This document shows positions 1 through 64,000 of a DNA stretch of 64,000 nucleotides, piece by piece (positions within the stretch are counted from its first letter, which is position 1; each line of letters begins with the position of its first letter). A program made the translations under genes and the position numbers. The stretch comes from an uncultured Planctomycetaceae bacterium (GTDB lineage Bacteria > Planctomycetota > Phycisphaerae > SM23-33). The stretch lies in NCBI GenBank assembly GCA_964472875.1, contig CAYYMD010000008.1, positions 2,414 to 66,413 of the forward strand. Direction: 5' to 3'. The notes beneath the pieces were generated by a model. It ran no database searches, was not told the DNA's origin, and worked only from the letters and a program-made list of their open reading frames with translations.

Positions 1-720
1 ATGCTCAAAAACCCGCCCGGCAAGTCGGCGATGAAAGTCCACGGCCAAAAGTGGGACAAACTCTGGAAGAACCGCAAGGACAAACCTGGTGAACCCATCC
101 GTCATGTTATCCCCGGTCGGTCTGTGGCCGCGGTGGTTAACGCCGCCAACAAGGTTAAGTCGCTCAGCCGGCGGCAAATCCACGACATCTACCGCGACGA
201 AATAACCGACTGGCGGCCGCTGCTGTCCAAACCCAAGGACAAAAAGCCAAGACGCCCGCAGCGTATTAACACCTACGGCCTGCCGTTGCACTCGCCCGAC
301 GCCCGCATGTTCTATGGGCGAATAGCACTGCCGTCCGACGAGGCCCGGTTCACACTCAAGAAGGACGACGCGGCGGTGCTCTCGGCCATGGCCACCGACA
401 CGGATGGCATCGGTTTCGTCAACGCCGCGGTTCTGCCCGACAATCCAGAAGAGGCGGGCGTGAAGGTGCTGGCCATGGGCGCCGGCGGCTCGGCCGTGCG
501 GCCAAGCGCAAAAACGGTTCTGGACAAATCATATCCCCTGGCCGGGCGGATTTACATCTACCTGCATCCCGAGGCCGATGATACGACCCGTGGCTTCGCC
601 GAGTTCATGGCCACATGCGGCCGCCCGGCCGGCAATCCGTATATCGATGTGCCGGAATCCGCCGCCATTGTATACAAGTCCCACGGCCTCCTGCCGCCGC
701 CCGAGCCGGTAAATAAATAG
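1..720 (+). CDS. PstS-family phosphate ABC transporter substrate-binding protein, 5'-truncated by the window edge (C-terminal part only)
   Basis: C-terminal motif SYPLAGRIYIYLHPEAD resembles the YPLSRPLYIYV signature of PstS-like periplasmic binding proteins. The ORF runs off the 5' end of the window. Confidence 0.45.
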   Translation: MLKNPPGKSAMKVHGQKWDKLWKNRKDKPGEPIRHVIPGRSVAAVVNAANKVKSLSRRQIHDIYRDEITDWRPLLSKPKDKKPRRPQRINTYGLPLHSPDARMFYGRIALPSDEARFTLKKDDAAVLSAMATDTDGIGFVNAAVLPDNPEEAGVKVLAMGAGGSAVRPSAKTVLDKSYPLAGRIYIYLHPEADDTTRGFAEFMATCGRPAGNPYIDVPESAAIVYKSHGLLPPPEPVNK

Positions 721-871
721 TATCGCCCGTTCCGTTTATTGATGGTGGATTCATACGGCGACGAGCAAAATCACCGCCACCTGTTGACCCCCGAAGTGTT
801 GTATAATCATCGGGAAGTAGGTATAGTAAAAACCGTAGACTGTCCGGAAAATATTACCGAAAGGAAAATCC

Positions 872-2257
872 ATGGATTCCTCAAAAAACATGCAGGAAAG
901 AAAAATCACGCGTCGGAAGTTCAATGCGGCCGTGGCCGCGGCGGCAACCGTTTCCATCGTACCCAGGCACGTCCTGGGCGCCGGCCATAAGGCACCCAGC
1001 GACAAGTTGAACATTGCAGGTGTCGGCGTCGGCGGCATGGGCGGCGGGAACATCCGCGCAAGCAGGGGGGAGAACATTGTCGCTCTGTGCGACGTGGACT
1101 CAAAATACGCCGGAAAGACGTTCAAGAAATATCCTAAGGCCAAAAAGTATGAAGATTACCGCGTCATGCTCGAAAAGCAGAAGGACATCGACGCCGTGGT
1201 CGTCGCCACGCCCGATCACACGCACGCGGTGATAACGATGGCCGCCATGCAGATGGGCAAACACGTCTTCTGCCAGAAGCCGCTGACCCATACCGTTCAC
1301 GAGGCCCATGCGATAGCCGAGGCGGCCAAAAAGTACAAGGTTCAAACGCAGATGGGCAACCAGGGGCATTCATCCGAACGTATACGCATGCTCAAGGAAT
1401 GGGTAAACGCTGGTGTTTTCGGCGATATCAGGGAGGTTCACGCCTGGAGCGACAGGCCCATCGGCAAGCCCTGGTACGCGAATTTCGCCGTGAAGGAACT
1501 GCCGAAGGGCAAGCATAAATGTCCGGATCACCTTGACTGGAATTTGTGGATAGGCCCGCAGAAATACCGCCCGTATGATCCGGCCTATCACCCGTTCATG
1601 TGGCGGGCCTGGCTCGATTTCGGCACGGGCGCCCTGGGCGACATGGGCTGCCACATACTGGACCCCGCCTTCTGGGCGCTGGAACTGGGATACCCAAAGA
1701 GCATACGGGCGGAAGTCGAGCATGTAAAACCCGAACTGGCCGACGAGGTCTTCCCGATATCGTCGAAACTGGTATACGAGTTTCCCGCCCGCGGAAAGTT
1801 GCCGCCGGTGACGCTGAAATGGTTCGACGGGCACTTCGAGGTTCCAAGGCCCGAAGAACTCGAGAAAGGCAGAAAACTCGACGCCAGCGGCGCGGTTATT
1901 TATGGCCGGAAGGCCGTCGCCAAGCATGGCTCCCACGGGGCCAGCGGGCTTAGAATTATACCCGAATCGAAGATGAAGGAAATGATACCTTCCCTGCCGG
2001 ACAAGACAATACCGCGCGTGCCGGGCGGCATGGGCGGCCACGTGCAGGACTGGATACGCGCCTGCAAGGACGGCAAACCCGCCAGTTCGAACTTCGGCTA
2101 CGGCGGCCCGCTGACCGAGATGGTGCTCCTGGGCGTGCTGGCGATGCGGCTGCCCGGCAAGACGCTGCAGTGGGACGCCAGGAACAGAAAGTTCACCAAC
2201 AGCGACAAGGCCAACGAACTGCTGCATATAGATTACCGCGACGGATGGAAGCTGTAA
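872..2257 (+). CDS. Gfo/Idh/MocA-family oxidoreductase with twin-arginine (TAT) signal peptide
   Basis: N-terminus RRKFNAAVAAAATVSIVP is a TAT motif. It is followed by a Rossmann GxGxxG-like region and a HAWSDRPIGKPWY-type Gfo/Idh/MocA core. RBS AAGGAA lies 7 nt upstream of the ATG. Confidence 0.85.
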   Translation: MDSSKNMQERKITRRKFNAAVAAAATVSIVPRHVLGAGHKAPSDKLNIAGVGVGGMGGGNIRASRGENIVALCDVDSKYAGKTFKKYPKAKKYEDYRVMLEKQKDIDAVVVATPDHTHAVITMAAMQMGKHVFCQKPLTHTVHEAHAIAEAAKKYKVQTQMGNQGHSSERIRMLKEWVNAGVFGDIREVHAWSDRPIGKPWYANFAVKELPKGKHKCPDHLDWNLWIGPQKYRPYDPAYHPFMWRAWLDFGTGALGDMGCHILDPAFWALELGYPKSIRAEVEHVKPELADEVFPISSKLVYEFPARGKLPPVTLKWFDGHFEVPRPEELEKGRKLDASGAVIYGRKAVAKHGSHGASGLRIIPESKMKEMIPSLPDKTIPRVPGGMGGHVQDWIRACKDGKPASSNFGYGGPLTEMVLLGVLAMRLPGKTLQWDARNRKFTNSDKANELLHIDYRDGWKL

Positions 2258-2442
2258 TTTGGCAGTCAGATTCCGCCGGTAAATCGATAATATAAGGCAT
2301 GGGGTTCTCGTGCGCCGACTCGTCGGCGGCTTCGGTGTATCACCGGCGTCGTCTTCGTCTTAGTGGGTCTTAACTACATGCCGAAGCAAATCTGCGGAAC
2401 GTTCCTTCAATGGTGCTGGCCGGATATTTATTCATGATTTTC

Positions 2443-2480
2443 TTGCGTTGTGGATACGCCTGTTATATAATTCGTTATAT
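2443..2480 (+). promoter_or_regulatory. Putative sigma70 promoter of the ars operon overlapped by a 16-bp perfect palindrome, the candidate ArsR operator
   Basis: TTGCGT (2443-2448) is followed after 17 nt by TATAAT (2466-2471). The palindrome ATATAA-TTCG-TTATAT (2465-2480) overlaps the -10 box and sits about 55 bp upstream of the arsR start. Confidence 0.5.
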
Positions 2481-2534
2481 GGCGAAGTATAATAATAAAA
2501 ACGCACCGATAACACGAACACGAGGATTCGCCCC

Positions 2535-2897
2535 ATGAGAGAGTTCCTGGCAATCACCAAGGCGTTGTCGGATGAAAACCGCGTGCGGGCGTTGATGGCC
2601 CTTGCCGGGGGAGAACTGTGCGTGTGTCAGATAATCGAGTTACTCGGCCTTGCGCCCTCGACGGTCTCCAAGCACATGGCCGTCCTGCACCAGGCCGGAC
2701 TTGTCGAGACTCGCAAGGACGGCCGGTGGATTTACTATCGTCTGGGCGGCGAACCGGGCTCATCGTGTGCGGCCAGGGTGTTAAGCGCAGCGCAGGAGTG
2801 CCTGGGCAAAGACAAGCGGATTCGCGAAGACGCCGGGCGAATCAAGGCCATCCGAAAAAAGAAGCCGAAAGATTTATGCGCGCGCTATCACAATTAA
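2535..2897 (+). CDS. arsR: ArsR/SmtB-family metalloregulatory repressor
   Basis: The winged-HTH ELCVCQIIELLGLAPSTVSKHMAVLHQAGLV includes the ELCVC metal-binding motif. The gene heads the arsC-acr3 operon. Confidence 0.9.
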   Translation: MREFLAITKALSDENRVRALMALAGGELCVCQIIELLGLAPSTVSKHMAVLHQAGLVETRKDGRWIYYRLGGEPGSSCAARVLSAAQECLGKDKRIREDAGRIKAIRKKKPKDLCARYHN

Positions 2898-2907
2898 GGA
2901 GGCGAAA

Positions 2908-3348
2908 ATGAACAGGAAACTTAAGGTGCTGTTTTTATGCACGGGCAACTCGTGCCGGTCGCAGATGGCCGAGGGCTGGGCCAGGGCGCTGAAGGGCGGC
3001 GTAATCGAGGCCTACTCGGCCGGGATTGAAACGCACGGCCTGAACCCAAATGCGGTCAGTGTCATGCGCGAGACCGGCGTTGATATCTCCGGCCATCGGT
3101 CCAAGAACGTGCAGGAACTGGAGCACGTGCCGTTCGATTACGTGGTTACGGTCTGCGACAGCGCGCACGAGTCCTGCCCCGTCTTCGGCGGCGATGCGAA
3201 GGTGGTCCACGTGGGCTTCGACGACCCGCCACGACTGGCCGCCGGGGCGCAAAGCGAACAGGAGGCCCTGAGCCACTACCGTCGAGTGCGGGATGAGATT
3301 CGCTCTTTCGTGGAAACATTGCCGGAATCACTGGAAAAAACGGGATAA
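2908..3348 (+). CDS. arsC: Arsenate reductase, LMW-PTP/thioredoxin-coupled family
   Basis: P-loop LFLCTGNSCRSQMAEG (CX5R) and downstream Cys pair VTVCDSAHESCP. RBS AGGAGG lies upstream. Confidence 0.9.
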   Translation: MNRKLKVLFLCTGNSCRSQMAEGWARALKGGVIEAYSAGIETHGLNPNAVSVMRETGVDISGHRSKNVQELEHVPFDYVVTVCDSAHESCPVFGGDAKVVHVGFDDPPRLAAGAQSEQEALSHYRRVRDEIRSFVETLPESLEKTG

Positions 3349-3354
3349 TTTCAC

Positions 3355-4569
3355 ATGACGGATGATGCTTGCATAACAAAAACGCCGAAGGGCCTGGGCG
3401 TATTCGAGAAATACCTGTCCATATGGGTGATTCTCTGCATCGGCGCGGGCATCGCGCTGGGCAGGTTCGCACCTCACCTTGCCAACTCGCTGGACGCCAT
3501 GGCCGTTTACGTGGACGGCGCGCCGGTGGTCTCGATTCCCATCGCCATCTGCCTGTTCCTGATGATGTACCCCATCATGGTGAAGATAGACTTCGCCGAG
3601 ATAATCCGGGCGGGCAGGAACGTCAAGCCCGTCGCCCTGACGCTCTTGGTCAACTGGTGCGTCAAACCTTTCACGATGTACGGCATATCGCTGCTGTTTT
3701 TGGGAACTTTGTTCTACGGTTTTATAGGCCCGGAGGCCGTGGACCACGTAAAGATGCCGCTGGGCATGCACGACCTGCCGGTCGGTGCAACGCACGGGGC
3801 CGGGACTGTGGTCATACACGAAGGGGCAAAGATGCTCCAGGTTCCGCTCTGGCGGAGTTACCTGGCCGGCTGCATCCTGCTCGGCATCGCGCCGTGCACA
3901 GCCATGGTGCTGGTCTGGGGCTACCTTGCTCGCGGCAACGACGGATTGACGCTGGTGATGGTGGCCATAAACTCGCTGACCATGCTGTTCCTTTACGGCC
4001 CGCTGGGCGGCTTTCTGCTCGGCGTCGGCTCTCTGCCGGTTCCCTGGCAGGCCCTGCTGCTGAGTATTTCCATTTACGTGGCCCTGCCCCTGGCGGCCGG
4101 ATATGTTTCCCGAAAGTGGATAATCAGGGCCAGGGGGCGCGACTGGTTCGAGCGCAGATTCCTGCACGTTCTGACGCCGATAACCATCATCGCGCTTCTG
4201 GCCACACTGGTGCTGCTGTTCTCCTTCAAGGGACAGACCATTCTCGCCGAGCCGCAGACCATCCTGTGGATAGCCGTTCCGCTGTTTATCCAGACCACGC
4301 TTATCTTTTCCCTTACATACTTATTGGCAAAGATTCTGCGCATCGAATACGAATTCGCCGCACCTTCGGCGATGATAGGCGCCAGCAATCACTTCGAGGT
4401 GGCCATCGCCACGGCCACAATCCTGTTCGGCCTGTCCAGCGGGGCGGCCCTGGCGACGGTTGTCGGCGTCCTCATCGAGGTGCCGGTGATGCTGATGCTG
4501 GTCAAGATATGTCTCAAGAGCAGGGGATGGTTCGCCGCGCCGGAGGATGTCCCGGCTGCATCTTCCTGA
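3355..4569 (+). CDS. acr3: ACR3-family arsenite efflux transporter, 404 aa with an apparent loop insertion of about 40 aa
   Basis: ACR3 signature segments [13 protein letters not shown] and [17 protein letters not shown], with multiple TM helices. The extra segment [42 protein letters not shown] is not typical of ACR3 proteins of about 350 aa. Confidence 0.85.
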
Positions 4570-4771
4570 GAGGGTTATTTTTGCACGTCGTGTAACACCA
4601 ATCATCACCCGTAGATTCACGGGGGCCGTCTGCGGTGAAAAAGACAAAAATCACCGGAACTTGTGTATTTCGTGAGTTGTTGTATAAATATCAAAGAACC
4701 TGCTATGGTGATTGTCGGGTAAATTATCCCGGGCACGCCGTTCAAAGTTACTGAACGAGGTATAAGCAAAA

Positions 4772-6094
4772 ATGTCACAAAAAACGGTATCGCGAAGACA
4801 ACTGCTCAAGTCCGTAACCGCGGCGGGCGCGGCCGTGAGCGTACCGACCATCATCCCAACCCGGGCACTGGGCAAGTCAGGTTCTGCGGCTCCCTCCGAA
4901 CGCATAGTCATGGGCGCAATCGGCGTGGGAGGCAGAGGAAGCAGCGATTTGGGATGGCTGCTGCGACAGCATGATGTACAGATGGTTGCGGTTTGCGACG
5001 TGCGTAAAAACTGGCGGAGGGCCGCCAAAAAAATGGTGGACGGGCATTACGGCCGCAAGGATTGCGCTTCGTACCGTGATCTGCGGGTGATGCTTTCCGA
5101 GCGAACGGATATAGACGCCGTGCTCATAGCCACGGGCGACCGCTGGCACGCCCTGGCCTCTATCCTGGCGATGCGGGCCGGCAAGGATGTTTATTGCGAA
5201 AAGCCGTCCTGTCTGACCATCGCCGAGGGCAGGCGGGTTATGGAGACCGCCGGTCGCTATGGCCGCGTGTTTCAGACCGGCGCCCAGCGGCTGAGCGAAG
5301 CGAATCATGTCTTCGCCATTGAGATGGCGCGTTTGGGACGGCTGGGCGAGATTCACACCGTCTACGCCGACTGCCGCTATCGGGGTGGATACCGCCATGA
5401 CTGGTTGCCGGCGCAACCGGAACCGCCCCGGAAGGAACTGGACTGGGACATATGGCTCGGCCCCAGCCCCTGGCGGCCGTACAACAGCGGTTATCTCCGC
5501 GGCGGTAGCGGGTGGTACCAGTTCTACGATTTGGCGACGGATATCGCAATGTGGGGCGCGCATTCGGTCGCGCAGGCCCTGGCCGGACTGGATATGTCGG
5601 ATGTCTCTTTCATTGAGTTTGGATACGGCGGGCCGGGCAAGACGTTGAACACACGCCTTTCTAATGGAGTGAAGCTGGTGCTGTACCGCACGTCCGGCAA
5701 CGTCTGGAAGCCGTGCCGATACTGGCACGGCGCCTGCGGGGAGCGGTTCGACGGTTCGGAAGGATGGGCCGCGGCCGCCGACGGATACGCCAGGCCCGAT
5801 GTTTCCTCGCCTCAGATGCTGCGTCGGTACAAGCAGGTCCTGACGGAATACATGACCCGCACGCAGCGGCCGATGAACCACGTGCGCGATTTCCTCAACT
5901 GCGTCCGGTCGCGCCGCCTTACGGTGGCGAACCCCGAGGTTATGTATCACTCGATGAATATCTGCCTGGCTGCCGATATCTGCGGCCTGGTCCGGCGCGA
6001 CCTGAAGTTTGACTTTCGCAAGGGCGAATTCGTCGGCGATGCGGAGGCCAACCGTATGTTATCCCGCGCGGCGCGACAGCCGTGGATTTTGTGA
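4772..6094 (+). CDS. Gfo/Idh/MocA-family oxidoreductase with TAT signal (tandem paralog 1)
   Basis: TAT motif SRRQLLKSVTAAGAAVSVP and conserved block DAVLIATGDRWHALASILAMRAGKDVYCEKP shared with the downstream paralog. Confidence 0.85.
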   Translation: MSQKTVSRRQLLKSVTAAGAAVSVPTIIPTRALGKSGSAAPSERIVMGAIGVGGRGSSDLGWLLRQHDVQMVAVCDVRKNWRRAAKKMVDGHYGRKDCASYRDLRVMLSERTDIDAVLIATGDRWHALASILAMRAGKDVYCEKPSCLTIAEGRRVMETAGRYGRVFQTGAQRLSEANHVFAIEMARLGRLGEIHTVYADCRYRGGYRHDWLPAQPEPPRKELDWDIWLGPSPWRPYNSGYLRGGSGWYQFYDLATDIAMWGAHSVAQALAGLDMSDVSFIEFGYGGPGKTLNTRLSNGVKLVLYRTSGNVWKPCRYWHGACGERFDGSEGWAAAADGYARPDVSSPQMLRRYKQVLTEYMTRTQRPMNHVRDFLNCVRSRRLTVANPEVMYHSMNICLAADICGLVRRDLKFDFRKGEFVGDAEANRMLSRAARQPWIL

Positions 6095-6120
6095 AGACAC
6101 AAAAATTGGAGTACATAACT

Positions 6121-7431
6121 ATGTCAAAAAAACGAGTAACGCGAAGGCAACTTTTGAAATCCGCCGCCGGAGCAGGTGCGGCCATGGCCGCGCCCGCTAT
6201 CGTACCGGCACGGGTGCTGGGCAAGGGCGGCGCGGTTCCCCCCAGCGAAAAGATCCAACTGGGCGCGATTGGCATCCACAACCGTGGCATGCATGACCTG
6301 CGATGGATTATGGGATACGAAGACGTCCGCATGCTCGCCATATGCGACGTGCAGAAGGTCCAGCGCCAGAGGATTAAAAAATACGTCGATAACCGCTACG
6401 GCAACAGCGACTGCAAAATGTACCCGGAAATTCGGGAATTCCTTGCCGAGCGGACCGACCTCGACGCAGTTCTGATAGCCACGGGCGACCGCTGGCATGC
6501 GCTGGCGTCGATTCTGGCGATGAGGTCCGGAAAGGACGTCTATACCGAAAAGCCGTCCTGCATGACTATAGCCGAAGGACGTGCGGTTGTGGAGACGGCC
6601 AGGCGGTACGGGCGCGTTTACCAGACCGGCACACAACGTCTCAGCGAACCTAATCACGTTTTCTCAATCGAAATGGCGCGGACCGGTCGGCTTGGTCCCG
6701 TCCATACCGCCTACGCCCATATCGGCCCCTGGAACGACGCCTACATGAGCCATGACTGGCGTCCCGCCGCGCCTCAGCCGAGCAAGGAAGAGGTGGACTG
6801 GGATGCGTGGCTGGGACCGTGTCCGTGGCGGCCGTACAATCCGGCCTATGTCCGCGGCGGCTGGCGGGGTTATTACGATTTCCACACCAGTTGCATCGGC
6901 GAGTGGGGCGCTCATACGTTCGCGCAGGCCCAGGCGGGCATAGGATGTTCACACACTTCGCCCGTGGCTTACGAATACGTCAAAAACCGAACCGGCGACG
7001 GTATGGTCTGCCACTTCGCCAACGGCGTGAAGATGATACTGTCCCGCGGCAAGAAATACTGGCACGGTTCGTGCGGCGAACGGTTCGACGGGCCGGAGGG
7101 CTGGGTCGCCGCCGCCGACGGTTACAAACGCCCGGACGTATCCGAGCCGGCTATGCTCGGTGAAATGAAAAAAATAGTGAACGAGTACGCAGCCCGGACC
7201 GGCCGGTCGCTTAACCACATGCGGAACTTTCTCGACTGCGTCAAGAGCCGCCGGCAGACCGTGGCCAATCCTTCCGTCATGCACCATTCGATGACCACGG
7301 TGCACGGGGCCAATATCTGCATGTGGCTCAAACGCGACCTGCGCTACGACCCGGACAAGGAACAGTTTATTAACGATGACGAGGCCAACCGCCTGCGCAG
7401 CCGCGCGATGCGGGAACCTTATATTTATTAA
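6121..7431 (+). CDS. Gfo/Idh/MocA-family oxidoreductase with TAT signal (tandem paralog 2)
   Basis: TAT motif TRRQLLKSAAGAGAAMAAPAI and the block DAVLIATGDRWHALASILAMRSGKDVYTEKP. The start was moved to the ATG at 6121 (MSKKRVTRRQ), which fits TAT-peptide geometry better than the ORF-track start at 6082. Confidence 0.8.
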   Translation: MSKKRVTRRQLLKSAAGAGAAMAAPAIVPARVLGKGGAVPPSEKIQLGAIGIHNRGMHDLRWIMGYEDVRMLAICDVQKVQRQRIKKYVDNRYGNSDCKMYPEIREFLAERTDLDAVLIATGDRWHALASILAMRSGKDVYTEKPSCMTIAEGRAVVETARRYGRVYQTGTQRLSEPNHVFSIEMARTGRLGPVHTAYAHIGPWNDAYMSHDWRPAAPQPSKEEVDWDAWLGPCPWRPYNPAYVRGGWRGYYDFHTSCIGEWGAHTFAQAQAGIGCSHTSPVAYEYVKNRTGDGMVCHFANGVKMILSRGKKYWHGSCGERFDGPEGWVAAADGYKRPDVSEPAMLGEMKKIVNEYAARTGRSLNHMRNFLDCVKSRRQTVANPSVMHHSMTTVHGANICMWLKRDLRYDPDKEQFINDDEANRLRSRAMREPYIY

Positions 7432-7464
7432 TCGCAAGCCGTTATCAGAAAGGATGTTATCGTA

Positions 7465-10245
7465 ATGAAAAAATCAATGTTTTATCTGTTGGTTACATCG
7501 GTGCTGGCGATGTCGCTGGTCTCGCCGGCGGAAGCCCGGAGCGAAAACGAACTGCTGGCGGTGCTGAAGAATCCGGATGCATCCCGCAAACAGAAACAGG
7601 ATGCCTGCCGCGAACTGTCGCGTGTGGCGACTGCCCGGTCGGTTCCCGTACTGGCCGAGCTGCTGGCGGACCCCAAACTGTCGCACATGGCCCGTTATGC
7701 GCTGGAGCCGATTCCCGATGACTCTGTGGATGCCGCACTGCGCGAGGCGCTGGGCAAGGTCGAAGGCGAACCGTTGGTCGGCGTTGTCGGCAGTATCGGT
7801 GTGCGCCGCGACGAAAAGGCAGTCCCGGCCCTGAAGCAGCTGCTTTCGCACGAGAATGCGGTTGTATCCGCCGCAGCCGCCCGCGCGCTGGGCAGTATCG
7901 GCAATACCGACGCGGCGGAGGCCTTGCAATCAGTGCTGGACGACAGTGACCCGTCGTCCAAAAAGTTCAAGGCGGTAAGTGAGGGCATATTCCGCTGCGC
8001 CGAACTGCTCGAGGCCGAAGGCGGCGCGAAAAAAGCCCTCGCGCTGTATGACCGCCTGCGCGAGTTTGACAAAGCTCCGCATCAAATCCGCACCGCCTCG
8101 CTGCGGGGCGCGGTGCTCCTAAGAGGCAATGAGGGCATACCCCTGTTAATGTCCGCCCTGCGTTCCGATGATTACCGTCGGTTCGCTTCGGCCGCGCGTA
8201 TATCGATGGAACTGGACGGCAAAAAAGTTACGCAGGCACTGGCCGGGGAGTTGGGGAAGCTTGGTCAGGATCGTCGGATAGTGGTGCTGCGCGTGATGGG
8301 TCAGCGCGGCGACATCTCCTGCGGCGATGCGATTATGAAGATATTGCGTTCGGACGAGCCGGCGGTCCGCGCGGCGGCGGCCAGGGCGCTGACTCGTCTG
8401 GGTTATGCTCCCGCTATAGCGGAACTGGAGAAATTGGCGGTTGAGGGCGATGGCGAGCTGGCGAATGTTGCCAAGTCATGCCTGGCCGGTTTTCCGAAGC
8501 AGGCCGCAAAAACCGCAATTATGGATATGCTCAAAAGCAAAGATGCCGGCTCCCGTCGCACGGGGGCGGAACTGAGCGCGAGCGTTACGCTCGACTCCGC
8601 CATACCCGTGCTGATGGAAAATGTGCTGGACAAGGATCAGTCCGTCGCGATGGCTTCGCTTCGGGCATTGCGCCAACTCGCCGGGCCGGACCATCTGCCG
8701 GAAATAATCGATCTGCTCGGCCGGATTGAGAGCGATAAAGTGCGGCGCGAGGCGGAGAAGGTTGCGATACGCGTCGGCAAGAAAGCACTGCATGCCAAAA
8801 CCAATCAAATACCGGCTAATGCGGACCTCCGGATAGATAAAGCCGTATACGGGGATTTGCCTGACGGCAAAAAGATGGACGTGACCGGTAAAGTGAAAAA
8901 TATGGTCAAACAGGGCAAATTCGAAATAGCCGCGACAAACGAGTTATTCGGCGACCCGGCCCCGGGCGTCAAAAAGAAGCTGAGTGTGAATTATACTGTC
9001 GAAGGTATTTCCGTCAGCCGGACGGCCGCCGAGGGCGAAACGGTGAGAATCCGTGTCCCGGCACAAGCCCAAAAAGGCGGCGGCATCGATAAGTTGATTG
9101 ATGCGATGGAGAAAGCCACCGGGCCGGACAAGGTGTCATTGTTGCGGGTGATTGCAGGCATCGGCGGCCCGAAGGCACTGGCCGCAGTGCGCAGCGCACT
9201 TGATTCGAAAAACGCCGCGATGCGCGAAGCGGCAACTCGGGCGTTGTTGAGTTGGCAGGACGGTTCGGCAGCGCCGGTTCTTCTTCGGCTTGCCGGTACG
9301 GCCGAGACGCAACGGCGTCGCACGCTGGCCTTGCGCGGCCTGGTGCGAGTGGTCGGCCTCTCGAAACAGCCCGTCCCCGAGAGAGTCGCTCTGCTGAACA
9401 AGGCCCGCGAGTTTGCCGAATCCGCTAAAGACAAACGCCTGTTGCTCAGCGGCTACGGCAATCTGGACCACCCGGCTGCGCTCAAAGCCGTGGTGAGCAT
9501 GCTGGATAACGAGTCAGTGCAGTCCGCGGCCGCGCACGCTGCAGTCAGGATTGCCGAGTCGATAGTTAAAAAACACCCGGACGCCGTGACCGGTGCGATG
9601 AGGCGCGTTATCGGGACGGTTTCGAATCAATCGATAAAAGACAAAGCCGGGGCGTTGCTGAATCAGGCCGAGGAACTCGCGTTAAAGAAAATCGGTTATC
9701 GCCGCGCCGGCGACTGGAAATCGCTTTTCAACGGGAAAGATCTCACCGGCTGGAGCAAGAGCGGCAACGGCGAATTCTACGTGGAAGACGGCCGCCTGGT
9801 CGGTACTCAGACCGACGGCAGGGGGGGCGACCTGTGGACCGGCGGCGAATTCGACGATTTCGAGTTGAAGGTCACGTATCGCGTGGACTGGCCGGCCAAC
9901 ACGGGCATATGGTACCGATGGAAAAACGGGAAAGGATATCAGTTCGATATCCTCAAATACAAAAAGCCCGTCGCTTTCAGCGGGACGCTTTACTGCCCCG
10001 GAAAGCTGTTTCTTTTCCGCAATACAGATGCATCGCTGGAGGACCGCGACGGCTGGAACGAGGCCAGAATACGCGCTGCAGGGTCCGATCTTACACAGTG
10101 GCTCAACGGCGTGTTAATCGGCTCGGCCTCGGATAAGCAGCTGCCTTCGGGCAAAGTCGGCATTCAGGTTCACGGCGGCAATCAGTTCAAGGGCATGAAA
10201 ATTATCATTAAAAGCATTGAAATCCGCCCGCTGAAAGCGCGTTAA
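7465..10245 (+). CDS. Secreted HEAT-repeat (PBS-lyase-like) protein with C-terminal DUF1080 (3-keto-disaccharide hydrolase/LamG-like) domain
   Basis: Signal peptide MKKSMFYLLVTSVLAMSLVSPAEA and multiple HEAT-like repeats (AAARALGSIG, VRAAAARALTRLG). The C-terminus carries the DUF1080 pattern GWSKSGNGEFYVEDGRLVG...FELKVTYRV...GKVGIQVHGGNQFKGMKIIIKSIEIRPL. DUF1080 proteins are commonly found next to Gfo/Idh/MocA oxidoreductases in Planctomycetota and Verrucomicrobiota. Confidence 0.75.
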   Translation: MKKSMFYLLVTSVLAMSLVSPAEARSENELLAVLKNPDASRKQKQDACRELSRVATARSVPVLAELLADPKLSHMARYALEPIPDDSVDAALREALGKVEGEPLVGVVGSIGVRRDEKAVPALKQLLSHENAVVSAAAARALGSIGNTDAAEALQSVLDDSDPSSKKFKAVSEGIFRCAELLEAEGGAKKALALYDRLREFDKAPHQIRTASLRGAVLLRGNEGIPLLMSALRSDDYRRFASAARISMELDGKKVTQALAGELGKLGQDRRIVVLRVMGQRGDISCGDAIMKILRSDEPAVRAAAARALTRLGYAPAIAELEKLAVEGDGELANVAKSCLAGFPKQAAKTAIMDMLKSKDAGSRRTGAELSASVTLDSAIPVLMENVLDKDQSVAMASLRALRQLAGPDHLPEIIDLLGRIESDKVRREAEKVAIRVGKKALHAKTNQIPANADLRIDKAVYGDLPDGKKMDVTGKVKNMVKQGKFEIAATNELFGDPAPGVKKKLSVNYTVEGISVSRTAAEGETVRIRVPAQAQKGGGIDKLIDAMEKATGPDKVSLLRVIAGIGGPKALAAVRSALDSKNAAMREAATRALLSWQDGSAAPVLLRLAGTAETQRRRTLALRGLVRVVGLSKQPVPERVALLNKAREFAESAKDKRLLLSGYGNLDHPAALKAVVSMLDNESVQSAAAHAAVRIAESIVKKHPDAVTGAMRRVIGTVSNQSIKDKAGALLNQAEELALKKIGYRRAGDWKSLFNGKDLTGWSKSGNGEFYVEDGRLVGTQTDGRGGDLWTGGEFDDFELKVTYRVDWPANTGIWYRWKNGKGYQFDILKYKKPVAFSGTLYCPGKLFLFRNTDASLEDRDGWNEARIRAAGSDLTQWLNGVLIGSASDKQLPSGKVGIQVHGGNQFKGMKIIIKSIEIRPLKAR

Positions 10246-10519
10246 CCGGCGGGTGATTATTTTGTTGCGTGAACATTGTGTTTTTGGGCCTCCAACCGCA
10301 TGGTCGGAGATAAATTTCTGCCGAAAGACCAGCGTTACACCTGGAGCACCTGGGATCCCTTCAACAAGAAGTCGCCGCTGCTGCCGTCCGGACTTATCGG
10401 CCCGGTGGTCATTTCAAAGGTAGATTAGTATTTCGGGTGTAGTGTAAACATCTTAAATACCTCCAAAAACAGGCCACATTGGCCATAAAAAAATTTTTTG
10501 AAAATCTTTGGATTTATCC

Positions 10520-10585
10520 TTGCCGCGTCTGGTGGTCGATGTATATAATAAATTCGTAATAGGAATAGTTATCATTATGAATAAT
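10520..10585 (+). promoter_or_regulatory. Putative sigma70 promoter (TTGCCG-18-TATAAT) followed by an AT-rich Fur-box-like element overlapping the regulator's own start codon
   Basis: TTGCCG at 10520-10525 and TATAAT at 10544-10549. The segment AATAGTTATCATTATGAATAATAA (10562-10585) resembles the GATAATGATAATCATTATC hexamer repeats of a Fur box. The match is partial, judged by eye. Confidence 0.3.
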
Positions 10586-11104
10586 AAAGCAAGACAACAT
10601 AATCACAGGCCATTGCGAATGACCCGACAACGAGAGGTCATACTGCAGCAGGTTAGGGAATCATCGGATCATCCCACTGCCGACACGATTTATAAGCGTG
10701 TGAGGCAAATACTGCCCAACGTAAGTCTGGGCACGGTTTACAGAAACCTCGAAGTACTTGCCAATAACGGCCTTATAAGAGAACTCCGCCTCTGTTACCA
10801 GAAGAGGCGTTTTGACGGGGGGATGCATCCGCACTATCACGTGCGGTGCATAAAATGCGGAAAGGTCTGCGACGTTTCGCCTCAGGCGATACCCGATTTA
10901 AACGGCTTGGCCCAGCGCGGCAGCGAGTTTGAAATACTCGACCACACGTTGGAATTCGAAGGGCTGTGCCCTCAATGCAGGGGCCGGAAGGCGGACGTCG
11001 ACGAGACCGGTAAGCAAGATGCGTATACGAACGGACCCAAGATAGATGCGGGAGAGCCCGGCCCAGATGAGACAAACGGCCGCGGCAACCTCCCGGGGAG
11101 TTGA
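10577..11104 (+). CDS. Fur-family (Fur/PerR/Zur-like) transcriptional regulator with a C-terminal extension of about 45 aa
   Basis: Fur N-domain RQREVILQQVRESSDHPTADTIYKRV...LGTVYRNLEVLANNGLIREL and the metal-site motif HPHYHVRCIKCGKVCDV. The ORF track starts at a TTG at 10508; the ATG at 10577 (MNNKARQ) is more plausible. The C-terminal tail GRKADVDETGKQDAYTNGPKIDAGEPGPDETNGRGNLPGS is not found in canonical Fur. Confidence 0.7.
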   Translation: MNNKARQHNHRPLRMTRQREVILQQVRESSDHPTADTIYKRVRQILPNVSLGTVYRNLEVLANNGLIRELRLCYQKRRFDGGMHPHYHVRCIKCGKVCDVSPQAIPDLNGLAQRGSEFEILDHTLEFEGLCPQCRGRKADVDETGKQDAYTNGPKIDAGEPGPDETNGRGNLPGS

Positions 11105-11107
11105 ACC

Positions 11108-12037
11108 ATGAAGACAGCGATAAATGAAAAAGCAGGTCCGGCCACAGTTCCTAAGGGCCTTAACGAAAGGCAGCGACAGCGTTACCTGTCGATACCGCAG
11201 GAAATGGATTACGTTTACGACGATTCCTTTTCGCAGCCGAATATCGAAGAAGAATTGTTCGAACAGCATAAAGAGGACTTGAACATACGTCAGTGGCGCA
11301 ATTTTCCGCAGGTGCCCGAAGACCGGCAACAGACTGCCGCGCCACGGAAGACGCCCACCAAGTCGCAGGAGCAACTACTTTTTTTGCGTTACAACTACGC
11401 ACGGTGGCGTCTGAGCGAACTCATCATCGCCCAGCAGCAAAAACGCGCCACGAAGAAGCGGGCCCTGGAGATGTTGCATTGGCACAGGCGCGTCCGCTGC
11501 GAACGCGCGAGTCTGTCGGCGGCCAACATGGCGCTGGTGGTGGCGATGGCCAAGCGGACGAAGATCCCCAACGTCGAATTCCCCGAGCTTATCTCCGAGG
11601 GAAACATGGCCCTGTTGCGTGCCATCGACAAGTTCGACGTTTCGCGCGGCTACAAGTTTTCCACCTACGCCTGCCGCGCGATACTCAAAGCGTTCAATCG
11701 ACTGGCCACGGTAACTGCGCGATACGTAAACCGCTATGGCGTGGAATACGATCCGGACATGGAACGCAGCGACTACGATGTCTACAAGCACGAGATGCAC
11801 AAGGACCTGGCGGTGGATGGCCTGCGGGAGATACTCGAAAAGAACCGCGCCCGGCTCAGCGACATGGAGAGCACAATCGTCAGAGAGCGTTTCGCCCTCA
11901 CGCCGGAAGGCCAAAAAGGCACGCTGAGCGAGGTCGGCGAAAAGGTCGGTCTGACCTCCGAACGCGTCCGGCAGATACAGAAAAACGCACTGACCAAAAT
12001 ACGCAAGGTGCTGAACGAAAAATATCTGGTGACATAG
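11108..12037 (+). CDS. Sigma-70-family RNA polymerase sigma factor (regions 2 and 4 present; atypical N-terminal region of about 130 aa)
   Basis: Region 2 FPELISEGNMALLRAIDKFDVSRGYKFSTYACRAILKAF and region 4 TLSEVGEKVGLTSERVRQIQKNALTKIRK. RBS GGGGAG upstream. It lies immediately after the Fur-like gene (3-nt gap). Confidence 0.8.
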   Translation: MKTAINEKAGPATVPKGLNERQRQRYLSIPQEMDYVYDDSFSQPNIEEELFEQHKEDLNIRQWRNFPQVPEDRQQTAAPRKTPTKSQEQLLFLRYNYARWRLSELIIAQQQKRATKKRALEMLHWHRRVRCERASLSAANMALVVAMAKRTKIPNVEFPELISEGNMALLRAIDKFDVSRGYKFSTYACRAILKAFNRLATVTARYVNRYGVEYDPDMERSDYDVYKHEMHKDLAVDGLREILEKNRARLSDMESTIVRERFALTPEGQKGTLSEVGEKVGLTSERVRQIQKNALTKIRKVLNEKYLVT

Positions 12038-12091
12038 TTGGCCGAGGAGTAGGTGGCAGATGTGCTTTAACCGCATCTGCACAGTGAGTAA

Positions 12092-13057
12092 ATGACCGCG
12101 CGGAGGGCGCGACTATTACGGCCTGGAAAAAGGCCCGTCAAGGTATGTGATCCATACCAGATGCTGGGCGCAATAGAAGAAGACCTGCTCGACGCCATAG
12201 GCAAAGACACGGTCATGCTGGCGCCGCCAAACACCATGTTCGGGTTTCGCAATGAGAACTGGAAGGGATTTATGACTCCATGGGGACAAAAAGTTCTTGT
12301 GTCTGAACACTTTAAAACTACCGAGGACGAAAACGGCGACATACTGATATATCCCGAAGGCGATACCTCCGCCCCGCCCAGCGGCCGCATGCCTACCAAC
12401 AGTTTCTTTTTCGACACCATTATCCGGCAGGAGCCCATCGACGAAGACAACCTCAATCCCGAGGACAACCTCGAGGAATTCGGGCCCATCAGCGAAGAAG
12501 ACCTCGAATACTACCGCAGCGAGGCCAAGCGACTCTCGGCCGGCGGCTGGGCGGTGTGCACGTCGATTGCGGGCACGGCGCTGGGTGACATCGCGCTGGT
12601 TCCCGCCCCGTTTATGAAGCATCCCAGGGGAATTCGAGATATCGCGGAATGGTACATGTCGACTTCCATGCGTCGGGATTATGTCGAGGAAATCTTCGAC
12701 AGGCAATCCAGGATTGCGGTGGAGAACCTGAAAAAAGTCCATGAGGCCGTCGGCGAAAATATTGACGTGCTGTTTGTCTGTGGAACCGACTTCGGCACGC
12801 AGGCCTCACAGTTCTGTTCGAAGGATACGTTCGAAGGACTCTGGGCGCCGTATTACAAGCGGATGAACGACTGGGTGCGTCAAAACATGACCTGGAAGCT
12901 GTTCAAGCATTCGTGCGGCGCCGTCGACCCTCTGATAGAGTCGTTCATCGACTGCGGTTTCGACATTCTGAACCCCGTGCAGTGTTCGGCGGCGTGTTCC
13001 AGTACATCCAGCAGTACCAGGGATACATCTGGCCGGGCGTGGTGGCGGCGTTCGTAG
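12092..13057 (+). CDS. Uroporphyrinogen-decarboxylase (URO-D)-like family protein, C-terminally disrupted and a possible pseudogene
   Basis: URO-D-like block LFVCGTDFGTQASQF...YYKRMNDWVRQN...KHSCGAVDPLIESFIDCGFDILNPVQ. After NPVQ the frame reads low-complexity CSAACSSTSSSTRDTSGRAWWRRS and stops, so about 60 residues expected for this fold are missing. Confidence 0.5.
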   Translation: MTARRARLLRPGKRPVKVCDPYQMLGAIEEDLLDAIGKDTVMLAPPNTMFGFRNENWKGFMTPWGQKVLVSEHFKTTEDENGDILIYPEGDTSAPPSGRMPTNSFFFDTIIRQEPIDEDNLNPEDNLEEFGPISEEDLEYYRSEAKRLSAGGWAVCTSIAGTALGDIALVPAPFMKHPRGIRDIAEWYMSTSMRRDYVEEIFDRQSRIAVENLKKVHEAVGENIDVLFVCGTDFGTQASQFCSKDTFEGLWAPYYKRMNDWVRQNMTWKLFKHSCGAVDPLIESFIDCGFDILNPVQCSAACSSTSSSTRDTSGRAWWRRS

Positions 13058-13362
13058 TAGCATTTGTGCTGCCAAAGGCGCCTGCCGCGGCGGGTGTAGT
13101 AACACTGATAGGCGGCCCGATTATCTACGGGGCGTTTCAGGCGACATCCGCGTGGCACGGCCTGCACTTCCTCATCCAGGTGCTGCTGTCGTTCATAGCG
13201 CTTATCATAATATCGATAATCATTACGATGGCAGCGCCGCTGTCTGAGCCGCGCAAACTGCCGGTTCGCGAGGATATGGACCTCAAGAGTTCCCGGCCGG
13301 CGCTGATTGTAGGCGCCGCCGTCATTGTGGGAGTAATCATATTTACGTATATCTTCCGATGA
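12980..13362 (+). pseudogene. Frame-shifted C-terminal fragment resembling the last TM helices of a solute:sodium symporter-like transporter, fused to the URO-D-like gene by a deletion scar
   Basis: A different frame from about 12980 encodes FGGVFQYIQQYQGYIWPGVVAAFVVAFVLPKAPAAAGVVTLIGGPIIYGAF followed by a second hydrophobic helix. There is no plausible start codon or RBS, and it overlaps the end of the upstream gene. Confidence 0.4.
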
Positions 13363-13527
13363 TGCGGATATTCGGTCGTAAAGATGCATCGGCCGTTTAA
13401 ATCCGCCTGCGGATGTTACTACGCTGCCGGTGGAAAATAATTTTGTAGACCAAAGTCGGGGCGCATATAAAGATATTCAGCAGGATTATTGCAGAAGAGT
13501 TATTTTAACCAACAGGAGACTAATCAT

Positions 13528-14076
13528 ATGAACGATATGACAGCGGCAAACATGCGAAGCGCCTATTCGGGCGAATCCATGGCGCACATGAGATATAAGA
13601 TATGGGCCGAAATGGCCGAGCGGGAAAACTTCCCCAATGTGGGGCGGCTGTTACGCGCCATCAGCCGGGCCGAACAGGCCCACGCCACCAACCATTTCCG
13701 CACGCTGAGGAAATTGCCCGAACCGGCCGACATCTTCAGCGGTGCGCCGTTTGGGCTGGACGGAACGTCGCAAAACCTCGTGGGTGCTATAGAAGGTGAA
13801 ACGTTCGAAATCGAACAGATGTATCCGGCCTACCTTGCAGTGGCCGAGATGCAGGGCGAACAGGAGGCGGTTCGCTCCATCAACTACGCGCTCTCGGCCG
13901 AGAAGATTCACGCAAAAATGTTCACCGACGCCAAAAAGTCCGTGGACGACGGCAAAGACATCGAACTTGGTCCGGTGCAGATATGCACCGTCTGCGGCCA
14001 CACGCTCGAAGGCGATGCGCCGGATGTATGCCCCATCTGCAAAAATCCGAAGGAAAAATACGTCAGTTTTGAGTAA
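13528..14076 (+). CDS. rbr: Rubrerythrin
   Basis: Ferritin-like diiron motifs (EQAHATNHFR, EGETFEIEQMYPAY) and C-terminal rubredoxin-like CTVCGH...CPICK. RBS CAGGAG lies 10 nt upstream of the ATG at 13528. Confidence 0.9.
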   Translation: MNDMTAANMRSAYSGESMAHMRYKIWAEMAERENFPNVGRLLRAISRAEQAHATNHFRTLRKLPEPADIFSGAPFGLDGTSQNLVGAIEGETFEIEQMYPAYLAVAEMQGEQEAVRSINYALSAEKIHAKMFTDAKKSVDDGKDIELGPVQICTVCGHTLEGDAPDVCPICKNPKEKYVSFE

Positions 14077-14120
14077 CTTTACTGCCACACCAACCGGCCA
14101 GTAATTAAAGAATGACGAAC

Positions 14121-14156
14121 CAGGGCGGGCTTACAAGGGTCCGCCCTGATTTTATA
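14121..14156 (+). terminator. Rho-independent terminator downstream of rbr
   Basis: CAGGGCGGgcttacaagggtCCGCCCTG is followed by ATTTTAT. Confidence 0.65.
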
Positions 14157-14217
14157 CGGAATTGTAGTTGGGATTTAGTTACCGAAATCGGCCGACCGGT
14201 CTGCCTTCACATGATTG

Positions 14218-14886
14218 TCATACACGTTGCATCAGAGTATGCCAGAAGCCGCGTGGCTCGTGGCGCTGCGTGATAATCTCGAAGTCCCCGCCGGCAAATT
14301 CGTCTATGTCCTCCCGCCCGAAGCATCGCCTGTACGACCCATGAGCCAGGTGCCACCGCCGTTTTGCTCCGGCGAACAGGTGGAACTTCGGGCTGAACAC
14401 CGAAAGCAGGTAATACCCCCGCGGTCGAAGTATCTTTAGGATATTTGCCTTGTAGGCAGGCCAGTCGCCCTTGCGCTGATGATGCAGGCAGCCGCAGTCC
14501 AGCACGATGTCGAAGCTGTCAGCAGCAAAGGGCAGGTTAAAAACATCGCCCCGTCGAAAACAAACCCGGCCGGGCTTTACCTGCTGGTGGCGACGTGAAT
14601 GTATCGGAACATCGGCTTGGCAAGCATACGCCCGCGCGCGCTCCAGCGCCTCGGGTATAAAATCCACCCCTGTGACCCGAAAGCCGAGTTTTGCGGCGGC
14701 GATGGCGTGACGGCCTTCGCCGCAGCCGACATCGAGCAGCGTTCCGCCGGCCGCCGGATGCTTCAGCGACTTTAGAAGATCCACTAACGCCGGAGTTGGT
14801 TGCACCGCTTCCCAGCCGTGCTCGCCCGTTTGATAAGCCCGGCGAAAATACTGCAGATTGGCTTGCCTGGCCGACAAATCAGCCAC
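14218..14886 (-). CDS. Class I SAM-dependent methyltransferase (TehB/TPMT-like)
   Basis: SAM-binding motif I LLDVGCGEGRHAIAAAKLGFRVTGVD and post-I acidic residue. Confidence 0.75.
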   Translation of the reverse strand: MADLSARQANLQYFRRAYQTGEHGWEAVQPTPALVDLLKSLKHPAAGGTLLDVGCGEGRHAIAAAKLGFRVTGVDFIPEALERARAYACQADVPIHSRRHQQVKPGRVCFRRGDVFNLPFAADSFDIVLDCGCLHHQRKGDWPAYKANILKILRPRGYYLLSVFSPKFHLFAGAKRRWHLAHGSYRRCFGREDIDEFAGGDFEIITQRHEPRGFWHTLMQRV

Positions 14887-14978
14887 GTGTTTTTCTCCCG
14901 GTCGGGCGGCAGGCGCGATAAAACGTAAGTAATATCATTCCAGATAGCCGGGAGTATCTGCCCACGCTAACACGCGAG

Positions 14979-15254
14979 TTATTCGCCCAGTTCGAACATC
15001 GTTTCCAGGTCGTGCCGGCTATACTGGCGGAATGCGATGAGCGTCTGTGTTTTGGTGATACCCTCGATTGCTATCATGTCCTCGGTTACGAGTTTGGCCA
15101 GGTCGTCGTTGTGACGAACGCGGGCGATTGCGACGAGGTCATAATCCCCGGCTACGCTGTAAACTTCGGTGATACCTTCGATGTTTAGGATTTCCTGCGA
15201 TGCGGCCGCAATCCGCTTCCGCTCGGCGTTTATTAGAATTATTGCCGTCACCAT
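14979..15254 (-). CDS. Stand-alone Lrp/AsnC-type ligand-binding (RAM) domain protein
   Basis: 91 aa: NIEGITEVYSVAGDYDLVAIARVRHNDDLAKLVTEDMIAIEGITKTQTLIA matches the AsnC C-terminal RAM-domain pattern. No HTH is present. Confidence 0.65.
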   Translation of the reverse strand: MVTAIILINAERKRIAAASQEILNIEGITEVYSVAGDYDLVAIARVRHNDDLAKLVTEDMIAIEGITKTQTLIAFRQYSRHDLETMFELGE

Positions 15255-15329
15255 ATTCGCCTCCTCACGCTGACATTATAACAGGCGGCTTCTTTGGAAT
15301 GCATCGCCCACGGGCCACGGCGAAATATT

Positions 15330-15800
15330 CTAACCGTTGGCATTTTGGTCATCCCAGGAGGTCAGCAGTTCATATGCCTTCTGCGGGCTGTCGGCCTTCT
15401 CGAGCGATTCCTTGAGTTCCACATCCGTCATCGCCTTGCTCAGCCGGGCAAGCGCCTGGATGTGCGGGCCGGTCTTGTCCATGGGGCTGACCAGCAGGAA
15501 CACTATCGTGACGGGCTTGCCGTCCACACTCTCAAAGTCCACACCATCAGGAGCTTCGCCCAGCGCCATGGCCAGGTCCGCCGCCGCGGAGCTCTTGCCG
15601 TGCGGGATAGCCAATCCTTCGCCGATGCCCGTGGTCCGCGTTTTTTCCCGTTCCATGACGGCCTGGAGCATCCGGTCACGGTCATTCAATGTCCCGTCGG
15701 CGGCGAGAAGGTCAACCAGTTCCTCGATAACTCCGGCCTTGGTGTCCGAGGTCAGGGGAACTTTTATCCGCCGGGGTGTGAGAATGTCCGTCAATCGCAT
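15330..15800 (-). CDS. ptsN: PTS EIIA-Ntr nitrogen regulatory protein (PtsN-like, fructose/mannitol-type EIIA)
   Basis: EIIA type-2 domain with the phosphorylatable His context GIGEGLAIPHGK. Size 156 aa. Confidence 0.8.
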   Translation of the reverse strand: MRLTDILTPRRIKVPLTSDTKAGVIEELVDLLAADGTLNDRDRMLQAVMEREKTRTTGIGEGLAIPHGKSSAAADLAMALGEAPDGVDFESVDGKPVTIVFLLVSPMDKTGPHIQALARLSKAMTDVELKESLEKADSPQKAYELLTSWDDQNANG

Positions 15801-15894
15801 ACGCGTAGAACCTGTCTGGATTCTCCAACTGTGGCGCCTGCTCAGTTCACACGGCGGCCGATACGCAATGGCCCGGGGCAGATTTTACAGTGCC

Positions 15895-17166
15895 TCAAGT
15901 GCCCATGTGGAACGAGGCCAGGTATTCCTTCTGCTGCTTGGTCAGTTTATCTATGGTCACGCCCATGGTCTTAAGTTTCAACCGGGCCACCCAACTGTCT
16001 ATTTCGGCCGGAACGTGATGCACCTTAAGGGCGAGTTCTCCGGCGTTCTTGATGGCGTATTCGGTTGTCAGCGCCTGTGCGGCAAAGGACATATCCATCA
16101 CCGCCGCAGGATGGCCTTCTGCGCAGGCCAGGTTCACCAGCCGACCTTCGCCGAGGACGAATATGCGCTTGTCCTTCGGCAGGACGTACTCGTCCACGCC
16201 TTCTCGCACGCCTTTGTTGACTTTCTTGGACATCTTCTTCAGCGCCTCAAGATTCAGTTCGACGTTGAAGTGTCCGCTGTTGGCCACTATTGCGCCGTCC
16301 TTCATCGCCTTAAAGTGCGGTTCGTCTATGGCGTTTATGTCGCCGGTGGTGGTCACGAACAGGTCGCCTTCCTTGGCTGCCTGACGCATCTTCATCACGC
16401 GGTATCCGTCCATGGCCGCCTGCAGGGCGCGCACGGGGTCGACCTCGCAGATTATCACGTTGGCGCCCATGCCGCGGGCCCGCGTGGCCACGCCGAGTCC
16501 GCACCAGCCGTAGCCGGCCACGACGACGGTCTTGCCGGCCATCAGTATGTCCGTAGCGCGGATTACTCCGTCTATGGTGCTCTGGCCCGTGCCGTAACGG
16601 TTGTCGAACAGGTGCTTCGTTGCGGCGTCATTTACCGCGATTACGGGGAACTTCAGCACGCCGGCAGCGTCCATCGCCCGCAGGCGTATAACGCCGGTGG
16701 TTGTCTCTTCCATAGAGGCGGCGATGTCGCCGGCGTATTTGGCGAATTTTCCGTGCAGCGCGTTGACCAGGTCCGCCCCGTCGTCCATGGTGACCGACGG
16801 CTTGTGCTTACACGCGGCGGCGATGTGGTCGTAATAGCGCTTGCGGTTTTCGCCGTGGACGGAATAAACGCGAATATCGAAATGTTTAACCAGCGCCGCG
16901 GCCACGTCGTCCTGGGTGGACAGCGGGTTCGAAGCGCACAGAACAAGGTCGGCGCCGCCGGCCTTGAGTGTGCGGCATAGGTTCGCCGTCTCGGCGGTAA
17001 CGTGCAGGCAGGCGCTCATGCGATGACCTTTGAGCGGTTTTTCCTTGGTGAAGCGCTTGCGCACTTCGGTCAGGACGGGCATGTTGTTGTCCGCCCACAG
17101 AATCCGCCGCTTGCCTTCGGTCGCCAGTTTCAAATCCTTTACATCGTAATCTTTCGTCTTTGCCAT
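15895..17166 (-). CDS. ahcY: Adenosylhomocysteinase (S-adenosyl-L-homocysteine hydrolase)
   Basis: 423 aa. N-terminus [30 protein letters not shown]-binding [24 protein letters not shown] and catalytic-domain motifs throughout. RBS GAGGAGA upstream. Confidence 0.95.
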
Positions 17167-17339
17167 AGTCTCCTCGCGGTAGGGGGTTAGGGGGTAATCG
17201 AGATTAGCGTGATATTGTTATCTCTCGGGATGCATTTTGCAAACATGATTTTTCAGGTTTCTAAAAAGAAATTCCAAAATTACTAATCAGCGTTGCTGCC
17301 CCTGGCTCCGGAGAAAGGATTGGTGCCGGGCGATTGCGG

Positions 17340-18929
17340 TTATTTGCCCGGCCGCGACTTTTTATAGTCGTCCGGGTCTATGCCGAGTTTCTTTGTTTTG
17401 TAACGCAGTATTCGCGCGGTGGCGCCGAGTTCGCGTGCGGCGGCGGCCACGTTGCCGAATGTGCGCTTCAGCGCATCGACGATGATGTCGCGCTCGTAGA
17501 GCCCCACGCGTTCCTCGAGCGTGCCGGTGCCTGCGGTGTCGGAGAAATCTGACGTCTGAAGTGTGGGCGGCAGGTTGTGGCCGTGAATCACCCCGTCGGT
17601 GCTCAGCAGCACGGCCCGTTCGATGCAGTTCTCCAGTTCGCGAACGTTGCCCGGCCAGTGGTAAGCCATCATCATGTTGATGGCCGGCGTCGAGATGCGG
17701 CGGACGTCCTTGCCGAGTTTCTCCGCATAGCGCTCGACGAAATAATCCGCCAGCAGTAGAATGTCATCCTTCCGTTGGGTCAGGGTCGGCAGGTAAACAG
17801 GAAACACGTTGACGCGGTAATACAGGTCCTGGCGGAAGTCGCCGTCCGTGACGGCCTGCTCCAGGTCCTTGTTCGTGGCGCAGATTATCCGCACATCCGC
17901 ACGGCGTGCCTCGCTGGAGCCGACCCGCTCGTATTCCTTCTCCTGGATGACGCGCAGCAGTTTGACCTGCGTGGCGGGGGGAAATTCACCGATCTCGTCC
18001 AGGAACAGCGTGCCGCCGTCGGCCTGTTCTATTCGGCCAACGCGGTCTTTTACCGCCCCGGTGAACGCGCCTTCGACATGGCCGAACAGTTCGCTCTCCA
18101 AAAGCGATTCCTGAAGCGCCGCGCAGTTGACCTTTACAAACGGGCCCTTCGCTCGCGGGCTGGCGTAATGGATGGCGTGGGCGACCAGTTCCTTGCCGGT
18201 GCCCGTAGCCCCGCGGATGAGAACCGTGGTCTCCGAGGCCGCCACGCGGTAAATGGACCGGTACACTTCGCGCATGGCGTGTGAGTTACCGATTATGTTC
18301 TCCGGGCGGAAGCGGTCTTCCAGTTCCTCCCGCAGGCGGACGTTCTCGGCCTCCAGCGCTTCGCGCTCGGCGGCCAGTTGGCGACGAACCTCCACGTCGT
18401 TTGCGATCATGCTGGCCACGATGCTCAGTACCCGCAGGTCCTCTTCGAGCGAAACTGACTGGTCGAACACCCTGTCGGCCGAAAGCGCCCCGATTACTTC
18501 CTCCCCGCTGGTTATCGGCACGCAGACGAAACTTATCTCGTTCCGCGCCAGCTCTTTTCGCTTGTGGAGCTTGTCCAGGAACAGCGGCTCCTGAGAAATC
18601 TTCGGCACCACGGCCGGGCTGCCCGTGGCCACCACCCTGCCGGTGATGCCCTCGCCGCTGCGGTAACGGACCGCGCGCAGGTCTTCGTCGGAAAGATTGT
18701 GCGCGACTTCTATGAGCATTTCGTCGGCGCCCGGCTTCAGCAGAGATATCGTTCCCCGTGTCATGCCCAGGCGGTCGTGCAGAACGTCGAGGACCTCAGC
18801 CAGTACCTGACGCTGCCCTCCGCGAGAGGCCAGGATGCGGCTGATGGCGTACAGCGCCTCAAGTTCGGCCAGGTGCTTCTTCCTGCCTGCCTCGGCACGC
18901 CTGAAATCTTTACTCAAGGTATTATCCAT
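17340..18929 (-). CDS. Sigma54-dependent transcriptional activator with N-terminal GAF domain and C-terminal Fis-type HTH (NifA-type architecture; no receiver domain)
   Basis: GAF-like N-domain, then the AAA+ sigma54-interaction domain (Walker [15 protein letters not shown] loop [17 protein letters not shown]) and [26 protein letters not shown]. It is divergent from amtB. Confidence 0.9.
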
Positions 18930-18992
18930 GGCGATATTCCGAAATCAATAACATACTTATACCACATATTTGTAGTATCTCACAATAATATT

Positions 18993-19006
18993 CACAAAAT
19001 TGTAAG
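18993..19006 (+). promoter_or_regulatory. Candidate upstream activator sequence (palindromic CACAAwwTTGTAA) 91 bp upstream of the amtB sigma54 -24 element
   Basis: CACAAAATTGTAAG here versus CACAATATTGTAAT at 22162-22175 (12 of 14 identical). Both have an ACAA..TTGT dyad at the same distance (91 and 92 nt) from the respective -24 GG. Confidence 0.45.
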
Positions 19007-19082
19007 AATCATGCTAATCATCCATGAAGCCCATATTTCATAAATTACTGCTAATGAATGAATTATACAATATGATATTTTT

Positions 19083-19098
19083 TGGCACAGAATGTGCT
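19083..19098 (+). promoter_or_regulatory. Sigma54 (-24/-12) promoter of amtB-glnK-omp
   Basis: TGGCACAGAATGTGCT has the invariant GG (19084-85) and GC (19096-97) with the canonical 10-nt spacing, about 55 bp upstream of the proposed amtB start. Confidence 0.75.
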
Positions 19099-19154
19099 AT
19101 TAACGAATGTCGTGGTCGGGATGGGCCCGGCCGGGATATATGAAAGGATGTGAC

Positions 19155-20540
19155 ATGCGACGAAATACTCCTGAGGAAATTATGCCGCTTACCGGCTCAC
19201 GTAAATATGGGCGAAGATTTATCAAGCCGGCGCTTATGGCGGCCGCGGCCGTGTTGTTTGCAGCCCCGTCCCGCACATGGGCTTCCGAGTCGGCGGCCTC
19301 AGTCACCAGCGGACTGGACACTGTCTGGGTATTGATGGGCGCCTTTCTGGTGTTCTTTATGCAGGCGGGTTTCGGTATGGTCGAGGCCGGGTTTATTCGC
19401 GCTAAAAATGCCTGCAACATTCTGACCAAGAACTTTCTGGACTACTGCACCGCCAGTATAATGTTTTTCCTCGTCGGTTACGGATTCATGTTCGGGATCG
19501 GCAACGGTTTTATAGGCACCTCGGCGTTTGGCCTGTCCGATGCAGGCAGTTGTCCGGATAATCTGCCGCTTTGGGCGTTTTGGCTTTTTCAGGCCGCATT
19601 CTGCGGAGCGGCGGCGACCATTGTGGCCGGGGCCGTGGCCGAGCGCATGAAATTTTCCGCGTATCTGATGTACACGGTAGTGATATCCGCGTTGGTGTAT
19701 CCGATAATCGGCCACTGGGTATGGGGCGGCGGATGGCTTAGCGAGATGGGTTTCGCCGACTTCGCCGGTTCCACGGTGGTGCACGCCACCGGTGGATGGG
19801 CCGGATGTGTCGGTGCGTTACTGTTGGGACCGCGGATAGGCAAATTCAGGCCTGACCGCACAGCAAACGTCATCCCCGCCCACAACATCCCGTTGGCGTC
19901 CATCGGCGTGTTCATTCTGTGGTTCGGATGGTTTGGTTTTAATCCCGCATCGACGCTCAGTGTGGGTGACGGATCACTGATAGGCCTTGTGGCCATCAAT
20001 ACCAATCTCGCCGCTGCTGCCGGTGCCATAAGTGCTATGGTGACTGTGTGGCTGCGATATGGCAAGCCGGACCTGTCGATGACAATGAACGGCGCACTGG
20101 CCGGCCTGGTTGCCATTACAGCCCCGTGCGCGTTCGTGGCGCCGTGGGCGGCGATAATCATCGGACTGGTCGGCGGTGTGATAGTGGTCTTTGGCGTGGG
20201 GCTGCTGGACCGCATCGGCATAGACGACCCGGTCGGTGCGGTTCCTGTCCACGGCATGAACGGCATCTGGGGCACGCTTGCGGTGGGCCTGTTCGGCAGG
20301 GAGGCGCTTGGCCTGGCCGGGGAAGGTCTGCTGTTCGGCGGCGGGCGGCAGTTGGCGGTCCAGGCGCTGGGCACGTTTGTCTCGGCTGGCTTTGCGTTCC
20401 TGGCGATGGGAGCTGTGTTTATGCTGATAAAAGTAACCGTTGGCCTGCGCGTCAGCCGGGAAGAGGAACTGCGAGGTCTGGACATAGGCGAACACGGCAT
20501 GGAGGCCTACGGCGGCTTCCAGATATTCTCGAACGTTTAG
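19155..20540 (+). CDS. amtB: Ammonium transporter (Amt family) with signal peptide
   Basis: Amt signature regions (DFAGSTVVHATGGWAG, GPRIGKF, NGALAGLVAIT, 11 TM helices). The start is set at the ATG at 19155 (RBS AAGGA 7 nt upstream) because the ORF-track start at 19107 overlaps the predicted sigma54 transcription start. Confidence 0.9.
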   Translation: MRRNTPEEIMPLTGSRKYGRRFIKPALMAAAAVLFAAPSRTWASESAASVTSGLDTVWVLMGAFLVFFMQAGFGMVEAGFIRAKNACNILTKNFLDYCTASIMFFLVGYGFMFGIGNGFIGTSAFGLSDAGSCPDNLPLWAFWLFQAAFCGAAATIVAGAVAERMKFSAYLMYTVVISALVYPIIGHWVWGGGWLSEMGFADFAGSTVVHATGGWAGCVGALLLGPRIGKFRPDRTANVIPAHNIPLASIGVFILWFGWFGFNPASTLSVGDGSLIGLVAINTNLAAAAGAISAMVTVWLRYGKPDLSMTMNGALAGLVAITAPCAFVAPWAAIIIGLVGGVIVVFGVGLLDRIGIDDPVGAVPVHGMNGIWGTLAVGLFGREALGLAGEGLLFGGGRQLAVQALGTFVSAGFAFLAMGAVFMLIKVTVGLRVSREEELRGLDIGEHGMEAYGGFQIFSNV

Positions 20541-20583
20541 AACGTTTAACAAGCGTTAAACCCACAATAGAAGGAACAGAACC

Positions 20584-20925
20584 ATGAAACTTATAATCGC
20601 ATATATCCAGCCGGAGAAACTTAACGACGTAAAGCAGGCCCTCTATGCGGCCGAGGTGTACAAGTTATCGGTCACCAACGCCATGGGCTGCGGGCAGCAA
20701 AAGGGATACACCGAGACTTACCGCGGCGTTGAGATGGAAGTGAACCTGCTAAAGAAGGTGCGCCTGGAGATAGCAGTAAACCAGGATTTCGTCCAGCCGA
20801 CGATAGACGCTATAGTCAGCGGCGCCCGCACGGGTAACATAGGCGACGGGAAGATATTCGTCATTCCGCTGGAAAGGTGTTTCCGTATCCGCACCGGCGA
20901 AGACGGAAACGAGGCCATTGGTTAA
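20584..20925 (+). CDS. glnK: Nitrogen regulatory protein P-II
   Basis: 113 aa with [20 protein letters not shown] and the T-loop [12 protein letters not shown] with the conserved Tyr51. It lies immediately downstream of amtB. Confidence 0.95.
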
Positions 20926-20956
20926 CGAGCGAACAGCAATCTAAGGAGAAATTGAA

Positions 20957-21971
20957 AATGAAAAGTACGGACACACAAGCGACACTAAAAATTGCAGGGT
21001 TAGCCCTTATTCTGACGCTGCTGACGCCGATGGTCACCATCATGGCCGAGGAAACGGAAGACGGCGTAAAGACCTGGCTGGAATCCGCACCAGTTGCAGC
21101 TAAAGACACGGATGATTCGAAAATTCCTCTCGATGCCGAGCAAGAGCACGGCTATGAGAAACCGATTCCGCTTACATTCAGCATCGAATACACCCTGGTC
21201 AGCGATTACATATTCCGCGGCATCAACTTCAGCGAATACGCCGGGGAAGGCAGAGAGAAGCCGAATCACCAGATGGCGGCCGGCGTGGAGTATGACACCG
21301 GCGATTTCGGTGCGGTGGGTTTTTCGGCATGGTTCGAGTGGTATGCCGACCAGGAAGTTTTTACGCCCAACGAAAATACCCATCTTCAGGAAGTGGACTA
21401 CACGGTGTACTGGTCGTATGAGATACCGGACACTCCTGTGACAGTCGAACTGGGTTGGATAGCATATACCTTCCCGCCGCTGGCCGGCGACGCCCACGAC
21501 ACAAATGAGGTCTATGCGAAGGTGAGCGTGGACGACGGTTTCATCTTCGGCACCGACGAACCGGTGCTGAATCCGTACGTTTACTACGGGCTGGACGTGG
21601 ACGACGGGCAGCAGGGCTCGTGGCTGGAGTTCGGAGTCAGTCACGATTTCGTCCTGGCCGACTGCAAGGCGATGAAGTCCGCGCCAATCCTGAAGGATAT
21701 CACCGTCACGCCATCGGCTGTACTGGCTGTGGATAACAGATACCTGGACAAGTTCGACGTCCTCGGCGACGGCACCGAGCAGGAGGCCATGCGGCTGGCT
21801 TACATGCAGTACGGCCTGAACGTCAGTTACGATTTGTCTTCCGGCCTGAATATCCCGCCACAGTATGGAGCGATGACGCTGTCGGGCTTTGTGAACTTTA
21901 ACCAGGCGTTCCGCGACGACCTGCTCAACGATGAGATGTGGGGCGGCGTCTCGCTCGGGTATGAATGGTAA
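20957..21971 (+). CDS. Putative outer-membrane beta-barrel (porin-like) protein encoded inside the amtB-glnK operon
   Basis: Signal peptide MKSTDTQATLKIAGLALILTLLTPMVTIMA and alternating hydrophobic/aromatic beta-strand pattern. The C-terminus ends GGVSLGYEW, an aromatic residue typical of OM barrels. RBS AAGGAG upstream, and the gap from glnK is only 31 nt. Confidence 0.5.
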
Positions 21972-22000
21972 TCAAACGAAAGACAGCAGGATCCGCCGTA

Positions 22001-22039
22001 GTCCCGGCGCGTACTTGGCAAAGTAGTACGCGCCGGGAC
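22001..22039 (+). terminator. Long perfect hairpin (15-bp stem, 8-nt loop) downstream of the omp gene, nested in a second imperfect inverted repeat
   Basis: GTCCCGGCGCGTACT-tggcaaag-AGTACGCGCCGGGAC, flanked by GGATCCGCC...GGCGGATTCC. There is no T-tract. It is likely a transcript-end or stabilising structure. Confidence 0.5.
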
Positions 22040-22161
22040 ACGAGGCGGAACCAAGGCGGATTCCGTTCCTGCCGTTTTCAATAGTTAAAATAATATTAGC
22101 CCCAAAAATGAAGCAAATCATCTCTAATCCGACAATAATGTAACTATTATACCTATATAAT

Positions 22162-22175
22162 CACAATATTGTAAT
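22162..22175 (+). promoter_or_regulatory. Second copy of the candidate UAS (CACAATATTGTAAT) 92 bp upstream of the glnA sigma54 -24 element
   Basis: See 18993-19006. ACAATATTGT is a perfect 10-bp palindrome. Confidence 0.45.
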
Positions 22176-22252
22176 ATTATCGTGCACGCAACTTTTGGTA
22201 CGTGTTTTTATAACGCTCTATCATAAAGGCATTTGTAAACTTATAACCTTTC

Positions 22253-22268
22253 TGGCACGGCGTGTGCA
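22253..22268 (+). promoter_or_regulatory. Sigma54 (-24/-12) promoter of glnA
   Basis: TGGCACGGCGTGTGCA has GG (22254-55) and GC (22266-67) at canonical spacing, about 85 bp upstream of the glnA ATG. Confidence 0.75.
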
Positions 22269-22351
22269 ATATTAAATGGAAACAGGCCGGATCTATTGTA
22301 GGCAGGCCGGCGATAGTCTGAGAAATTGAAGATATGCAAAGGAGCATTACA

Positions 22352-23764
22352 ATGACACCAAAGGAATTCTTCGAGTATGCCGAGAAAAACGGCGCAAAAA
22401 TGGTCGACCTGAAATTCGTCGACATGCTGGGCACGTGGCAGCACTGTTCCCATCCCATCGACACGTGGGATGAGGAGACATTCACTGAAGGCATGGGCTT
22501 CGACGGTTCGTCCATTCGCGGTTGGCAGGACATCCACCAGTCCGACATGATCGCCATTCCCGACCCGGACACGGCGCAGATAGACCCGTTCTTCGCCCGT
22601 CCTACCGTCAGCGTTCTGGCCAACATCAAGGACCCCACCAACGGTGAGGATTACTCCCGCGACCCGCGCCATGTAACGCGCCGTGGTGAGCAGTACGTCA
22701 GGGAATCCGGCCTGGCCGACACGGTTTTCATCGGACCCGAGCCGGAGTTCTTCATTTTCGACGAGGTCCGCTATGAACAGAACCAGCACCGCGGATTCTA
22801 CGAGATTGACTCTGTCGAAGGCGCGTGGAACACCGCCCGGTTCGAAGAACCGAATCTCGGCTACAAGCCGTCGTTCAAGGGCGGGTACTTTCCGGTCTGC
22901 CCCACGGACACCTACCACGACCTCCGCGGCGAGATGGTGGAGGAACTTCAAAAGGTGGGCATCGTCATCGAGGCCCACCACCACGAGGTGGCCACGGCCG
23001 GGCAGTCCGAGATCGACATGAAGTTCGAGCCGCTGACGAAGATGGCAGACGCTTTCATGTGGTACAAGTACATCATACGCAACGTCGCTCGTCGCAACGG
23101 CAAGACCGTAACGTTCATGCCCAAGCCGGTCTTCGAAGACAACGGCAGCGGTATGCACACACACCTTTCGCTGTGGAAGGACGGACGGCCGTTGTTCGCC
23201 GGTGACAAGTACGCCGGCCTGAGCGAAATGGCGATACACGCCATAGGCGGAGTGCTCAAGCACGCCCCTGCGATACTGGCCTTCGCCGCGCCGACGACGA
23301 ATTCCTACCGACGCCTGGTTCCGGGCTTCGAGGCGCCGGTGAACTTGGTTTACTCGGCGCGGAACCGTTCTGCGGCGATTCGCATACCGATGTACTCGTC
23401 CAGCCCCAAGGCCAAGCGCATCGAGTTCCGTTGCCCGGATCCGACCGCCAACGGTTACCTGGCGTGGACGGCGATACTGATGGCCGCGGTCGACGGCATC
23501 AACAACAAGATAGACCCGGGCAAACCGCTGGACGTAGACATCTACGAGTTGTCACCGGAAGAACTGGCCAAGTATCCGCACACGCCGGAATCGCTGGCCG
23601 ACGCCATCGATGCGCTCGAGGCCGATTACGAATTCCTCACCGAAGGCGACGTCTTCAGCGAGGACCTTGTCGGTGCGTGGATAAACTGGAAGCGGGAAGA
23701 AGAACTCAAGCCCATGGCGCTTCGCCCGCACCCCCACGAGTTCCACATTTATTACGACAGTTAA
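22352..23764 (+). CDS. glnA: Glutamine synthetase type I
   Basis: GSI motifs throughout (N-terminal beta-grasp [27 protein letters not shown], catalytic [10 protein letters not shown]). The adenylylation-loop Tyr context [11 protein letters not shown] matches the E. coli NLYDLPPEE loop. The ATG at 22352 is preferred (RBS AAAGGAG 7 nt upstream). Confidence 0.95.
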
Positions 23765-23790
23765 ACCGACAGGCGAAAAATTCATCTAAG

Positions 23791-23826
23791 GCGCGGCGGC
23801 GTGAAAGCGCCGCCGCGCTAATATAA
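23791..23826 (+). terminator. Rho-independent terminator after glnA
   Basis: GCGCGGCGGCG-tgaaa-CGCCGCCGCGC is followed by TAATATAAA (A/T-rich tail). Confidence 0.6.
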
Positions 23827-23989
23827 ACCCACAAAACCCAAACTTTATATGCGTTGCGCTTGTAATATAAGTATAACTTATAAAAACAATTAGATTATAA
23901 GACAATAAAACTTTGAAAAATAACCTAAAATGTAATGGAAGAACCGAGTTAGATATAAGGCAATCGAATATTCAGCACAGGAAGCAGCA

Positions 23990-28535
<4,546 letters not shown>

Positions 28536-28543
<8 letters not shown>

Positions 28544-29960
28544 GACTACCGGATTCATCGAATACGCTCGACACGCCCCGCCACACCGATCACCCCAGGT
28601 GCGAGTAAAAGACTACTTCGAGGTCACTTTGCCGTTGTCCCCGCAGGAGATAAACCGGCAGGCGGCACGTTGCATGGACTGCGGCATACCGTTTTGCCAC
28701 GGGATGGGCTGCCCGCTGGCCAACCGGATACCGGAGTTCAACGATTTGGTTTATCGCGGGCGGTGGCGCGAGGCGGCCGCGAATCTGCACTCGACCAATA
28801 ACTTCCCTGAGATAACCGGGCGGGTCTGTCCGGCGCCCTGCGAGGCCGCCTGCACACTCAATATTGACGCCGAGCCGGTCACCATCGAGCACATCGAGTA
28901 CCAGATAGCCGAGCGCGCCTGGGCTCAGGGCTGGGTTAAGCCCCGCCCGGCCGATAAGAAAACCGGCCAGAAGGTCGGCGTGATCGGCTCCGGCCCGGCC
29001 GGCCTGGCCGCCGCACAGCAACTGGCCAGAGCGGGTCACGAGGTGACCGTCTTCGAGAAAGATGACCGCATCGGCGGGCTGCTGCGATACGGCATACCCG
29101 AGTTCAAACTCGAAAAACGCATACTGGACCGGCGACTGAAGCAACTGGCTGCCGAGGGCGTAAAATTTGAAACCGATGTTACAGTCGGAGTGGATATCTC
29201 GGCGAGGTATCTTCGCAAGATGTTCGACGCCATTTGTCTGACTATGGGCTCGGGTCAGCCGCGAGACCTCGGCGTGCCCGGCCGCGGGCTGGAGAACGTC
29301 GTGTTCGCGATGGACTTCCTCAAACAGCAGAACCTCCGCGTCGCCGGCGACAGCATCGACGGCCGCGAGGCCATCTCGGCCCGGGATAAAATCGTCGTTA
29401 TCATTGGCGGCGGCGACACCGGCAGCGACTGCGTGGGCACAGCCATCCGCCAGGGCGCAAAGGAAGTGCACCAGTTCGAGATTCTTCCCAAACCGCCTGA
29501 GACGAGCAATCCTCAGACGCCCTGGCCGACATGGCCGAATATCCTGCGGACCTCCACAAGCCATGAGGAGGGCTGCAAGCGCCGCTGGTCGGTGGCGACC
29601 AAGTCGTTGTCCGGCGTGGGCGTGCGGGTTAACGAGTTGCACGGATGTGAAGTCGAGTGGGGCAAGGGGCCGCACGGGCCTGAAATGAAGGATGTTCCAG
29701 GCACGGAATTTTCAATGAAGGTCGACATGGTGGTGCTGGCGATGGGCTTCGTCCACGTGGTTCAAGAAGGGCTGGTCGATGCGCTCGGTCTGGACCTGGA
29801 CGAACGAGGCAACATTGCCGTGGCCGATTACCACACAAACAGCGAGGGCGTCTTCGCCGCCGGCGATGCAAAACGAGGCGCTTCGCTTGTCGTTCATGCA
29901 ATCAATGAAGGAAGGAAAGCAGCAGAGGCGATAAATAATTGGTTAAATACGAAATTCTAA
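28536..29960 (+). CDS. gltD: Glutamate synthase small subunit (NADPH-dependent)
   Basis: Fe-S cysteine clusters (CMDCGIPFC, CPAPCEAAC) and the FAD/NAD(P) Rossmann motifs GVIGSGPAGLAAA and IIGGGDTGSDCVGTA. The GTG start overlaps the gltB stop by 8 nt, and GGAGGAGG precedes it. Confidence 0.95.
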
Positions 29961-29969
29961 ATTCCAAAC

Positions 29970-30040
29970 ACCCAAACTCAAAACTGAAACATCCGTTTCT
30001 CTTTTTGAGATTTTTAGAATTTAAGTTTTCAGTTTTCAGC
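29970..30040. terminator. Putative bidirectional terminator region between convergent gltD and the PEP-binding-protein gene
   Basis: Imperfect inverted repeats CTCAAAACTGAAAC ... GTTTTCAGTTTTCAG and CTCAAAA/TTTTGAG in an AT-rich 80-nt spacer. Confidence 0.4.
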
Positions 30041-30041
30041 T

Positions 30042-32633
30042 TTATTCAAGATAAAGCACTGCCCGCTGGTCGAGCGAATTGGCATTCAGTTTGAGCGTCG
30101 GTGAGTTCGGCAGGTCGGCGACGTCTATCACGCGCACGGCGTCGGTCCATTTTTCGGCCGAGGGTATAAGTTCGGCCAGTTTGTTAGGTGCTGATTCGAA
30201 AAATTCATCGTTCAGCCGGTTACCTGCCTTGTCAGGGAAGATGGCCAGGTAAAGTATGTCCCTCTCGACAAGGTCGGAGAAGTAATGCGTGCCCAGCGAT
30301 ACATCGGGCACGAAGTCCTCGCGCATGGCTACGATTTCGCCAAGCACGTCCACGGTGCTTATGTCGCCGAAGGCCGCGGGAACGCCCAGCGACGGAGTGG
30401 TCGTGCCCCACCTGCCGGGGCCCAGAAGAATGGTGACCAGTTTATTTTGACCTTGCAGGTGAGTGAGTTTCCCTATCAGACGGGCCACGCTGTGGCGGTC
30501 GCCAATAGGCAGTTTGCCGTAAACTTGTGGCGCGACATATATGATTCGCTCGATATCGACGATGCGGCTTTGGCCGATGACCGCCCCGCGGGCGTCGAGG
30601 ATAAGTTTATCATCGGCGATGTTCTGCGGCGGTGCGACGATACGCCCGCCGCCTTTGACCTGTAGCGGGCGGCACTGGACCAGGTTCACCCTGCACCCCT
30701 TGCCGTCGGGCAAACCCCTGCGGGGCAGGTTCGCTGTGAATTCCACGTCCACCGGGTAGTCGTACGCTTCCTGAAGCGTGGCCAGCATTTTTCGCATATC
30801 GGCGGCAAAACTTGTCTCACTTAGAAGCTGCTCAAACGTCAGCACCATGTGGCCGCCTTCTGGTCCGGTTGGCGATGCGAACAGACTCACATTCGGAACT
30901 TCGCTGTGCTGAAGTATGTCCTCGAACCGAACCGAGACGAGTTGGTTGGCCTCGAGGTCGAGCACATCCACCTTTCGTTGGGCGTACTGGCGGGCCTCGT
31001 CGAAGTTCGCCTCGGGGCGTTTCTGCGGAACGTTCAGCGCCACCACGCGAGTGTAGTCGTCGTCCCAGCGGTTTACCGCCCGCGTGCCCAGGCCGAACAC
31101 CACGCGTATCATGCCGGCCGAGGCGTCTATATCCTCGTTCCAGACGTACGGATTGAACGAAAATCCCACACCTGCTATCTGCGGATAGAACAGTCGTCCA
31201 CGGAACCCGCCGGAAACACGCTGGACCAGCAGGGCCATCTGTTCGTCCCGGTCAAGCAGGCCGCGCTCCGCGCGATAGCGAAGGGCCTTTTCGCTCATGG
31301 TGCTGGCATAGATTGTCCGCACGGCCGAGACGAAATCCTTCAGCCGTTTCTGGCGCGAACCCTGGTTCGCGCAGAAGACGCTCTCGTACTTGCCCGCGAA
31401 GGCGTTGCCAAAATTATCCTCCAGCAGCGACGACGACCGCACGATAATCGGCGACTGGCCGAAGTAATCCAGCATCTGGGAGAACTGCTCGTTGATGTAT
31501 TCGGGAAACTCGCCGGTGAGAATTCGCTGGCGGGCGCGTTCGGCGCCCTCGAGGAAGTTGTCGGGGTCGCGCTGCTTCTGCCTGTCCCACCACAGGCCGT
31601 TGCGGACAAGGTAGGTGTAGAAAACGTCCGACCCGATAAAGAACGAATCATGCGGCTCGAGCATTTCGCGCCACCGCGAATCCTGTCCGGCCAGTATCGC
31701 ACGCGCCAGCAGCATGCCCACCGACTTGCCGCCGATCAGCCCGGTCCCTATCATCCGTCCGCCGATTTTCAGCGCGCCGGGCAGGTCCATGTGCCGTGTG
31801 ACCAGTTCGAATACACGCTCGTCGCGCGTGATCATCATTCGCACGATGCGATGAAAGTATTTTTTGTACTCCTCGCCGTCAATGTCGCCGTTGCGGCCGA
31901 GAAGTCCCCGTGCGGCCAGGAAAGTTCTTTCCCATATTCCCTGTCCTTCAGCCGAAGGGCCGCGAAGCCGCCAGGGCAGCGAGGTGAGTATCTGCGAAAC
32001 CGTGCTGCTTTCGGTCACGGGCCGGAACTGCCCGCCTTCCCACGTGTGCAGCATGTACATCGTCGGCGAGTATCGCTGCTGGACCTTCACCGGGTAAATG
32101 TAGCGGTTGTCTTCTCGACTGTAAACGTCAACCAGAACCTGAGCGGTGTTCATAATCGCAGCCACGGTCTGGCCGGCGTGACGGTTGCGGAGCAGCGCGA
32201 AATACGCTATGGCCTCCACGTCCAGCAGGTAAGGGCAGGTGAGCATGAAAAAGTTAGCCAGCATCTCGTCGCTGTACCAGTCAACCGACAGGTCCGACAG
32301 GCAGTCGAAAACATAATAGCCGCCATTTCCGGTTTCCTCGATGACCTTGTGTATCTCGGCCAGGAATGTTTCAAAGCCGGCTTCCGGGTGAAGTTCATGA
32401 ACCTCCGCGCCGGCATCGTCAGGCACAATTGGCGGATGTTTGGCGAAGCGGAAGTAAATGAGTTTCTGGCCGAGCTTCGGCGCCACCCGCGCGAACGGCT
32501 CGACCAGCGGGACGTAATCGTCAACCGACTCCACCTGCCAGACCAGGTTGTCGCCGGGTATCAATCCCTTTATGACGTCGTCAAGGCCCGTCAGGCCCGT
32601 GCTGAGTCGTGAATCTATCTGTGTTTGTGCCAT
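30042..32633 (-). CDS. PEP/pyruvate-binding (PPDK_N ATP-grasp-like) domain protein with an N-terminal degenerate KaiC/RecA-like domain
   Basis: Residues from about 290 onward carry PPDK_N-like motifs (IGGRMIGTGLIGGKSVGMLL, IIVRSSSLLEDNFGNAFAGKYESV, MALLVQRVSG). The N-terminal 200 aa resemble a KaiC/RadA fold (TGLTGLDDVIKGLIPGDNLVW) but lack the Walker A GxxGxGKT. No phospho-His swivel domain was recognised. Confidence 0.55.
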   Translation of the reverse strand: MAQTQIDSRLSTGLTGLDDVIKGLIPGDNLVWQVESVDDYVPLVEPFARVAPKLGQKLIYFRFAKHPPIVPDDAGAEVHELHPEAGFETFLAEIHKVIEETGNGGYYVFDCLSDLSVDWYSDEMLANFFMLTCPYLLDVEAIAYFALLRNRHAGQTVAAIMNTAQVLVDVYSREDNRYIYPVKVQQRYSPTMYMLHTWEGGQFRPVTESSTVSQILTSLPWRLRGPSAEGQGIWERTFLAARGLLGRNGDIDGEEYKKYFHRIVRMMITRDERVFELVTRHMDLPGALKIGGRMIGTGLIGGKSVGMLLARAILAGQDSRWREMLEPHDSFFIGSDVFYTYLVRNGLWWDRQKQRDPDNFLEGAERARQRILTGEFPEYINEQFSQMLDYFGQSPIIVRSSSLLEDNFGNAFAGKYESVFCANQGSRQKRLKDFVSAVRTIYASTMSEKALRYRAERGLLDRDEQMALLVQRVSGGFRGRLFYPQIAGVGFSFNPYVWNEDIDASAGMIRVVFGLGTRAVNRWDDDYTRVVALNVPQKRPEANFDEARQYAQRKVDVLDLEANQLVSVRFEDILQHSEVPNVSLFASPTGPEGGHMVLTFEQLLSETSFAADMRKMLATLQEAYDYPVDVEFTANLPRRGLPDGKGCRVNLVQCRPLQVKGGGRIVAPPQNIADDKLILDARGAVIGQSRIVDIERIIYVAPQVYGKLPIGDRHSVARLIGKLTHLQGQNKLVTILLGPGRWGTTTPSLGVPAAFGDISTVDVLGEIVAMREDFVPDVSLGTHYFSDLVERDILYLAIFPDKAGNRLNDEFFESAPNKLAELIPSAEKWTDAVRVIDVADLPNSPTLKLNANSLDQRAVLYLE

Positions 32634-32780
32634 CGCTTTATACGCTCCAGTCGGTTTAATATTTTATTACATCCGCCCGCCCAACGCACGAAATCTTCAC
32701 GGCCGTGCTGAGGTTATAAAAATAGGCCTGTATAAACGGTATACATCGGCTACAATGAATTTTGCGGTTTATCTCTTTCC

Positions 32781-34220
32781 ATGCGTATTACAAAAGCGTT
32801 TAATGGTTACATGAATGACAAACCGGTAGAACACTGCGGCGTATTTGGAATCTGGGGCGATCCGGACGCCGCGCGGCACGCTTATTTCGGGCTTTATGCT
32901 CTGCAGCACAGGGGCCAGGAGGCGGCGGGTATCGCCGCAGCCGACGGGCGCATAGTTAGGGCGCACAAGGGCGCCGGGCTTGTCTCGCAGGTATTCTCGG
33001 ACCGCAAAATACTCGAACAACTTTCCGGTGCGGCCGCAATCGGGCACAACCGTTATTCCACCACCGGCGCCTCGAGCATCCGCAATGCCCAGCCGATTCT
33101 CATCGAATACAAACGTGGGCAGATTGCCGCCGCCCACAACGGCAACCTCGTCAACTCCTCCGGGCTTCGCAGGCAAATGGAGCAGGACGGCTCCATTTTC
33201 CAGACCACTACGGACTCGGAAATCATCCTTCATCTGCTGGCTCGCAGCCGTAAGGAAAATATTTCCGACGCCGTGGAAGAATCGCTCAGGCAGGTGGAGG
33301 GTGCATATTGCTTCGTTTTTCTTGCGCCGGATTCGTTAATAGCGGTGCGGGACCCACTGGGCATCAGGCCCTTATGTTACGGGCGACTCGGCGATGCAAC
33401 GGTGGTGGCGAGCGAATCTTGCGCGTTTGACATAATAGGCGCAGAATACATGCGCAGTTTTGCCCCGGGCGAGATGCTAATCGCCGATGTCGACGGCGTG
33501 CATTGGCGGCAAATGCCGCCGGCGCCGCGTAAGTCGTGCTGCATATTCGAATATATTTACTTCGCCCGTCCGGACAGCAGGGTCTTCGGACAGAAGGCCG
33601 ACAAGATCCGGCGGGCATTCGGGCGCCGCCTGGCCGAGGAGGCCCCGGCCGATGCGGACATCGTTATCGCCGTGCCGGACTCGGCCAACACCGCCGCACT
33701 GGGCTATGCCGACCGGTCGGGCCTGAAGTTTGAGATAGGCCTTATCCGCAACCATTACGTCGGCCGGACGTTCATCAGCCCGCACCAGCACGAGCGGGAC
33801 CTTGATGTCCGCGTGAAATTCAATCCGGTCGCCGGCGTGCTGCGCGATAAGCGGGTGGTGGTAGTGGAGGACTCAATCGTCCGCGGCACGACGCTTAAGA
33901 AACTAATCCGCATAATACGCGCCGCCGGCGCGGCCGAGGTCCACGTTCGCGTCTCCAGCCCACCAATTAAGGAGCCGTGCTTCTACGGTATAGATACATC
34001 ACGTCGCGGTGAACTGATAGCATCGCAGCAATCCGTGGAGCGTATTCGAGATTTTATCGGGGCCGACTCCCTGCAATATCTCTCGGTCCATGGCATGCTC
34101 AGCGTGGTGCCTTACCCGGACCAGATGTGCAATGCCTGCTTCACCGGCAGATACCCTACCGACGTGCCCGGCCAGTTCCGCAAGGAACAGTTTGACGTCT
34201 CCTGTCCCAACCAGACATAG
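32781..34220 (+). CDS. purF: Amidophosphoribosyltransferase (glutamine PRPP amidotransferase)
   Basis: N-terminal nucleophile CGVFGIWGD, PRTase motif VVVVEDSIVRGTT, and C-terminal Fe-S cysteines CNACFTGRYP. Confidence 0.95.
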   Translation: MRITKAFNGYMNDKPVEHCGVFGIWGDPDAARHAYFGLYALQHRGQEAAGIAAADGRIVRAHKGAGLVSQVFSDRKILEQLSGAAAIGHNRYSTTGASSIRNAQPILIEYKRGQIAAAHNGNLVNSSGLRRQMEQDGSIFQTTTDSEIILHLLARSRKENISDAVEESLRQVEGAYCFVFLAPDSLIAVRDPLGIRPLCYGRLGDATVVASESCAFDIIGAEYMRSFAPGEMLIADVDGVHWRQMPPAPRKSCCIFEYIYFARPDSRVFGQKADKIRRAFGRRLAEEAPADADIVIAVPDSANTAALGYADRSGLKFEIGLIRNHYVGRTFISPHQHERDLDVRVKFNPVAGVLRDKRVVVVEDSIVRGTTLKKLIRIIRAAGAAEVHVRVSSPPIKEPCFYGIDTSRRGELIASQQSVERIRDFIGADSLQYLSVHGMLSVVPYPDQMCNACFTGRYPTDVPGQFRKEQFDVSCPNQT

Positions 34221-34505
34221 CATGCGACAGGGCGCAGATGTCGCTGATATGGGCGCCGCGTCGGATGATTTGGATTCCATCAATACACACGCGTTTTTCT
34301 CGTCTGTTCATTCTGGGGTCAACGGATTGAACTATTTGGCCGGTTGATTAAAATAGTGTTACAGGATTAAGCGGCCCGTGGAGGGGGCACGCTTAATTAC
34401 GGGAGCGCAATCATTACGGCGAAGAAAAGGCCGAAATCCGGTAAAGGAAAGCCGCAGCGAAATAACGCTGACAAGTGGGCCGCCAAGGACCCAGACGTTC
34501 GTCTT

Positions 34506-35060
34506 ATGCTGCGGTTCCAGAAGGGCGACCGCGAGGCCTTCGACGAACTGGTGCGGCGCAACACGCCACGCGTGCACGCACTGTTGTACCGATTTTTGAG
34601 CGGCTCGGACCAGATCGAGGATTTGACGCAGGAAGTATTCATGCGGGTTTTCCGCAATGCCCACCGTTACAGGCCCAGGGCCAAGTTCGGCACCTGGCTC
34701 TACAGAATAACGGCCAACCTGGCATTCAACGTATTGCGCGGCCGCAAGCGGATTAAATTCTCGCAGCTGGAAACTTCCGAAGACAGCGAGGGCTATGTTG
34801 CCAGGAATATATCGGATTCTTCCGCGCCGATGCCGAATGAGGGGCTCGACGGCAGTGAGATGCGCCAGAAGGTGATCGATGCCCTCGACACACTACCGGA
34901 GGATCAGAAAGTCGCGATTATCCTCAATAAGTACGAGCGCAAAACCCACGGGGAAATCGCCGAAATACTCAACAGGTCGCCCATGGCGGTCAAAAGTCTG
35001 CTCAGCCGGGCCAGGAAAAATCTGCACGAAAAAATTGAGGGATATTTGAAAGGTCGATAA
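34506..35060 (+). CDS. ECF (sigma-70 group 4) RNA polymerase sigma factor
   Basis: Region 2 EDLTQEVFMRVFRNAHRYRPRAKFGTWLYRITANLAFNVLR and region 4 ERKTHGEIAEILNRSPMAVKSLLSRARKNL. Confidence 0.9.
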   Translation: MLRFQKGDREAFDELVRRNTPRVHALLYRFLSGSDQIEDLTQEVFMRVFRNAHRYRPRAKFGTWLYRITANLAFNVLRGRKRIKFSQLETSEDSEGYVARNISDSSAPMPNEGLDGSEMRQKVIDALDTLPEDQKVAIILNKYERKTHGEIAEILNRSPMAVKSLLSRARKNLHEKIEGYLKGR

Positions 35061-35278
35061 TATATGACAAAGGGACAAATTTTTTTTCAAATTAGCGAGA
35101 CCCTTTTACGCTTGGTGAGTTAAATAATATGTGACGCACGAAATGTCGGGTTCGCCCGCCTAAGGCGTCTCGGCCGCCGAGAAAGCGTGCGGCGTTGCAT
35201 TTCGCGATACAGGATTGACTTGAGGATTTGCAAAAGAAAGACAGCCGGAAATTTTATCGGACCGGCGCAAGTAAATTT

Positions 35279-35839
35279 ATGAGCGGCGATAAACTGAAAC
35301 AATATGAAGTCGACGAGCTTTCGGCCTATGTCGAGGGCAGGTGCGGGCAGCGCCAGGCCAGGCGCATCAAGCAACTGATTCGCACCGACCCTCGCTGGGC
35401 GAAAGGGTATCGTTGGCTAAGGGAACTGGACAAGGCGCTGGACGCCTACACGGTTCCTGCCGTGCCTGAGGGCCTGTCGGAAAGAATAATTGACGCCGCG
35501 CGGGCCGAGGAGCGTAAAATTCATACGCAGGCACGGTGGCGTTCTGTCGCCCGCCTGGCCGCGTCGATAGCGACGGCTGCGGCGGTAATCTTTGCAATAA
35601 TGGTGATGGAGCTTAACCCGCCTCCGTTGCCTACGCCGAGCGGTGAAGTCAGTAAAAGCACATCCGCGCCGCCGCAGGCCGGGCAGGACAAAGTCAATGA
35701 AATACTACGCGAGGTACCGTCTAACGACCGATTTCTGGTTGAGAATCTGGATTTCTTCCGGCATTATGACGTGCTGGTGAACTTCGAGACTATTCGTGAA
35801 ATTGAGCGTTTGGAGGAGAAAGAGTCGATAGGTATATAG
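35279..35839 (+). CDS. Putative anti-sigma factor (single-pass membrane protein) cognate to the upstream ECF sigma
   Basis: It lies downstream of the ECF sigma gene. The N-terminal cytoplasmic segment (ELSAYVEGRCGQRQARRIKQLIRTDPRWAKGY) is followed by one TM helix (LAASIATAAAVIFAIMVM) and a periplasmic tail. The ATG at 35279 is preferred over the ORF-track start. Confidence 0.5.
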   Translation: MSGDKLKQYEVDELSAYVEGRCGQRQARRIKQLIRTDPRWAKGYRWLRELDKALDAYTVPAVPEGLSERIIDAARAEERKIHTQARWRSVARLAASIATAAAVIFAIMVMELNPPPLPTPSGEVSKSTSAPPQAGQDKVNEILREVPSNDRFLVENLDFFRHYDVLVNFETIREIERLEEKESIGI

Positions 35840-35842
35840 CAG

Positions 35843-36433
35843 ATGAAAAAAATCATATACATTATGGTGGCGGCGATGGCGTTCATATCGTCAGCGCCGG
35901 CGGACGATGCCGGGCCGACGGATGGAGCCCTGGCTGCAAAAAATGACAAAACGGCGTCGAAAAAGACCGCCTACCGCGGCAGCGTTGCGCGACAGTTGAT
36001 GCTCAAGCGGCGGCTGGACCGTATAGCCGAAGGCCGGCTCGCTCTGGCGCTGAACCACAACCGCAGCCAGTGGCAGTCGCTTACGCCCGATGAACGCCAG
36101 GAGTATCGCCGGGCGGTGCTTGCCTACCAGCACCAGGACCCCGAAAAACAGCGGCAGTTGCTTGAACACTACGAGAAACTGATTAAAATGTCGGCCCAGC
36201 GGCGAAAGGCATACCGCCAGAGGGCGAAGTGGCTGGAAGTCGTTGTGAATTCGCTCAGTGACCGGCAGCGGGAAGACCTGAAGCACATGTCGCCGCGCGA
36301 CAGAGCGAAGTTCCTGCTGCAGCGCAAGAAGGAACTTATCGAAAAGGGCGAACTCAAACCGGATGGCCCGGCCACCAAACCGGCCACGACGCAGCCCGAC
36401 GAACAAAAAACGGATTCTGACACAAACGAGTAA
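35843..36433 (+). CDS. Secreted coiled-coil protein, possibly of the Spy/CpxP (LTXXQ-like) periplasmic stress-protein family
   Basis: Signal peptide MKKIIYIMVAAMAFISSAPA. Repeated motifs SLTPDERQEYRR and SLSDRQREDLKHMSPRDRAKF are reminiscent of CpxP/Spy. It is third in the ECF sigma/anti-sigma cluster. Confidence 0.4.
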   Translation: MKKIIYIMVAAMAFISSAPADDAGPTDGALAAKNDKTASKKTAYRGSVARQLMLKRRLDRIAEGRLALALNHNRSQWQSLTPDERQEYRRAVLAYQHQDPEKQRQLLEHYEKLIKMSAQRRKAYRQRAKWLEVVVNSLSDRQREDLKHMSPRDRAKFLLQRKKELIEKGELKPDGPATKPATTQPDEQKTDSDTNE

Positions 36434-36458
36434 CAGTTTTTCAGGTATTACTTTATAA

Positions 36459-36499
36459 GTCGGCGGACTTTTTATTTTTACAGTCCGCCGATTTTTTTA
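36459..36499 (+). terminator. Rho-independent terminator after the ECF-sigma cluster
   Basis: GTCGGCGGACT-ttttatttttac-AGTCCGCCGA is followed by TTTTTTT. Confidence 0.7.
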
Positions 36500-36592
36500 C
36501 ACGGTTTGTACAGGTCGCTTCATAGCCAATTTATCCATCACGGCAGAAAAACATCATTATCGCGACCGTGTTTAAATGATAATCTTGTACGC

Positions 36593-37468
36593 ATGTCACA
36601 GACGGATAAAGATAAATGGACGGTTATGGCGCTTTTGCAGTGGACGAAGGATTACTTCGCCCGCAGCGGCGTGGATAGCCCACGGCTGGCTGCGGAGGTT
36701 CTCCTGGCCCATGTGCTGAAGTGCCGGCGTATTGAACTGTATGCGCGATACGAATATGCTCCGCGGCCGGATGAACTCGACGCCTATCGCGAACTCGTCC
36801 GCCGCGCGGCCGGTAGCGAGCCCATCGCTTACCTGGTCGGCGGGCGGGAATTTTACTCACTTTGGTTCAAGGTCAACGAGGTGGTGCTGATACCCCGGCC
36901 GGAGACGGAACTGCTGGTCGATTCGGCGGTTGAATATTTTCGCGGCCGCAAAGGCGGCAAAATGTGGGATGCTTGCACAGGCAACGGCTGTGTGGCTGTA
37001 GCCGTGGCGAAAAATTGCCCCGACGTGAAGATACTTGCCACGGATATCTCCACCGATGCGCTGGAAGTGGCCGGCGAGAACGCCCGCACACACGGCGTGG
37101 ATGAACGAATAACTCCTGCACAGGCAGATTTGCTGGAATTACCGGCCGAGTTCAGCGAAAAGAGACCTTTCGATGTGATAACCGTCAATCCGCCATATGT
37201 GCCGGATGATGTGCAGTTGCCCGCAAACGTTCAGAACGAGCCGGCAGCGGCCTTGCGCGGCGGGGCGGACGGGCTGGACTACATACGCTGCATCGATGCA
37301 GATGCGCCGGCGCACCTTGTCCCCGGCGGGCAACTGGTAATGGAATTCGGCGACGGCCAATCCGAAGCCGTTCGCCGTATGCTTGAGCAAAACGAACAAT
37401 TCACGAACGTGCAAATCCTCACCGACCACCGCGGTATGGAACGAGCGGCCTCGGCCACGAGGAAATGA
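36593..37468 (+). CDS. prmC: Peptide chain release factor N5-glutamine methyltransferase
   Basis: The NPPY motif occurs in DVITVNPPYVPDD. N-domain WTKDYFARSGVDSPRLAAEVLLAHVL and SAM motif MWDACTGNGCVAVAVA. Confidence 0.85.
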   Translation: MSQTDKDKWTVMALLQWTKDYFARSGVDSPRLAAEVLLAHVLKCRRIELYARYEYAPRPDELDAYRELVRRAAGSEPIAYLVGGREFYSLWFKVNEVVLIPRPETELLVDSAVEYFRGRKGGKMWDACTGNGCVAVAVAKNCPDVKILATDISTDALEVAGENARTHGVDERITPAQADLLELPAEFSEKRPFDVITVNPPYVPDDVQLPANVQNEPAAALRGGADGLDYIRCIDADAPAHLVPGGQLVMEFGDGQSEAVRRMLEQNEQFTNVQILTDHRGMERAASATRK

Positions 37469-37488
37469 ACTGTTTGCGCCACAGGCGT

Positions 37489-37875
37489 TTAGATTAAGCC
37501 GGCGGCTTTTTCGTTGTCTGTGGTGTTCATGACTACCAGCGCCTGGTTGGCGTCACCGGGGGCGGCGTAGATGGTCTCAATTCCGATTCCCGCCTGGGAC
37601 AGTTTGGAGGCCATCGCGTGCAGCGTTCCGGCCTGGTTGTCGACCTTGGTCGTTACCACCTGCTGCGACTCGCACGAGTCAGCCACAGATTCCACAAGCG
37701 CCGCGGCCTGGGAATTATTATCGGTCAGCATGAGCATCTTGCCCACGTTGCCCTCGACCCATGCGCAGACGGCCAGGATGTTTATGCCTTCATCCCTGAT
37801 TGTTTCCGTTATCTCGGCCAGGCGGCCGACCTTGTCCGGGGCCGCTATCTTCAGTTGATTCGTTATTTCCGCCAT
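37489..37875 (-). CDS. Tandem ACT-domain protein (small-molecule-binding regulatory domain)
   Basis: 128 aa with two beta-alpha-beta-beta-alpha-beta-like halves (KVGRLAEITETIRDEGINILAV / QAGTLHAMASKLSQAGIGIETIYA). Confidence 0.5.
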   Translation of the reverse strand: MAEITNQLKIAAPDKVGRLAEITETIRDEGINILAVCAWVEGNVGKMLMLTDNNSQAAALVESVADSCESQQVVTTKVDNQAGTLHAMASKLSQAGIGIETIYAAPGDANQALVVMNTTDNEKAAGLI

Positions 37876-37890
37876 GATTTTGCTCCTTAT

Positions 37891-38289
37891 TCAAAACGCG
37901 TTCTGTAAATACCGCATCTGCGGCTTTTCGCCCGGCGGTGCGGTTATCGATACGATGTCGAAACGGATATTGTATCCGTGGGCGTCTCGGCCGGACAGGT
38001 AGTAATCCGCAATTTTCCGAAGTCGTCTCTGCTTGTCGGCATCCACGGCCGCTTCCGGTTCAGTATATCGGTTTGACGAGCGAGTTTTCACTTCGACCAG
38101 CGCAATTGTCTCGGCGCCGAGGTCGTTGCGGGTGGAGCGGTCAAGAATAATGATGTCCGCCTCGCCGGCGGGGCAGCGGTAATTACGGGCCAGTATCTTC
38201 ATACCACGGCGGCGCAGCAGCCGGTGGGCGAGTTTCTCCCCTCGGCCGCCGAGTCCGTCACTACGCCGTGACTTTCCGAACGGCCACAT
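37891..38289 (-). CDS. yraN: YraN-family (UPF0102) predicted endonuclease
   Basis: GEKLAHRLLRRRGMKILARNYRCPAGEADIIILD...ALVEVKTR matches the YraN core pattern and size. Confidence 0.8.
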   Translation of the reverse strand: MWPFGKSRRSDGLGGRGEKLAHRLLRRRGMKILARNYRCPAGEADIIILDRSTRNDLGAETIALVEVKTRSSNRYTEPEAAVDADKQRRLRKIADYYLSGRDAHGYNIRFDIVSITAPPGEKPQMRYLQNAF

Positions 38290-38298
38290 ATGATTCTT

Positions 38299-38787
38299 TT
38301 ATTCTTCCTGCGATGTGTCCTGCTGTTGTTCGGCCTCTGGCTGGGGCGCGGCTTCGGGCTCTGGTACTGCTTGCTGTTCGGGTTCCGGCTGGGGCTGTTG
38401 CTGCTGTTGGGCCTGCTTACCCCGGCGCGTTTTCGGCCCGGTTGTCGCCTCTTTCAGCCGGGTGGCTTTGCCCAGCCGTCCGCGAAGATAATAGAGTTTG
38501 GCGCGTCGGACCTTACCCTTACGCATGACCTTGATGTCGGCCACGCTGGGGCTGTGGACGGGAAATACGCGCTCCAGGCCTTCATTGTTCACTATCCTTC
38601 TGACCGTGAAGGTTTCGCTGATGCCGGCGCCCCTGCGGGCTATGACGGTGCCGACGAAATTCTGTATGCGTTCCTTGTCGCCCTCGACGATTTTAACGCC
38701 CACGCTGACGGTGTCGCCGACGTCGAATTCGGGCACGTTGTCCTTCAGGTCTTTCTCTACGGCTTTTCTCAATAGTTCCTGGCTCAC
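38299..38787 (-). CDS. rplS: 50S ribosomal protein L19 with a Q/P/E-rich C-terminal extension of about 45 aa
   Basis: L19 core [48 protein letters not shown]...[21 protein letters not shown]. The tail [39 protein letters not shown] is extra. Confidence 0.9.
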
Positions 38788-39542
38788 GGCTGTTCTCCGT
38801 CTGAATTTTCACCCGTCGGCTTACCCGCGGGATTGTCCGATTTCAAGTTTCCTTTATATTTTTGCCACAGGTCGTTTCTGCGATTTTTAGTTCGCAGTTC
38901 CGCCTGTTCCTTTCGCCAATTTGCTATGGCCGCGTGATCGCCGCTGAGCAGCACGTCCGGCACGCCCATGCCGCGAAATTCGCGCGGCCGCGTGTACTGC
39001 GGATACTCCAGCAGGCCCTGCATAAACGATTCATCTTCTACCGACCGGGCCTTGCCTGTTGCGCCCGGCAGGAGCCGCACCACCGCGTCGGTCAACGCCA
39101 TTGCGGCCACCTCTCCGCCGGACAGCACGAAGTCGCCGATAGAAATTTCATCATCCGCCAAAGCGGTTCGTATACGCTCGTCGAAGCCCTCGTAATGCCC
39201 GGCCAGCAGTATCAACCGCTCCTTCCCGGCCAGTTCCGTCACAATTTTCTGATTCAGCTTCCGGCCCTGCGGGCTAAGCAGGATAACCTTTCCCGGCTCA
39301 TCGGCCTGCGGCCTTACGTGCCCGACGGCATCGAATACCGGCTGGCACATCAGCACCATTCCGGGTCCGCCGCCGAAGGGGGCATCATCCACCGACCCGT
39401 ACGAATCCTTTGCAAAGTCGCGGATATCGGTCAGGTGGATTTCCAGTATTTCACTTTTGATCGCCCTTCCGACCAGGCCAAGCCGGCGGAAACCGTCGAA
39501 CATGCCCGGAAAGAGCGTCAGGATATCGATGCGTAAACTCAT
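38784..39542 (-). CDS. trmD: tRNA (guanine37-N1)-methyltransferase
   Basis: [27 protein letters not shown], and [13 protein letters not shown], with a short low-complexity C-terminal tail. It overlaps the rplS start by 4 nt. Confidence 0.9.
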
Positions 39543-39592
39543 CCCTGCACCCGGAGCAGTCGCCGGCGAGTGGTCCTGTCGGAGGGGGCGGG

Positions 39593-39874
39593 TTACTTGC
39601 CCGCCATTATTCCCTGTCGAGTCAGCAGACGTCGCACGGTATCGCTCGGCTTGGCGCCGACGCTCAACCAGTGTTCAATCCGGTCGCGCTTCAGGCCTAC
39701 TTTCCTGTCGTCATCGGCAGTGGGATCGTACCAGCCGAGTTCCTCTATAACACGCCCGTCGCGCGGACTGCGTATGTCCATCGCCGCCAGCCGGAAAAAG
39801 CTGCGGTGCTTTCGTCCGAATTTTTTTAATCTAAGTTTTACCGCCAATTGAGTATCTCCGGTAACTAAGGTCAT
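39593..39874 (-). CDS. rpsP: 30S ribosomal protein S16
   Basis: [41 protein letters not shown]. The start was trimmed to the ATG at 39872-39874 (MTLVTG); the longer ORF-track N-terminus is not S16-like. Confidence 0.85.
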
Positions 39875-39975
39875 TGTACCCGCCCCCCGAAGCGAGTGTC
39901 GCGCTATTCTACAGATAAATCTCCGCATTGCAAGTGAAAATAACCGGATATTGCGGCTAAGATCCGTTCGGTTGG

Positions 39976-41076
39976 TCAGATGAACTTTTTCTTTTTCGGC
40001 AGTTTCCCTTTTACGTAGTTCAGGTGGTCCACCACGTTGTCCCACAGGGGGTTGTTTTTTTCCGGTTCCGGTTCGCTGGTGGCCGGTATCATTTCCAGGA
40101 GCTTCTCGAAAGCGGTGTGGGCATCTTCCCACTGTTCGTTCTGCTCGAGCACATAGGCCTTGTGGTACTGGTTAATTACACGGTTTATCAGCTCCGTTTC
40201 GGCCTTGGCGTAAATCCGTTCATCCGCTATTCGCTCGAAATCCGACCGGTTGGTGTAGGCCAGGTAAAGTTTGAAATACTTCACCGACCGATAAAGATTG
40301 CCTGGCTCCTGTTCTATGTTACGGTCTTCGTAGAGCATTCTGGCTTTATTGACTGCCCGCTCGGCTTTTACAGGGTTGCGGTGCTTGTTGGGGATGGGTT
40401 CCCGCAGGATGCTGCGTATTTTATTATCATCGAGTGCGGGCGGCGCCTTTGTTTGAACGGCCGATCCGCCTCGAAGGCGTGACAGAAGGGCGATGACGAA
40501 TATTATCACCCCCATGTAAACGCCGAAAATTATCAGATAGCGTTTGAGTTTCTTCTTTTTCTCCGCCTTCTGTTGCTTTTCCTCTTCGGTCAGCATTTCC
40601 GGCGATTCTTCCTGCTCGTCCTGCTCGGCGGGCTCGGGCGCGGATTTTCTCGGCGGCGGTTTGGGTTTTTCTTCCTCGGGCAGCTCCTGTTGCTCTTGCT
40701 CTTTTTCCTCCGGTGGGGGGGCATGTTCGGCGAGATAGTCGGCTACCGCCTGCTCGACATCGTCGCCGGCGGCTACGAACAATATCTTCGTTTCGCTGCC
40801 GATTTCAAAGACGTCGCCGGTTTCAAGCAGAATTCTCTTTTTGGGCTTTTTGTATTTTTTGCCGTTTATCCTGGTACCGTACGAAGAGAGATTGCGGACG
40901 GACCAACCGTCGGCGGTCAGTTCGAACTGCACCTGTTCTCTGGAGGCGTGCTGTTCATCCAATGTAATATCCGCCTGCGGCGACCTTCCCGCCATAGCGG
41001 AATTGCCGTCAATATCCACTCGGCGGTCTTTCTGCGGGCCTGACATGAAAACCAGTGTCGGAGCGGTCTGAGACAT
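39976..41076 (-). CDS. FHA-domain protein with acidic/Lys-rich linker, single TM helix and a periplasmic TPR-like domain (first gene of the Tad locus as drawn)
   Basis: N-terminal FHA RSPQADITLDEQHASREQVQFELTADGWSVRNLSSYGTRINGKKY...GDVFEIG. The TM helix is LIIFGVYMGVIIFVIALL. The C-terminal helical repeats show YFKLYLAY-type spacing. Confidence 0.6.
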   Translation of the reverse strand: MSQTAPTLVFMSGPQKDRRVDIDGNSAMAGRSPQADITLDEQHASREQVQFELTADGWSVRNLSSYGTRINGKKYKKPKKRILLETGDVFEIGSETKILFVAAGDDVEQAVADYLAEHAPPPEEKEQEQQELPEEEKPKPPPRKSAPEPAEQDEQEESPEMLTEEEKQQKAEKKKKLKRYLIIFGVYMGVIIFVIALLSRLRGGSAVQTKAPPALDDNKIRSILREPIPNKHRNPVKAERAVNKARMLYEDRNIEQEPGNLYRSVKYFKLYLAYTNRSDFERIADERIYAKAETELINRVINQYHKAYVLEQNEQWEDAHTAFEKLLEMIPATSEPEPEKNNPLWDNVVDHLNYVKGKLPKKKKFI

Positions 41077-42050
41077 CAGAACATACCTCCACGAATCATC
41101 CTGATAATCGCCGGGGCGAACACCGCCAGCACGACGCTCATGAGAATCAGCAGGGACGGTATGAGAATCCTGACCGATGCGACGGCGGCAGCATTTTCGG
41201 CCCGGACGCTGCGCCTCAGCCGCAGGAGGTTCGCCTCGGAATGCAGAACGTCGTGCAGCGGCGTGCCGAGTTCTTCGGCCTGGATTACGCTGGCCACGAT
41301 GCTCCGCAGCAGTTCGAGGGGGATTCTGTCGGAGAGGTTTCTAAGCGCCTTGCGTCGGGTGGAGCCCAGTTCTATTTCGGCGATGACGCTTCTTAACTCC
41401 ACGTTCAGAGGGTCGGTTGTGTCGTCTCTTACCACCGACTTGACCGCCTCGGTAAAGGTGGCCCCGGCAGCCATGGCCATTGCTATTAAATCGAGCGTAT
41501 ATGGCAGGCGCTTGGATATTTCGCTGACCCGTTTGGAGGCGGTGTCATGGAGTTTGTACAGCCGCACGAAGATGCCCCCGGCCAGGCCGACCGCTATCAC
41601 AAGAATACTGAACTGGCCGAATGAAAACAGGTAGAGCAGTTCGAGCACTATTCCCATCACAAGACCCGTCAGAACTGACACGGCCAGGTATTCTTCGGCG
41701 GTGTAGTAGTTGGGGCTGCCGGCGGCCGTCAGCCGTTGCCGCAGCCACTGCTTGGCCCGCGGCAAAGCGAGGCGGTGGCTTATCGCCAGCAGCAGCCACA
41801 TTATCGGCTGGAGAACCGGCTGTTCGAAAACGGTCCTGCGGTCGGTGTGTCCGGTGGCAAGGGCCGCCTCCCGCTGTGCAGAGACCTGGATTTTACTTTG
41901 CTGTGCGAAAACGCCGAGTATCAGTGTGGCCACCGCGGCGAACAAGCAGACCGAAATAACCAAGTCCCAGATCATGCTTCCGGGCCCGTAAGTAACCGCC
42001 GGTATCAGGATGTCCGCAAAAATTGTCATATCAGATGTCAACCGCAACAA
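41076..42050 (-). CDS. tadC: Tad/Flp pilus assembly inner-membrane protein TadC (GspF-like domain)
   Basis: T2SS-F-like domain with 3 to 4 TM helices, adjacent to tadB. Confidence 0.7.
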   Translation of the reverse strand: MLRLTSDMTIFADILIPAVTYGPGSMIWDLVISVCLFAAVATLILGVFAQQSKIQVSAQREAALATGHTDRRTVFEQPVLQPIMWLLLAISHRLALPRAKQWLRQRLTAAGSPNYYTAEEYLAVSVLTGLVMGIVLELLYLFSFGQFSILVIAVGLAGGIFVRLYKLHDTASKRVSEISKRLPYTLDLIAMAMAAGATFTEAVKSVVRDDTTDPLNVELRSVIAEIELGSTRRKALRNLSDRIPLELLRSIVASVIQAEELGTPLHDVLHSEANLLRLRRSVRAENAAAVASVRILIPSLLILMSVVLAVFAPAIIRMIRGGMF

Positions 42051-42909
42051 TTTTCTTTATCCACAAAAATCCAAGCACGTTCAGCACTATGATAAGCAGC
42101 AGGATAAGCTTTCCGATACTGTCGACGAACAGCATTCTCACATCTTCGGGCGCGACCATAAGGTACAGGATGGTCAGCACCACCGCCGGCATCGCACCCA
42201 GCCAGCGGGCCGTGGCCCGGCCCTGCGCGGTGAGCGTCTGTACGCGGCTTTCGAGGCGCTGTATCTCCCTGACGCTGTCGGCAATCCGGTCGAGAGTATT
42301 ACCCAGGTTGCCGCCTCTTTGGCGGTGCGTCTGAAGCGCCGAAAACAGCAGCCGGAAATTCCCCGACCCTATACGCTCGGCGGCGTTATCCATCGCCTCA
42401 TCCAGCGACATGCCAAATTCGTATTCCCGCAGCAGGTGGGCGAATTCCTGCCTAAGCGGCCTGGGACCGTCGCGGGCGAGCAGCTCCATCGCCTGCACAA
42501 GATTCAGCCCCGCACGCACGCCCGAGGCGAGGGTCTGCACGCCGCTTACAAGTTGCTCATCGAGCTGATTCAGACGCTTGCGCTGAAGGTAACGAAGCAC
42601 CACCCGAGGAAGCATAATTCCCGCAACGGCGCCCAGAATCCCGCCGATTATCGAACCGGCGATGATGTAGCCCAGCAGAGTCAGCAGTACGAATACCACC
42701 GCAGTGAGTATGGTGACCGTTCGGGGGCTTATGTTAAGCAGCAGCCCGGCACGGAGGACGCGGTAATATCTTTCCTCCCTCCGGTGAACCAACCCCATTA
42801 GCGGTGGCCCGCCGAGGTAAATAGCCGCGGCGGTGGCGATGAACACCACGGCCGAACTTACGGCCGTGGACACGCCAAAAGCCATCATCTGTCCTTCGGC
42901 CCAGGCCAT
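42031..42909 (-). CDS. tadB: Tad/Flp pilus assembly inner-membrane protein TadB (GspF-like domain)
   Basis: GspF-like domain; paired with tadC immediately downstream of the CpaF ATPase. Confidence 0.7.
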   Translation of the reverse strand: MAWAEGQMMAFGVSTAVSSAVVFIATAAAIYLGGPPLMGLVHRREERYYRVLRAGLLLNISPRTVTILTAVVFVLLTLLGYIIAGSIIGGILGAVAGIMLPRVVLRYLQRKRLNQLDEQLVSGVQTLASGVRAGLNLVQAMELLARDGPRPLRQEFAHLLREYEFGMSLDEAMDNAAERIGSGNFRLLFSALQTHRQRGGNLGNTLDRIADSVREIQRLESRVQTLTAQGRATARWLGAMPAVVLTILYLMVAPEDVRMLFVDSIGKLILLLIIVLNVLGFLWIKKIVAVDI

Positions 42910-44789
42910 CAGGTGAACGCTCCTACTTCAAGAAATCCATCTTCTATCAGTGCTTCGGCGAAACGCGGTATATAGCCGGTGTGTCGCAGGCGGGCCTGGG
43001 ATGGGGCCTGTCCTTTAGGTGTGCGGAGGACGTAAATATCTTCGGTTATTATCTGCGAGGTTTCCGGGTCCATGGTTAGTATCTCGGAGATGTGTGTTAT
43101 TCGGCGGCGGCCGTCCGGCATGCGGGCTATTTGCGCAATAATATCCAGCGCCGCCACCACCTGTTCGCGTATGGCTCTCACGGGCATTTCCACGGCCATC
43201 AGTACCATCGTTTCCAGACGCATCAGCATGTCTTCGGGATTGTTGGCGTGAATGGTGGTCAGCGAGCCGTCGTGACCCGTATTCATGGCCTGGAGCATGT
43301 CCAGGGCCTCGGGCCCGCGGCACTCGCCCACGATGAGCCGGTCCGGGCGCATCCGCAGGGCGTTGCGGACGAGGTCGCGGATGGTGTACTGGCCCTTGCC
43401 TTCGATGTTGGCCGGGCGCGTCTCCAGCGACACCAGGTGGTCCTGGGGAAGTTGCAGCTCCGCCGAGTCTTCTATGGTTACAATGCGTTCCTCGGACGGG
43501 ATGAAGTGGCTCAGCACGTTCAGCGTGGTGGTCTTTCCGCTGCCGGTCCCGCCGGAGATTATGATATTTTTGCGGCCGAGCACGCACGCGCGAAGAAAAT
43601 TGGCCGTTGCCTCTGTGAGCGTTTCTCTTTCAATCAGGTCATCAATGGTGAACGGTATCTGGGCGAATTTACGTATGGTAAGCGTCGGCCCCGAAAGTGA
43701 CAGCGGATTAATAACGGCGTTGACGCGCGAGCCGTCGGGCAGGCGCGCATCCACCAGCGGCTGGGAGCGGTCCACCCTCCTGCCCACCGGAGTGATGATT
43801 CGCTCTATGATGCTCTGGACGATTTCATCGGAAAAGAAGCTCCGCCCGGTGTTCTGGACCATGCCGTCTTTTTCGATATAAATCTTGTCCTTGCCGATGA
43901 CCATAATTTCATTGACGTTCGGCATCTCCAGGAGGTCCTGAAGAGGCCCGTAGCCGAGAACAACATCCTCAATTTCCTTGGAGAGCATTCGGCGGACGAT
44001 GTATTCACGCAGTTCGGGCGTGGCTTGCTTGGAAATGCGCTTAATCTGTTCGTCCCAGCCGGACTCGACCATGGAGATGTCTTCCTTGACACTGTGCGGC
44101 GCCAGTTGCAGCGGGAACCGCCCGAGCACGTCGCCCACCATGCGGGAGATTGCTTCTTCGTGCTTGCTCTGGAGCGTGTCGGTTTCGTCGAAGCCGTAAC
44201 TGTACATCAGTTTCCCGGTCGCCCTGCGGGATATCTCGGTAACCACGCTGCGCCACAGGAACTCGCGCATGAGGTGTTCGGCCATGTCCTGGTCGACCTT
44301 GTCATAGTGGGAGTCAATTATGCTCGACAGGTTGCGCTTGATGAGGGCTACGTGTTTTTTGTCCTCGGCCGAGGCCAGGTGAGAAGCCACCCGCAGGTTC
44401 AGCTGCTCCAGAAGCTCGGCATGCATCTGCTGTTCGAGGTCGACGATTTTTTTCCGCGGCGAGACGTCCCGTTTGCCGGCGGCGACGCGCTTGGCCGTGG
44501 GCGCCATCATGTACAGACTGTATTCGCCTATGCGTATTTCGTCGCCGTAGCCGATTTTGCGGCGTTGCCTAGGGCCCACCGGCTTGTTCGTCACAATCGT
44601 GTCATTCAGGCCGAGCGACTCGATGTAAAAACTGCCGCCGTCCCAGAATATGCGGGCGTGTTTCCTGGACACGAAGGGGCTTTTGAGCACGACGTTGTTG
44701 GCGTCGTCCCTTCCTATGGATATATTTTCCCGGTCGACCTGGGTGACCTTGCGCTGGTCTGTGTATTGATTGTAAATCCAGATTTCCAC
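42909..44789 (-). CDS. cpaF: CpaF/TadA-family secretion ATPase fused to an N-terminal FHA domain
   Basis: FHA domain: ISIGRDDANNVVLKSPFVSRKHARIFWDGGSFYIESLGLNDTIVTNK...GDEIRIG. ATPase core: Walker A IISGGTGSGKTT, IVTIEDSAELQL, Walker B LIVGECRG, His box. Confidence 0.9.
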   Translation of the reverse strand: MEIWIYNQYTDQRKVTQVDRENISIGRDDANNVVLKSPFVSRKHARIFWDGGSFYIESLGLNDTIVTNKPVGPRQRRKIGYGDEIRIGEYSLYMMAPTAKRVAAGKRDVSPRKKIVDLEQQMHAELLEQLNLRVASHLASAEDKKHVALIKRNLSSIIDSHYDKVDQDMAEHLMREFLWRSVVTEISRRATGKLMYSYGFDETDTLQSKHEEAISRMVGDVLGRFPLQLAPHSVKEDISMVESGWDEQIKRISKQATPELREYIVRRMLSKEIEDVVLGYGPLQDLLEMPNVNEIMVIGKDKIYIEKDGMVQNTGRSFFSDEIVQSIIERIITPVGRRVDRSQPLVDARLPDGSRVNAVINPLSLSGPTLTIRKFAQIPFTIDDLIERETLTEATANFLRACVLGRKNIIISGGTGSGKTTTLNVLSHFIPSEERIVTIEDSAELQLPQDHLVSLETRPANIEGKGQYTIRDLVRNALRMRPDRLIVGECRGPEALDMLQAMNTGHDGSLTTIHANNPEDMLMRLETMVLMAVEMPVRAIREQVVAALDIIAQIARMPDGRRRITHISEILTMDPETSQIITEDIYVLRTPKGQAPSQARLRHTGYIPRFAEALIEDGFLEVGAFT

Positions 44790-44810
44790 GTTTTTTCCAG
44801 TGTGTGTCGA

Positions 44811-45617
44811 TTATCTCCGGAAGCCGCCGCCACCTGTGGACGCCCGCTCGGTCAGTGGCTCCAGCGTCGGATTTATTCTGGGCTTGGACAGCGAGGATTC
44901 CTTGGAACTGTTGACGTAAATCCAGGCAGCGCCTTTTTTGTGACTCAGGACGTTTTCCAGTTTCTTCGCCAGTTCGGGGTCCATCTGAAGCGTTATCGAT
45001 TTATACGTCCGGGGAACTTTAACGCCGGATCTTGTGCCCCTGGGCTGGTATTCCTCCCGCGGGTACTGGCCGCCTATCGCCAGAACAGGCACGTTCTCTA
45101 TAACCCGGCAGGTGGTATATGTATCGCCCACGGGAAGAACCGCCAGCACATCGACCCTGTCGCCCCAGCTAAGTACGGTGCCCGGGGCCTTGTCCGGGTC
45201 GACTTCTATGGTGACGGCCGACATGTTCTTGGGAATGTTATAACTGGGCCGGTCTTCTCCGCCGCCGGTGACGTGTCCCCACAAAACATATTGTCCCTTG
45301 TTCACGTTCCTTGTGAGTCTCTCGCCGTCGAGGAAGGACTTTTTCGTCGAGGGGACAGGATTCGGCAGCACGTCGTACACATCCTCCGGCACGGTTACGG
45401 TGCGGATGTCTTCTTCGGCTTCGATTTCGTGGCCGAGGGTTAGATACTTGTTATACTTGAGAAGTTTTACGGTTTCGCCCCTTGCGGCGCTGCGGACGTG
45501 TGCGACGTGCACATTGTAGATTATCACCACAATCACCGCCAGCACCAAGGCGGTTATCAACAGTCCCTTGTTCTTTATTCCAGGTTTGCCTTCGCCGTTG
45601 TCATTATCCTGGGCCAT
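44811..45617 (-). CDS. cpaB: Flp pilus assembly protein CpaB/RcpC (SAF domain)
   Basis: N-terminal TM anchor followed by SAF/CpaB-like beta-rich domains. Confidence 0.7.
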   Translation of the reverse strand: MAQDNDNGEGKPGIKNKGLLITALVLAVIVVIIYNVHVAHVRSAARGETVKLLKYNKYLTLGHEIEAEEDIRTVTVPEDVYDVLPNPVPSTKKSFLDGERLTRNVNKGQYVLWGHVTGGGEDRPSYNIPKNMSAVTIEVDPDKAPGTVLSWGDRVDVLAVLPVGDTYTTCRVIENVPVLAIGGQYPREEYQPRGTRSGVKVPRTYKSITLQMDPELAKKLENVLSHKKGAAWIYVNSSKESSLSKPRINPTLEPLTERASTGGGGFRR

Positions 45618-45632
45618 TAATGTCTCCTGTTG

Positions 45633-46253
45633 TTATTCGGCGGGCCGTACCGCCATAAATTCTATACGTATTATTTTCTCAAGAGTCGGACAGTTTCGCA
45701 ACCGTAGTATCAGCAATACTGTCCCGCCGTCGTCGTTGCGGATAAAAATATCTTTATCCGGGGATGCTTTACGGTCGCCGGCAGGAGGTGAATAGAATCC
45801 CATATCCCGTGCGATTTGCCGGTAATGTTCGCGTGTAGAAGTTTTGCTTGCCGGGCAGAGATAGCTTGCATGCTGGTAAAGATGTCCTCCCACGATCCGG
45901 CTGAAGGCGGCCTGTTTGACAGCACGGAGGGGTGGCGGGATTTTGGCCGGGTCGCCTTCCATTTGTTTGAGATTATTTCGTGCAGCCGTTGCGGGGTTTT
46001 CGGCCGATTCGAGCAGACCCTCAATTGCCATTGACGAAGGCGTCTGCGAAGTACTATCGCCGCCAACTGCCCCCGTATCGCCGGGAACGGACGGCCGATT
46101 CGCATCGCCGCCGGCGGTGAAAAATATATATGCCTGCCAGGCGGCGAAAACCACGGCTACCAGCAGGCAGAAATACAATATCGACTTCCAGAATAATTTT
46201 CGCCTGGCCGATTTCTCCTGCTCGGCGCTTTCGGCGTAATTAGGTGCATTCAT
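45633..46253 (-). CDS. Hypothetical membrane-anchored protein of the Tad locus
   Basis: Single N-terminal TM (SILYFCLLVAVVFAAWQAYIFF); no recognisable motifs; conserved operon position. Confidence 0.4.
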   Translation of the reverse strand: MNAPNYAESAEQEKSARRKLFWKSILYFCLLVAVVFAAWQAYIFFTAGGDANRPSVPGDTGAVGGDSTSQTPSSMAIEGLLESAENPATAARNNLKQMEGDPAKIPPPLRAVKQAAFSRIVGGHLYQHASYLCPASKTSTREHYRQIARDMGFYSPPAGDRKASPDKDIFIRNDDGGTVLLILRLRNCPTLEKIIRIEFMAVRPAE

Positions 46254-46267
46254 GGCGTGATTAGTCT

Positions 46268-46897
46268 CTACCAGTTGACAAGGTATAAATCGCGGAACGT
46301 TTTCCCCATATCGGTGCCGGGTTGAGAAACGTTGCTTAGGGTCTGATCAAGTTCCGAAAAGTAGACTTCGGAAAGTTCTTTCCAGCACCGGGCCTCGTTA
46401 CGGCGCCACTGTCTCCCGTCGCGGATGTGATAACTTTGCATCGGCCCGGTTATGAACTGACGCCAATAACTCTGTGGTGGGGGGAATTCCACCGTCAATT
46501 CCGTGCCATGGCCACGGGGGTATTTTTCGACAACAGTTTCGCGCACAAATTCTTCGGCGGGGCTGTAATCTTCGCCCGATTTGGCGGCCAGTGCGTGCAG
46601 TGTATCTTCGGGGCCGTCGCTGTTTCTTCGGTGGACTATTTCCCCGCCGCCGGAAAGGAACAAATCCTCCAGCCGAAGACCGGATGGCCATCCTCCCCCC
46701 TTGGCGCTCTTCCAGGCCGAGTATCTGCTGGCGATCTTCACCTGCTGTTTATTCCTGTTGGCCCAGCCGAAAAAGAAAATCAGACTGATTATCATCGCCA
46801 GAAACGGAATGCTGACCACCGTCTCGAAGATTGCGCTGCCGGACTGTTTATGCCGACGCCGGCGGTGCGGGAAAGTTGTTTTTATAAGTTTGTGCAT
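46268..46897 (-). CDS. TadE-like pseudopilin/assembly protein
   Basis: N-terminal TadE-like segment SGSAIFETVVSIPFLAMIISLIFFFGW. Confidence 0.6.
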   Translation of the reverse strand: MHKLIKTTFPHRRRRHKQSGSAIFETVVSIPFLAMIISLIFFFGWANRNKQQVKIASRYSAWKSAKGGGWPSGLRLEDLFLSGGGEIVHRRNSDGPEDTLHALAAKSGEDYSPAEEFVRETVVEKYPRGHGTELTVEFPPPQSYWRQFITGPMQSYHIRDGRQWRRNEARCWKELSEVYFSELDQTLSNVSQPGTDMGKTFRDLYLVNW

Positions 46898-46918
46898 GTT
46901 TCAGTGTTATTTTGCGAA

Positions 46919-48997
46919 TCAGTGCTTAATGTACATCTCGGCCATGTCCTCGTCCACGGCCATCATGTACTCATATACCTTTTGCAGTTCGTCGTAAGTC
47001 AACAGGTGGCCGACCGAATCTATCTCCGATGAGCCCTCGTCGAGCCGCCAGGCCCAGTCCCGCCACTTGCTAACGGGCATCAGAGCGGTTTGCCAGTCCT
47101 GTGTCCACAAATCGAAACTTGAATTATTGAACACCTTGGATTGCGATACCGCCACCATTTGTTCGGCAGGGTTGGGGTTTTGGAAACGGTTCGACCAGAC
47201 CGTGCTGACGTCCCCGGCTCCGCCGACGCCAAGGTAGGTAAAGTATTCCCTGCGGAAACCCTCGTCGGGGTCCGAGCGGTATTCAGGCGCCGGGCCAGGA
47301 TCGTAATCGCCTGTGGAGGTGTCCAGCAACATAGGCGCCGGCAGTTCCGCGTACTGGTCCCAGTTACACGGATTGTCTATTTCCACCTCCGCGCCTACGT
47401 CAATACCGCCGAATGTATACCACGCAACCACGTAGACATCCTGGAACAGCGGCTCGCCGGTCATAGGATCGACTTTTTCCTGAATGCCTATCCGGTGATC
47501 ATAGGTGGTCTGGTAGGTGTAACTGTCTTTCCAGACGTAATTAGATACCATCGGCACCGACCAGTTCTCCGGGTCGTTCCAGCCGGGAGTCCAGATTGAG
47601 ATGGGATACTTGCCGTTGGTGTAATATGTTCCGGGGCTGAGCCAGTTGGGTGAATTCTCCGGAACGGAAGACACTATCTCCACCAGATAAAACATGGTGC
47701 GGTCAACACTCACATCATTGCGCTGGGCCGTTTCTCGCGCGGTGGGGTAATCCGTTATCCATTGTGGGTAATGTATGGTCTGCCGTGTTCCTGAGTCAAA
47801 CATGTAGCCCAGTTTGATGTCGGCGATTTTGCGGATGTAATGATAAAAATAGGTATCGGGCAGTTTGCCGCGGTGGTGCCGGCCGTGATCATACGCCCAC
47901 CAGTTTATGCGATCCATCGCCCAGTGATAAGGACCTTCAGCGCCATACCCGATGTGTACACGGTTAGTTACATTTCTCCAGTGTCCCGGGCGTCCTCCGC
48001 TTCTCTGTTTGGCCGAGGCCCCGACGCGCCTGCCGCCCACGTTCACGCTACCGCTGCCGCCTCTGACAAGCGGACCGGGGGTGCCCGGCACCCATTCCCT
48101 TCCGATTACCTCGGTCCTGTACAGAGGGTATCGCCAGCGATACAGGCGGGCCCACGGGCCCAGGCGGTGAGGCCACTGGCCGTCGGGAATAGCCCCGCCA
48201 CGTCCGCCGGTGTATCTGAATGTCGCGCAGTTGCTGTAAACGTGTTCACGTCCCTGGAGCGTGGGCTGGTAATCGCGAAACTCGCCGCGTTTTGCCGGTG
48301 GCCGCGGCACAACGGGAATCAGAAAGGCCGTATCGGTCTCGTTGGCCTGTCCGAATTGAACGGCATCGGCCTGCGCCAGCATGCCCGCGGCCTCAATGGC
48401 GGACTGCGAAAAATTATCCAGTGTGGTTACCGCCTGCCAGAATTTGCCGTTAGGCGGCGCGCTGCCTCCGCCGCGGATTGCCCAGTGCGTGGTCTGGTCC
48501 ATCTCGAAGCCACCCTGGTTAAGTGCCTCGTTCATGGCCGAAAGAATCTCGCTCTGGTGAAGCATTCTTTGGCGGAGAGATTCGAGCCCTTCGGTGAGGT
48601 ATGTCTCCGGTGTGCCCCGCGACACCTGGTTGCTTAGGGCCTGTTCCCAGGCCTGCAACTCTTCTGCCGACATCTGGACCGAAAGCGGCAGTGCATCCAT
48701 AATCGGAACCATTGCCAGAATGCGCGAAGACGCCACGTTGTTCATGGCCACCAGGTTCAGCGTGCGGGCTATCCAGCCGCCGCCGCTCACGGCCGCGGCA
48801 TCGGCGGTGTTCTGGCATTCCAGGCGCCGGTTGGCCTGGACCCCCATGTTCAGGACGTAAAACACCACTCCCACCAACAGCGTCATGGCCAGCAGCAGCA
48901 CCACCAGTATCTGCCCGCCGGCTTTTCGGCCGGGATATGGACGCCGGGCCCGAATGGCTACTTTCTGTTTCGATGCGATTTTTTTACCGTTCTGCAT
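46919..48997 (-). CDS. tadG: TadG-like large pilus-assembly protein (Tad/TadE-G-like N-terminal domain)
   Basis: 692 aa. N-terminal TM plus GQILVVLLLAMTLLVGVVFYVLNMGVQANRRLECQNTADAAAVSGGGWIA matches the TadE/G-like N-terminal family, followed by a long extracytoplasmic region. Confidence 0.6.
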   Translation of the reverse strand: MQNGKKIASKQKVAIRARRPYPGRKAGGQILVVLLLAMTLLVGVVFYVLNMGVQANRRLECQNTADAAAVSGGGWIARTLNLVAMNNVASSRILAMVPIMDALPLSVQMSAEELQAWEQALSNQVSRGTPETYLTEGLESLRQRMLHQSEILSAMNEALNQGGFEMDQTTHWAIRGGGSAPPNGKFWQAVTTLDNFSQSAIEAAGMLAQADAVQFGQANETDTAFLIPVVPRPPAKRGEFRDYQPTLQGREHVYSNCATFRYTGGRGGAIPDGQWPHRLGPWARLYRWRYPLYRTEVIGREWVPGTPGPLVRGGSGSVNVGGRRVGASAKQRSGGRPGHWRNVTNRVHIGYGAEGPYHWAMDRINWWAYDHGRHHRGKLPDTYFYHYIRKIADIKLGYMFDSGTRQTIHYPQWITDYPTARETAQRNDVSVDRTMFYLVEIVSSVPENSPNWLSPGTYYTNGKYPISIWTPGWNDPENWSVPMVSNYVWKDSYTYQTTYDHRIGIQEKVDPMTGEPLFQDVYVVAWYTFGGIDVGAEVEIDNPCNWDQYAELPAPMLLDTSTGDYDPGPAPEYRSDPDEGFRREYFTYLGVGGAGDVSTVWSNRFQNPNPAEQMVAVSQSKVFNNSSFDLWTQDWQTALMPVSKWRDWAWRLDEGSSEIDSVGHLLTYDELQKVYEYMMAVDEDMAEMYIKH

Positions 48998-49037
48998 ATT
49001 ACAGTAAATTATAGGCGTCGCGCCAGGCCCGAAACCT

Positions 49038-51764
49038 CTATTGCTCGAGTTGTTGCCGGGCCTGGGCTATGAGGGACTTCACCTCGTCGGTGTCTTTGTA
49101 TCTTTTGGCTATATTGAAATAGGCAATTGCGCCCTTGTAGTCATTGGCGTTCATTGCCTCACGACCTTTTTGGAGATTTTCCTCATAGTGGATTTCATCC
49201 GACAGCGCCTGAGTTTCTTTCGTATCGTTAATGTCCCGTGCCTGCTTGACGAGTTCCTTGGCATTAGCGAATTCGCGGTTTTCCAAAGCCGTCTTGGCCT
49301 GTGAGAGGTAGGATTTATACTTTCTCTCCCGCGTGGTTCTGGCCAGTTCAGCCGTGACCAGTTCTTTCTTGGAAGGGTCAATACTCCTGGCTTGTTCGAA
49401 TGCCGTGATGGCTTCTTTGTAATCGCCGTTGGCGCGGTGTTTTCTGCCTTCGTTAATTTTGATGCGGCTGCGACAGTCTTTTATTTTATCTTTGAGGGAA
49501 CTGTCGCTTTTGATTTTTGCGGCCTGCTGGTACAGTTCCAGGGCCTGTTCCCACTGTCCCTTGTTGTGGAGGCCGTCGGCCCGCCTGAGCAATCCCGCAA
49601 AGTCCTGTTCGCGGATTATCCTGTTGCGAAGCGATTTTGCCGCGGAGTTATCGGGATTATCGGCGAGTATTTTCTCCAGTTCCTTCAGCGCCTGGTCGTA
49701 TTTATTTTCGTCGTAGAGGCGCCGGGCACTGGTCAGCGACATTTCCGATTTGAGCCGGCTTATTTGATTCTCGAGTTCGGCTGACGGCTTGATATTGTTG
49801 GCCTTTTCCAGTGCTTCTATGCGGGCCGCCGTGTCGTTGTTCTGTTCGGCCTGGCGCGCCTCGGACATGGCGGCGGCGTAGCGGCTTTCCCTGTCCAGTT
49901 TTTCAATTTTTTCTTCTACAGTCTTCTGCAATTGGTTCCGCCGGGTAGCGGATAATTCCCGCGCAGTTTCGCTCTCGAGCATGGCCAGGGCGTCCTGGTA
50001 GGCAGTCCTCGCGGCAACGTAGTCGTCCTGGCCAAGCATTTCGTCGCCTTTGGAGACGTGCTCTTTAAACTGCTTTTCGAATTTCTTTTGTGTTGCCTCG
50101 GCCCTGAGTTGTCTCAGCCGCTGACGCTGCAGGGAAGTGAGCGTTAGGTTGGAGAGGTATTCGAGATTGTCTTCGGCCTCTGCGAAACGTTCCTCCTCGA
50201 GCGCGTTTTCAGCAGTTTGTATTTTGTCTTCGAAATCGCGGGTGTTCAGGCGATATTCCTCAAAGTCCCGGATTACGTTATCCATACGTGTGGTCCATTC
50301 CACGAACAGTTGGTTCTCGCTGCGCGCCTGAAGCTGCTGGATTCGTTCCGTGGCGTTGGATTCCTCCGCTGCCGCGGCGCTCCAGTTGCCGCGCAGTACG
50401 TTTATGTGTCCTCTGCACAGGTGAACCCATACGGATGCCTTGGCCGACTGGATGGTTCCTTTGAATCGCTGCTTTGTGGTCAGGTCCTGGAACCCGGCGA
50501 TGGCCTCGCGAAGTTTCTCGATGGCCTGATCCTTTTGGCCGATGTCGCGGGCCTCCAGGGCCTTTTCAAAATCGTCTTTGGCTTCCTCGAATGCCTGGGT
50601 GGCGGTTTTGCGCAGATTGGTCGCCTCCATGTGCTGTTTTACACCCCATGACACGCCGATGCCGATGATGCTTACTACAATAACGCCCAGCAATACGAGT
50701 TTTGTTCGCCTGGAGAGACCCTTGGAAGGAACGGGGGCGGTCGGCGGAGGGCCCTGCGGTTCTCGGGCTTCTTCGGCGGCTTCTTCGCCTTCACCACCGG
50801 CGGGTTGTTCGCCCGGCTGCTCCTGCGGCTGCATTTCTTCAGGAGGTCCGCCCACAGGCCCTGCCTGTGTCCCGCGGGCATGCCCCGAAAAGGCAGAGCG
50901 TATCGCCCTGCCCAGGATCTCCATATTTTCAAAACGCTGGTCGCGGTCCTTGGCCATCATTTTCGAGACGATGTCCGAAAGTGGCTTGGGCACCGAGGGA
51001 TTAATCTCGTGTGCTGGCGGGGCCTGGACTTTTTCGTTTCCGTGCCACTTCATCCAACGCAGGGCCTCGCTGTGGCGGTCACGCACAATATCCTGGAATA
51101 TTTCGTTGAACTTGTCCCTGCCTATGAGCATCTCGTAGGCGATAAAGCCCAGGGAATAAACATCCACCCGCTCGTCTATGTCCGTGCCGGCGAACAGTTC
51201 CGGGGCCATGTATTTGGTCGTGCCCAGCGGCAGAGACTCCTGGCCGGTTAATGTGGCGGCCACGCCGAAGTCGGTAATCTTCGCCCGCAGTCCCTCGCCG
51301 ACGATAATGTTGCCGGGTTTTATGTCGCGATGGATGATTCCCGCCGAGTGAACTGCGTTAAGCGCGGCGGCCAGTCGCCAGATTATCTGAAGCGTTGCCT
51401 TGGGGTCTACCGGCTGGCGGTTTTCCTCCAGAGACTGCTCCAGTGTGTGCCCTGCCACGAATTCCATAACAATAAACTGGCCTTGCTCGGTTTCCAGCAG
51501 TTCGTAGATATTGACAATGCCCGGCTGCTCCGGCGCAAGTTTGGCGAGGATTTGCGCCTCCTTGCGGAATCGCTTGAGCGATTCCTCGTCGGCGGCCAGT
51601 TGCATAGGCACCTGTTTGATGGCGACATTCCTGTCGAGCGTCGGGTCGTAACACTTATAGACGACGGCCTGTCCGCCGATTCCGAGCCGCTTGCGAACTT
51701 CGTATTTGCCGATTTTCGTGCCGGTCGGCATTCCCGGACCTTGTTGCGAGTTATTCTCAGGCAT
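49038..51764 (-). CDS. Hanks-type Ser/Thr protein kinase, single-pass, with a large periplasmic TPR-repeat domain
   Basis: Kinase subdomains LGIGGQAVVYKCYD, VAIKQV, HRDIKPGNIIV, DFGVA and TTKYMAPE. A Pro/Glu-rich linker and the TM helix LVLLGVIVVSIIGIGVSWGV precede a C-terminal region of about 550 aa of TPR-like repeats (AIAYFNIAKRYKDT etc.). Confidence 0.9.
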   Translation of the reverse strand: MPENNSQQGPGMPTGTKIGKYEVRKRLGIGGQAVVYKCYDPTLDRNVAIKQVPMQLAADEESLKRFRKEAQILAKLAPEQPGIVNIYELLETEQGQFIVMEFVAGHTLEQSLEENRQPVDPKATLQIIWRLAAALNAVHSAGIIHRDIKPGNIIVGEGLRAKITDFGVAATLTGQESLPLGTTKYMAPELFAGTDIDERVDVYSLGFIAYEMLIGRDKFNEIFQDIVRDRHSEALRWMKWHGNEKVQAPPAHEINPSVPKPLSDIVSKMMAKDRDQRFENMEILGRAIRSAFSGHARGTQAGPVGGPPEEMQPQEQPGEQPAGGEGEEAAEEAREPQGPPPTAPVPSKGLSRRTKLVLLGVIVVSIIGIGVSWGVKQHMEATNLRKTATQAFEEAKDDFEKALEARDIGQKDQAIEKLREAIAGFQDLTTKQRFKGTIQSAKASVWVHLCRGHINVLRGNWSAAAAEESNATERIQQLQARSENQLFVEWTTRMDNVIRDFEEYRLNTRDFEDKIQTAENALEEERFAEAEDNLEYLSNLTLTSLQRQRLRQLRAEATQKKFEKQFKEHVSKGDEMLGQDDYVAARTAYQDALAMLESETARELSATRRNQLQKTVEEKIEKLDRESRYAAAMSEARQAEQNNDTAARIEALEKANNIKPSAELENQISRLKSEMSLTSARRLYDENKYDQALKELEKILADNPDNSAAKSLRNRIIREQDFAGLLRRADGLHNKGQWEQALELYQQAAKIKSDSSLKDKIKDCRSRIKINEGRKHRANGDYKEAITAFEQARSIDPSKKELVTAELARTTRERKYKSYLSQAKTALENREFANAKELVKQARDINDTKETQALSDEIHYEENLQKGREAMNANDYKGAIAYFNIAKRYKDTDEVKSLIAQARQQLEQ

Positions 51765-51795
51765 TAATTAATATTTCCGTTATATCTTTTATAGT

Positions 51796-52686
51796 TCATT
51801 CGTCCCACGTCTCGACGTCGACATAATCCTGCGGTCCTTCGTTCGGCATGCGGCAGTGTGCGACTATGTCAATACCATAATCGCCGGCGCCGAAGTCCAG
51901 TTGCTTTCCGCCGCTTAAGACCGCAAAAACCCGGTCGGCATACGGCACCGATAAATACAGCGTATGTCTGACGGTTACTTTAAGGTCCTCATCCTTGGCG
52001 TATTTGTTGCCGCCACCGGCGGGCGGGGCCAGTGTAACGTCCGTATACTGGCGGGCGTAGTAAAGTTTTTTGCCCAGGTAATCCCTGGCCCACTTGGGCG
52101 TTGTTTTATTATAACGGCTGAACAGCTGCTGCAGCCCTTGCTGAAGTACGGCCGAATCTCCATCCGGCAATTCTTCGCTGGATGATGACACAGGCAACAC
52201 TGCCCATACGGCCGCATCCTCTATCATCCGCATCTTGGGCGATGCGTCGCCGGGGTACACTTCGTTGGGCGGCTCTTGGGGGAAGATATTCATCGGCACC
52301 GCCACGACCGCGCTGCGCGCTCCGCAGTAAGCCGCATAATGAACGGACATGTTTCCTGTCATCAGAAACATGCACTGGGTCATTATCATAACCAGCATAA
52401 GAGCAAACGGCAGCACCAGTGCGAATTCAAGTATCGCAACACCGCTTTGCGGGGATGGCCTTCGCCGGCGCCGTCCGGCCATCCACATCACACCGCACAG
52501 TCCAACCAGGGCCACGGCGCAAAACAGCATTACAACCCCGGCCAGTATGGAAATCCTGCTGAACAGTGCACGTCGTATCCACGGCGTTTTCGCGGCGGCA
52601 AATACGGCGGCCGCGCCGGCCGAAAGCAGCAGCACCGCAACGGCTGCGATAAACGCAACACGTCCTGTTCGCCATTTGCCGTTCAT
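51796..52686 (-). CDS. TadE-like protein with extra N-terminal TM segment
   Basis: SGVAILEFALVLPFALMLVMIMTQ matches the TadE N-terminal motif, preceded by an additional hydrophobic segment. Confidence 0.55.
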   Translation of the reverse strand: MNGKWRTGRVAFIAAVAVLLLSAGAAAVFAAAKTPWIRRALFSRISILAGVVMLFCAVALVGLCGVMWMAGRRRRRPSPQSGVAILEFALVLPFALMLVMIMTQCMFLMTGNMSVHYAAYCGARSAVVAVPMNIFPQEPPNEVYPGDASPKMRMIEDAAVWAVLPVSSSSEELPDGDSAVLQQGLQQLFSRYNKTTPKWARDYLGKKLYYARQYTDVTLAPPAGGGNKYAKDEDLKVTVRHTLYLSVPYADRVFAVLSGGKQLDFGAGDYGIDIVAHCRMPNEGPQDYVDVETWDE

Positions 52687-52689
52687 AAT

Positions 52690-53277
52690 TTAAAATCCAA
52701 GAATACCCCTGGCCGCCGGACCACCGAGCAGAACATCGACCAGTGCCCCGGCAGCGCCGATACAAAGCGCCAGGCCGAAAGGTATTTTAGGGCTCTCCGG
52801 CGAAGAGGGGCCCGCCGGTTTGCCCCGCGCAAACAAAAGGTAAAGGAATCGCAGTATCCGGCCCAGTGTGCGTTTTGTTATTTTCTTTTTCAACATTACC
52901 GCCAGGGCCATCACAGCGGCGACCGCAAAACCGTAAAAAAGAGTCGCCAGCGCCACTCCCGTGCCGCCGAGAGCGCCGACAGCGGCCATAAGTTTCACAT
53001 CGCCGCCGCCTATGCCTCCGGCCAGCCACGCCAGAAGTAGTGGCCCTGCGCCTACCAATACGCCCAGGGCCGCGCCGGCCAAACCTATGGACGCTGCCGA
53101 CTGTTTGCCGCTTATCCCGCCCAGGAATGTATGGCCGACGAGTCCGACGATTAAAGCCGGATATGTTATCACATTGTATATTTTGCCGCTGCGAACGTCG
53201 ACAATTGCGGATAACAACACCACTACGCCAAGAATCACAAGCGGCCAGTATTTGGCGAAATCAAACCACACACGCAA
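52690..53277 (-). CDS. tadV: Prepilin peptidase of the A24 family (CpaA/TadV type)
   Basis: 195 aa polytopic membrane protein. The conserved Asp context SAIVDVRSGKIYN and second Asp region resemble CpaA. Confidence 0.75.
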   Translation of the reverse strand: MRVWFDFAKYWPLVILGVVVLLSAIVDVRSGKIYNVITYPALIVGLVGHTFLGGISGKQSAASIGLAGAALGVLVGAGPLLLAWLAGGIGGGDVKLMAAVGALGGTGVALATLFYGFAVAAVMALAVMLKKKITKRTLGRILRFLYLLFARGKPAGPSSPESPKIPFGLALCIGAAGALVDVLLGGPAARGILGF

Positions 53278-53324
53278 ACCTCAGTCGGCGTCGCGCAATT
53301 TCAAACCGTTGATGAAAAGGCCGA

Positions 53325-53537
53325 CTAATCGGGCATAGTTTCTTCGGCGGATCCTCTGATCCGGCTGAAAAGATCGAGCACCCATTGCTTGATATCGCCG
53401 CCGAACCACACTACCAGCCCAAGCAGAGGCAGGGCGATGGCGGCTATGACAAGGATATACTCAATCATGTCAGCGCCTTGTTGGTCCCGATTGAGTGTGC
53501 GGAGTTTATTCATCATGCGTTTTACATTTTTTTTCAT
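53325..53537 (-). CDS. flp: Flp/Fap pilin (Flp1)
   Basis: 70 aa. Leader MKKNVKRMMNKLRTLNRDQQG, then ADMIEYILVIAAIALPLLGLV matching the Flp G/XXXXEY processing motif. RBS GGAGAGG upstream of the ATG at 53537. Confidence 0.8.
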   Translation of the reverse strand: MKKNVKRMMNKLRTLNRDQQGADMIEYILVIAAIALPLLGLVVWFGGDIKQWVLDLFSRIRGSAEETMPD

Positions 53538-53590
53538 TGGTTTCACCTCTCCGGCCGGTAACTTACAAATACTTCCTTCCTCGCCGGCCG

Positions 53591-53776
53591 TTACGGGAAG
53601 GGAAGGGTATGCAGAAATACCACCATACCGTAATGCACTGCCAGTAAATCCAGCAGCATTCTTATAACGTAAGCCATCGGCAACACGAAGGCCGCCAGTA
53701 GAAGCGCCCATTCTATGGTCGTCTGCCCCGCCTGGTTGGTTGCCGAAAGCGAGAAAAATTTTGCTATTGCCGTCAC
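53591..53776 (-). CDS. flp: Flp-like pilin variant (Flp2) with E-W in place of E-Y
   Basis: 61 aa. Leader ...ATNQAG then QTTIEWALLLAAFVLP. Start overlaps the upstream ATPase stop by 4 nt. Confidence 0.65.
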   Translation of the reverse strand: MTAIAKFFSLSATNQAGQTTIEWALLLAAFVLPMAYVIRMLLDLLAVHYGMVVFLHTLPFP

Positions 53777-54921
53777 TTCGCCACCGTTTCTTTATCGGCA
53801 TCCGCCGATGCCGCATCGAAAATTTCTTTCGTCAAATTCATCGAATTCCGAAGCATCCTGATTTTCGGCTCCCTGGAGAACGTGGATTGTTCTCCGGTCC
53901 ACCGCAGTTTTCCGGTTTCGTCCTTGGCCCTGGTGTCGTCGCCAAGACGATAGGAGAAGATATCCTTTACCTGGTACCTGCCCTCGGTGTCCAGCGGCAG
54001 GACCTCCGCCAGTTGTGTTATCTTCCTGCTTCCGTCGGAAAAACGCGTGGTCAGGGCTATAACATCAATGGCCGAGGCAATTTGTGCCCGCAGGGCATAA
54101 AGTGGCAACTCGACCTTTGACATCATCGCCAGCGTCTCCAGGCGGTTCAGCGCGTCCATGGCCACGTTTGCGTGCAGCGTGGACATGCTTCCGGCATGGC
54201 CGGAGGTCATCGCCTGTATCATGTCCAAGGCTTCGCCGCCGCGGACCTCGCCGATTACCACGCGGTCCGGCCTTAGCCGCAGAGACGAGCGGAACAGGTC
54301 GCGGATGGTTACTTCGCCGCGGCCCCAGCGGTCAGGCGGGCGCGACTCAAGCGATATCACGTGCTCCTGCTGCATCTGCAACTCGGCCGAGTCCTCTATC
54401 ACAACTATACGCTGGTGGTGGGGGATGAAACTGCTCAGGACGTTCAGCAGGCACGTCTTGCCGCTGGAGGTGCCGCCGGCAACGAGTATGTTCTTCTCGC
54501 CCAGCACGCATATCTTCAGATATTCCTCTGCCTGTTCGGTCCACGTTCCAAGCTCCACCAGGTGGTCGGCGTCGAAGGCGGTGCGGGCGAACTTTCTTAT
54601 GGTCATGCACGTGCCGTGGCGGGAAAGCGGTGCCATGATTATGTGCACCCTGCTGCCGTCCGGAAGGCGGGAGTCCATCAGCGGAAGTTCCGGGTTCATG
54701 CGCTTTCCGGTGTATTGGAGCACGTTGTTGACGGCCACCATCAGCGCGTCGGCGTCTTCGAATTTCGCATCGGTTTTTGTAATTTTGCCGGACCGCTCTA
54801 TGTAAATCTCATTCGGATTGTTTATCATGATTTCCGAAACTTCCGGATCCCGGACATACTCTATAACCGGCTCAAGAAAGTGCTCTATGGTACTTTCGTA
54901 AATGTTCGTATTTGCCGACAT
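53773..54921 (-). CDS. cpaF: Second CpaF/TadA-family ATPase (minimal, 382 aa, no FHA domain)
   Basis: Walker A LVAGGTSSGKTCLLN, VVIEDSAELQM, Walker B VVIGEVRGGEA. First gene of the minus-strand Tad operon. Confidence 0.9.
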   Translation of the reverse strand: MSANTNIYESTIEHFLEPVIEYVRDPEVSEIMINNPNEIYIERSGKITKTDAKFEDADALMVAVNNVLQYTGKRMNPELPLMDSRLPDGSRVHIIMAPLSRHGTCMTIRKFARTAFDADHLVELGTWTEQAEEYLKICVLGEKNILVAGGTSSGKTCLLNVLSSFIPHHQRIVVIEDSAELQMQQEHVISLESRPPDRWGRGEVTIRDLFRSSLRLRPDRVVIGEVRGGEALDMIQAMTSGHAGSMSTLHANVAMDALNRLETLAMMSKVELPLYALRAQIASAIDVIALTTRFSDGSRKITQLAEVLPLDTEGRYQVKDIFSYRLGDDTRAKDETGKLRWTGEQSTFSREPKIRMLRNSMNLTKEIFDAASADADKETVAK

Positions 54922-55219
54922 AATTCACTCTGCAGGCCGCTACCTGTTTTCAACCGCGGCCGCTTTACGTAACATATGCGAGATAACACATATAACTTTC
55001 ACTACTATAGTTTACAAGGATTTTACCCTTATAACAAGTTAAACAATTTTGTCTGCGGCAAAGTGTCGAATGATTTTCAAAATTCCCTTAATAGGATGGA
55101 TTGCCACGAATTGCGGCGAAGTTGTATAATTCATGAGGTTGATTCGTGTCATCAGTAACTCAAAATAACGAAGCCATCAATTGCATCGCGTTCTGTAACA
55201 TAATGCGGAGGCGACGGGC

Positions 55220-56494
55220 ATGAACTGGGGCGTATTCCTGGGCCATAACGCCTGGCAACTTGTCCTGATGGCGTGCCTGCTGGTGGGCTCTGCATTTTTC
55301 AGCGGGTCGGAGACGGCGTTTTTCTCGCTGTCGGCGGCAAAACTCCATCATCTGGAGCGGACTCCTGCCGGGGCGCTGGTGACCGGTCTGATGCGCAACC
55401 GCAGGAAAACCCTCAACACCATTCTGCTGGGCAACATGCTGGTCAACGTGGGTTTCGCCGCGTTTTCAGCAATGTTGGTGGTCCGCATGAAGCGGATGGA
55501 TGCGTCTTCGCTGGTGCTGGCGTTCGGGACGGTGCTGCCGCTGGTGCTGCTGATATTAGTGGGGGAAATTTCACCCAAGGCCATAGCGCTGGTGTGGGGA
55601 CCGCGTTGGTCGATTGCGGCCGCTGCGCCTCTGGCAGTGGCGCAGAAGGTCCTGGCCCCGCTGGTGTGGCTTATGGATGGCGTTATCATCTGCCCGCTGA
55701 CGCGATTATCGGCGCCTCGTGCATTGGCGCCGGCGGCTATTACCGCTGATGAACTCGCGGCCGCATTGGAAATATCCGCCAAGCGGGGCGTAATCGACCG
55801 CCATGCGAATTCGCTGCTGCAGGAAATTGTGGAACTGACTGACCTGCGGGTGGGCGACGTGATGGTCCCGCGGGTTGATATGGTCGCCTACGACGTCAAC
55901 GCCCCTCCTGAGGGGCTGGCGGAGCTGTTCCGCCGCACGCACCTGCGCAAGATTCCCGTTTTCAACGGCGACATGGACAACATTCTTGGCGTTATCCACG
56001 CAAAGCGGCTGCTGCTGCAGAGCCGCCCGCCCGAGCTCCGCCAACTGGTGGCGCATGTGCCCTTTGTTCCGGAGCCGGCCACGCTCGAGCGGACGCTGGC
56101 GCAGTTCAGACAGACGCGAACACAGATGGCCGTGGTGGTGGATGAGTACGGCGGCACGGCCGGACTCATAACACTGGAGGATATTCTTGAGGAAATCGTC
56201 GGCGACATACCAGACAAGCACGAAATCGGGCAGGTCCCGCCTGTGAGACAGATTCGCAGAAATCTATACATGGTCAACGGCGACCTGGGCATTCACGATC
56301 TGGCCGAGGCGCTCGGCATTGACCTCTCGGGCCGGCGCATAAGCACCGTCAGCGGGTTCGTAACGTCGCTTCTGGGGCGGATACCCATGCCGCACGACGA
56401 GATTTGCTACCGCAACCTGCGATTCGAGGTCCAGGCCATGCGGCGCAGGCGGGTGGAGAAGGTTTCGCTGAAACTGTTGGAGGAAAACGCATGA
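55220..56494 (+). CDS. CNNM/CorC-family transporter (DUF21 + CBS pair + CorC_HlyC domain), hemolysin-family protein
   Basis: DUF21 N-terminus SAFFSGSETAFFSLS, CBS pair, and C-terminal transporter-associated domain. Confidence 0.8.
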   Translation: MNWGVFLGHNAWQLVLMACLLVGSAFFSGSETAFFSLSAAKLHHLERTPAGALVTGLMRNRRKTLNTILLGNMLVNVGFAAFSAMLVVRMKRMDASSLVLAFGTVLPLVLLILVGEISPKAIALVWGPRWSIAAAAPLAVAQKVLAPLVWLMDGVIICPLTRLSAPRALAPAAITADELAAALEISAKRGVIDRHANSLLQEIVELTDLRVGDVMVPRVDMVAYDVNAPPEGLAELFRRTHLRKIPVFNGDMDNILGVIHAKRLLLQSRPPELRQLVAHVPFVPEPATLERTLAQFRQTRTQMAVVVDEYGGTAGLITLEDILEEIVGDIPDKHEIGQVPPVRQIRRNLYMVNGDLGIHDLAEALGIDLSGRRISTVSGFVTSLLGRIPMPHDEICYRNLRFEVQAMRRRRVEKVSLKLLEENA

Positions 56495-57492
56495 TAGCCG
56501 CGGCATGGATAACCTGGGCGCTGCTGTGGCTGGGATTGCTGGCGGGCCTGTTGTTCTCCGCGCTTTACAGCGGGATGGAGACGGGAGTGTACGTGCTGAA
56601 CAAGATTCGCCTGGACCTGCTGGCTGAATCGGGGCGAAAGTCCGCAGGCGTGCTGCGCAGGATACTGGCCGCCCCGACCAATCTTCTGGCCGTGCTGCTG
56701 GTGGGTAACAACCTGGCCAATTACGCTACCACGTTCGTGGTCAGCACCATGTTCGTGCTGACAGGGCGCGAACGTTTCGCAGAGCTGTATACCCTGGCAG
56801 TGGCCACGCCGCTTTTGTTCGTATTAGGAGAATCGGTTCCCAAAAACATATTCCAAACGCGCCATTTGGGCAGCGAGACACTCACATTGCGGCTGACGTG
56901 GCTGCTGAAGATTTCCAGTTGGATTTACAACGCCACCGGAATGGCGCCGCTTGTGCGGGGGTTCTCGGCCGTGCTACTGCGGCTGCTGCGCGCCGATACC
57001 GGCGGCAGGAGTCCGCTGGCGCACAAGGGTGTCTCGGCCGCTGTGGCCGAGGGCGCCGCCAGCGGCGTGCTGACGCAGTTCCAGTCGCTGATGGCCGACC
57101 GCGTCATTAACATAAGGCAGATAAGTTTGTGGGATGCGATGAAGCCCATGAGCGAGGTCGTTACTATCTCTCATGACTCCGGCCGCGAAAGCATCCTGGA
57201 GACCGTTACGAATCATAATTTCACGAGATTTCCGCTGGTCGGCTCCGACGGCAACATCACCGGCATAATTGACATATACGACGTTCTCACGGCCGATGAA
57301 AACGGCTCATCCGCCACTGCGGCCGCCAGGCCGCTGATACTGCGCGCCTCGATGACCATCTCTGACGCGCTCTACCGCATGCAGCGAGAACACACTGCAA
57401 TGGCCGTAGTCGCACAGGGACAAAAGCATGTCGGTATCGTCACCATAAAAGACCTCGTGGAGGAAATTGTCGGTGAACTTGAAGCGTGGTGA
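56491..57492 (+). CDS. CNNM-type DUF21 + CBS-pair protein (paralog lacking the CorC_HlyC C-terminal domain)
   Basis: FSALYSGMETGVYVLNKIRL (DUF21) and a CBS pair. The ATG overlaps the upstream stop (ATGA), so the two are translationally coupled tandem paralogs. Confidence 0.7.
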   Translation: MIAAAWITWALLWLGLLAGLLFSALYSGMETGVYVLNKIRLDLLAESGRKSAGVLRRILAAPTNLLAVLLVGNNLANYATTFVVSTMFVLTGRERFAELYTLAVATPLLFVLGESVPKNIFQTRHLGSETLTLRLTWLLKISSWIYNATGMAPLVRGFSAVLLRLLRADTGGRSPLAHKGVSAAVAEGAASGVLTQFQSLMADRVINIRQISLWDAMKPMSEVVTISHDSGRESILETVTNHNFTRFPLVGSDGNITGIIDIYDVLTADENGSSATAAARPLILRASMTISDALYRMQREHTAMAVVAQGQKHVGIVTIKDLVEEIVGELEAW

Positions 57493-57527
57493 AAGAAGTG
57501 TATAAGTAATCAATCATATATGTTCAT

Positions 57528-57543
57528 TCCCGATAAATCGGGA
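57528..57543. terminator. Perfect 7-2-7 palindrome between convergent genes (likely bidirectional terminator hairpin)
   Basis: TCCCGAT-aa-ATCGGGA. Confidence 0.4.
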
Positions 57544-57559
57544 TTAATCCCCGCTAATC

Positions 57560-57901
57560 TCAGCATGTCAGGTGAAGTGCTGCGGCGACGTTGTCTTTTT
57601 GAGACAGTTCGTTAAAGAGTTTAACCGCTTCGGTGGTCTTGCCCACCTTTGTCTCGATGCCGTGTGCGGTAAGATGCTCTATCGTCTCTTTCGACACGTT
57701 CATTCTTCCGTTGTGGCCGGTGCCGATTATCAGCAGTGAGGGCCCGCGGGATATTACGCCGGCCAGGTCTTCAGGGACGAGATTGTGCCCGCTTTGTCGC
57801 CACCAGCCGCCCTCCACACCGTCGGGGTGGATTATCACGTCGTTATCGTATGCCTTGCCGTCTATAACGATTCGCCCGAATTTGTAATCGTCAATTTTCA
57901 T
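57560..57901 (-). CDS. Mth938/AAMDC-like domain protein (DUF498)
   Basis: 113 aa, ending LHLTC (compare the eukaryotic AAMDC end ...FHSTC). The internal LLIIGTGHNGRMNVSKETIEHLTAHGIE parallels AAMDC's VLVIGRGMSEALKV...EYLKKHGID. Confidence 0.55.
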   Translation of the reverse strand: MKIDDYKFGRIVIDGKAYDNDVIIHPDGVEGGWWRQSGHNLVPEDLAGVISRGPSLLIIGTGHNGRMNVSKETIEHLTAHGIETKVGKTTEAVKLFNELSQKDNVAAALHLTC

Positions 57902-57914
57902 GGCCGCTCGCGTC

Positions 57915-58412
57915 TTAGCCCTCGCCGCCGCGATATCGCCGCCGCGTTTGCTTTGGCAAATCAGGCGTAACCATCCACGCCAGCCGCCATGCGCCCTCGT
58001 CGTCCTGTTCCAGGCAGACTATGCCGCCCTTTTGAAACGCCACCACATCCGCGCCTTCCCGGCCGGTGATAAGCAACGAGGCCAGTTTGTTCAGAAAAGG
58101 CAGATGGCCGACGATCATTACGTCGCGTCGGCGGGAGTTAATTTCCTTCTGCACCGGGTCCGGGATGTCGTTGGGCTTGAGACCGTCGCGATGGGTCACA
58201 CCGTCTGTAGTGACGACACTTTCGGCCAGAATCTCGGCCGTCTGCGCCGCGCGTGTCTTGCCGCTGTGCCAGACGGCTTCCAGTTCGATATCGCGGCCGG
58301 CCAGAAAGTCGGCCATTCTTTCAACATCGTCCCGGCCCTCATCCGCGAGCGGCCGGTCGGGGTCTTCATCCTTGGATTTCGCCTTGCCGTGTTGTACCAG
58401 ATATAAACGCAT
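57915..58412 (-). CDS. sixA: Phosphohistidine phosphatase SixA (histidine phosphatase superfamily)
   Basis: MRLYLVQHGKA with the RHG-type catalytic His, 165 aa, and ...IVGHLPFL. Confidence 0.8.
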   Translation of the reverse strand: MRLYLVQHGKAKSKDEDPDRPLADEGRDDVERMADFLAGRDIELEAVWHSGKTRAAQTAEILAESVVTTDGVTHRDGLKPNDIPDPVQKEINSRRRDVMIVGHLPFLNKLASLLITGREGADVVAFQKGGIVCLEQDDEGAWRLAWMVTPDLPKQTRRRYRGGEG

Positions 58413-58635
58413 GACTAATTACCTCCACTGCTATTGCTTTGCTGCATATTGCTGCAACTCTTCTTTAATTATATCACCCCGCCTGAAATTCATTGCGCGC
58501 ACCGGCCGCCTGCGATAAAAGGGCAGTATATTTACGCTTTTACATAATTTCGCATCCCACAGCGGACAATTGCCTTGACAGTTTGTTCTGTGTGCAGATA
58601 TTTTTCATGTGGCATGTCGCGCAGGGAGCACAAAC

Positions 58636-59715
58636 ATGAATGACAAGCCGCTGACCGCAGGAGTGATAGGACTGGGCGTTCCGGGCAAATTGGTAGCCAA
58701 GGGCCTTATCGAGTGCGACATCGTTCGCCTGGCGGGCGTGGCCGACAAAGATGCTTCCGTCGCCCATAGCGTGGGAAGCGAGTGCCACGTTTCGGCCTAC
58801 GACGACAACCGCTCGCTCATCGTTGAGCAGCGGCCGGATGTTATTTTCCTTTCGGTGCCGCCGATGGATCGGGTGGACCTGGTTAACCTGTGCGCCTCCC
58901 GTGGAATCCACGTGTGGACCGACCCGCCCTTGGGCCGCAACCTCGCCGAGGCGGCCGCCATGATAAAACAGATGGACCAGGCGGGGCTGAAGCTTGCTGT
59001 GGGTCTGCACAGAAGATTCTGCCCGGGCTATCTTCAGGCCCGCCGGATGCTCGACAAATTCGGGCAGGTCTTCCTGGCAAGGGCGCACTACCTGTTCAAC
59101 TGGGGTGGGGATCTGGGCTGGCGGGGCGACAAGTCGTCGGCGGGCGGCGGAGCGCTTCTGGAACTCGGCTGCCACGTGATAGATATGGCTGTGAGCATGT
59201 TCGGCCTGCCGGAGGATGTTTACGGCGTTGTGGCCGGCGGCAACCGCCCGGACCAGACAGGCCAGCAGGAGCCGCAGAGGGTCTACGACACCGACGACAC
59301 CGCAACGGCGATCATGCGCTGCCCCGGCGGATGCACTGCCAGCGTGGTCACCAGCCGTTCGTCCGGACCGGTCAGCGAGTCACTGACTATCCACGGGCGC
59401 AAAGGGTCGATATCGGCCGATCCCAACACCTGCCTGCTGCGCGACCCGGACGGTAACATCCTGGACCGCACGGAGGAAACCATGCCGCTGGCGGAGGTTT
59501 ACGGGCAGATGGTGCACGCGTTCGCATCAGCAATTATAAACAATTCGAAGACCTACGAATGCTCCGGATGGGAATGCATGCTGCCGCTGGCGGTTATTGA
59601 GGCGGTATACCTGTCCGACCGGACATCCCAACCGGAAAATCCCGCCCGCCTTCTGAAAAACCTTGAACTCGAACCGCAGGACTGCCTTTGCTGCACACCA
59701 CCGCAAGATGATTAG
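58636..59715 (+). CDS. Gfo/Idh/MocA-family oxidoreductase (cytoplasmic, no signal peptide)
   Basis: Rossmann N-terminus LTAGVIGLGVPGKLVAKGL and C-terminal alpha/beta domain. Start at the ATG at 58636 (MNDKPL). Confidence 0.8.
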   Translation: MNDKPLTAGVIGLGVPGKLVAKGLIECDIVRLAGVADKDASVAHSVGSECHVSAYDDNRSLIVEQRPDVIFLSVPPMDRVDLVNLCASRGIHVWTDPPLGRNLAEAAAMIKQMDQAGLKLAVGLHRRFCPGYLQARRMLDKFGQVFLARAHYLFNWGGDLGWRGDKSSAGGGALLELGCHVIDMAVSMFGLPEDVYGVVAGGNRPDQTGQQEPQRVYDTDDTATAIMRCPGGCTASVVTSRSSGPVSESLTIHGRKGSISADPNTCLLRDPDGNILDRTEETMPLAEVYGQMVHAFASAIINNSKTYECSGWECMLPLAVIEAVYLSDRTSQPENPARLLKNLELEPQDCLCCTPPQDD

Positions 59716-59818
59716 TCTCAAATTAAGCGACACAGTTGGCACAATGAGGCATTTAATTATCAGGCCACTGGTTACACGAGGAAATTATTTATAATTTACA
59801 AGTTCATGGAGAATTGAT

Positions 59819-61144
59819 ATATCCGAACAGTCAACAAGACGTGGATTTCTAAAGACATCGCTTGCGGCTGCTGCCGCGCCGATGTTCGTTTCCCGTTCAG
59901 CTTTCGGTGCGAATGACCGGGTAAACATAGCGGCCGTCGGCGTTGGCTCACGCGGAGCCGGCAATGTTTTCCACAATATCGTAAGGCGCCGCAACGACGT
60001 GCAGCTGATTGCGGCCTGCGACTGTTTCAGGGACCGTCGCGAGCGATTCGCTCAACGCTGCAACAAGCACTACGGCCAAGATGTTTGCAAACCATATGTG
60101 GATTACAAGGAAGTGCTTGCTACGGACAAGGTGGATGGCATCGTCGTCTCCACGCCCGACCACTGGCATGTGCCAATCGCATATCACGCTGCTCTGGCCG
60201 GCAAAGACATGTACGTCGAGAAGCCCCTCGGCATTGCCATGGACTGGGCCGTCAAACTGCGGAAGGTCATCAATAAAAACGATGTAATCTTCCAGTATGG
60301 AACGCAGCAGCGGTCCATGCGGACAAGCCAGATTGCCATGGATCTGCTGCATAACGGTTACATCGGAAAGATAAAGCGGGTGGATGTTTGGTCGCCGCAC
60401 GGGCCGTCCAAGTGGGGCACTCAAAACACAAAGCCGGTGCCGGACGACCTGGCTTATGACCGCTGGCTTGGCCCGGCGCCCGAGAAGCCATACTGTCCGG
60501 ATCGTGTTTCCAATAGTGGCGCCTGGCATATTTATGACTATGCACTCGGCTTCATCGCCGGCTGGGGCGCACACCCGCTCGACCTGCTGCAGTGGGGCAT
60601 GCAGGCCGACCACACCAGTCCGGTCAAATACGCCGGAAAAGGCGAAATTGCCTCCGGCGGCCTGGCCGACACTACCTACAAGTGGGATGTTCGGATGGAA
60701 TACGCCGACGGCACGCCCGTTCGCTTCATGAGCCGCCAGGTCGCCCAGCCCGTTATAAAGAAATTCAACTCGCGCATCTTCAAGGGCGACGGCACGCTGT
60801 TCCACGGCGAAGACGGCTGGGTGAGCGTTTCGCGCGGCGCGTGCTATCTAAACCTCAAGGGCAAAATGGTGAACGTCAGCACGTTCAAGTTCAAGCCCGA
60901 CGATAAGCGCGTTTACAGCGGAAATTCGCAGACGGGCAACTTTATCGACTGCATGATAACACGAAAGCCGACGGTCAATCCGTTCGAGTCGGCCATCCGC
61001 GGCGATACCATCAGCCACCTGTCCGACATCGCCATCCGCACCGGAAAGGAAATACACTGGGACCCGAAAAAGGAAACCATCACCAACTGTGCGAAGGGCA
61101 AAGCCATGCTCGACCGCAAGCAGCGCGAGCCGTGGATAATGTAA
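59819..61144 (+). CDS. Gfo/Idh/MocA-family oxidoreductase with TAT signal; start codon uncertain (no canonical start upstream of the RR motif)
   Basis: In-frame upstream translation gives ISEQSTRRGFLKTSLAAAAAPMFVSRSAFG, a TAT motif. The only ATG (59882) lies after the RR motif. The frame opens at 59795 with no ATG, GTG or TTG before the RR; ATT at 59813 or ATA at 59819 follows the GGAG at 59808. Confidence 0.75.
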   Translation: MSEQSTRRGFLKTSLAAAAAPMFVSRSAFGANDRVNIAAVGVGSRGAGNVFHNIVRRRNDVQLIAACDCFRDRRERFAQRCNKHYGQDVCKPYVDYKEVLATDKVDGIVVSTPDHWHVPIAYHAALAGKDMYVEKPLGIAMDWAVKLRKVINKNDVIFQYGTQQRSMRTSQIAMDLLHNGYIGKIKRVDVWSPHGPSKWGTQNTKPVPDDLAYDRWLGPAPEKPYCPDRVSNSGAWHIYDYALGFIAGWGAHPLDLLQWGMQADHTSPVKYAGKGEIASGGLADTTYKWDVRMEYADGTPVRFMSRQVAQPVIKKFNSRIFKGDGTLFHGEDGWVSVSRGACYLNLKGKMVNVSTFKFKPDDKRVYSGNSQTGNFIDCMITRKPTVNPFESAIRGDTISHLSDIAIRTGKEIHWDPKKETITNCAKGKAMLDRKQREPWIM

Positions 61145-61147
61145 ACA

Positions 61148-61927
61148 CTACATTCTGATGTTCGCCCAGGTTTGCTTTTGCAACTCGGTCAGGCGATTGT
61201 GCTCTGTCATGTCGAAATGAAGCGGTGTAACCGTGACGTATCCGGCCGCCAGGTCCGTCACGTCGGTCTCGGTCTCGCCGGGCGCAAATTTATATTCCAT
61301 CTCGAGGCGATACCTGCGGTGCGTGTCGTTTTTCTCCTGAAGTTTGTAAACGTCCTCAACCTCGGCCTTGGACTGCGGCACCACGCGCAGGCCCCTGGGG
61401 TTGCCCTCGGCGGGGACCGGAATATTGACGTTAATCAGGTCGCCACCGACCAGGCCGATAGATATTAGTTTCTCCAGCACCTGGCGGCAGATTTTGCCGC
61501 TCTGCGCGAAATCATCATCGCTCAGTGAGCCGCCGGTGGGCACGGCCGCGGAAAACGCCACGGCCGGGCAGCCCAGCATCGCTGCCTCGGCGGCGGCCGC
61601 GACCGTGCCGGAATAGAACACGTTGATGCCCACGTTCGCCCCGGCGTTAATTCCCGACAGCACCAGGTCCGCCGGCCCGTCCAGTAGTTCTTTAATCGCC
61701 AAGCGGACGCAGTCGGCCGGCCGACCGTCCACGCTCATGGCCTCAAAGCCGCCTATGTCCAGCCGCCGCACTGTAAGAGGGTTGTGCACTGTTATGCCGT
61801 GTCCGGCGGCCGACTGCGGTGAATCCGGCGCCACAACCGTTACATCGGCCATGTCGGCCACCGCGTGCCGCAGCGCCGCAATGCCAGGGGCCAGAACGCC
61901 GTCGTCGTTGCTAATCAGTATTCGCAT
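61148..61927 (-). CDS. surE: 5'/3'-nucleotidase SurE
   Basis: MRILISNDDGVLAPGIAALRHA...DVTVVAPDSPQSAAGHGIT matches the SurE N-terminal DDG motif family. Confidence 0.9.
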   Translation of the reverse strand: MRILISNDDGVLAPGIAALRHAVADMADVTVVAPDSPQSAAGHGITVHNPLTVRRLDIGGFEAMSVDGRPADCVRLAIKELLDGPADLVLSGINAGANVGINVFYSGTVAAAAEAAMLGCPAVAFSAAVPTGGSLSDDDFAQSGKICRQVLEKLISIGLVGGDLINVNIPVPAEGNPRGLRVVPQSKAEVEDVYKLQEKNDTHRRYRLEMEYKFAPGETETDVTDLAAGYVTVTPLHFDMTEHNRLTELQKQTWANIRM

Positions 61928-61978
61928 GCGGGCAGTTTACATGTCCGTGGGTGCGGGGGCAAATTCGTATTTGTTTAA

Positions 61979-62881
61979 TCATTTGGAGGAATCGAAGAAT
62001 TGCCAGATGCGCTCGGCATGTGTGGCATAATGCGCCCCGTCATCGGCGGGTGCGCTGTCGGCCGTACGGCAGTTGGCGGCGACGACGCCGTCGTCGCGGA
62101 TGTGCTTGACCGAACCGTCACCGAACGCCACGTTAAAAACGTCGCCGTGGCACCAGTCCGCGCTGACATCCCGGGCCGCTCCATCCGGGGCGGGGGCGAA
62201 ATAATCCCGTCGCCAGAATGCATCGGCCAGCATCGCATCGGACGCAACATCGTAAACCCCGTCGCCGGCGTCGGCGGGGGCCAACAGGCGGTAACTGCGG
62301 TCAATCTCCACCTGTGGCACATCCTGATAATACTGCCCGACGCGTTCGGGCAGCCCGCCGGCCTTCATGCCGTAAATCGAAAACCCCCACGTGTTCCACA
62401 GGCCATCCGAACCGTTGAACAGATCCCGGCTGTAAGGGAAGCGGAGGCAATAGGTGCTGTACCGCCGCGTGTGATGAAAGTAACTCGCCCGTCCGTCGGC
62501 CAGGTCTGCGGCCGCAGCGGGACAAACGAGGCAGGACGGCAAAATAAGTTCCTCCCGCTCGAGCGACCACAGGTTCACGTACTCGACGCCGACGCGGCCG
62601 AACGCGCCCGGGTCTTCGGTCGGGTCAGACCCGCCCCAGTGCCCCGAAAGCGGCAGGTCGCCGAGATAGTCGCTGAAGGCGAACGGCGGCATGCGGCCGG
62701 AATGTATCCCGGCGTATGACATCGTCGCCGAGTGCACGTTACGCATCGCACCCGAGCAGCAGGCCAGCCGGGCGTAGCCGACGGCCGTCGACAGAGTGGG
62801 AACCATCACGAGCAGCAAAAGCCCGATTATTGCCACAACCGTCAGCAGTTCCACCAGCGTCATCGCCCGATTCGAAAACAT
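61979..62881 (-). CDS. DUF1559-domain protein with prepilin-like N-terminal helix (Planctomycetota-expanded family)
   Basis: N-terminus NRAMTLVELLTVVAIIGLLLL resembles a type IV prepilin methylation motif but has Ala at the usual Gly position. The C-terminal signature CHGDVFNVAFGDGSVKHI matches the DUF1559 H..G.N..F.DGSV motif. The ORF extends to 62926; the internal ATG at 62881 is preferred. Confidence 0.65.
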   Translation of the reverse strand: MFSNRAMTLVELLTVVAIIGLLLLVMVPTLSTAVGYARLACCSGAMRNVHSATMSYAGIHSGRMPPFAFSDYLGDLPLSGHWGGSDPTEDPGAFGRVGVEYVNLWSLEREELILPSCLVCPAAAADLADGRASYFHHTRRYSTYCLRFPYSRDLFNGSDGLWNTWGFSIYGMKAGGLPERVGQYYQDVPQVEIDRSYRLLAPADAGDGVYDVASDAMLADAFWRRDYFAPAPDGAARDVSADWCHGDVFNVAFGDGSVKHIRDDGVVAANCRTADSAPADDGAHYATHAERIWQFFDSSK

Positions 62882-63062
62882 GTCCACTCCCCGCGGGGTT
62901 AAATCGTGAATACATACCGTAATCACTATTCCGCGCCCTGCCGGGCGCAGCGCCGGTTATATGCCGCGCGGCGCCGTATTCGCCGCGCCACGATTTTATC
63001 TGCGCGAACCGGACAGCGGCACACGCATGATATTTGCTCGCCTCAGGCCGTCGTGCGTGGTT

Positions 63063-63989
63063 TTAGAACCACCACGCGCCGCCGGGCTTCTGGCGGAGGA
63101 TGACGCCCTTGAGGTATTCGACGGCCTTTTCGAAGCCCTCGTTCATGCTCATCAGCGAATCCTCGTGCTCGATACTCAGCACGCCGTCGTAGCCGTAGGT
63201 CCGCAGCATGGAAACGAACGGTTTCCAGAACTCGTCGCCGTGGCCGTAGCCCACCGTGCGGAAAATCCAAGAGCGGTTCTGCTCGTCGCCGTAGGACTTG
63301 ATGTCCAGGTTGCCGGTGATGCCGGAGTTGTGCGGGTCAACGGCGCAGTCCTTGGCATGGACGTGGAAGATGCACTTGTTCTCGCCGAGGTAGCGGGCCG
63401 CCTCGACCGGGTCGATGCCCTGCCAGAAGAAGTGGCTGGGGTCCAGGTTCGCCCCAAGGTTCTTGCCGGCCGCCTTGCGCAGGCGGACGATGTCCTCGGG
63501 GTTGTGCAGAACCATGCCCGGGTGCGCCTCGAAGGCGATCTTGACGCCATTCTTTGCCGCGAAGTCGTTTTCCTTTTTCCAGAACGGAATGATGACCTTC
63601 TCCCACTGGTACTTGGCCGCTTCGGCGAAGTCGTCCGGCCAGGGACAGGTCACGAAGTTCGGCGTGCGGTCGTTGGGGCCGCCGCCGGGGCAGCCGGAGA
63701 AGTTGATCACCACGGTGTTTAACTCGGCCGCCAGTTTCACGGCGTTGCGGTGCGCCTTGGCGTGTGCGTTGGCGATACGCTTGTCGGGATGGACAGGGTT
63801 GCCGTGTGCGGCGATGCCCCGGACCTTCAGGCCGTGGTCGGAAATCTTCTTCTTCAGTTCCTTGACCTTGTTCTTGCTGCTGTGGATGCCGGATAGATTC
63901 CACGGGTCGCCGGGGTAGCCGCCGGCCGGCAGTTCTATCGCATCCAGTTCCAGGCGCCGGCAGTAGTCCAGCGCGTCGTCGATTTTCAT
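63063..63989 (-). CDS. Sugar-phosphate isomerase/epimerase (xylose-isomerase-like TIM barrel); N-terminus may extend beyond the window
   Basis: AP-endonuclease-2/xylose-isomerase-like TIM-barrel pattern (LDAIELPAGG...HGLKVRGIAAHGNPVHPD...IAFEAHPGMVLHNPED). The ORF begins 11 nt from the window edge. Confidence 0.65.
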   Translation of the reverse strand: MKIDDALDYCRRLELDAIELPAGGYPGDPWNLSGIHSSKNKVKELKKKISDHGLKVRGIAAHGNPVHPDKRIANAHAKAHRNAVKLAAELNTVVINFSGCPGGGPNDRTPNFVTCPWPDDFAEAAKYQWEKVIIPFWKKENDFAAKNGVKIAFEAHPGMVLHNPEDIVRLRKAAGKNLGANLDPSHFFWQGIDPVEAARYLGENKCIFHVHAKDCAVDPHNSGITGNLDIKSYGDEQNRSWIFRTVGYGHGDEFWKPFVSMLRTYGYDGVLSIEHEDSLMSMNEGFEKAVEYLKGVILRQKPGGAWWF

Positions 63990-64000
63990 TCCGCCGAAAA

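Follow-up and report, generated by a model that had tools for sequence, protein, structure and literature searches.

Positions 17340–23764 of the DNA analyzed here, a 64-kb stretch referred to as the window, probably make up a sigma-54-dependent ammonium-assimilation unit, run by an adjacent one-component activator of the NifA family that would take the role of NtrC. The sigma-54 promoters of amtB and glnA would most likely be switched on by this GAF-type neighbor, not by an NtrB/NtrC relay. We base this reading on computed results: gene content, −24/−12 elements, palindromes paired with a conserved geometry, the pattern of neighboring genes and a tree that separates the activator from NifA proteins linked to nif genes.

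Gene organization of the region

The gene for the activator, a sigma-54 enhancer-binding protein (EBP) of 529 aa, occupies 17340–18929 on the minus strand and is divergent from an amtB-glnK-porin operon on the plus strand, with glnA next downstream. The amtB open reading frame (19107–20540) encodes an ammonium transporter (Pfam Ammonium_transp, 4.8e-131). The ATG at 19107 falls in the same place as the predicted transcription start, while the ATG at 19155 has AAAGGA just upstream, and this ribosome-binding site (RBS) and start codon are kept in L001, a locus with a closely related activator. The likely true start of amtB is thus revised from 19107 to 19155, giving a gene at 19155–20540. It is followed by glnK (20584–20925, plus strand; Pfam P-II), encoding a P-II signal protein with the T-loop tyrosine present (ETYRG). 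The third gene of the operon (20958–21971, plus strand) encodes a secreted protein of 337 aa with a signal peptide, a probable outer-membrane porin that is weakly Gcw_chp/TorF-like (Pfam Gcw_chp, E = 4.9e-4). Orthologs of the porin gene adjoin the activator gene in loci L001, L002, L003, L040 and L084. An analogous gene for a 250-aa porin-like protein comes after glnK in loci of a more distant group of activators, clade C (≈52% identity to the activator; Lentisphaerota, Verrucomicrobiota and Kiritimatiellia). Some of the clade-C islands also contain NrpR-like genes.

A GC-rich hairpin read from the sequence 3′ of the porin gene (gtcccggcgcgtact…agtacgcgccgggac; 22001–22039, plus strand) probably ends the amtB operon, and was not called in a scan for T-tract terminators. 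Beyond it lies glnA (22334–23764, plus strand), which encodes a type I glutamine synthetase (NCBIfam TIGR00653, 644.6 bits) and is itself followed by a GC hairpin (23790–23819, plus strand, also read from the sequence). The glutamate synthase genes gltB (23990–28543) and gltD (28536–29960) follow on the same strand (NCBIfam). Reading of the 226-bp gap upstream of gltB and a scan for site pairs revealed neither a −24/−12 element nor a pair of activator sites. Because of this, and because of the hairpin after glnA, we treat gltBD as adjacent to the unit and not as a proven part of its sigma-54 regulon. By contrast, the module is present before gltB in L042, a locus of clade C.

The divergent activator, the amtB-glnK-omp genes, glnA and the downstream gltBD described in a first-pass annotation of this DNA were thus all recovered with Pfam and NCBIfam models. 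That annotation had also proposed a compact and probably complete ammonium-assimilation regulon; with no sigma-54 promoter before gltBD in the window, "complete" was an overstatement. The ptsN gene (EIIA-Ntr) that it placed two genes away is not supported by the family models. The gene in question (15330–15800, minus strand) encodes a stand-alone PTS EIIA-2 protein (Pfam PTS_EIIA_2) that scores 85.8 against the PtsN model TIGR01419, below the cut-off of 138.7; its best NCBIfam match is the fructose-type FruA-IIA (97.3, under the cut-off of 103.5). No rpoN gene was found in the 64-kb window.

Promoter elements and paired palindromes

The −24/−12 element of the amtB-glnK-porin operon (TGGCACAGAATGTGCT) is located at 19083–19098 and that of glnA (TGGCACGGCGTGTGCA) at 22253–22268, both on the plus strand, with predicted starts near 19108–19110 and near 22279, respectively. 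Both follow the form TGGCAC-N5-TGTGC(T/A), with GG at −24, GC at −12 and exact spacing, as the first-pass annotation had reported, and both lie upstream of the gene on the coding strand, ≈56–66 bp before start codons that have a good RBS. The −24/−12 motif alone carries little weight: with up to one mismatch allowed, the window contains three matches where 2.2 are expected by chance, the third of them (26061) inside gltB. The significance of the promoters comes instead from their position, their conservation and the sites upstream of them. We considered the possibility that the matches arose by chance and that transcription of amtB and glnA instead begins at sigma-70 promoters within the AT-rich spacers, where sigma-70-like hexamers are indeed frequent (nine in intergenic DNA, compared to 4.1 expected). 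This is very improbable, given the placement of both elements relative to the start codons and their preservation in L001 (amtB element at 7830 and glnA element at 4599, both on the minus strand) amid diverged surroundings. The element is likewise kept at the orthologous promoters in L003, L081, L084, L090 and L092, and in many clade-C loci. Moreover, in more than 25 loci, genes of these families are preceded by −24/−12 sites together with a pair of activator sites.

Upstream of each promoter are two 12-bp palindromes of the form (C/G)ACA-N4-TGTA, 30–31 bp apart, which we consider putative activator sites. At the amtB promoter, the distal site (CACATATTTGTA, 18963–18974) is centered at about −114.5, counted from the T in TGGCAC (−115 in L001), and the proximal site (CACAAAATTGTA, 18993–19004) at about −84.5, 30 bp away. 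At the glnA promoter, the corresponding centers are at about −116.5 (GACAATAATGTA, 22131–22142) and −85.5 (CACAATATTGTA, 22162–22173), a separation of 31 bp. These are the only two pairs of ACA-N4-TGT with a 30- or 31-bp spacing in the 64-kb window, one per promoter. Similarly, the 64 kb contain TYACAANNTTGTAR just twice (0.37 expected), once upstream of each −24 element. When the intergenic DNA was compared with that of L001, similarity was retained at the palindromes, at the −24/−12 element and in the leader with its RBS, while the rest had diverged.

The same geometry (−115 ± 1 and −85 ± 1, up to −119 and −88) was found 5′ of 11 further promoters, those of amtB, glnA, glnN (GSIII) or a porin gene in L001, L003, L081, L084, L090 and L092, loci whose activators are 70–89% identical to the one in the window. 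In clade-C loci, a 30–31-bp pair precedes the sigma-54 sites before amtB, glnA, glnN and gltB, shifted to −125…−139 and −95…−108. Overall, the core motif was present upstream of 24 of 66 strong −24/−12 sites, compared to 3.2% of background windows. Conversely, a −24/−12 site came after 30 of 112 hits to the pair; chance would give about one, an estimate extrapolated from the density of sites in the window.

The palindromes track the adjacent activator gene across phyla, and in most loci the intergenic DNA in which they sit also borders the EBP gene. From this co-occurrence we infer that the activator itself, and no other protein, would bind them. The palindromes might instead be operators at which a repressor, a global nitrogen regulator or some other protein binds, with the EBP binding elsewhere or acting from solution at promoters that are still sigma-54-dependent. 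The link between protein and palindrome is indeed one of co-occurrence, ACA-N4-TGT is a short and AT-rich motif, and the NrpR-like genes noted above would offer a candidate in some clade-C islands. Furthermore, when HTH recognition helices were compared by eye, those of the activator's own clade (clade A) and clade C were not obviously more alike than those of clade A and its sister clade B, although A and C share a T…A-flanked site. Enhancer sites for EBPs, however, typically have such an upstream position, three-helical-turn pairing and strict phasing, as with NtrC at glnAp2, and the palindromes, which lie between −85 and −140 relative to the −24 element, show all of these. With the sites mostly in DNA shared with the EBP gene, and with no other regulator gene consistently linked across the recovered loci, binding by a different protein is unlikely, and we favor the adjacent activator as the protein that binds.

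The activator and its relatives

The activator consists of an N-terminal GAF domain, a coiled-coil linker, an AAA+ domain with an intact GAFTGA motif and a C-terminal Fis-type HTH (Pfam GAF, Sigma54_activat, AAA_lid_14 and HTH_8, and sequence), and is the sole EBP encoded in the 64-kb window. A GAF sensor in place of the NtrC receiver had been noted in the first pass, and this is borne out: no Response_reg match was found at the N-terminus with Pfam, and neither a NifL-like nor a kinase gene was found among the neighbors. NifA is by far the top NCBIfam family for the protein (527 bits, compared to 386 for the next). Its score against the NifA model TIGR01817 is 527.3 bits, just under the cut-off of 528.85, with only positions 3–438 of the 534 in the profile matched, whereas the NtrC models gave 335.6 (cut-off 558.6). 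The best full-length match in the PDB is NifA 9qq6_C.

The closest solved structure to the GAF domain is that of Nlh1 from Aquifex aeolicus (PDB 4g3k and 4g3w; 4g3k, E = 1.7e-32 with phmmer), in which a coiled-coil signaling helix likewise follows the GAF domain. Residues 21–195 of the activator align end to end with residues 5–175 of the 4g3k chain, linker helix included. The likeness refers to the GAF domain and linker helix, the sole part of Nlh1 in the PDB, and Nlh1 belongs to another phylum. Nlh1 comes from a non-diazotroph, and a review describes it as a probable regulator of nitrogen assimilation, not fixation, which a GAF/coiled-coil dimer keeps inactive until an unknown ligand binds (PMC9866876). 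Speculatively, it would be a precedent for a NifA-like homolog in assimilation (PMC9866876).

In a neighbor-joining tree, the activator falls within the NifA family in clade A (bootstrap 97), next to clade B (bootstrap 81; A + B, 100). Clade-A genes are divergent from amtB, glnK, porin, glnA or glnN genes in 10 of about 14 loci; in the clade-A loci L004, L005, L089 and L091, the genes adjoining the activator include none for nitrogen metabolism. No nifH was found in the 64-kb window or within 8–10 kb of any recovered clade-A homolog. Clade B comprises nif-linked NifA paralogs from Planctomycetota and Kiritimatiellia with ≈60% identity and the same architecture, which are encoded directly 5′ of nifH-nifI1-nifI2-nifDK (nifH-nifI-nifDK in at least 14 loci). 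Its putative sites have the same ACA-N4-TGT core, but at the nifH promoters the repeat is differently flanked, as GACA-N4-TGTC or GGAAATAATTGTC. T…A-flanked pairs do occur before the sigma-54 promoters of the clade-B activator genes themselves in L009, L012 and L023, of which only L023 is nifH-linked. Members of two clades coexist in single MAGs (A and B in CAZOVB01, B and C in Pontiella).

These relationships bear on whether the activator could be a genuine nif-specific NifA serving nitrogenase genes elsewhere in the genome, with the amtB and glnA promoters driven by an unlinked response regulator of the NtrC type. Its score lies at the threshold of the NifA model, its best full-length structural match is a NifA, its close relatives carry the name "nif-specific transcriptional activator NifA" in NCBI and JGI records, and the evidence covers 64 kb of the genome. 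Relatives in all three clades score 496–546 bits on TIGR01817 (cut-off 528.85) whatever their nif linkage, so that "assimilation" and "nif" types are not separable by sequence alone. What argues against a nif-specific role is the genomic context: the lack of nifH within 8–10 kb of the recovered clade-A genes, compared to its direct linkage in clade B, the coexistence of paralogs in some MAGs, the different flanks at the clade-B nifH promoters and the way the palindromes follow the adjacent activator gene across phyla. In addition, neither promoter region contained an NtrC site (TGCACC-N5-GGTGCA with up to three mismatches, searched in 18930–19083 and 21972–22253) or the canonical NifA site TGT-N10-ACA, which the window matches only once, at 16076 in coding sequence. 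A nif-specific role is thus improbable. The proposal of the first pass, that the two sigma-54 promoters are served by the adjacent GAF-type activator of the NifA family, is supported by the shared palindrome pairs, by the occurrence of the same module in many PVC genomes beside activators that are orthologs or paralogs of this one, and by clade A never being nif-linked in the recovered loci.

The activator thus resembles proteobacterial NifA (TIGR01817) as a one-component, GAF-sensing protein with GAF, GAFTGA-containing AAA+ and Fis-type HTH domains. It differs in that it is not nif-linked, in its predicted targets (amtB-glnK-porin and glnA), in its putative sites (ACA-N4-TGT pairs, not TGT-N10-ACA) and in lacking both a NifL partner and a clade-specific cysteine motif in the linker. 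Identity to the NifA of Methylococcus and Rahnella is only about 42–47%. The functional analog is NtrC/NRI (GlnG), which also acts at sigma-54 promoters of glnA and amtB/glnK, using two upstream sites separated by about three helical turns, and shares the AAA+ and HTH_8 modules, but has a phosphorylatable receiver in place of the GAF sensor and is paired with the kinase NtrB, of which there is no adjacent counterpart here. That glnA and amtB are under sigma-54 control is textbook knowledge; when the first pass called the arrangement not the textbook one, this was apt for the type of activator but not for the sigma-54 control.

Proposed mechanism and implications for nitrogen control

We propose that dimers of the activator would bind the two 12-bp palindromes, consensus (T/C/G)ACA-N4-TGTA, which at each promoter are three helical turns apart, with centers some 115 and 85 bp before the −24 element. 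The bound activator would assemble into an active ring, contact the sigma-54 holoenzyme at TGGCAC-N5-TGTGC(T/A) and, at the expense of ATP, open the amtB-glnK-porin and glnA promoters when fixed nitrogen is scarce, a direction of regulation that we infer. It would thereby do the job of enterobacterial NtrC. With no receiver domain and no adjacent gene for NifL or a kinase, the nitrogen signal would have to enter through the GAF domain, which might bind 2-oxoglutarate directly or interact with GlnK, the P-II protein, candidates that are borrowed from proteobacterial NifA. For NifA's GAF domain, binding of 2-oxoglutarate has been reported (Little & Dixon 2003, cited in PMC12998190). GlnK is a product of the regulated operon, so contact with it would close a feedback loop.

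Nitrogen control is a textbook model of gene regulation, but nearly all that is known of it comes from Proteobacteria, Firmicutes, Actinobacteria, Cyanobacteria and Archaea, and our full-text literature searches found no description of it in the PVC superphylum. Members of this group abound in sediments, oceans and guts, where they degrade polysaccharides, and newly recognized diazotrophs are among them. The same wiring appears to recur across PVC bacteria, where databases call the activator a nitrogen-fixation regulator. A wider reading, tentative when all of its parts are taken together, is that general nitrogen control in Phycisphaerae and other Planctomycetota, Kiritimatiellia, Lentisphaerota and Verrucomicrobiota might be exerted by a one-component, GAF-sensing NifA paralog and not by an NtrBC phosphorelay. 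The enhancer, of a type not described before, would be a paired TACA-N4-TGTA, 30–31 bp apart, and the targets amtB-glnK-porin, glnA, glnN and gltBD. Diazotrophs would add a nif-linked paralog with G…C-flanked sites below the first, a two-tier cascade that would mirror the proteobacterial NtrC→NifA cascade.

If the assignment made here is true, it would provide a first regulon model for the PVC group, in which the activator, the DNA site it binds, the geometry of the promoters and the genes they serve are all specified, and synthetic biology would gain a small nitrogen sensor made of a single protein whose enhancer is defined. It would show that a NifA-type protein can act as the general nitrogen regulator, with the nif-specific paralog a later specialization, or vice versa. 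It would also flag a systematic annotation error in genes named "nif-specific NifA" by NCBI and JGI; surveys based on KO assignments cannot separate NifA-like genes (PMC12903952). Should the wider reading hold, "NifA" calls in PVC metagenome bins would be no evidence of diazotrophy.

Sigma-54-type promoters and paired palindromes of amtB and glnA

The −24/−12 elements of amtB (19083–19098) and glnA (22253–22268) lie exactly where the first-pass annotation had placed them; with at most one mismatch allowed, the window has no other intergenic match. The bare motif does not occur above chance (three matches at this threshold in the window vs 2.2 expected); the third match, at 26061, lies inside gltB without upstream sites and was treated as a chance occurrence. 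Transcription is predicted to start near 19108 (amtB) and 22279 (glnA). A 14-mer, TCACAA(A/T)ATTGTAA, is common to the two promoter regions, and the pattern TYACAANNTTGTAR was found in the 64 kb only in these two regions, with 0.37 matches expected. At each promoter, two 12-bp palindromes with the core ACA-N4-TGT form a pair, and the copy of the 14-mer is the one nearer the promoter. At amtB, the distal palindrome CACATATTTGTA (18963–18974) and the proximal palindrome CACAAAATTGTA (18993–19004) are centered at −114.5 and −84.5 relative to the T of TGGCAC; at glnA, the corresponding palindromes GACAATAATGTA (22131–22142) and CACAATATTGTA (22162–22173) are centered at −116.5 and −85.5. The spacing within a pair is thus 30 or 31 bp, or three helical turns, and no other ACA-N4-TGT pair with this spacing is present across the window.

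A motif scan of the two promoter regions found neither the canonical NifA upstream activating sequence, TGT-N10-ACA, nor, even at three mismatches, an NtrC-type site (TGCACC-N5-GGTGCA). Searching 17000–24200 against Rfam gave no match above noise to a known RNA element, such as a glutamine riboswitch, in the leaders. A sigma-70-like match running from 18948 to 18921 was considered as the activator's own promoter and rejected, because its −10 hexamer falls downstream of the start codon.

Gene content of the island and its surroundings

The G+C content of the window is 53–63%. The stretch described here by gene order covers 15.3–30 kb. Profile matches identified a stand-alone PTS EIIA-2 protein (15330–15800) and ahcY (15895–17166) on the minus strand, where they are joined by the gene for the activator, a 529-aa protein with GAF, sigma-54-interaction AAA+ and HTH_8 domains (17340–18929). 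On the plus strand there follow amtB, a P-II gene (glnK), a gene for a 337-aa secreted porin-like protein, type I glnA, gltB and gltD. The start of amtB is most likely the ATG at 19155, which is placed behind AAAGGA and is the same in L001, a homologous locus with full synteny to the window and an activator 89% identical to the one studied here. The ATG at 19107 is unlikely to be used, since it coincides with the predicted transcription start. The porin-like gene starts at the ATG at 20958, with AAGGAG in front, and GlnK carries the T-loop tyrosine. Long, GC-rich hairpins without T-tracts are found after the porin gene (22001–22039) and after glnA (23790–23819); both had been missed by a terminator scan based on T-tracts.

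Two assignments made in the first-pass annotation are not supported. The presumed ptsN encodes the EIIA-2 protein, which scores under the PtsN cut-off and also under that for FruA-IIA. Inclusion of gltBD in the regulon is not borne out here, as neither a −24/−12 element nor a site pair precedes these genes, and a hairpin ends glnA.

Several other genes were noted in the window. After the EIIA-2 gene, a 91-aa protein (14979–15254, minus strand) consists of an AsnC/Lrp-type ligand-binding domain alone, without an HTH. An 863-aa protein (30042–32633, minus strand) contains only the PPDK_N (ATP-grasp) part of PEP-utilizing enzymes and scores far under all PEP synthase and Rph cut-offs. Such PPDK_N-only proteins are also encoded within or next to the relatives' nitrogen islands (L006, 9585–12149; L057, 1887–4445; L065, 2–2407; L081, 584–3235). 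The L057 gene is preceded by a −24/−12 site of its own (1841, plus strand), and the same intergenic region holds the glnN promoter together with that promoter's site pair. An FHA-domain protein (39976–41076, minus strand) gave a weak match (37 bits; cut-off, 200) to the 2-oxoglutarate dehydrogenase inhibitor OdhI, which probably reflects the FHA domain only. The window also encodes an ECF sigma factor and an adjacent anti-sigma factor (34506–35060 and 35228–35839, plus strand) and a separate RpoH/RpoD-like member of the sigma-70 family (11108–12037, plus strand). Neither an rpoN gene nor a second enhancer-binding protein (EBP) is present in the 64 kb.

Conservation of the module and the clades of the activator

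The nearest relatives of the window are Planctomycetota genomes assembled from metagenomes, most of them Phycisphaerae or Sedimentisphaerales. When the window is compared with L001, conservation in the otherwise diverged intergenic DNA is confined to the palindromes, the −24/−12 element, and the leader with its ribosome-binding site, a pattern that is a phylogenetic footprint. In six loci with activators 70–89% identical to that of the window, the complete module of site pair and −24/−12 element was found ahead of amtB and glnA (L001), the porin gene (L003), two amtB-glnK operons and glnA (L081), porin-amtB-glnK and the GSIII gene glnN (L084), glnA twice (L090), and glnN (L092). The geometry in these close relatives is well kept, with the distal site at −114 to −119 and the proximal site at −83 to −88. 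In L090, two copies of the whole module stand in tandem before one glnA (8577 and 8824, minus strand).

In more distant loci from Lentisphaerota, Verrucomicrobiota and Kiritimatiellia, where the activator is ~52% identical to that of the window, a 30–31-bp pair, mostly TACA-N4-TGTA, is found at about −125 to −139 and −95 to −108. It precedes amtB in nine loci (L043, L049, L053, L054, L055, L057, L070, L073 and L076), glnA in L079, glnN in L057 and L067, and gltB in L042. AmtB labels in the loci of relatives were assigned by eye from the sequences. Gene contexts were cross-checked with tblastn and Pfam tables, as greedy ORF calling had taken some ORFs on the wrong strand (for example, opposite ahcY). 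Across all loci, the core motif was present upstream of 24 of the 66 strong −24/−12 sites, vs 3.2% of background windows. Conversely, 30 of the 112 pair matches had a −24/−12 site after them, compared with ≈1 expected by chance, a figure extrapolated from the density of −24/−12 sites in the window rather than obtained by shuffling.

The activator scored 527.3 with the NCBIfam NifA model (cut-off 528.85), far above its score with any other EBP model; its best full-length match in the PDB is NifA (9qq6_C), and public records name its relatives “nif-specific transcriptional activator NifA”. A neighbor-joining tree of 89 sequences placed the window protein and its Phycisphaerae-type relatives in clade A (bootstrap 97). 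Clade B (bootstrap 81) is the sister of A (A+B, 100), and clade C (bootstrap 99 without L044) holds the Lentisphaerota, Verrucomicrobiota and Kiritimatiellia sequences. The NifA proteins of Methylococcus and Rahnella and DVUA0143 of D. vulgaris fall outside A+B+C, a grouping with a support of only 64%.

Gene context follows the tree. In ~10 of 14 loci, the clade A gene is oriented divergently to amtB, glnK, the porin gene, glnA or glnN, and in none is nifH near the activator. At least 14 loci have the clade B gene immediately upstream of nifH-nifI1-nifI2-nifDK; in Pontiella, it comes after a nifV-like gene. Clade C adjoins amtB-glnK-porin, gltBD, glnA, gdhA, an aspC-like gene or purF. Paralogues from two clades occur together in the MAG CAZOVB01 (L003 from clade A and L012 from clade B) and in Pontiella, where B and C copies are ~2.4 kb apart (L034, L038, L059 and L072); CAWDQE01 has two B copies, of which L030 is linked to nifH and L037 is not. 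The NifA HMM score did not discriminate between the clades (496–546 bits throughout), nor did any oxygen-sensing cysteine motif separate the nif from the assimilation clade: no cysteine is specific to one clade, and C136, C269 and C435 are common to all.

Two further neighborhoods were observed. A clade B sub-clade in Planctomycetia MAGs (L013, L014, L016, L026 and L037) shows no linkage to either nif or assimilation genes; the genes flanking it encode a sigma-70 factor and an AAA-type ATPase of ~500 aa. A protein of ~334 aa, similar on inspection by eye to the archaeal nitrogen repressor NrpR, is encoded next to gdhA and the clade C activator in MAGs of Lentisphaerota and Verrucomicrobiota (L055, 9762–10766, minus strand; L077, cluster c68).

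In L009, L012 and L023, the clade B gene itself has a −24/−12 element with a T…A-flanked ACA-N4-TGT pair upstream (at ~1660, ~7690–7730 and ~7590–7630, respectively; in L012, TACAATTTTGTA and GACAAAAATGCA at −148 and −118). In the nifH promoters of clade B loci, by contrast, the repeats are G…C-flanked or of the GGAAATAATTGTC type. On thin evidence, this arrangement hints at a cascade, analogous to that from NtrC to NifA, in which the nif paralogue would be activated by the assimilation paralogue. Among these three loci, only L023 is linked to nifH, and its pair is positioned just as well for a divergent promoter, behind which there is no clear gene but only an integrase-like fragment and short ORFs that are not conserved. 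The repeats upstream of nifH in planctomycete diazotroph MAGs (L008, L015, L022, L023, L024, L029, L033 and L035), such as GACAATTCTGTC, GGAAATAATTGTCAC and GACAATTATTTCC, are not of the TGT-N10-ACA type, which suggests that the NifA site of this phylum differs from the proteobacterial one.

Proposed mechanism and relation to known systems

The window thus presents two sigma-54-type promoters, each with a shared, position-conserved palindrome pair, and one adjacent EBP with an intact GAFTGA motif, while gene neighborhood and phylogeny tie clade A to assimilation genes. On these grounds, the activator probably acts at the amtB-glnK-porin and glnA promoters. EBP dimers would bind the two palindromes and then oligomerize, and the bound EBP would activate the sigma-54 holoenzyme at both promoters under nitrogen limitation. 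Autoregulation is possible as well, since the distal amtB site is only 34 bp from the activator's start codon.

The nitrogen signal would enter through the GAF domain, because the protein lacks a receiver domain and neither a NifL nor a kinase gene is nearby. By analogy with the NifA of Proteobacteria, it might be a P-II protein or 2-oxoglutarate, either of which is at best a tentative assignment. P-II proteins act on the GAF domain of NifA proteins that lack NifL, and GlnK, as a product of the regulated operon, would give feedback. For 2-oxoglutarate, binding to the GAF domain of A. vinelandii NifA is cited in PMC12998190 from Little and Dixon (2003). The GAF domain and linker helix of the activator match those of Aquifex aeolicus Nlh1 (4g3k) with an E-value of 1.7e-32, whereas the NifA GAF is matched only at about 1e-17. 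A review presents Nlh1 as a NifA-like homologue of a non-diazotroph; it is “speculated” to govern assimilation, not fixation, with a GAF/coiled-coil dimer keeping it inactive until some ligand binds (PMC9866876).

We found no description in the literature of nitrogen regulation by such a GAF-type activator in Planctomycetota, Verrucomicrobiota, Lentisphaerota or Kiritimatiellota. The genome paper on Pontiella agarivorans merely lists nifA, work on Methylacidiphilum assumed the proteobacterial NtrBC/NifA scheme, and the GAF-type DVUA0143 of D. vulgaris was assigned to nitrogenase. The arrangement had been called not textbook in the first-pass annotation, which holds for the GAF-type activator and its site; that glnA and amtB depend on sigma-54 is textbook knowledge. 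Such promoter control and one-component GAF-EBPs of the NifA family are already known, and an assimilation role has been speculated for the Aquifex homologue. The novelty lies in the concrete regulon, the enhancer motif with its geometry, the breadth across the PVC group and the split from the nif-linked paralogues.

Follow-up and report, generated by a model that had tools for sequence, protein, structure and literature searches.

A paired palindromic element upstream of sigma-54 promoters of ammonium-assimilation genes, a candidate enhancer of a NifA-like activator in Planctomycetota and related phyla

The 64 kb of DNA from an uncultured planctomycete analysed here, referred to throughout as the window, contain an ammonium transporter gene (amtB), a PII gene and a glutamine synthetase gene (glnA), with a divergently transcribed gene for a GAF-domain sigma-54 activator next to amtB. 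Two similar 14-mers lie upstream of the sigma-54 promoters of amtB and glnA, which raises the question of whether they are enhancer sites and, if so, which protein reads them. The original prediction took them to be sites of the divergently encoded activator, and the amtB copy to be a possible autoregulatory site of the activator gene as well.

Tandem dyads at the amtB and glnA promoters

The 14-mers, CACAAAATTGTAAG at 18993–19006 (amtB) and CACAATATTGTAAT at 22162–22175 (glnA), are found where they had been predicted, are identical at 12 of 14 positions, and both contain ACAA-N2-TTGT. Their distances to the promoters are likewise as predicted, with 91 nt (amtB) and 92 nt (glnA) from the start of the 14-mer to the promoter GG, or 90 and 91 nt when counted to the T of TGGCAC. 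The motif had been described as CACAAwwTTGTAA, present as a single site per promoter. The dyad is real, but what is conserved in it is a core of ACA-N4-TGT bordered by weak t/a positions, and the flagged copies, although real, are each one half of a tandem pair, since a second dyad lies 5′ of each of them, 30 bp away at amtB (CACATATTTGTAG, 18963–18975) and 31 bp away at glnA (GACAATAATGTAA, 22131–22143), with centre-to-centre distances of the same 30 and 31 bp. The distance from the centre of the proximal dyad to the GG is 85 and 86 nt at the two promoters, and the gap between pair and promoter is 79 nt at both. The features of this region are collected in Table 1.

Table 1. Features of the activator–amtB–glnA region, with coordinates in the window; L001 is the closest relative of the window
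Feature	Coordinates	Strand	Evidence or remarks
GAF / AAA+ (GAFTGA) / HTH_8 sigma-54 activator, NifA-like	17340..18929	-	Pfam, translation, NCBIfam, structure match
amtB distal dyad ACATATTTGT (with flanks CACATATTTGTAG, 18963-18975)	18964..18973		PWM 18.0, joint top of window
amtB proximal dyad ACAAAATTGT (within flagged 18993-19006)	18994..19003		PWM 16.0; conserved block with L001
sigma-54 promoter of amtB, TGGCACAGAATGTGCT (19083-19097 = TGGCACAGAATGTGC)	19083..19098	+	-24 GG, -12 GC; conserved in L001
amtB ammonium transporter (ORF listed from 19107)	19155..20540	+	Pfam Ammonium_transp 4.8e-131
PII (glnK-like) signal protein, amtB operon	20584..20925	+	Pfam P-II 4.3e-25
Gcw_chp-family ORF, start uncertain, last gene of amtB unit	20877..21971	+	weak Pfam Gcw_chp match
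Hairpin between Gcw_chp ORF and putative glnA enhancer	21989..22052	+	fold energy -55.7 kcal/mol, z = -6.4
glnA distal dyad ACAATAATGT	22132..22141		PWM 16.4; ACAA/TGTA kept in L001
glnA proximal dyad ACAATATTGT (within flagged 22162-22175)	22163..22172		PWM 18.0
sigma-54 promoter of glnA, TGGCACGGCGTGTGCA (22253-22267 = TGGCACGGCGTGTGC)	22253..22268	+	-24/-12; compared with L001
glnA, glutamine synthetase type I	22334..23764	+	Pfam Gln-synt_C 3.2e-130
Glutamate synthase large subunit	23990..28543	+	

Both promoters, at 19083 and 22253, have the form TGGCAC-N6-TGC. Translation of amtB likely starts at ATG 19155, which in the alignment with L001 follows a conserved ribosome-binding site (GGAAAGGA), and that of glnA likely starts at ATG 22352, behind AGGAG. 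The Gcw_chp-family ORF is conserved in L001 and in three further loci (L002, L003 and L040). The hairpin behind it, with a 15-bp perfect inner stem and no T-run directly after the main stem, is probably a terminator or insulator, and with so stable a structure between the amtB unit and the control region of glnA, the latter gene is most likely a transcription unit of its own. The amtB 5′ leader contains a GC-rich block (GGGATGGnCCCGG, 19118–19135) between the sigma-54 promoter and the ribosome-binding site, which is kept in L001 though its flanks diverge and which matches no Rfam family; no Rfam family was found in the region 18800–22450. A search for a NifH signature found none anywhere in the window.

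The control regions are about 70% A+T, and TTGTAA and TACAAT resemble sigma-70 -35 and -10 hexamers, so that the dyads could be chance products of AT-rich intergenic DNA or promoter elements of the neighbouring genes. Several observations contradict this. The sequence CACAAWWTTGTAA has 11 matches in the window at up to two mismatches, compared with 2.9 ± 1.8 in shuffled sequences, none of 100 shuffles reaching 11. The original prediction also held up against the frequency of the motif in the 9.4 kb of AT-rich window DNA, where ACA-W4-TGT occurs five times with 0.24 expected, four of the five at the amtB and glnA promoters and one in the other 8.7 kb. A PWM trained on other loci alone, with the window and L001 left out, places the four window dyads within the top five sites of the 64 kb, and exactly two PWM pairs at 25–37 bp spacing occur in the window, at amtB and glnA. 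A sigma-70 scan of the divergent region returned one match, which overlaps a start codon and does not rise above shuffles, and the glnA pair has no divergent gene to serve. Together with conservation of the dyads across phyla amid diverging flanks, described below, these results effectively refute an origin by chance or as sigma-70 hexamers, to which we assign a negligible probability.

Among the remaining PWM sites of the window is an orphan dyad (AACAATTTTGTC, 55043–55052, PWM 18.0) in the divergent intergenic region 54922–55219, which is unpaired, has no sigma-54 promoter nearby and is therefore compatible with chance. Weak matches at 39239, 46882, 57875 and 59972 have low PWM scores and were discarded.

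The paired dyad in other genomes

A search with the activator protein gave 80 loci encoding relatives 50–89% identical to it, from Planctomycetota (Phycisphaerae, Sedimentisphaerales and others), Kiritimatiellia (Pontiella), Lentisphaerota and Verrucomicrobiota. Family members 53–62% identical are also found in two contigs labelled as Acidobacteriota (L019) and Thermodesulfobacteriota (L078) metagenome-assembled genomes, reflecting either mis-binning or a family that reaches beyond PVC.

When the sigma-54 promoters of these loci are aligned on the -24 element, the amtB, glnA and gltB promoters beside family activator genes have two ACA-N4-TGT dyads about 30 bp apart. Over the 300 nt that precede each of 83 activator genes, x = 4 is the one spacing of ACA-Nx-TGT to show enrichment (77 observed, 4.8 expected, 16-fold, z = 31.8), and no spacing of the reverse arrangement TGT-Nx-ACA is enriched, the N10 of NifA sites occurring 6 times with 4.1 expected. 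This bears out the predicted difference from the NifA upstream activating sequence (UAS), TGT-N10-ACA, which is absent from both window control regions and not enriched across the family. In 1.15 Mb searched for pairs at 25–37 bp, 38 of 39 pairs have a spacing of 29–31 bp, and 21 pairs precede a sigma-54 promoter of amtB, glnA, gltB or another ORF at 82–177 nt, counted from the centre of the proximal dyad to the GG. The symmetrised dyad consensus is tACAwwwwTGTa; the outer C and the inner A/T of ACAA/TTGT are conserved in close relatives only. In alignments of the window with L001, whose proteins are 85–93% identical to those of the window, the longest stretches of unbroken conservation outside coding sequence are the dyads, flanks included, and the -24/-12 elements; the amtB distal dyad forms one such block, and the longest of all, TATAATCACAtTATTGTAATATT, contains the glnA proximal dyad. 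Conservation of the dyads spans phyla while the flanking sequences diverge.

Because these loci were found via the activator gene, linkage of the pairs to that gene is partly circular, and metagenome contigs were therefore scanned by DNA alone, with a pair of W-spacer dyads and a gap of 75–105 nt to TGGCAC as the only pattern, giving at least 124 matches in at least 120 stretches. The -12 element was no part of the pattern, but TGC is present at the exact -12 position in 93 of the 124 matches listed, with about two expected, and TTGC in 80 of the 124. The genes downstream, among the matches listed, encode AmtB (27), Gcw_chp-family proteins (14), PII (11), GlnD (10) and glutamine synthetase (GS) types I and III (9), with single cases of glutamate dehydrogenase (GDH) and a DctP-type binding protein. 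An activator-family gene is on the same contig in 21 of the 89 loci listed and in 8 of the 17 loci of at least 8 kb, most of the contigs being short, and lies no more than 300 nt from the pair in 12 of the loci listed. If genomes carry one or two copies of the gene, we estimate this linkage at more than 50-fold above random. The pair is a conserved element, and it is found in association with sigma-54 promoters, nitrogen genes and the activator gene.

The second most common downstream gene among the matches listed encodes a secreted Gcw_chp-family protein (PF09694) of about 260 residues, which follows a pair and sigma-54 promoter in L084, L123 and 12 other metagenome loci. In L003 and L040 the Gcw_chp gene takes the place that amtB has in the window, upstream of the activator gene and on the other strand. 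A role as an outer-membrane channel is possible for this protein, with ammonium or some other nitrogen compound as the substrate.

The original prediction also included a conserved phasing of the motif relative to the -24 element. Helical phase is indeed conserved, but one fixed distance is not: among the matches listed, the gaps between pair and promoter fall into classes of 75–81, 87–95 and 99–104 nt, with almost nothing between them even though 75–105 nt was searched uniformly, and the shortest class includes both window promoters. A period of about 12 bp fits best (R about 0.65, matches listed) and exceeds the 10.5 bp of B-DNA. The division into discrete classes roughly 12 bp apart points to a face-of-helix rule with no single fixed distance. 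In the activator-derived loci the helical periodicity is weakly significant and depends on the period chosen, and the p-values are only indicative because the sequences are not phylogenetically independent. The IHF consensus occurs four times between the pair and the promoter in 105 sequences, with 0.9 expected, too few for a conserved site, and no other conserved block was found there in the same sequences, which contain alternating AT-rich stretches only. Apart from the pair, no element is conserved in the -80 to -150 zone.

The activator, its candidate sites and its own gene

The activator is a 529-residue protein of GAF, Sigma54_activat (Pfam 2.5e-73) and HTH_8 (1.9e-07) domains with an intact GAFTGA motif, and a tblastn search of the window with it found no second copy. 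It scores 527.3 bits against the NCBIfam nifA equivalog TIGR01817, marginally below the cut-off of 528.85, the aligned stretch corresponding to profile positions 3–438 of 534, which cover the GAF and AAA+ domains and leave the C-terminal DNA-binding part outside. Its score against the ntrC equivalog TIGR01818 is 335.6 bits (cut-off 558.6), aligned from residue 193 only. Residues 21–517, and with them essentially the full length, match the solved NifA 9qq6_C (E 2.5e-112), and for the GAF domain the match to Aquifex Nlh1 (4g3k, E 1.3e-31) is stronger than that to the stand-alone NifA GAF entry 8jrc (E 1.8e-16).

The recognition helix of the solved NifA, ...MTPRQIAYRIQTL, has a scaffold in common with the window activator, and the intervening residues differ. 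The same scaffold with other residues fits a related fold that reads a differently arranged TGT/ACA site. Both major clades of the activator family have the pattern T-x-R-[IM]-[LVI]-x-Y; the helix varies too little within the family for covariation with the site to be informative. L019 encodes an unrelated activator that has another recognition helix and lacks dyads.

The proposal that the pairs form an enhancer for the GAF-domain activator gains strength from their position, next to activator orthologues in several phyla and at sigma-54 promoters of nitrogen genes, and the pairs at amtB and glnA are very probably the enhancers of this NifA-like protein. We infer, with good support from co-localisation, that the activator is presumably the protein that binds the dyads, since no other regulator gene recurs near the pairs. 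The element could instead be real and have another binder, either a different sigma-54 activator whose gene lies elsewhere, or a global nitrogen repressor or co-regulator with the activator gene among its targets. Site and protein are linked by co-localisation only, about 50 of the 83 family activator genes have no strict pair nearby, and 68 of the 89 scan loci listed have no activator gene on the contig, though mostly on short contigs; moreover, some pairs are in the activator 5′ leader or over the transcription start, a position typical of repressors. We nevertheless regard another binder as improbable. In addition to the lack of any other regulator gene recurring beside the pairs, matches to activators of this type below the family level are rare, and the linkage to the activator gene has the estimated excess given above. 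Sigma-54 promoters require an activator, and no second conserved element in the upstream zone competes with the pair for this role. The three-turn spacing and the helical classes of distance to the promoter are also what an activator needs, and a repressor does not.

A further point counts against the activator as binder or, more generally, against the proposed reading. Known sites of the Fis-type HTH dimers of such activators are 16–17 bp long, and a compact 10-bp dyad is therefore unusual.

The amtB pair is 35–74 bp upstream of the activator start codon, its distal dyad being 35 bp from the ATG on the opposite strand, and a sigma-70 scan found no convincing promoter of the window activator gene. 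From this position, the activator gene is very probably autoregulated, as had been suggested for the amtB copy. The suggestion is strengthened by other loci, as pairs are present 0–100 bp upstream of about 30 of the 83 activator genes, about 13 of which have no divergent sigma-54 promoter; in L068, for example, the pair is in a 97-bp gap ahead of the activator gene and behind a gene on the same strand. In two loci the pair follows a sigma-54 promoter of the activator gene itself, at 7872 with the pair at 7926–7965 and the ATG at 7978 (L011), and at 7865 with the pair at 7890–7928 and the ATG at 7960 (L038). In L007, L021, L027, L028, L039 and L072, too, the pair is 3′ of a sigma-54 promoter that belongs to the activator gene, and falls within the 5′ leader or on the start of transcription. 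Several of the loci with this arrangement encode nif-linked or Pontiella paralogues. Enhancers are not usually placed in this way. The arrangement suggests either negative feedback or a cascade in which one paralogue controls another, and it suits repression better than activation.

These same loci raise the possibility that the pair is primarily an operator for negative autoregulation of the activator, with its position at amtB a by-product of the divergent arrangement. The roughly 30 loci with a pair close to the activator start, the 13 or so among them lacking a divergent sigma-54 promoter, and the pairs at or after the transcription start in L011 and L038 speak for it. However, an operator of this kind cannot account for pairs at the glnA, gltB, glnD, GS III, PII and Gcw_chp promoters away from the activator gene, and leaves the phasing to the -24 element unexplained. 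We consider it quite unlikely as the primary function, less likely than another binder, and as a second function it is compatible with enhancer action of the activator at amtB and glnA, and so is no true alternative to it.

In other genomes the activator has paralogues that are nif-linked. The Pontiella loci L034, L038, L059 and L072 each encode two same-strand activator paralogues separated by about 2.5 kb, which represent the two major clades and have recognition helices of the TPRMVRYK and TTQRIINY types; the pair is before the second gene in L034 and L059 and before the first in L038 and L072. At the sigma-54 nifH promoters beside nif-linked activator paralogues no ACA-N4-TGT pair was found. 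These nifH promoters have an asymmetric box, (T)GACAAnTATTTCC, in two direct copies 92–121 bp apart (L022 and L025, both 9552 and 9673; L027, 9698 and 9818; L028, 9605 and 9697; L035, 9579 and 9699), and L022 (7940) and L025 (7925) have one more copy, on the other strand and directly ahead of the activator gene. This box may be read by the nif-specific paralogue or by some other regulator. Since these nifH promoters have a different box, not every member of the family need read the ACA-N4-TGT dyad.

Relation to NtrC, NifA and Nlh1

The reading that we favour, to which we give a probability of about 0.75 from sequence comparison, is that of a tandem UAS with activator dimers on in-phase dyads, assembly controlled by the GAF domain, looping to sigma-54 and autoregulation. 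The flagged 14-mers would be the promoter-proximal halves of two tandem UASs, each made of two tACA-N4-TGTa dyads 30–31 bp, or three helical turns, apart, and located about 85 nt 5′ of the -24 element, where they would serve amtB-glnK-(Gcw_chp) and glnA. Dimers of the divergently encoded GAF/AAA+/HTH_8 activator would occupy the two dyads on one face of the helix. Under nitrogen limitation, probably signalled by 2-oxoglutarate and/or the co-encoded PII protein as the analogy with NifA and Nlh1 suggests, the GAF domain would free the AAA+ domains; the activator would then form a ring, contact the promoter-bound sigma-54 holoenzyme by looping the AT-rich DNA between, and use ATP to drive open-complex formation. 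The amtB pair would very probably also autoregulate the activator gene. A one-component NifA-like protein with its own DNA site would thus fill the role of NtrC as master activator of ammonium assimilation.

In enteric bacteria the NtrC (NRI) enhancers of glnAp2 and glnK-amtB consist of two dyads about three helical turns apart. The sigma-54 promoters served by these dyads, among them those of glnA, amtB-glnK and further genes of ammonium assimilation, are located about 100–140 bp downstream, and NtrC also binds near its own gene. The system described here has in common with NtrC the paired dyads, the sigma-54 promoters and the ammonium-assimilation genes, with a similar regulon in that amtB, PII, glnA, GS III, glnD, gltB and gdh follow the pair and a sigma-54 promoter, a likeness that we take as functional analogy only. 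In contrast to NtrC, the window activator has a GAF domain at its N-terminus and no phospho-receiver domain, no histidine kinase gene was noted next to it, and the site is ACA-N4-TGT; the best matches to TGCACC-N5-GGTGCA in the control regions have 4–5 mismatches of 12.

The protein is similar to NifA. It has the same GAF, AAA+ and HTH architecture, full-length homology to the solved A. vinelandii-type NifA and the helix scaffold T-x-R-x-[IVL]-x-Y, and the half-site triplets of the dyads are again TGT/ACA. The system differs from that of NifA in the residues carried by the helix (RQIAY in NifA, RILRY in the window activator), in half-sites that are in the opposite order and much closer (ACA-N4-TGT), in a TIGR01817 score just under the cut-off, and in its adjacent targets, amtB-glnK and glnA, which are assimilation and not nif genes. 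NifA binds its UAS and loops to the sigma-54 RNA polymerase (PMC9866876). The nearest published idea is that of NifA-like homolog 1 (Nlh1) of Aquifex aeolicus, a non-diazotroph, in which this GAF/AAA+/HTH one-component sigma-54 activator is 'speculated' to control nitrogen assimilation rather than fixation (PMC9866876). The Nlh1 GAF domain matches that of the window protein well, and the comparison concerns the GAF domain alone; Nlh1 is from a different phylum, and no DNA site or regulon for it was found reported in the literature searched. That literature, in which subscription journals were thinly covered, also yielded no earlier account of the motif or its regulator, and one may exist. Elements of this kind are well known; what appears to be new is the site, its geometry and the use of a NifA-like protein in the role of NtrC.

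Taken jointly with the paralogues, the data offer a more tentative reading, which we hold at slightly less than even odds, that the nif-specific activators of these phyla are paralogues of the assimilation activator, and that pairs in activator leaders, some of them sigma-54-dependent, build feedback or cascade circuits. If this is true, nif-specific NifA-type regulators may derive from an older Nlh1-type assimilation regulator, and not the reverse.

Planctomycetota, Verrucomicrobiota, Lentisphaerota and Kiritimatiellia abound in the environment, with diazotrophs among them, and to our knowledge nitrogen regulation in these groups is essentially uncharacterised. The pair would provide them with a testable triplet of regulator, site and regulon, consisting of a 10-bp dyad, a strict pair geometry and a promoter spacing rule, together with a target list of amtB, PII, glnD, GS I/III, gltB, gdh and an uncharacterised secreted Gcw_chp-family protein, and with it an annotation rule for nitrogen regulons in metagenome-assembled genomes. 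It is also a predicted natural case of a NifA-like protein with a differently arranged TGT/ACA site, which would be useful for understanding and engineering DNA specificity. Specialists would not be astonished by such a system, yet with it nitrogen control in these phyla becomes directly testable.

Follow-up and report, generated by a model that had tools for sequence, protein, structure and literature searches.

The gene lying between glnK and glnA in the window (the stretch of 64,000 nucleotides analysed here) encodes a predicted outer-membrane beta-barrel of twelve strands with a very acidic composition. The protein is probably a channel that is produced from a sigma-54-dependent amtB–glnK–barrel operon and admits ammonium under nitrogen limitation, and we regard it as a good candidate to mediate ammonium uptake at the level of the outer membrane. 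In silico, we observe the gene itself, a secretion signal, a barrel fold, homology to a superfamily of putative porins, the anatomy of the operon, conserved linkage to nitrogen genes, and an architecture of promoters and upstream sites. The support for a nutrient-specific porin paired with AmtB is of two kinds, genomic context and charge. The passage of ammonium across the outer membrane at low concentration has hardly been studied, and the barrel family is a compact and well-defined candidate, with its strong AmtB pairing in two PVC lineages, its architecture of promoter, activator and sites, and its few invariant acidic residues. It also provides a first functional handle on an unannotated family of Planctomycetota outer-membrane proteins and on the uncharacterised Gcw_chp/TorF superfamily.

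Organization of the nitrogen cluster

The barrel gene follows amtB and glnK and is itself followed by glnA and gltB (Table 1). The divergently oriented gene upstream of amtB codes for a sigma-54 enhancer-binding protein, the presumed activator of both the amtB–glnK–barrel operon and glnA. Although the longest open reading frame of amtB starts at 19107, the start given in Table 1 (19182) is likely to be the true one; it is the start placed by an independent gene call on a public contig of 4.8 kb. The same call has AmtB at 452 aa and the P-II protein at 113 aa, followed by a product identical to the 337-aa protein described here. The sequence-only reading had begun the barrel gene at 20957; the reading frame is real, but its ATG lies one base downstream. 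Similarly, the short gap after glnK and the strong ribosome-binding site described in that reading are present, but the gap measures 32 nt and not 31.

Table 1. Coordinates of the barrel gene, its neighbours and the associated regulatory elements in the window.
Feature	Position	Strand	Remarks
Sigma-54 enhancer-binding protein gene (GAF, AAA+, Fis-type HTH)	17340–18929	-	Pfam Sigma54_activat 2.5e-73, GAF 1.3e-14, HTH_8 1.9e-7
Palindromes ACATATTTGT (18964–18973) and ACAAAATTGT (18994–19003)	18964–19003	+	10 bp each; about 120 and 90 nt 5' of the -24 element
Sigma-54 -24/-12 element before amtB, TGGCACAGAATGTGCT	19083–19098	+	one mismatch to TGGCAC-N5-TTGCW
amtB, ammonium transporter	19182–20540	+	Pfam Ammonium_transp 4.8e-131; independent gene call, 452 aa
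glnK, P-II nitrogen regulatory protein	20584–20925	+	Pfam P-II 4.3e-25
glnK–barrel spacer, 32 nt	20926–20957	+	AAGGAG ribosome-binding site at 20944–20949, 8 nt 5' of the ATG; no hairpin or promoter
Barrel gene, 337 aa	20958–21971	+	ATG at 20958; stop codon ends at 21971
Predicted layout of the barrel protein	20958–21971	+	signal peptide, residues 1–29; disordered acidic linker with TWL motif, about 30–66; 12-stranded beta-barrel, 67–337; GYEW end
Strong compound hairpin after the barrel stop codon	21980–22078	+	UUUU end at 22075–22078; perfect 15-bp GC-rich stem at 22001–22039
Palindromes ACAATAATGT (22132–22141) and ACAATATTGT (22163–22172)	22132–22172	+	about 120 and 90 nt 5' of the glnA sigma-54 element
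Separate glnA sigma-54 -24/-12 element, TGGCACGGCGTGTGCA	22253–22268	+	one mismatch
glnA	22334–23764	+	Pfam/ORF list
gltB	23990–28543	+	Pfam/ORF list

The sequence upstream of amtB carries the marks of a sigma-54 nitrogen operon, namely TGGCAC-N5-TGC at 19083, an adjacent activator gene and tandem upstream palindromes. The sequence-only reading had placed the barrel gene, as a probable third gene, in the same transcript as amtB and glnK, unless a promoter or terminator of its own separated it from glnK, and none does. The spacer is unfolded (fold energy -5.4 kcal/mol, z = +0.97), and a consensus scan of 20540–20958 for promoters of the sigma-70 type found neither a promoter nor a terminator on the + strand. 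No sigma-54 element was present in the interval separating the barrel gene from the glnK or amtB gene ahead of it, either here or at any of the 28 related loci with such an order. From the sequence, we infer that the three genes are co-transcribed, the barrel gene being the third of a sigma-54-dependent operon. The hairpin after the barrel gene is the probable end of this operon. Its RNA fold reaches -58.9 kcal/mol (z = -6.5), and none of 200 shuffled sequences was equally stable. With a loop of 9 nt and a short U-run, it escaped a simple scan for terminators on the + strand.

Sigma-54-like matches at 5723, 7060 and 26061, the last inside gltB, lie within long open reading frames and were treated as chance occurrences. 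An Rfam scan of 18800–22500 gave no credible family, the single match being below threshold (E 0.06) and inside amtB.

Conserved linkage to amtB and glnK in related genomes

A scan of GTDB species genomes produced 78 loci, all but one titled as MAGs of Phycisphaerae or other Planctomycetota. Synteny with amtB and glnK, proposed as a check in the sequence-only reading, recurs in many of them: amtB and/or glnK lay inside the fetched flanks at 34 loci, nearly always adjacent to the barrel gene and on the same strand, while at 8 further loci the barrel gene was accompanied by the activator only, being located directly downstream of its divergent homologue. In most related loci the activator homologue is divergent from the cluster. 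The gene had also been described as inserted between glnK and glnA, a view that has to be abandoned, for it is a regular member of the nitrogen cluster across related genomes. At the closest locus (L054), where the barrel protein is 74% identical, the whole arrangement is reproduced, with the activator followed by amtB–glnK–barrel–glnA–gltB. Elsewhere the order varies and includes amtB–glnK–barrel(–glnA), barrel–amtB–glnK(–glnA), glnK–barrel–amtB and amtB–barrel. The linkage thus outlasts rearrangement of gene order, which argues for a functional tie between the barrel and its neighbours.

A comparable arrangement is found in Kiritimatiellae, where the genes of two abundant proteins, P0268 and P0280, stand in P-II–amtB–barrel–nadE clusters beside GS-III and GOGAT genes. 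No nitrogen genes were found around three more distant Gcw_chp relatives (P0244, P0295 and P0293), so that the linkage does not extend to the superfamily as a whole. Within the family, a neighbour-joining tree has linked copies spread over most of the branches, together with one clade of 15 copies wholly unlinked to amtB and glnK. About 45% of the family copies are located away from nitrogen genes, and these retain nearly all of the conserved residues; the conserved chemistry is therefore shared by linked and unlinked copies alike. A Pfam scan of 90 proteins flanking the loci without amtB or glnK, activator-only loci included, revealed no other recurrent neighbour, as the most frequent domains were generic signalling domains present in at most 4 of the 90. 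A WL motif behind the signal peptide is likewise uncorrelated with amtB linkage, being present in 17 of 34 linked and 22 of 37 unlinked copies.

Of 42 related nitrogen-cluster loci, 37 have a sigma-54 element ahead of the leading gene of the cluster, the background density of such elements being 0.074 per kb per strand. The barrel gene itself leads the cluster in eight of these 37 loci; a ninth barrel-first locus (L034) has only a weaker sigma-54 match. An ACAW-N2-WTGT motif accompanies 49 of 73 sigma-54-like sites of the related loci, with positions peaking between -120 and -80 and a background of 0.17 per kb. ACA-N4-TGT palindromes stand at fixed distances of about -90 and -120 before both promoters of the window and also in related loci, and on this sequence evidence they are good candidates for binding sites of the divergent activator. 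Some unlinked paralogues are likewise accompanied by such palindromes, and 10 of 35 unlinked paralogues have a sigma-54 site of their own, as compared with about 1.5 expected by chance.

These observations bear on the possibility that the barrel gene is transcribed independently and has no functional connection with amtB and glnK, its position being an accident of one lineage. The large share of unlinked copies could be taken in this sense, and the sigma-70 consensus scan covers one type of promoter only. Nevertheless, the spacer has neither promoter nor hairpin, the linkage persists at 34 loci despite three different gene orders and is found again in a second lineage of phylum rank, and barrel-first loci carry the sigma-54 promoter and the palindromes at the barrel gene itself. 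An accidental adjacency is accordingly highly improbable.

The encoded protein as a predicted acidic outer-membrane barrel

The N-terminus reads as a Sec-type signal peptide, judging by K2 and K11, a 19-residue hydrophobic core (IAGLALILTLLTPMVTIMA) and the acidic residues that follow; a lipobox cysteine is absent. The C-terminal residues V-S-L-G-Y-E-W place hydrophobic or aromatic side chains at -1, -3, -5 and -7, an alternation resembling a beta-signal. An AlphaFold2 model computed from a 35-sequence family alignment (mean pLDDT 81.9, pTM 0.77) comprises a helix at residues 5–22, within the signal peptide, a disordered stretch at 27–56 and twelve long strands between residues 72 and 336. The barrel blocks are mostly above pLDDT 90, and hydrophobicity alternates along the strands as expected for transmembrane segments. 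In a Foldseek search of the PDB the matches were overwhelmingly outer-membrane barrels, the best being OmpG, FapF, NanC and KdgM (E 1e-7 to 1e-4, probability 1.00, target-normalised TM-score 0.49–0.64). The sequence-only reading had predicted the signal peptide, the C-terminal aromatic residue and the barrel, and had named a non-barrel fold as the outcome that would contradict it; on all three points the present data agree with it. Together, a Sec signal peptide as judged from sequence, an even number (12) of amphipathic strands and a C-terminal beta-signal are what would be expected of an outer-membrane beta-barrel channel.

The mature protein has a pI of 4.05, with 55 acidic (D+E) and 15 basic (K+R) residues, while neighbouring proteins range from pI 5 to 9. 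Among strand residues predicted to face the lumen, 15 are acidic and 2 basic, the side being assigned by strand parity and hydrophobicity and not by model coordinates; these positions are polar and acidic rather than hydrophobic. The most conserved segment is the beta1–beta2 loop, SDYIFRGINFSEYAGEGREKP (residues 82–102), with the NHQ that follows it. The 35-sequence alignment shows no variation at D83, R87, G88, N90, S92, E93, E97, E100, N103, H104 and Q105, and conserved acidic positions include D83, E93, E97, E100, E145, D147, D213, D292 and D325. This loop could be a plug instead of a filter.

A classical trimeric general porin of 16 strands (OmpF/OmpC/PhoE type) was considered and rejected, as the model has 12 strands, Pfam porin families are unmatched, and OmpF, OmpU and Omp32 rank low among the Foldseek matches (TM-scores of about 0.3).

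A distant branch of the Gcw_chp superfamily

A database search retrieved 261 homologues at E ≤ 1e-3, nearly all unnamed or annotated as hypothetical; wherever a source is named, it is a MAG of Phycisphaerae or Planctomycetota. With a profile search of 1.84 billion representatives, 554 clusters were obtained at E ≤ 1e-3 and 85 at E ≤ 1e-30. Going by these sequence matches, the barrel gene is more than a chance reading frame, and its product is a member of an unannotated family that is nearly confined to genomes of Phycisphaerae and other Planctomycetota.

Direct comparison of the query with described families gives scores below their cut-offs. Pfam PF09694 (Gcw_chp) matches residues 71–197 only, with 20.9 bits (E 3.9e-4) against a gathering threshold of 24 bits, and NCBIfam TIGR02001 ('TorF family putative porin') reaches 13.1 bits (E 0.051) against a cut-off of 47.15, so that the query falls outside both families as they are strictly defined. 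Gcw_chp is nonetheless detected at E < 0.01 in 24 of 35 family members, with a best value of 1.4e-6. A tail match of the family profile, the Kiritimatiellae protein P0258, scores 32 bits on Gcw_chp, which is above the 24-bit cut-off. When the family alignment (A1) was compared by hhalign with an alignment of Kiritimatiellae relatives (A3) that includes P0258, most of the others having recorded PF09694 hits, the two aligned over 223 columns with a probability of 99.9% and E 7.8e-32, the identity in these columns being about 29%. The first-strand motif SDYxxRG and the C-terminal aromatic residue are both present; D83, Y84, R87 and G88 vary little or not at all in A1 and align with the S-D-Y-x-W/F-R-G of Kiritimatiellae Gcw_chp proteins. 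A remote Kiritimatiellae homologue is likewise predicted to form a barrel, of about 12 strands. Judged from these alignments, homology to the Gcw_chp superfamily is clear even though strict membership fails, and the family is best described as a distant Phycisphaerae branch of the Gcw_chp/'TorF family putative porin' superfamily.

The branch has in common with Gcw_chp/TIGR02001 proteins a signal peptide, a barrel of about 250–270 residues, an SDY(I/V/M)(F/W)RG first strand and a C-terminal GG...(F/W). It differs from the Kiritimatiellae and other Gcw_chp proteins by a 7-residue acidic insertion, EYAGEGR, in the beta1–beta2 loop and by longer loops, as seen with hhalign, and from Gcw_chp/TorF proteins by a disordered N-terminal linker with a WL motif, which many of its members have. 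Its genomic partner also differs: the TorF gene is found beside TMAO reductase genes in Shewanella, whereas the Phycisphaerae branch is associated with amtB and glnK under predicted sigma-54 control. A PDB sequence search with the family profile returned nothing at E ≤ 1, and there is no solved structure among the relatives. Our literature search found no paper mentioning Gcw_chp, TIGR02001 or PF09694, and a tblastn search of a plasmid collection with a Gcw_chp relative gave no match. A Kiritimatiellae profile search directed at proteobacterial TorF-family proteins recovered 36 proteins, none of them named TorF.

Some of these relationships might hint at a protein that is not a channel. It could be a structural or scaffolding barrel of the MipA/OmpV kind, or a barrel for lipids or hydrophobic compounds, with an occluded lumen and a role in remodelling the envelope under nitrogen limitation. 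P0258 has a Pfam MipA match besides that to Gcw_chp, a weak Phenol_MetA_deg match occurs in one family member, the 12-stranded COG4313 barrel is among the Foldseek matches, and the long, highly conserved beta1–beta2 loop could close the barrel. On the other hand, the query matches neither MipA nor Phenol_MetA_deg, its best structural counterparts OmpG, NanC and KdgM are open channels, and its predicted lumen-facing positions are not hydrophobic. A scaffold would also be hard to reconcile with a tight, rearrangement-resistant linkage to a transporter of the ion-channel type. Such a role is improbable in our view.

MipA/OmpV (PF06629) was also considered as a family assignment and rejected: the query is unmatched at E ≤ 1, and P0258, a remote relative, is the only one to match, with 26.5 bits.

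A possible route for ammonium across the outer membrane

From the features described above, we infer that the pore is open and selective for cations, that its substrate is ammonium and that nitrogen limitation induces its synthesis. Under scarcity of fixed nitrogen, the GAF–AAA+–HTH activator would turn on the amtB–glnK–barrel operon from the tandem ACA-N4-TGT sites. The monomer-sized barrel, made together with AmtB and GlnK, would then insert into the outer membrane, where its predicted negative lumen and the invariant acidic beta1–beta2 loop may favour small cations. The flux of NH4+ into the periplasm could thereby be raised, fast enough for uptake by AmtB at low external concentration. Uncharged NH3 crosses membranes, and NH4+ normally passes general porins; that a dedicated channel is needed is therefore an assumption.

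Alternatively, the protein may be a nitrogen-starvation channel of broad or different specificity, for urea, methylamines, amino acids or small peptides, which is found with amtB only by way of a common scavenging regulon. The cluster also holds glnA and gltB, and co-regulation alone names no substrate. The same conserved residues occur in the unlinked paralogues, and the position of the namesake TorF gene would point to small nitrogen-containing solutes in general. Moreover, the amtB-linked porin of Formosa B has been read as a peptide channel (PMC6246565). Yet AmtB is the sole recurrent transporter neighbour, urea, amino-acid and peptide transporters recurring beside no copy; the pairing with amtB recurs in Kiritimatiellae at about 29% identity; and the extremely acidic interior of a 12-stranded barrel suits small cations better than peptides. 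A pore of broader or different specificity is the main rival of the ammonium channel. We consider it unlikely, while a scaffold role and an accidental adjacency are much less likely still. Were the protein a general nitrogen-scavenging pore, its gene would still be useful as a marker of nitrogen limitation in metagenomes and metatranscriptomes of Phycisphaerae.

It is tempting to extend the ammonium-channel reading further, although in this form we can offer it only tentatively and with some doubt. The family might represent the first dedicated ammonium-selective outer-membrane channels, in which the acidic beta1–beta2 loop (S-E-x-x-G-E-G-R-E...N-H-Q) would serve as the site of cation recruitment and selectivity. 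Together with AmtB and GlnK, the barrel would form a two-membrane pathway under sigma-54 control, and this pairing would be an ancestral trait within part of the PVC superphylum, namely Phycisphaerae and Kiritimatiellae. This would imply that the outer membrane, and not only the inner one, limits the acquisition of ammonium in these bacteria.

Relation to known porins

The concept of an amtB-linked, nitrogen-regulated porin is already known. In Formosa B (Bacteroidetes), the putative porin FORMB_11920 shares an operon with an ammonium transporter and is clustered with genes for P-II and glutamate synthase (Unfried et al. 2018, PMC6246565). It was massively co-induced with nitrogen genes, accounting for up to 10% of protein abundance, and its authors proposed uptake of peptides (PMC6246565). 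FORMB_11920 resembles the present barrel in being an outer-membrane porin encoded together with an ammonium transporter in one operon. It belongs, however, to another phylum, its regulation was not described as sigma-54-dependent, and the likeness considered here is one of gene context. What is new here is an unannotated, very acidic 12-stranded branch of Gcw_chp proteins, its systematic pairing with amtB–glnK in two PVC lineages, and a defined, though predicted, control by sigma-54, activator and palindromes.

Other porins have been connected with nitrogen supply. Genetic data on PorA (EQU24_19165) of Methylotuvimicrobium buryatense 5GB1C, given in a preprint, show that it speeds the uptake of total ammonia nitrogen and aids growth at 0.2 mM ammonium, and its authors state there that no specific ammonium porin has been characterised (bioRxiv 10.1101/2025.01.28.635327). 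With 402 aa and 16 strands, PorA has the size of a classical porin, whereas the present barrel, known from sequence and model, has 12 strands; nor do the passages of the preprint considered here describe PorA as linked to amtB. The BBP2 porin of Kuenenia is up-regulated at ammonium limitation (PMC7438415), OmpU of Pelagibacter rises under nitrogen limitation (PMC3870248), and the NtrC regulon of Methylomonas includes a porin (PMC12799797).

The closest structural counterparts, OmpG, NanC/KdgM and FapF, are small monomeric barrels of 12–14 strands like the one predicted here, but sequence identity to them is only 9–15% and homology at the sequence level was not found. Their substrates differ as well, and include sugars, sialic acid, oligogalacturonate and amyloid subunits. 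NanC and KdgM, whose substrates are acidic, have a basic lining, opposite in charge to that predicted for the present barrel.

Control of the amtB and glnA promoters

Upstream of both sigma-54 elements of the nitrogen cluster lie tandem 10-bp palindromes of the form ACAW-N2-WTGT, and the same motif recurs at matching distances from 49 of the 73 sigma-54-like sites examined in related Phycisphaerae loci (L001-L073). As far as could be found, it has not been described earlier; it is the probable binding motif of the divergently transcribed activator. Some barrel paralogues without nitrogen-gene neighbours (L002, L019, L040, L065 and L074) are likewise preceded by their own sigma-54 element and an upstream palindrome; the same activator probably regulates them in trans.

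The activator carries a GAF sensor domain and thus has a NifA-like architecture, whereas NtrC-type proteins have a receiver domain in that place. Because the receiver domain is lacking and no ntrB-like kinase gene adjoins the activator gene in the window, nitrogen control in these Planctomycetota may bypass the NtrBC phosphorelay.

The longest amtB reading frame, which begins only 9 nt past the sigma-54 element, probably reaches too far at its 5′ end; an independent gene call backs a start at 19182, which would leave a leader of about 70 nt. Further downstream in the window, the AT-rich spacer between glnA and gltB showed no sigma-54 element, and gltB may therefore use a promoter of another type.

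Features of the nitrogen cluster and the barrel gene
Feature	Window position	Strand	Remark
Activator gene	17340-18929	-	beside nitrogen cluster
Tandem palindromes, amtB side	18964-19003		about 120 and 90 nt upstream of the -24 element
Doubtful 5′ stretch of amtB	19107-19181		
Acidic linker of barrel protein	21045-21155		disordered; residues 30-66, between signal peptide and barrel
Tandem palindromes, glnA side	22132-22172		about 120 and 90 nt upstream of the -24 element
GC-rich hairpin	23790-23826		GGCGCGGCGGCG...CGCCGCCGCGC; directly 3′ of glnA

The barrel gene in related genomes

In about half of the family members (family alignment A1), the linker of the barrel protein contains the short conserved motif x-W-L-x-A, which lies a few residues past the predicted cleavage site; its presence did not correlate with linkage to amtB. 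In many genomes the cluster contains two amtB(-glnK) units, tandem barrel paralogues or both (L014, L015, L016, L020, L022, L025, L035, L039, L042, L048, L056 and L073). When there are two copies of amtB, the one that precedes the barrel gene is usually the less similar to the AmtB of the window (about 53-57% identity, versus 64-75% for the other copy).

A conserved cluster of genes for P-II, AmtB, a Gcw_chp barrel and glutamine-dependent NAD synthetase (nadE), adjoining GS-III and GOGAT genes, is found in Kiritimatiellae metagenome contigs (L079-L084), many of them from human and animal gut samples; the barrel-amtB pairing therefore extends beyond Planctomycetota.

Follow-up and report, generated by a model that had tools for sequence, protein, structure and literature searches.

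A conserved Phycisphaerae-type Tad pilus operon with an FHA-CpaF motor ATPase and an embedded Hanks-type kinase, a candidate phospho-switch

The 14-gene operon and its conservation

Between positions 39976 and 54921 of the window (the whole 64-kb stretch of DNA analyzed here), the minus strand carries 14 tightly packed genes. As the original prediction held, they are co-directional and nearly abut, with intergenic gaps of at most 53 nt and several overlapping junctions (1 nt at FHA-cpaF/tadB and at tadC/FHA-TM; 4 nt between the GTG start of flpA and the stop of cpaF2). The gene identities proposed at that stage also proved correct, based on searches with Pfam and NCBIfam models (judged against gathering scores or cutoffs) and on orthologous loci. 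Listed from the highest coordinates downward, the genes are:

53773..54921, minus strand: cpaF2, a short CpaF-type ATPase, 382 aa (T2SSE, E = 1.6e-57)
53591..53776, minus strand: flpA, a 61-aa Flp-like prepilin with a G|QTTIEW site and a GTG start
53325..53537, minus strand: flpB, a 70-aa Flp prepilin with a G|ADMIEY site
52690..53277, minus strand: tadV, an A24-family prepilin peptidase (Peptidase_A24, E = 1.5e-13)
51796..52686, minus strand: tadE1, a TadE-like minor pilin (TadE PF07811, E = 2e-6, residues 82-124)
49038..51764, minus strand: Hanks-type Ser/Thr kinase, 908 aa (Pkinase, E = 3.7e-52, plus TPR_2 and other TPR families)
46919..48997, minus strand: TadG-like large pilin-like protein, 692 aa (PF13400 Tad, E = 1.3e-4)
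46268..46897, minus strand: tadE2, a second TadE/F-like minor pilin with a G|SAIFE site
45633..46253, minus strand: 'hyp', a conserved bitopic protein in which a disordered linker joins an N-terminal TM helix to a small alpha/beta domain in the periplasm
44811..45617, minus strand: cpaB/rcpC (RcpC, E = 1.4e-13)
42909..44789, minus strand: FHA-CpaF motor ATPase, 626 aa (FHA, 62 bits; T2SSE, E = 2.8e-60)
42031..42909, minus strand: tadB platform protein (T2SSF, E = 1.7e-21)
41076..42050, minus strand: tadC platform protein (T2SSF, E = 4e-18)
39976..41076, minus strand: FHA-TM-helical-repeat protein, 366 aa (FHA, 41.4 bits; Yop-YscD_cpl, 36.1 bits, cutoff 33.2)

No Pfam or NCBIfam model matches FlpA, and FlpB falls under the gathering score of both Flp_Fap (E = 9.3e-6, 25.8 bits against 32.2) and Flp1_like (7e-5). 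Despite this, both genes are kept in orthologous loci: FlpA is 55-60 % identical to the products of the same-position genes of two of them (L001 and L002), and FlpB orthologues show 43-48 % identity, those of L083 and L084 matching Flp weakly. TadV has a GGGDVKL motif in its translation and lacks a methyltransferase domain. Three minor subunits are pilin-like by sequence (TadE1, the TadG-like protein, and TadE2). In TadE1, which is conserved over its full length in L001, the G|VAILEF site is preceded by an unusual leader of ~81 aa with two hydrophobic segments. The TadG-like protein passes PF13400 marginally (22.7 bits, cutoff 22.3); it has no sequence relative in the PDB and is 52 % identical to its L002 orthologue. 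Neither TadE2 nor 'hyp' of the window has a Pfam match; the TadE2 orthologues in L001 and L002 (32-34 % identical to the window protein) match TadE weakly. CpaB scores 82.8 bits against TIGR03177 pilus_cpaB (cutoff 71). The TTG start of tadC is uncertain, and an alternative ATG seven codons downstream is possible.

When gene order was compared with that of other Planctomycetota, as had been suggested, the identical 14-gene order was found in five further loci (L001, L002, L003, L083, and L084). Identity of the operon products is 29-71 % to L001/L002 and 19-63 % to L003, and the flanking genes differ at every one of the six loci. Because gene order is the same while the proteins have diverged and the flanks are unlike, the operon is more than a chance grouping. 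It is real and widely conserved in Phycisphaerae-type planctomycetes, but unstudied, and the planctomycete-type system originally envisaged can be specified as a lineage-typical Phycisphaerae variant. Its description as previously uncharacterized is half right: FHA-CpaF is already a recognized class (PMC12019362; KilF, PMC8460266).

The kinase, the FHA domains, and the two ATPases

The kinase consists of a cytoplasmic kinase domain, a variable linker, one TM helix (residues ~355-375), and a helical/TPR ectodomain of ~530 aa. Its position inside the pilin gene block is fixed at all six loci, at 37-44 % kinase identity. The family comprises at least 116 full-length orthologues (clusters), in which every catalytic motif is conserved to 90 % or more. 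All of these motifs are present in the window protein, which is catalytically intact and thus no pseudokinase. The linker is unconserved except for T342-A-x-(L/I/V)-P346, just before the TM helix; T342 and P346 occur in 116/116 orthologues, with L, I, or V always at the +3 position, making the motif a candidate FHA docking site. Neither the window nor four orthologous loci annotated with Pfam showed a PP2C-type phosphatase.

Both predicted FHA domains are genuine, scoring 62 and 41.4 bits against a model cutoff of 20.7 bits. The Arg/Ser/Asn pThr-contact residues are kept in both, and a fold search matches bona fide pThr readers, among them GarA, FhaA, EmbR, and DgcB. In FHA-CpaF, the FHA domain (residues 23-88) is followed by a linker of ~170 aa and then by the CpaF core, which matches the C. 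crescentus CpaF structures 8rkd and 9e24 (E ~4e-102); the GR, SRxH, and N residues are conserved among orthologues. The FHA-TM protein, whose family numbers 154 clusters, has its FHA domain in the cytoplasm; an acidic linker and a single TM helix connect this domain to a periplasmic TPR/MIT-like one, which contains the motif LYRSVKYFKLYLAY. The FHA-like domains of T3SS SctD proteins are phospho-independent scaffolds, and this precedent, together with the passing Yop-YscD_cpl score of the FHA-TM protein, counts against a pThr-reading role.

CpaF2 lacks the FHA domain, the linker, and the three-helix-bundle region, and its closest NCBIfam model is TadA TIGR03819. Its Walker A/B, Asp box, and His box are intact in a motif alignment, and both CpaF-family ATPases of the operon are apparently active. 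Together with the second ATPases of other FHA-CpaF loci, CpaF2 forms a separate deep clade that is enriched beside FHA-CpaF; among 85 CpaF loci compared (26 with FHA-CpaF and 59 others), ATPases of this type were found only in FHA-CpaF loci. CpaF2 probably serves as a second motor in a role of its own. By analogy with PilB/PilT, one may speculate about, e.g., retraction or a different substrate.

Secretin, TadD, and TadZ

Among all plausible ORFs of 150 aa or more across the 64-kb window, there is no secretin, no ParA/AAA_31 protein (TadZ/CpaE), and no separate TPR lipoprotein (TadD), nor did a local TadZ HMM match in the window; the predicted absence of all three holds for locus and window alike. 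TadD is the pilotin of the secretin. The accompanying idea that TPR parts of the kinase and the FHA-TM protein stand in for TadD is unsupported, because the locus has no secretin either, each of the two TPR-like domains has an inner-membrane anchor, and a fold search with them gave no specific match.

The five orthologous loci, like three further FHA-CpaF loci from planctomycetes, also have no secretin gene within 6-10 kb. At nine non-planctomycete loci the gene directly upstream of FHA-CpaF encodes a secretin; this holds for no planctomycete locus, and planctomycete FHA-CpaF loci have CpaB only. The planctomycete locus has lost this secretin, and the filament either uses an unlinked one or needs none. 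In the latter case there might be no surface pilus at all, and the machine would form a short periplasmic (pseudo)pilus or endopilus, or its filament would exit through a non-secretin envelope structure. Inside the enlarged periplasm of planctomycetes, a short filament could act as a piston or tether in secretion or in the uptake of macromolecules. Monoderm-type Tad loci normally have CpaB and no secretin, and two motors could provide extension and retraction. However, the lack of a gene at one locus carries little weight, surface fibers typically come with a large TadG-like protein and two Flp pilins, and planctomycetes have an outer membrane, with secretins encoded by other members of the phylum (PMC7397252). 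Overall, we regard the absence of a surface pilus as unlikely.

The lack of TadZ is of a different kind. TadZ-like genes occur at 0/26 FHA-CpaF loci and adjoin CpaF at 57/59 other loci (p = 7.5e-20, for loci that are phylogenetically non-independent and in several cases on short contigs), so that FHA-CpaF and TadZ are mutually exclusive in this set. Class III-type FHA-CpaF was found in Planctomycetota, Lentisphaerota, Myxococcota, and others, and the suggestion that the missing TadZ is a planctomycete adaptation is therefore wrong: all 26 FHA-CpaF loci, across phyla, share it. The same counts bear on the possibility that this is an ordinary Tad pilus with secretin, TadZ, and TadD encoded elsewhere in the genome and with only minor modulation by the kinase and FHA proteins. 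Besides Tad genes, PilQ/RcpA secretins and TadZ are reported from Planctomycetia genomes (PMC7397252, PMC11279305), the genes of Tad and Kil systems may be distributed among several loci (PMC8460266; bioRxiv 10.64898/2026.07.08.737194), and for this genome the absences described above cover the 64-kb window. Nevertheless, 0/26 versus 57/59 indicates systematic absence of TadZ and not scattering, the 14-gene block keeps its boundaries in six genomes with unlike flanks, and the place of the kinase within the pilin genes is fixed; we thus consider an ordinary Tad pilus very unlikely.

A possible kinase-to-FHA switch and its counterparts in known systems

Our preferred reading, in which we have moderate confidence and which draws on sequence evidence throughout, takes the operon to specify a type IVc (Tad/Flp) filament machine that is self-contained, belongs to the FHA-CpaF class, has a form typical of Phycisphaerae-like Planctomycetota, and uses a kinase-to-FHA switch in place of TadZ. 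The kinase ectodomain would sense something in the periplasm or envelope, and the kinase would autophosphorylate, likely at juxtamembrane T342 (T-A-x-Φ-P, a pTxxΦ-type FHA ligand) and at the activation-loop TT. These pThr sites would recruit or activate FHA-CpaF and the FHA-TM scaffold at the TadB/C platform, so that pilus assembly would be turned on where and when the signal is present. TadZ normally positions the motor ATPase, and in the FHA-CpaF class the pThr/FHA module may replace this receiver-ParA protein. The proposed kinase-FHA link gains indirect support from the strict synteny, the TxxΦP motif, the mutual exclusion of FHA-CpaF and TadZ, and the presence of a Hanks kinase within 10 kb at 7/21 independently retrieved FHA-CpaF loci versus 1/59 other CpaF loci (p = 2.4e-4, again for phylogenetically non-independent loci, several of them on short contigs); phospho-regulation of the pilus itself is what we infer from these patterns. 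Some FHA-CpaF loci have no kinase within 10 kb (Pirellulaceae L005/L009 and Victivallales L045), and FHA domains are evidently able to work with unlinked kinases or none.

These kinase-free loci, the Yop-YscD_cpl match, and the operon's lack of a phosphatase would suit a co-transcribed kinase with its main substrates outside the system (or a general envelope-stress kinase) and FHA domains acting as phospho-independent scaffolds like SctD/YscD, but such an arrangement is highly improbable given the retained pThr-contact residues, the invariant TxxΦP, the kinase enrichment across phyla, and a gene position unchanged in six loci despite kinase divergence.

With canonical Tad/Cpa systems (A. actinomycetemcomitans flp-tad-rcp; C. 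crescentus cpa), the operon shares G|xxxxEY Flp pilins, TadV, TadE/F/G-type pseudopilins, RcpC/CpaB, a CpaF/TadA-family ATPase, and separate TadB and TadC. It differs in lacking the RcpA/CpaC secretin, RcpB/CpaD, TadZ/CpaE, and TadD, in having two ATPases instead of one bifunctional motor, and in adding a kinase, two FHA domains, and the bitopic 'hyp'. Its FHA-CpaF shares with class III CpaF the succession of FHA, linker/three-helix-bundle region, CpaF NTD, and CAD. A cryo-EM study of CpaF describes this class as FHA-IDR-CpaF, "mostly found in betaproteobacteria," and is silent on partner kinases, TadZ loss, or a second ATPase (PMC12019362).

The Kil system of Myxococcus xanthus is a Tad-like apparatus for contact-dependent prey killing in which KilF is an FHA-CpaF, and its assembly is triggered by prey contact, not at a fixed pole (PMC8460266, PMC12075869). 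Both systems have a Tad-type core (Flp pilin, minor pilins, prepilin peptidase, CpaB homologue, TadB/C-type platform), a motor ATPase with a fused N-terminal FHA domain, and further FHA proteins in the cluster; both lack TadD, and accounts of Kil make no mention of TadZ. A cascade like that of PpkA/Fha is invoked by the Kil authors themselves. No kinase is described in the Kil clusters, and the word "kinase" is absent from their paper (PMC8460266). Kil has a short secretin (KilC), two clusters, a single described ATPase, and no TadG. The planctomycete system forms a single compact operon that has a Hanks kinase embedded in it, includes a second CpaF-type ATPase and a TadG-like protein, and lacks a secretin. 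The likeness is one of described architecture and does not imply predation.

Threonine phosphorylation also controls the T6SS (PpkA/PppA/Fha1 in P. aeruginosa; TssL-Fha in A. tumefaciens). Modules of a membrane kinase and an FHA-EssC ATPase have been predicted for T7SSc/d (PMC11217815). As in the operon, the machine's own cluster encodes a Hanks kinase that spans the membrane once and has an extracytoplasmic sensor domain, and FHA domains sit on or beside the machine's ATPase or scaffold. In contrast, the operon specifies a type IV filament, not a contractile sheath or EssC translocon, its cluster lacks a PP2C/PPM phosphatase, and the likeness is at the FHA-domain level only (TagH model, 41.5 bits; cutoff 120); the relation is one of analogy, not membership. 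In the Sulfolobus archaellum system, ArnA/ArnB and the ArnC/D kinases exert their control on expression, the motor carries no fused FHA domain, and arn genes never lie within T4P or archaellum loci (PMC4858521). Already known are FHA-CpaF itself and kinase/FHA control, which is established for T6SS and predicted for T7SS.

Gene content and conservation of the operon

The 14 genes are co-directional on the minus strand (window 54921 to 39976), with intergenic distances of no more than 53 nt, or overlaps, throughout. Eleven of the 14 identities reach or exceed curated thresholds (Pfam and NCBIfam). The window proteins of flpA, tadE2, and 'hyp' (a conserved bitopic protein) have no Pfam or NCBIfam match; flpA and flpB share 43%–60% identity with the genes at the equal position in orthologous loci, and orthologues of tadE2 match TadE weakly.

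Genes of the operon, from first to last (window coordinates, strand, identity; a slash marks the cleavage point of a prepilin site)
53773-54921, minus: cpaF2, short second ATPase without FHA; T2SSE (Pfam), E = 1.6e-57
53591-53776, minus: flpA; prepilin site G/QTTIEW; GTG start and cpaF2 stop overlap by 4 nt
53325-53537, minus: flpB; prepilin site G/ADMIEY; Flp_Fap sub-threshold
52690-53277, minus: tadV, 195 aa; Peptidase_A24, E = 1.5e-13
51796-52686, minus: tadE1; TadE, E = 2e-6
49038-51764, minus: Hanks kinase, 908 aa; Pkinase, E = 3.7e-52, and TPR families
46919-48997, minus: TadG-like; Tad (PF13400), marginal at 22.7 bits against a cutoff of 22.3
46268-46897, minus: tadE2; site G/SAIFE
45633-46253, minus: 'hyp', conserved
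44811-45617, minus: cpaB; RcpC, E = 1.4e-13; TIGR03177 over cutoff
42909-44789, minus: FHA-cpaF, main motor ATPase; FHA (residues 23-88) and T2SSE (residues 281-556, E = 2.8e-60) in one polypeptide
42031-42909, minus: tadB; T2SSF, E = 1.7e-21
41076-42050, minus: tadC; T2SSF, E = 4e-18; adjoins tadB
39976-41076, minus: FHA-TM (FHA, TM helix, and periplasmic helical repeat); FHA, 41.4 bits against a cutoff of 20.7

The markers of a Tad system that are present comprise two copies of a CpaF/TadA-family ATPase, TadB and TadC as distinct platform proteins of one domain each, Flp pilins, a TadV without a methylase domain, TadE- and TadG-type pseudopilins, and RcpC/CpaB. The sequence thus shows the components of a Tad-type filament machine, and with them a membrane kinase that is intact and two FHA domains of canonical type.

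The identical gene order occurs in five more loci, with different flanking genes each time.

Syntenic comparison loci
L001: GCA_049975485
L002: GCA_039680605
L003: Phycisphaeraceae
L083: JGI metagenome
L084: ENA metagenome

Identity between the window and L001 or L002 runs from 71% (FHA-CpaF) down to 29% ('hyp'), and goes down to 19% against the distant L003. The kinase has at least 116 orthologues (~900 aa, 36%–44% identity), the named ones all from Planctomycetota/Phycisphaerae MAGs, and a library clustered at 50% identity contains 154 full-length sequences related to FHA-TM (E ≤ 1e-30). Judged by conservation and synteny, the 14-gene block is a selected, self-contained module and no chance juxtaposition.

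Some features vary among the loci. In L002, a 23S_rRNA_IVP (PF05635) gene lies between tadB and tadC (L002:20511-20783) in a locus that is syntenic elsewhere. The TadG-like orthologue of L001 (L001:12868-15633) has 921 aa and a Golvesin_C domain, whereas the window's 692-aa protein lacks this domain; the difference suggests that tip or adhesin modules vary. The prepilin leader of tadE1 (window 52441-52686, minus strand) is unusually long, with ~81 aa ahead of the G/VAILEF cleavage site, and contains two segments that are hydrophobic and TM-like, along with the sequence RRRRR; the extension is kept in the L001 orthologue.

The upstream neighbor of the operon is a divergent CNNM/CBS transporter gene, and a simple sigma-70 promoter scan upstream of cpaF2 gave no useful result. 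There is a weak terminator-like hairpin 3' of the last gene, and a 433-nt spacer separates the operon from trmD-rplS. An ECF-type sigma factor followed by two small proteins, DUF3379-like and DUF3106-like (window 34506-36433), is probably a sigma/anti-sigma module, on the opposite strand a few kilobases downstream of the operon end. Elsewhere in the window (17340-29960) is a nitrogen-assimilation block with a sigma-54 activator bearing a GAF domain, an ammonium transporter, glnA, and both glutamate synthase subunits (large, 1517 aa, and small).

Secretin, TadZ, and TadD

The original prediction held that secretin, TadZ, and TadD are missing, and this is borne out, including by local secretin and TadZ HMMs, for those ORFs of the 64-kb window that are plausible and at least 150 aa long. 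Secretin PF00263 was not found in any large ORF of the window, AAA_31/ParA/CbiA had no match there, and neither the operon nor the window has a separate TPR protein that could be TadD. The local secretin HMM likewise found none in the window, L001-L003, L005, L007, L009, or L023, and the Pfam gene tables of L083 and L084 contain no secretin.

A scan of genome contigs with FHA-CpaF gave at least 80 CpaF loci from many phyla among the matches listed (best match, 54%); the closest orthologues are not among these, and the sample is useful as a cross-phylum one. The comparison set of 85 loci consists of 80 scanned loci plus the window, L001, L002, L083, and L084. Loci were annotated using home-made local HMMs anchored on Pfam-verified seeds (for TadZ, a single-round, domain-trimmed HMM based on ten TadZ proteins verified by Pfam). 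It should be noted that all locus counts given here refer to phylogenetically non-independent loci, some on short contigs.

The gene directly upstream of a non-FHA CpaF was TadZ/CpaE (receiver plus AAA_31/ParA) in 10 of 10 sampled. Among the CpaF loci listed, the TadZ HMM matched in 57 of 59 non-FHA loci vs. none of 26 FHA-CpaF loci (p = 7.5e-20), so absence of TadZ is a property of FHA-CpaF systems as a class. One rival explanation is that the missing parts are encoded elsewhere in the genome and that the system is otherwise ordinary. This fits poorly with a TadZ count of zero in all 26 FHA-CpaF loci.

For the secretin, the pattern follows lineage. Among the CpaF loci listed, nine non-planctomycete loci have a secretin gene directly upstream of FHA-CpaF (Pfam-verified in L025 and L045). 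Eight planctomycete loci have sufficient flanking sequence, and in every one of them this position is held by CpaB, with no secretin. CpaB without a secretin is usual in monoderm-type Tad loci (56 loci); the retained CpaB is thus no sign of a secretin. A second rival, that the filament is periplasmic and secretin-less, accords with the lack of a secretin in these planctomycete loci.

Candidate cryptic substitutes were rejected. As secretin candidates, 'hyp', TadE2, and the TadG-like protein are too small or pilin-like, with PF00263 unmatched, and the predicted fold of 'hyp', a small alpha/beta domain, also counts against it. Word-based searches found two homologues of 'hyp' (six for FHA-TM), and because there are only two, the 'hyp' model is of modest confidence; its DcrB/PA1624-like fold is a lead only. 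As modeled, neither 'hyp' nor the periplasmic part of FHA-TM resembles a secretin or pilotin. The suggestion that TPR ectodomains stand in for TadD did not hold up: the only TPR-like regions in the window, those of the kinase and FHA-TM, are both anchored in the inner membrane, gave no specific structural match, and have no secretin to pilot.

Kinase, FHA domains, and the two motors

The kinase is not a pseudokinase. It has the Gly-rich loop, VAIK Lys, alphaC Glu, HRDxKxxN, DFG, and APE-ended activation loop of Hanks kinases. In the 116 full-length orthologues, conservation is 90% or higher for GGQxxYK, VAxKQ, HRDxKPxNI, DFGVAA, and LGTTKYMAPEL, and TT (182/183) in the activation loop does not vary. 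Both FHA domains pass the HMM threshold of 20.7 bits (62 bits in FHA-CpaF, 41.4 in FHA-TM), and the conserved pThr-contact residues (Gly-Arg, Ser-x-x-His, Asn(-Gly)) are those of canonical FHA domains with predicted binding.

FHA domains classically bind ligands of the type pT-x-x-(I/L/V). In the juxtamembrane linker of the kinase, ~10 residues before the TM helix, lies T342-A-P-V-P346 (window 50721-50741, minus strand). T342 and P346 are invariant in 116 of 116 orthologues, A343 is kept in 106 of 116, and position +3 from T342 is L, I, or V in every one, in a cytoplasmic linker that is otherwise low-complexity and unconserved. The motif is thus a candidate site at which the FHA domains could dock via pThr, and, at the level of sequence, the most specific hint of a kinase-FHA partnership.

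The FHA-TM gene directly follows tadC in the window, L001-L003, L007, L015, L023, L025, L045, L072, L083, and L084. Its periplasmic domain is predicted to be helical (pLDDT >90, TPR/MIT-like), gave no specific match in a fold search, and bears an invariant LYRSVKYFKLYLAY motif. Among the CpaF loci listed, a Hanks kinase lies within 10 kb in seven of 21 FHA-CpaF loci vs. one of 59 others (p = 2.4e-4), a count that omits the window and two loci retrieved via the kinase itself. Kinase-positive FHA-CpaF loci include L025 (Deltaproteobacteria), L057 (Chromatiales-labelled), and other bins; in L007 and L023 (other Phycisphaerae) the kinase comes after the FHA-TM gene, not amid the pilin genes.

Both ATPases keep Walker A/B, Asp box, and His box (motif alignment). 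The closest PDB relatives of the FHA-CpaF core are C. crescentus CpaF structures (E ~4e-102), the nearest NCBIfam model for CpaF-family ATPases is TadA TIGR03819 (under its cutoff), and the FHA fusion is kept in orthologues. CpaF2 is without any region N-terminal to its NTD. Among the CpaF loci listed, 10 of 24 FHA-CpaF loci have a short CpaF as second ATPase, vs. one of 59 others. A rough tree (NJ only) groups the CpaF2 proteins in one deep clade, apart from the remaining CpaF. Members of this clade come from several phyla, and among the CpaF loci listed all of them were seen in loci of the FHA-CpaF type. This suggests that CpaF2 may be an old, dedicated second motor of the FHA-CpaF class.

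Members of the CpaF2 clade (locus and coordinates)
Window 53773-54921
L003:1-1014
L005:2695-3810
L009:2291-3529
L010:15159-17879
L023:1493-2680
L025:18244-19344
L072:18772-19830

In L010 (a Myxococcota MAG), an ORF of ~907 aa (L010:14551-17879) combines an apparent FHA-containing N-terminal region with the CpaF2-like ATPase, and this relative would thus have FHA domains on both motors. The FHA-CpaF of L004, on an Anaerolineales-labelled contig, is 53% identical to that of the window and is placed within the planctomycete clade, which suggests a mis-binned contig or horizontal transfer.

From these features we infer kinase/FHA control of this Tad machine. The kinase ectodomain would sense an envelope or surface cue, and autophosphorylation would create docking sites, T342 being the prime candidate. 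These sites would then bring FHA-CpaF and the FHA-TM scaffold to the TadB/C platform or activate them there, the pThr/FHA module would fill the role held elsewhere by TadZ, and CpaF2 would, by analogy, be a second motor with a distinct function. The rival here is that the FHA domains serve as scaffolds independently of phosphorylation and that the kinase acts on other targets; the partial linkage of kinase and FHA-CpaF accommodates this, and the invariant T342 motif and the conserved pThr-contact residues speak for phospho-dependent docking.

The most far-reaching version of kinase/FHA control, which as a whole we consider improbable, is an unnamed Tad class in which pThr docking replaces TadZ in placing and activating the motor and a dedicated second ATPase is present. 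Docking would involve the invariant juxtamembrane TxxΦP site of the membrane Hanks kinase and FHA domains on CpaF and an inner-membrane scaffold. The planctomycete branch would have no dedicated secretin, its fibre acting inside the enlarged periplasm or via an envelope structure specific to planctomycetes, such as the crateriform pits, for example in polymer capture or import.

Relation to known systems

Few adhesion and colonization machines are as widespread as Tad pili, and the placing and switching of their single motor is understood mainly via TadZ and polar landmarks. Our comparison points to pThr/FHA signaling, often with a cluster-encoded kinase and a second motor, as a second, apparently exclusive solution to motor control. 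For Planctomycetota, it describes a conserved envelope machine in >100 lineages, and the lack of a secretin in the locus is relevant to how a fibre passes the unusual planctomycete envelope. The hypothesis can be tested directly through T342, whose motif is invariant, and through the residues of the FHA domains.

An FHA domain at the N-terminus of the CpaF motor (62 bits against 20.7) is shared with the 'class III' CpaF architecture (PMC12019362) and with the Myxococcus Kil system. Kil has FHA-KilF, further FHA proteins (an extra FHA-domain protein in the cluster is thus also shared), and no TadD; its authors postulate a PpkA/Fha-like cascade with members not identified, and the description mentions neither kinase nor TadZ (PMC8460266). 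In Bdellovibrio, genes for FHA and TPR proteins are located close to the tad loci (bioRxiv 10.64898/2026.07.08.737194). Planctomycetia Tad genes are noted in genome descriptions only, and these list secretins and TadZ as well (PMC7397252, PMC11279305). In the literature covered, which is incomplete, we found no planctomycete or Phycisphaerae Tad study, and no description of a Hanks kinase in a Tad operon, of this Phycisphaerae cluster, or of the mutual exclusion of FHA-CpaF and TadZ. What appears to be undescribed is the combination of an embedded kinase, two motors, and the lack of both TadZ and secretin, along with how broadly this configuration occurs in Phycisphaerae; the building blocks and regulatory logic have precedents, and to that extent 'previously uncharacterised' was too strong. 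The operon is not a categorically new system, and the finding itself is real and was mostly read correctly.

Modules of a kinase and an FHA-ATPase are established in T6SS and predicted for T7SSc/d (PMC11217815). The proposed likeness to the T6SS PpkA/Fha switch stands as a functional analogy only, and not as pathway membership: there are no T6SS genes and no PP2C in the window or annotated orthologous loci, in contrast to PpkA/PppA/Fha1, and the TagH model scores 41.5 bits in the window against a cutoff of 120. If true, kinase/FHA control would supply a concrete candidate for the upstream cascade postulated for Kil, and would extend the kinase/FHA 'contact switch' of T6SS to type IV filaments.
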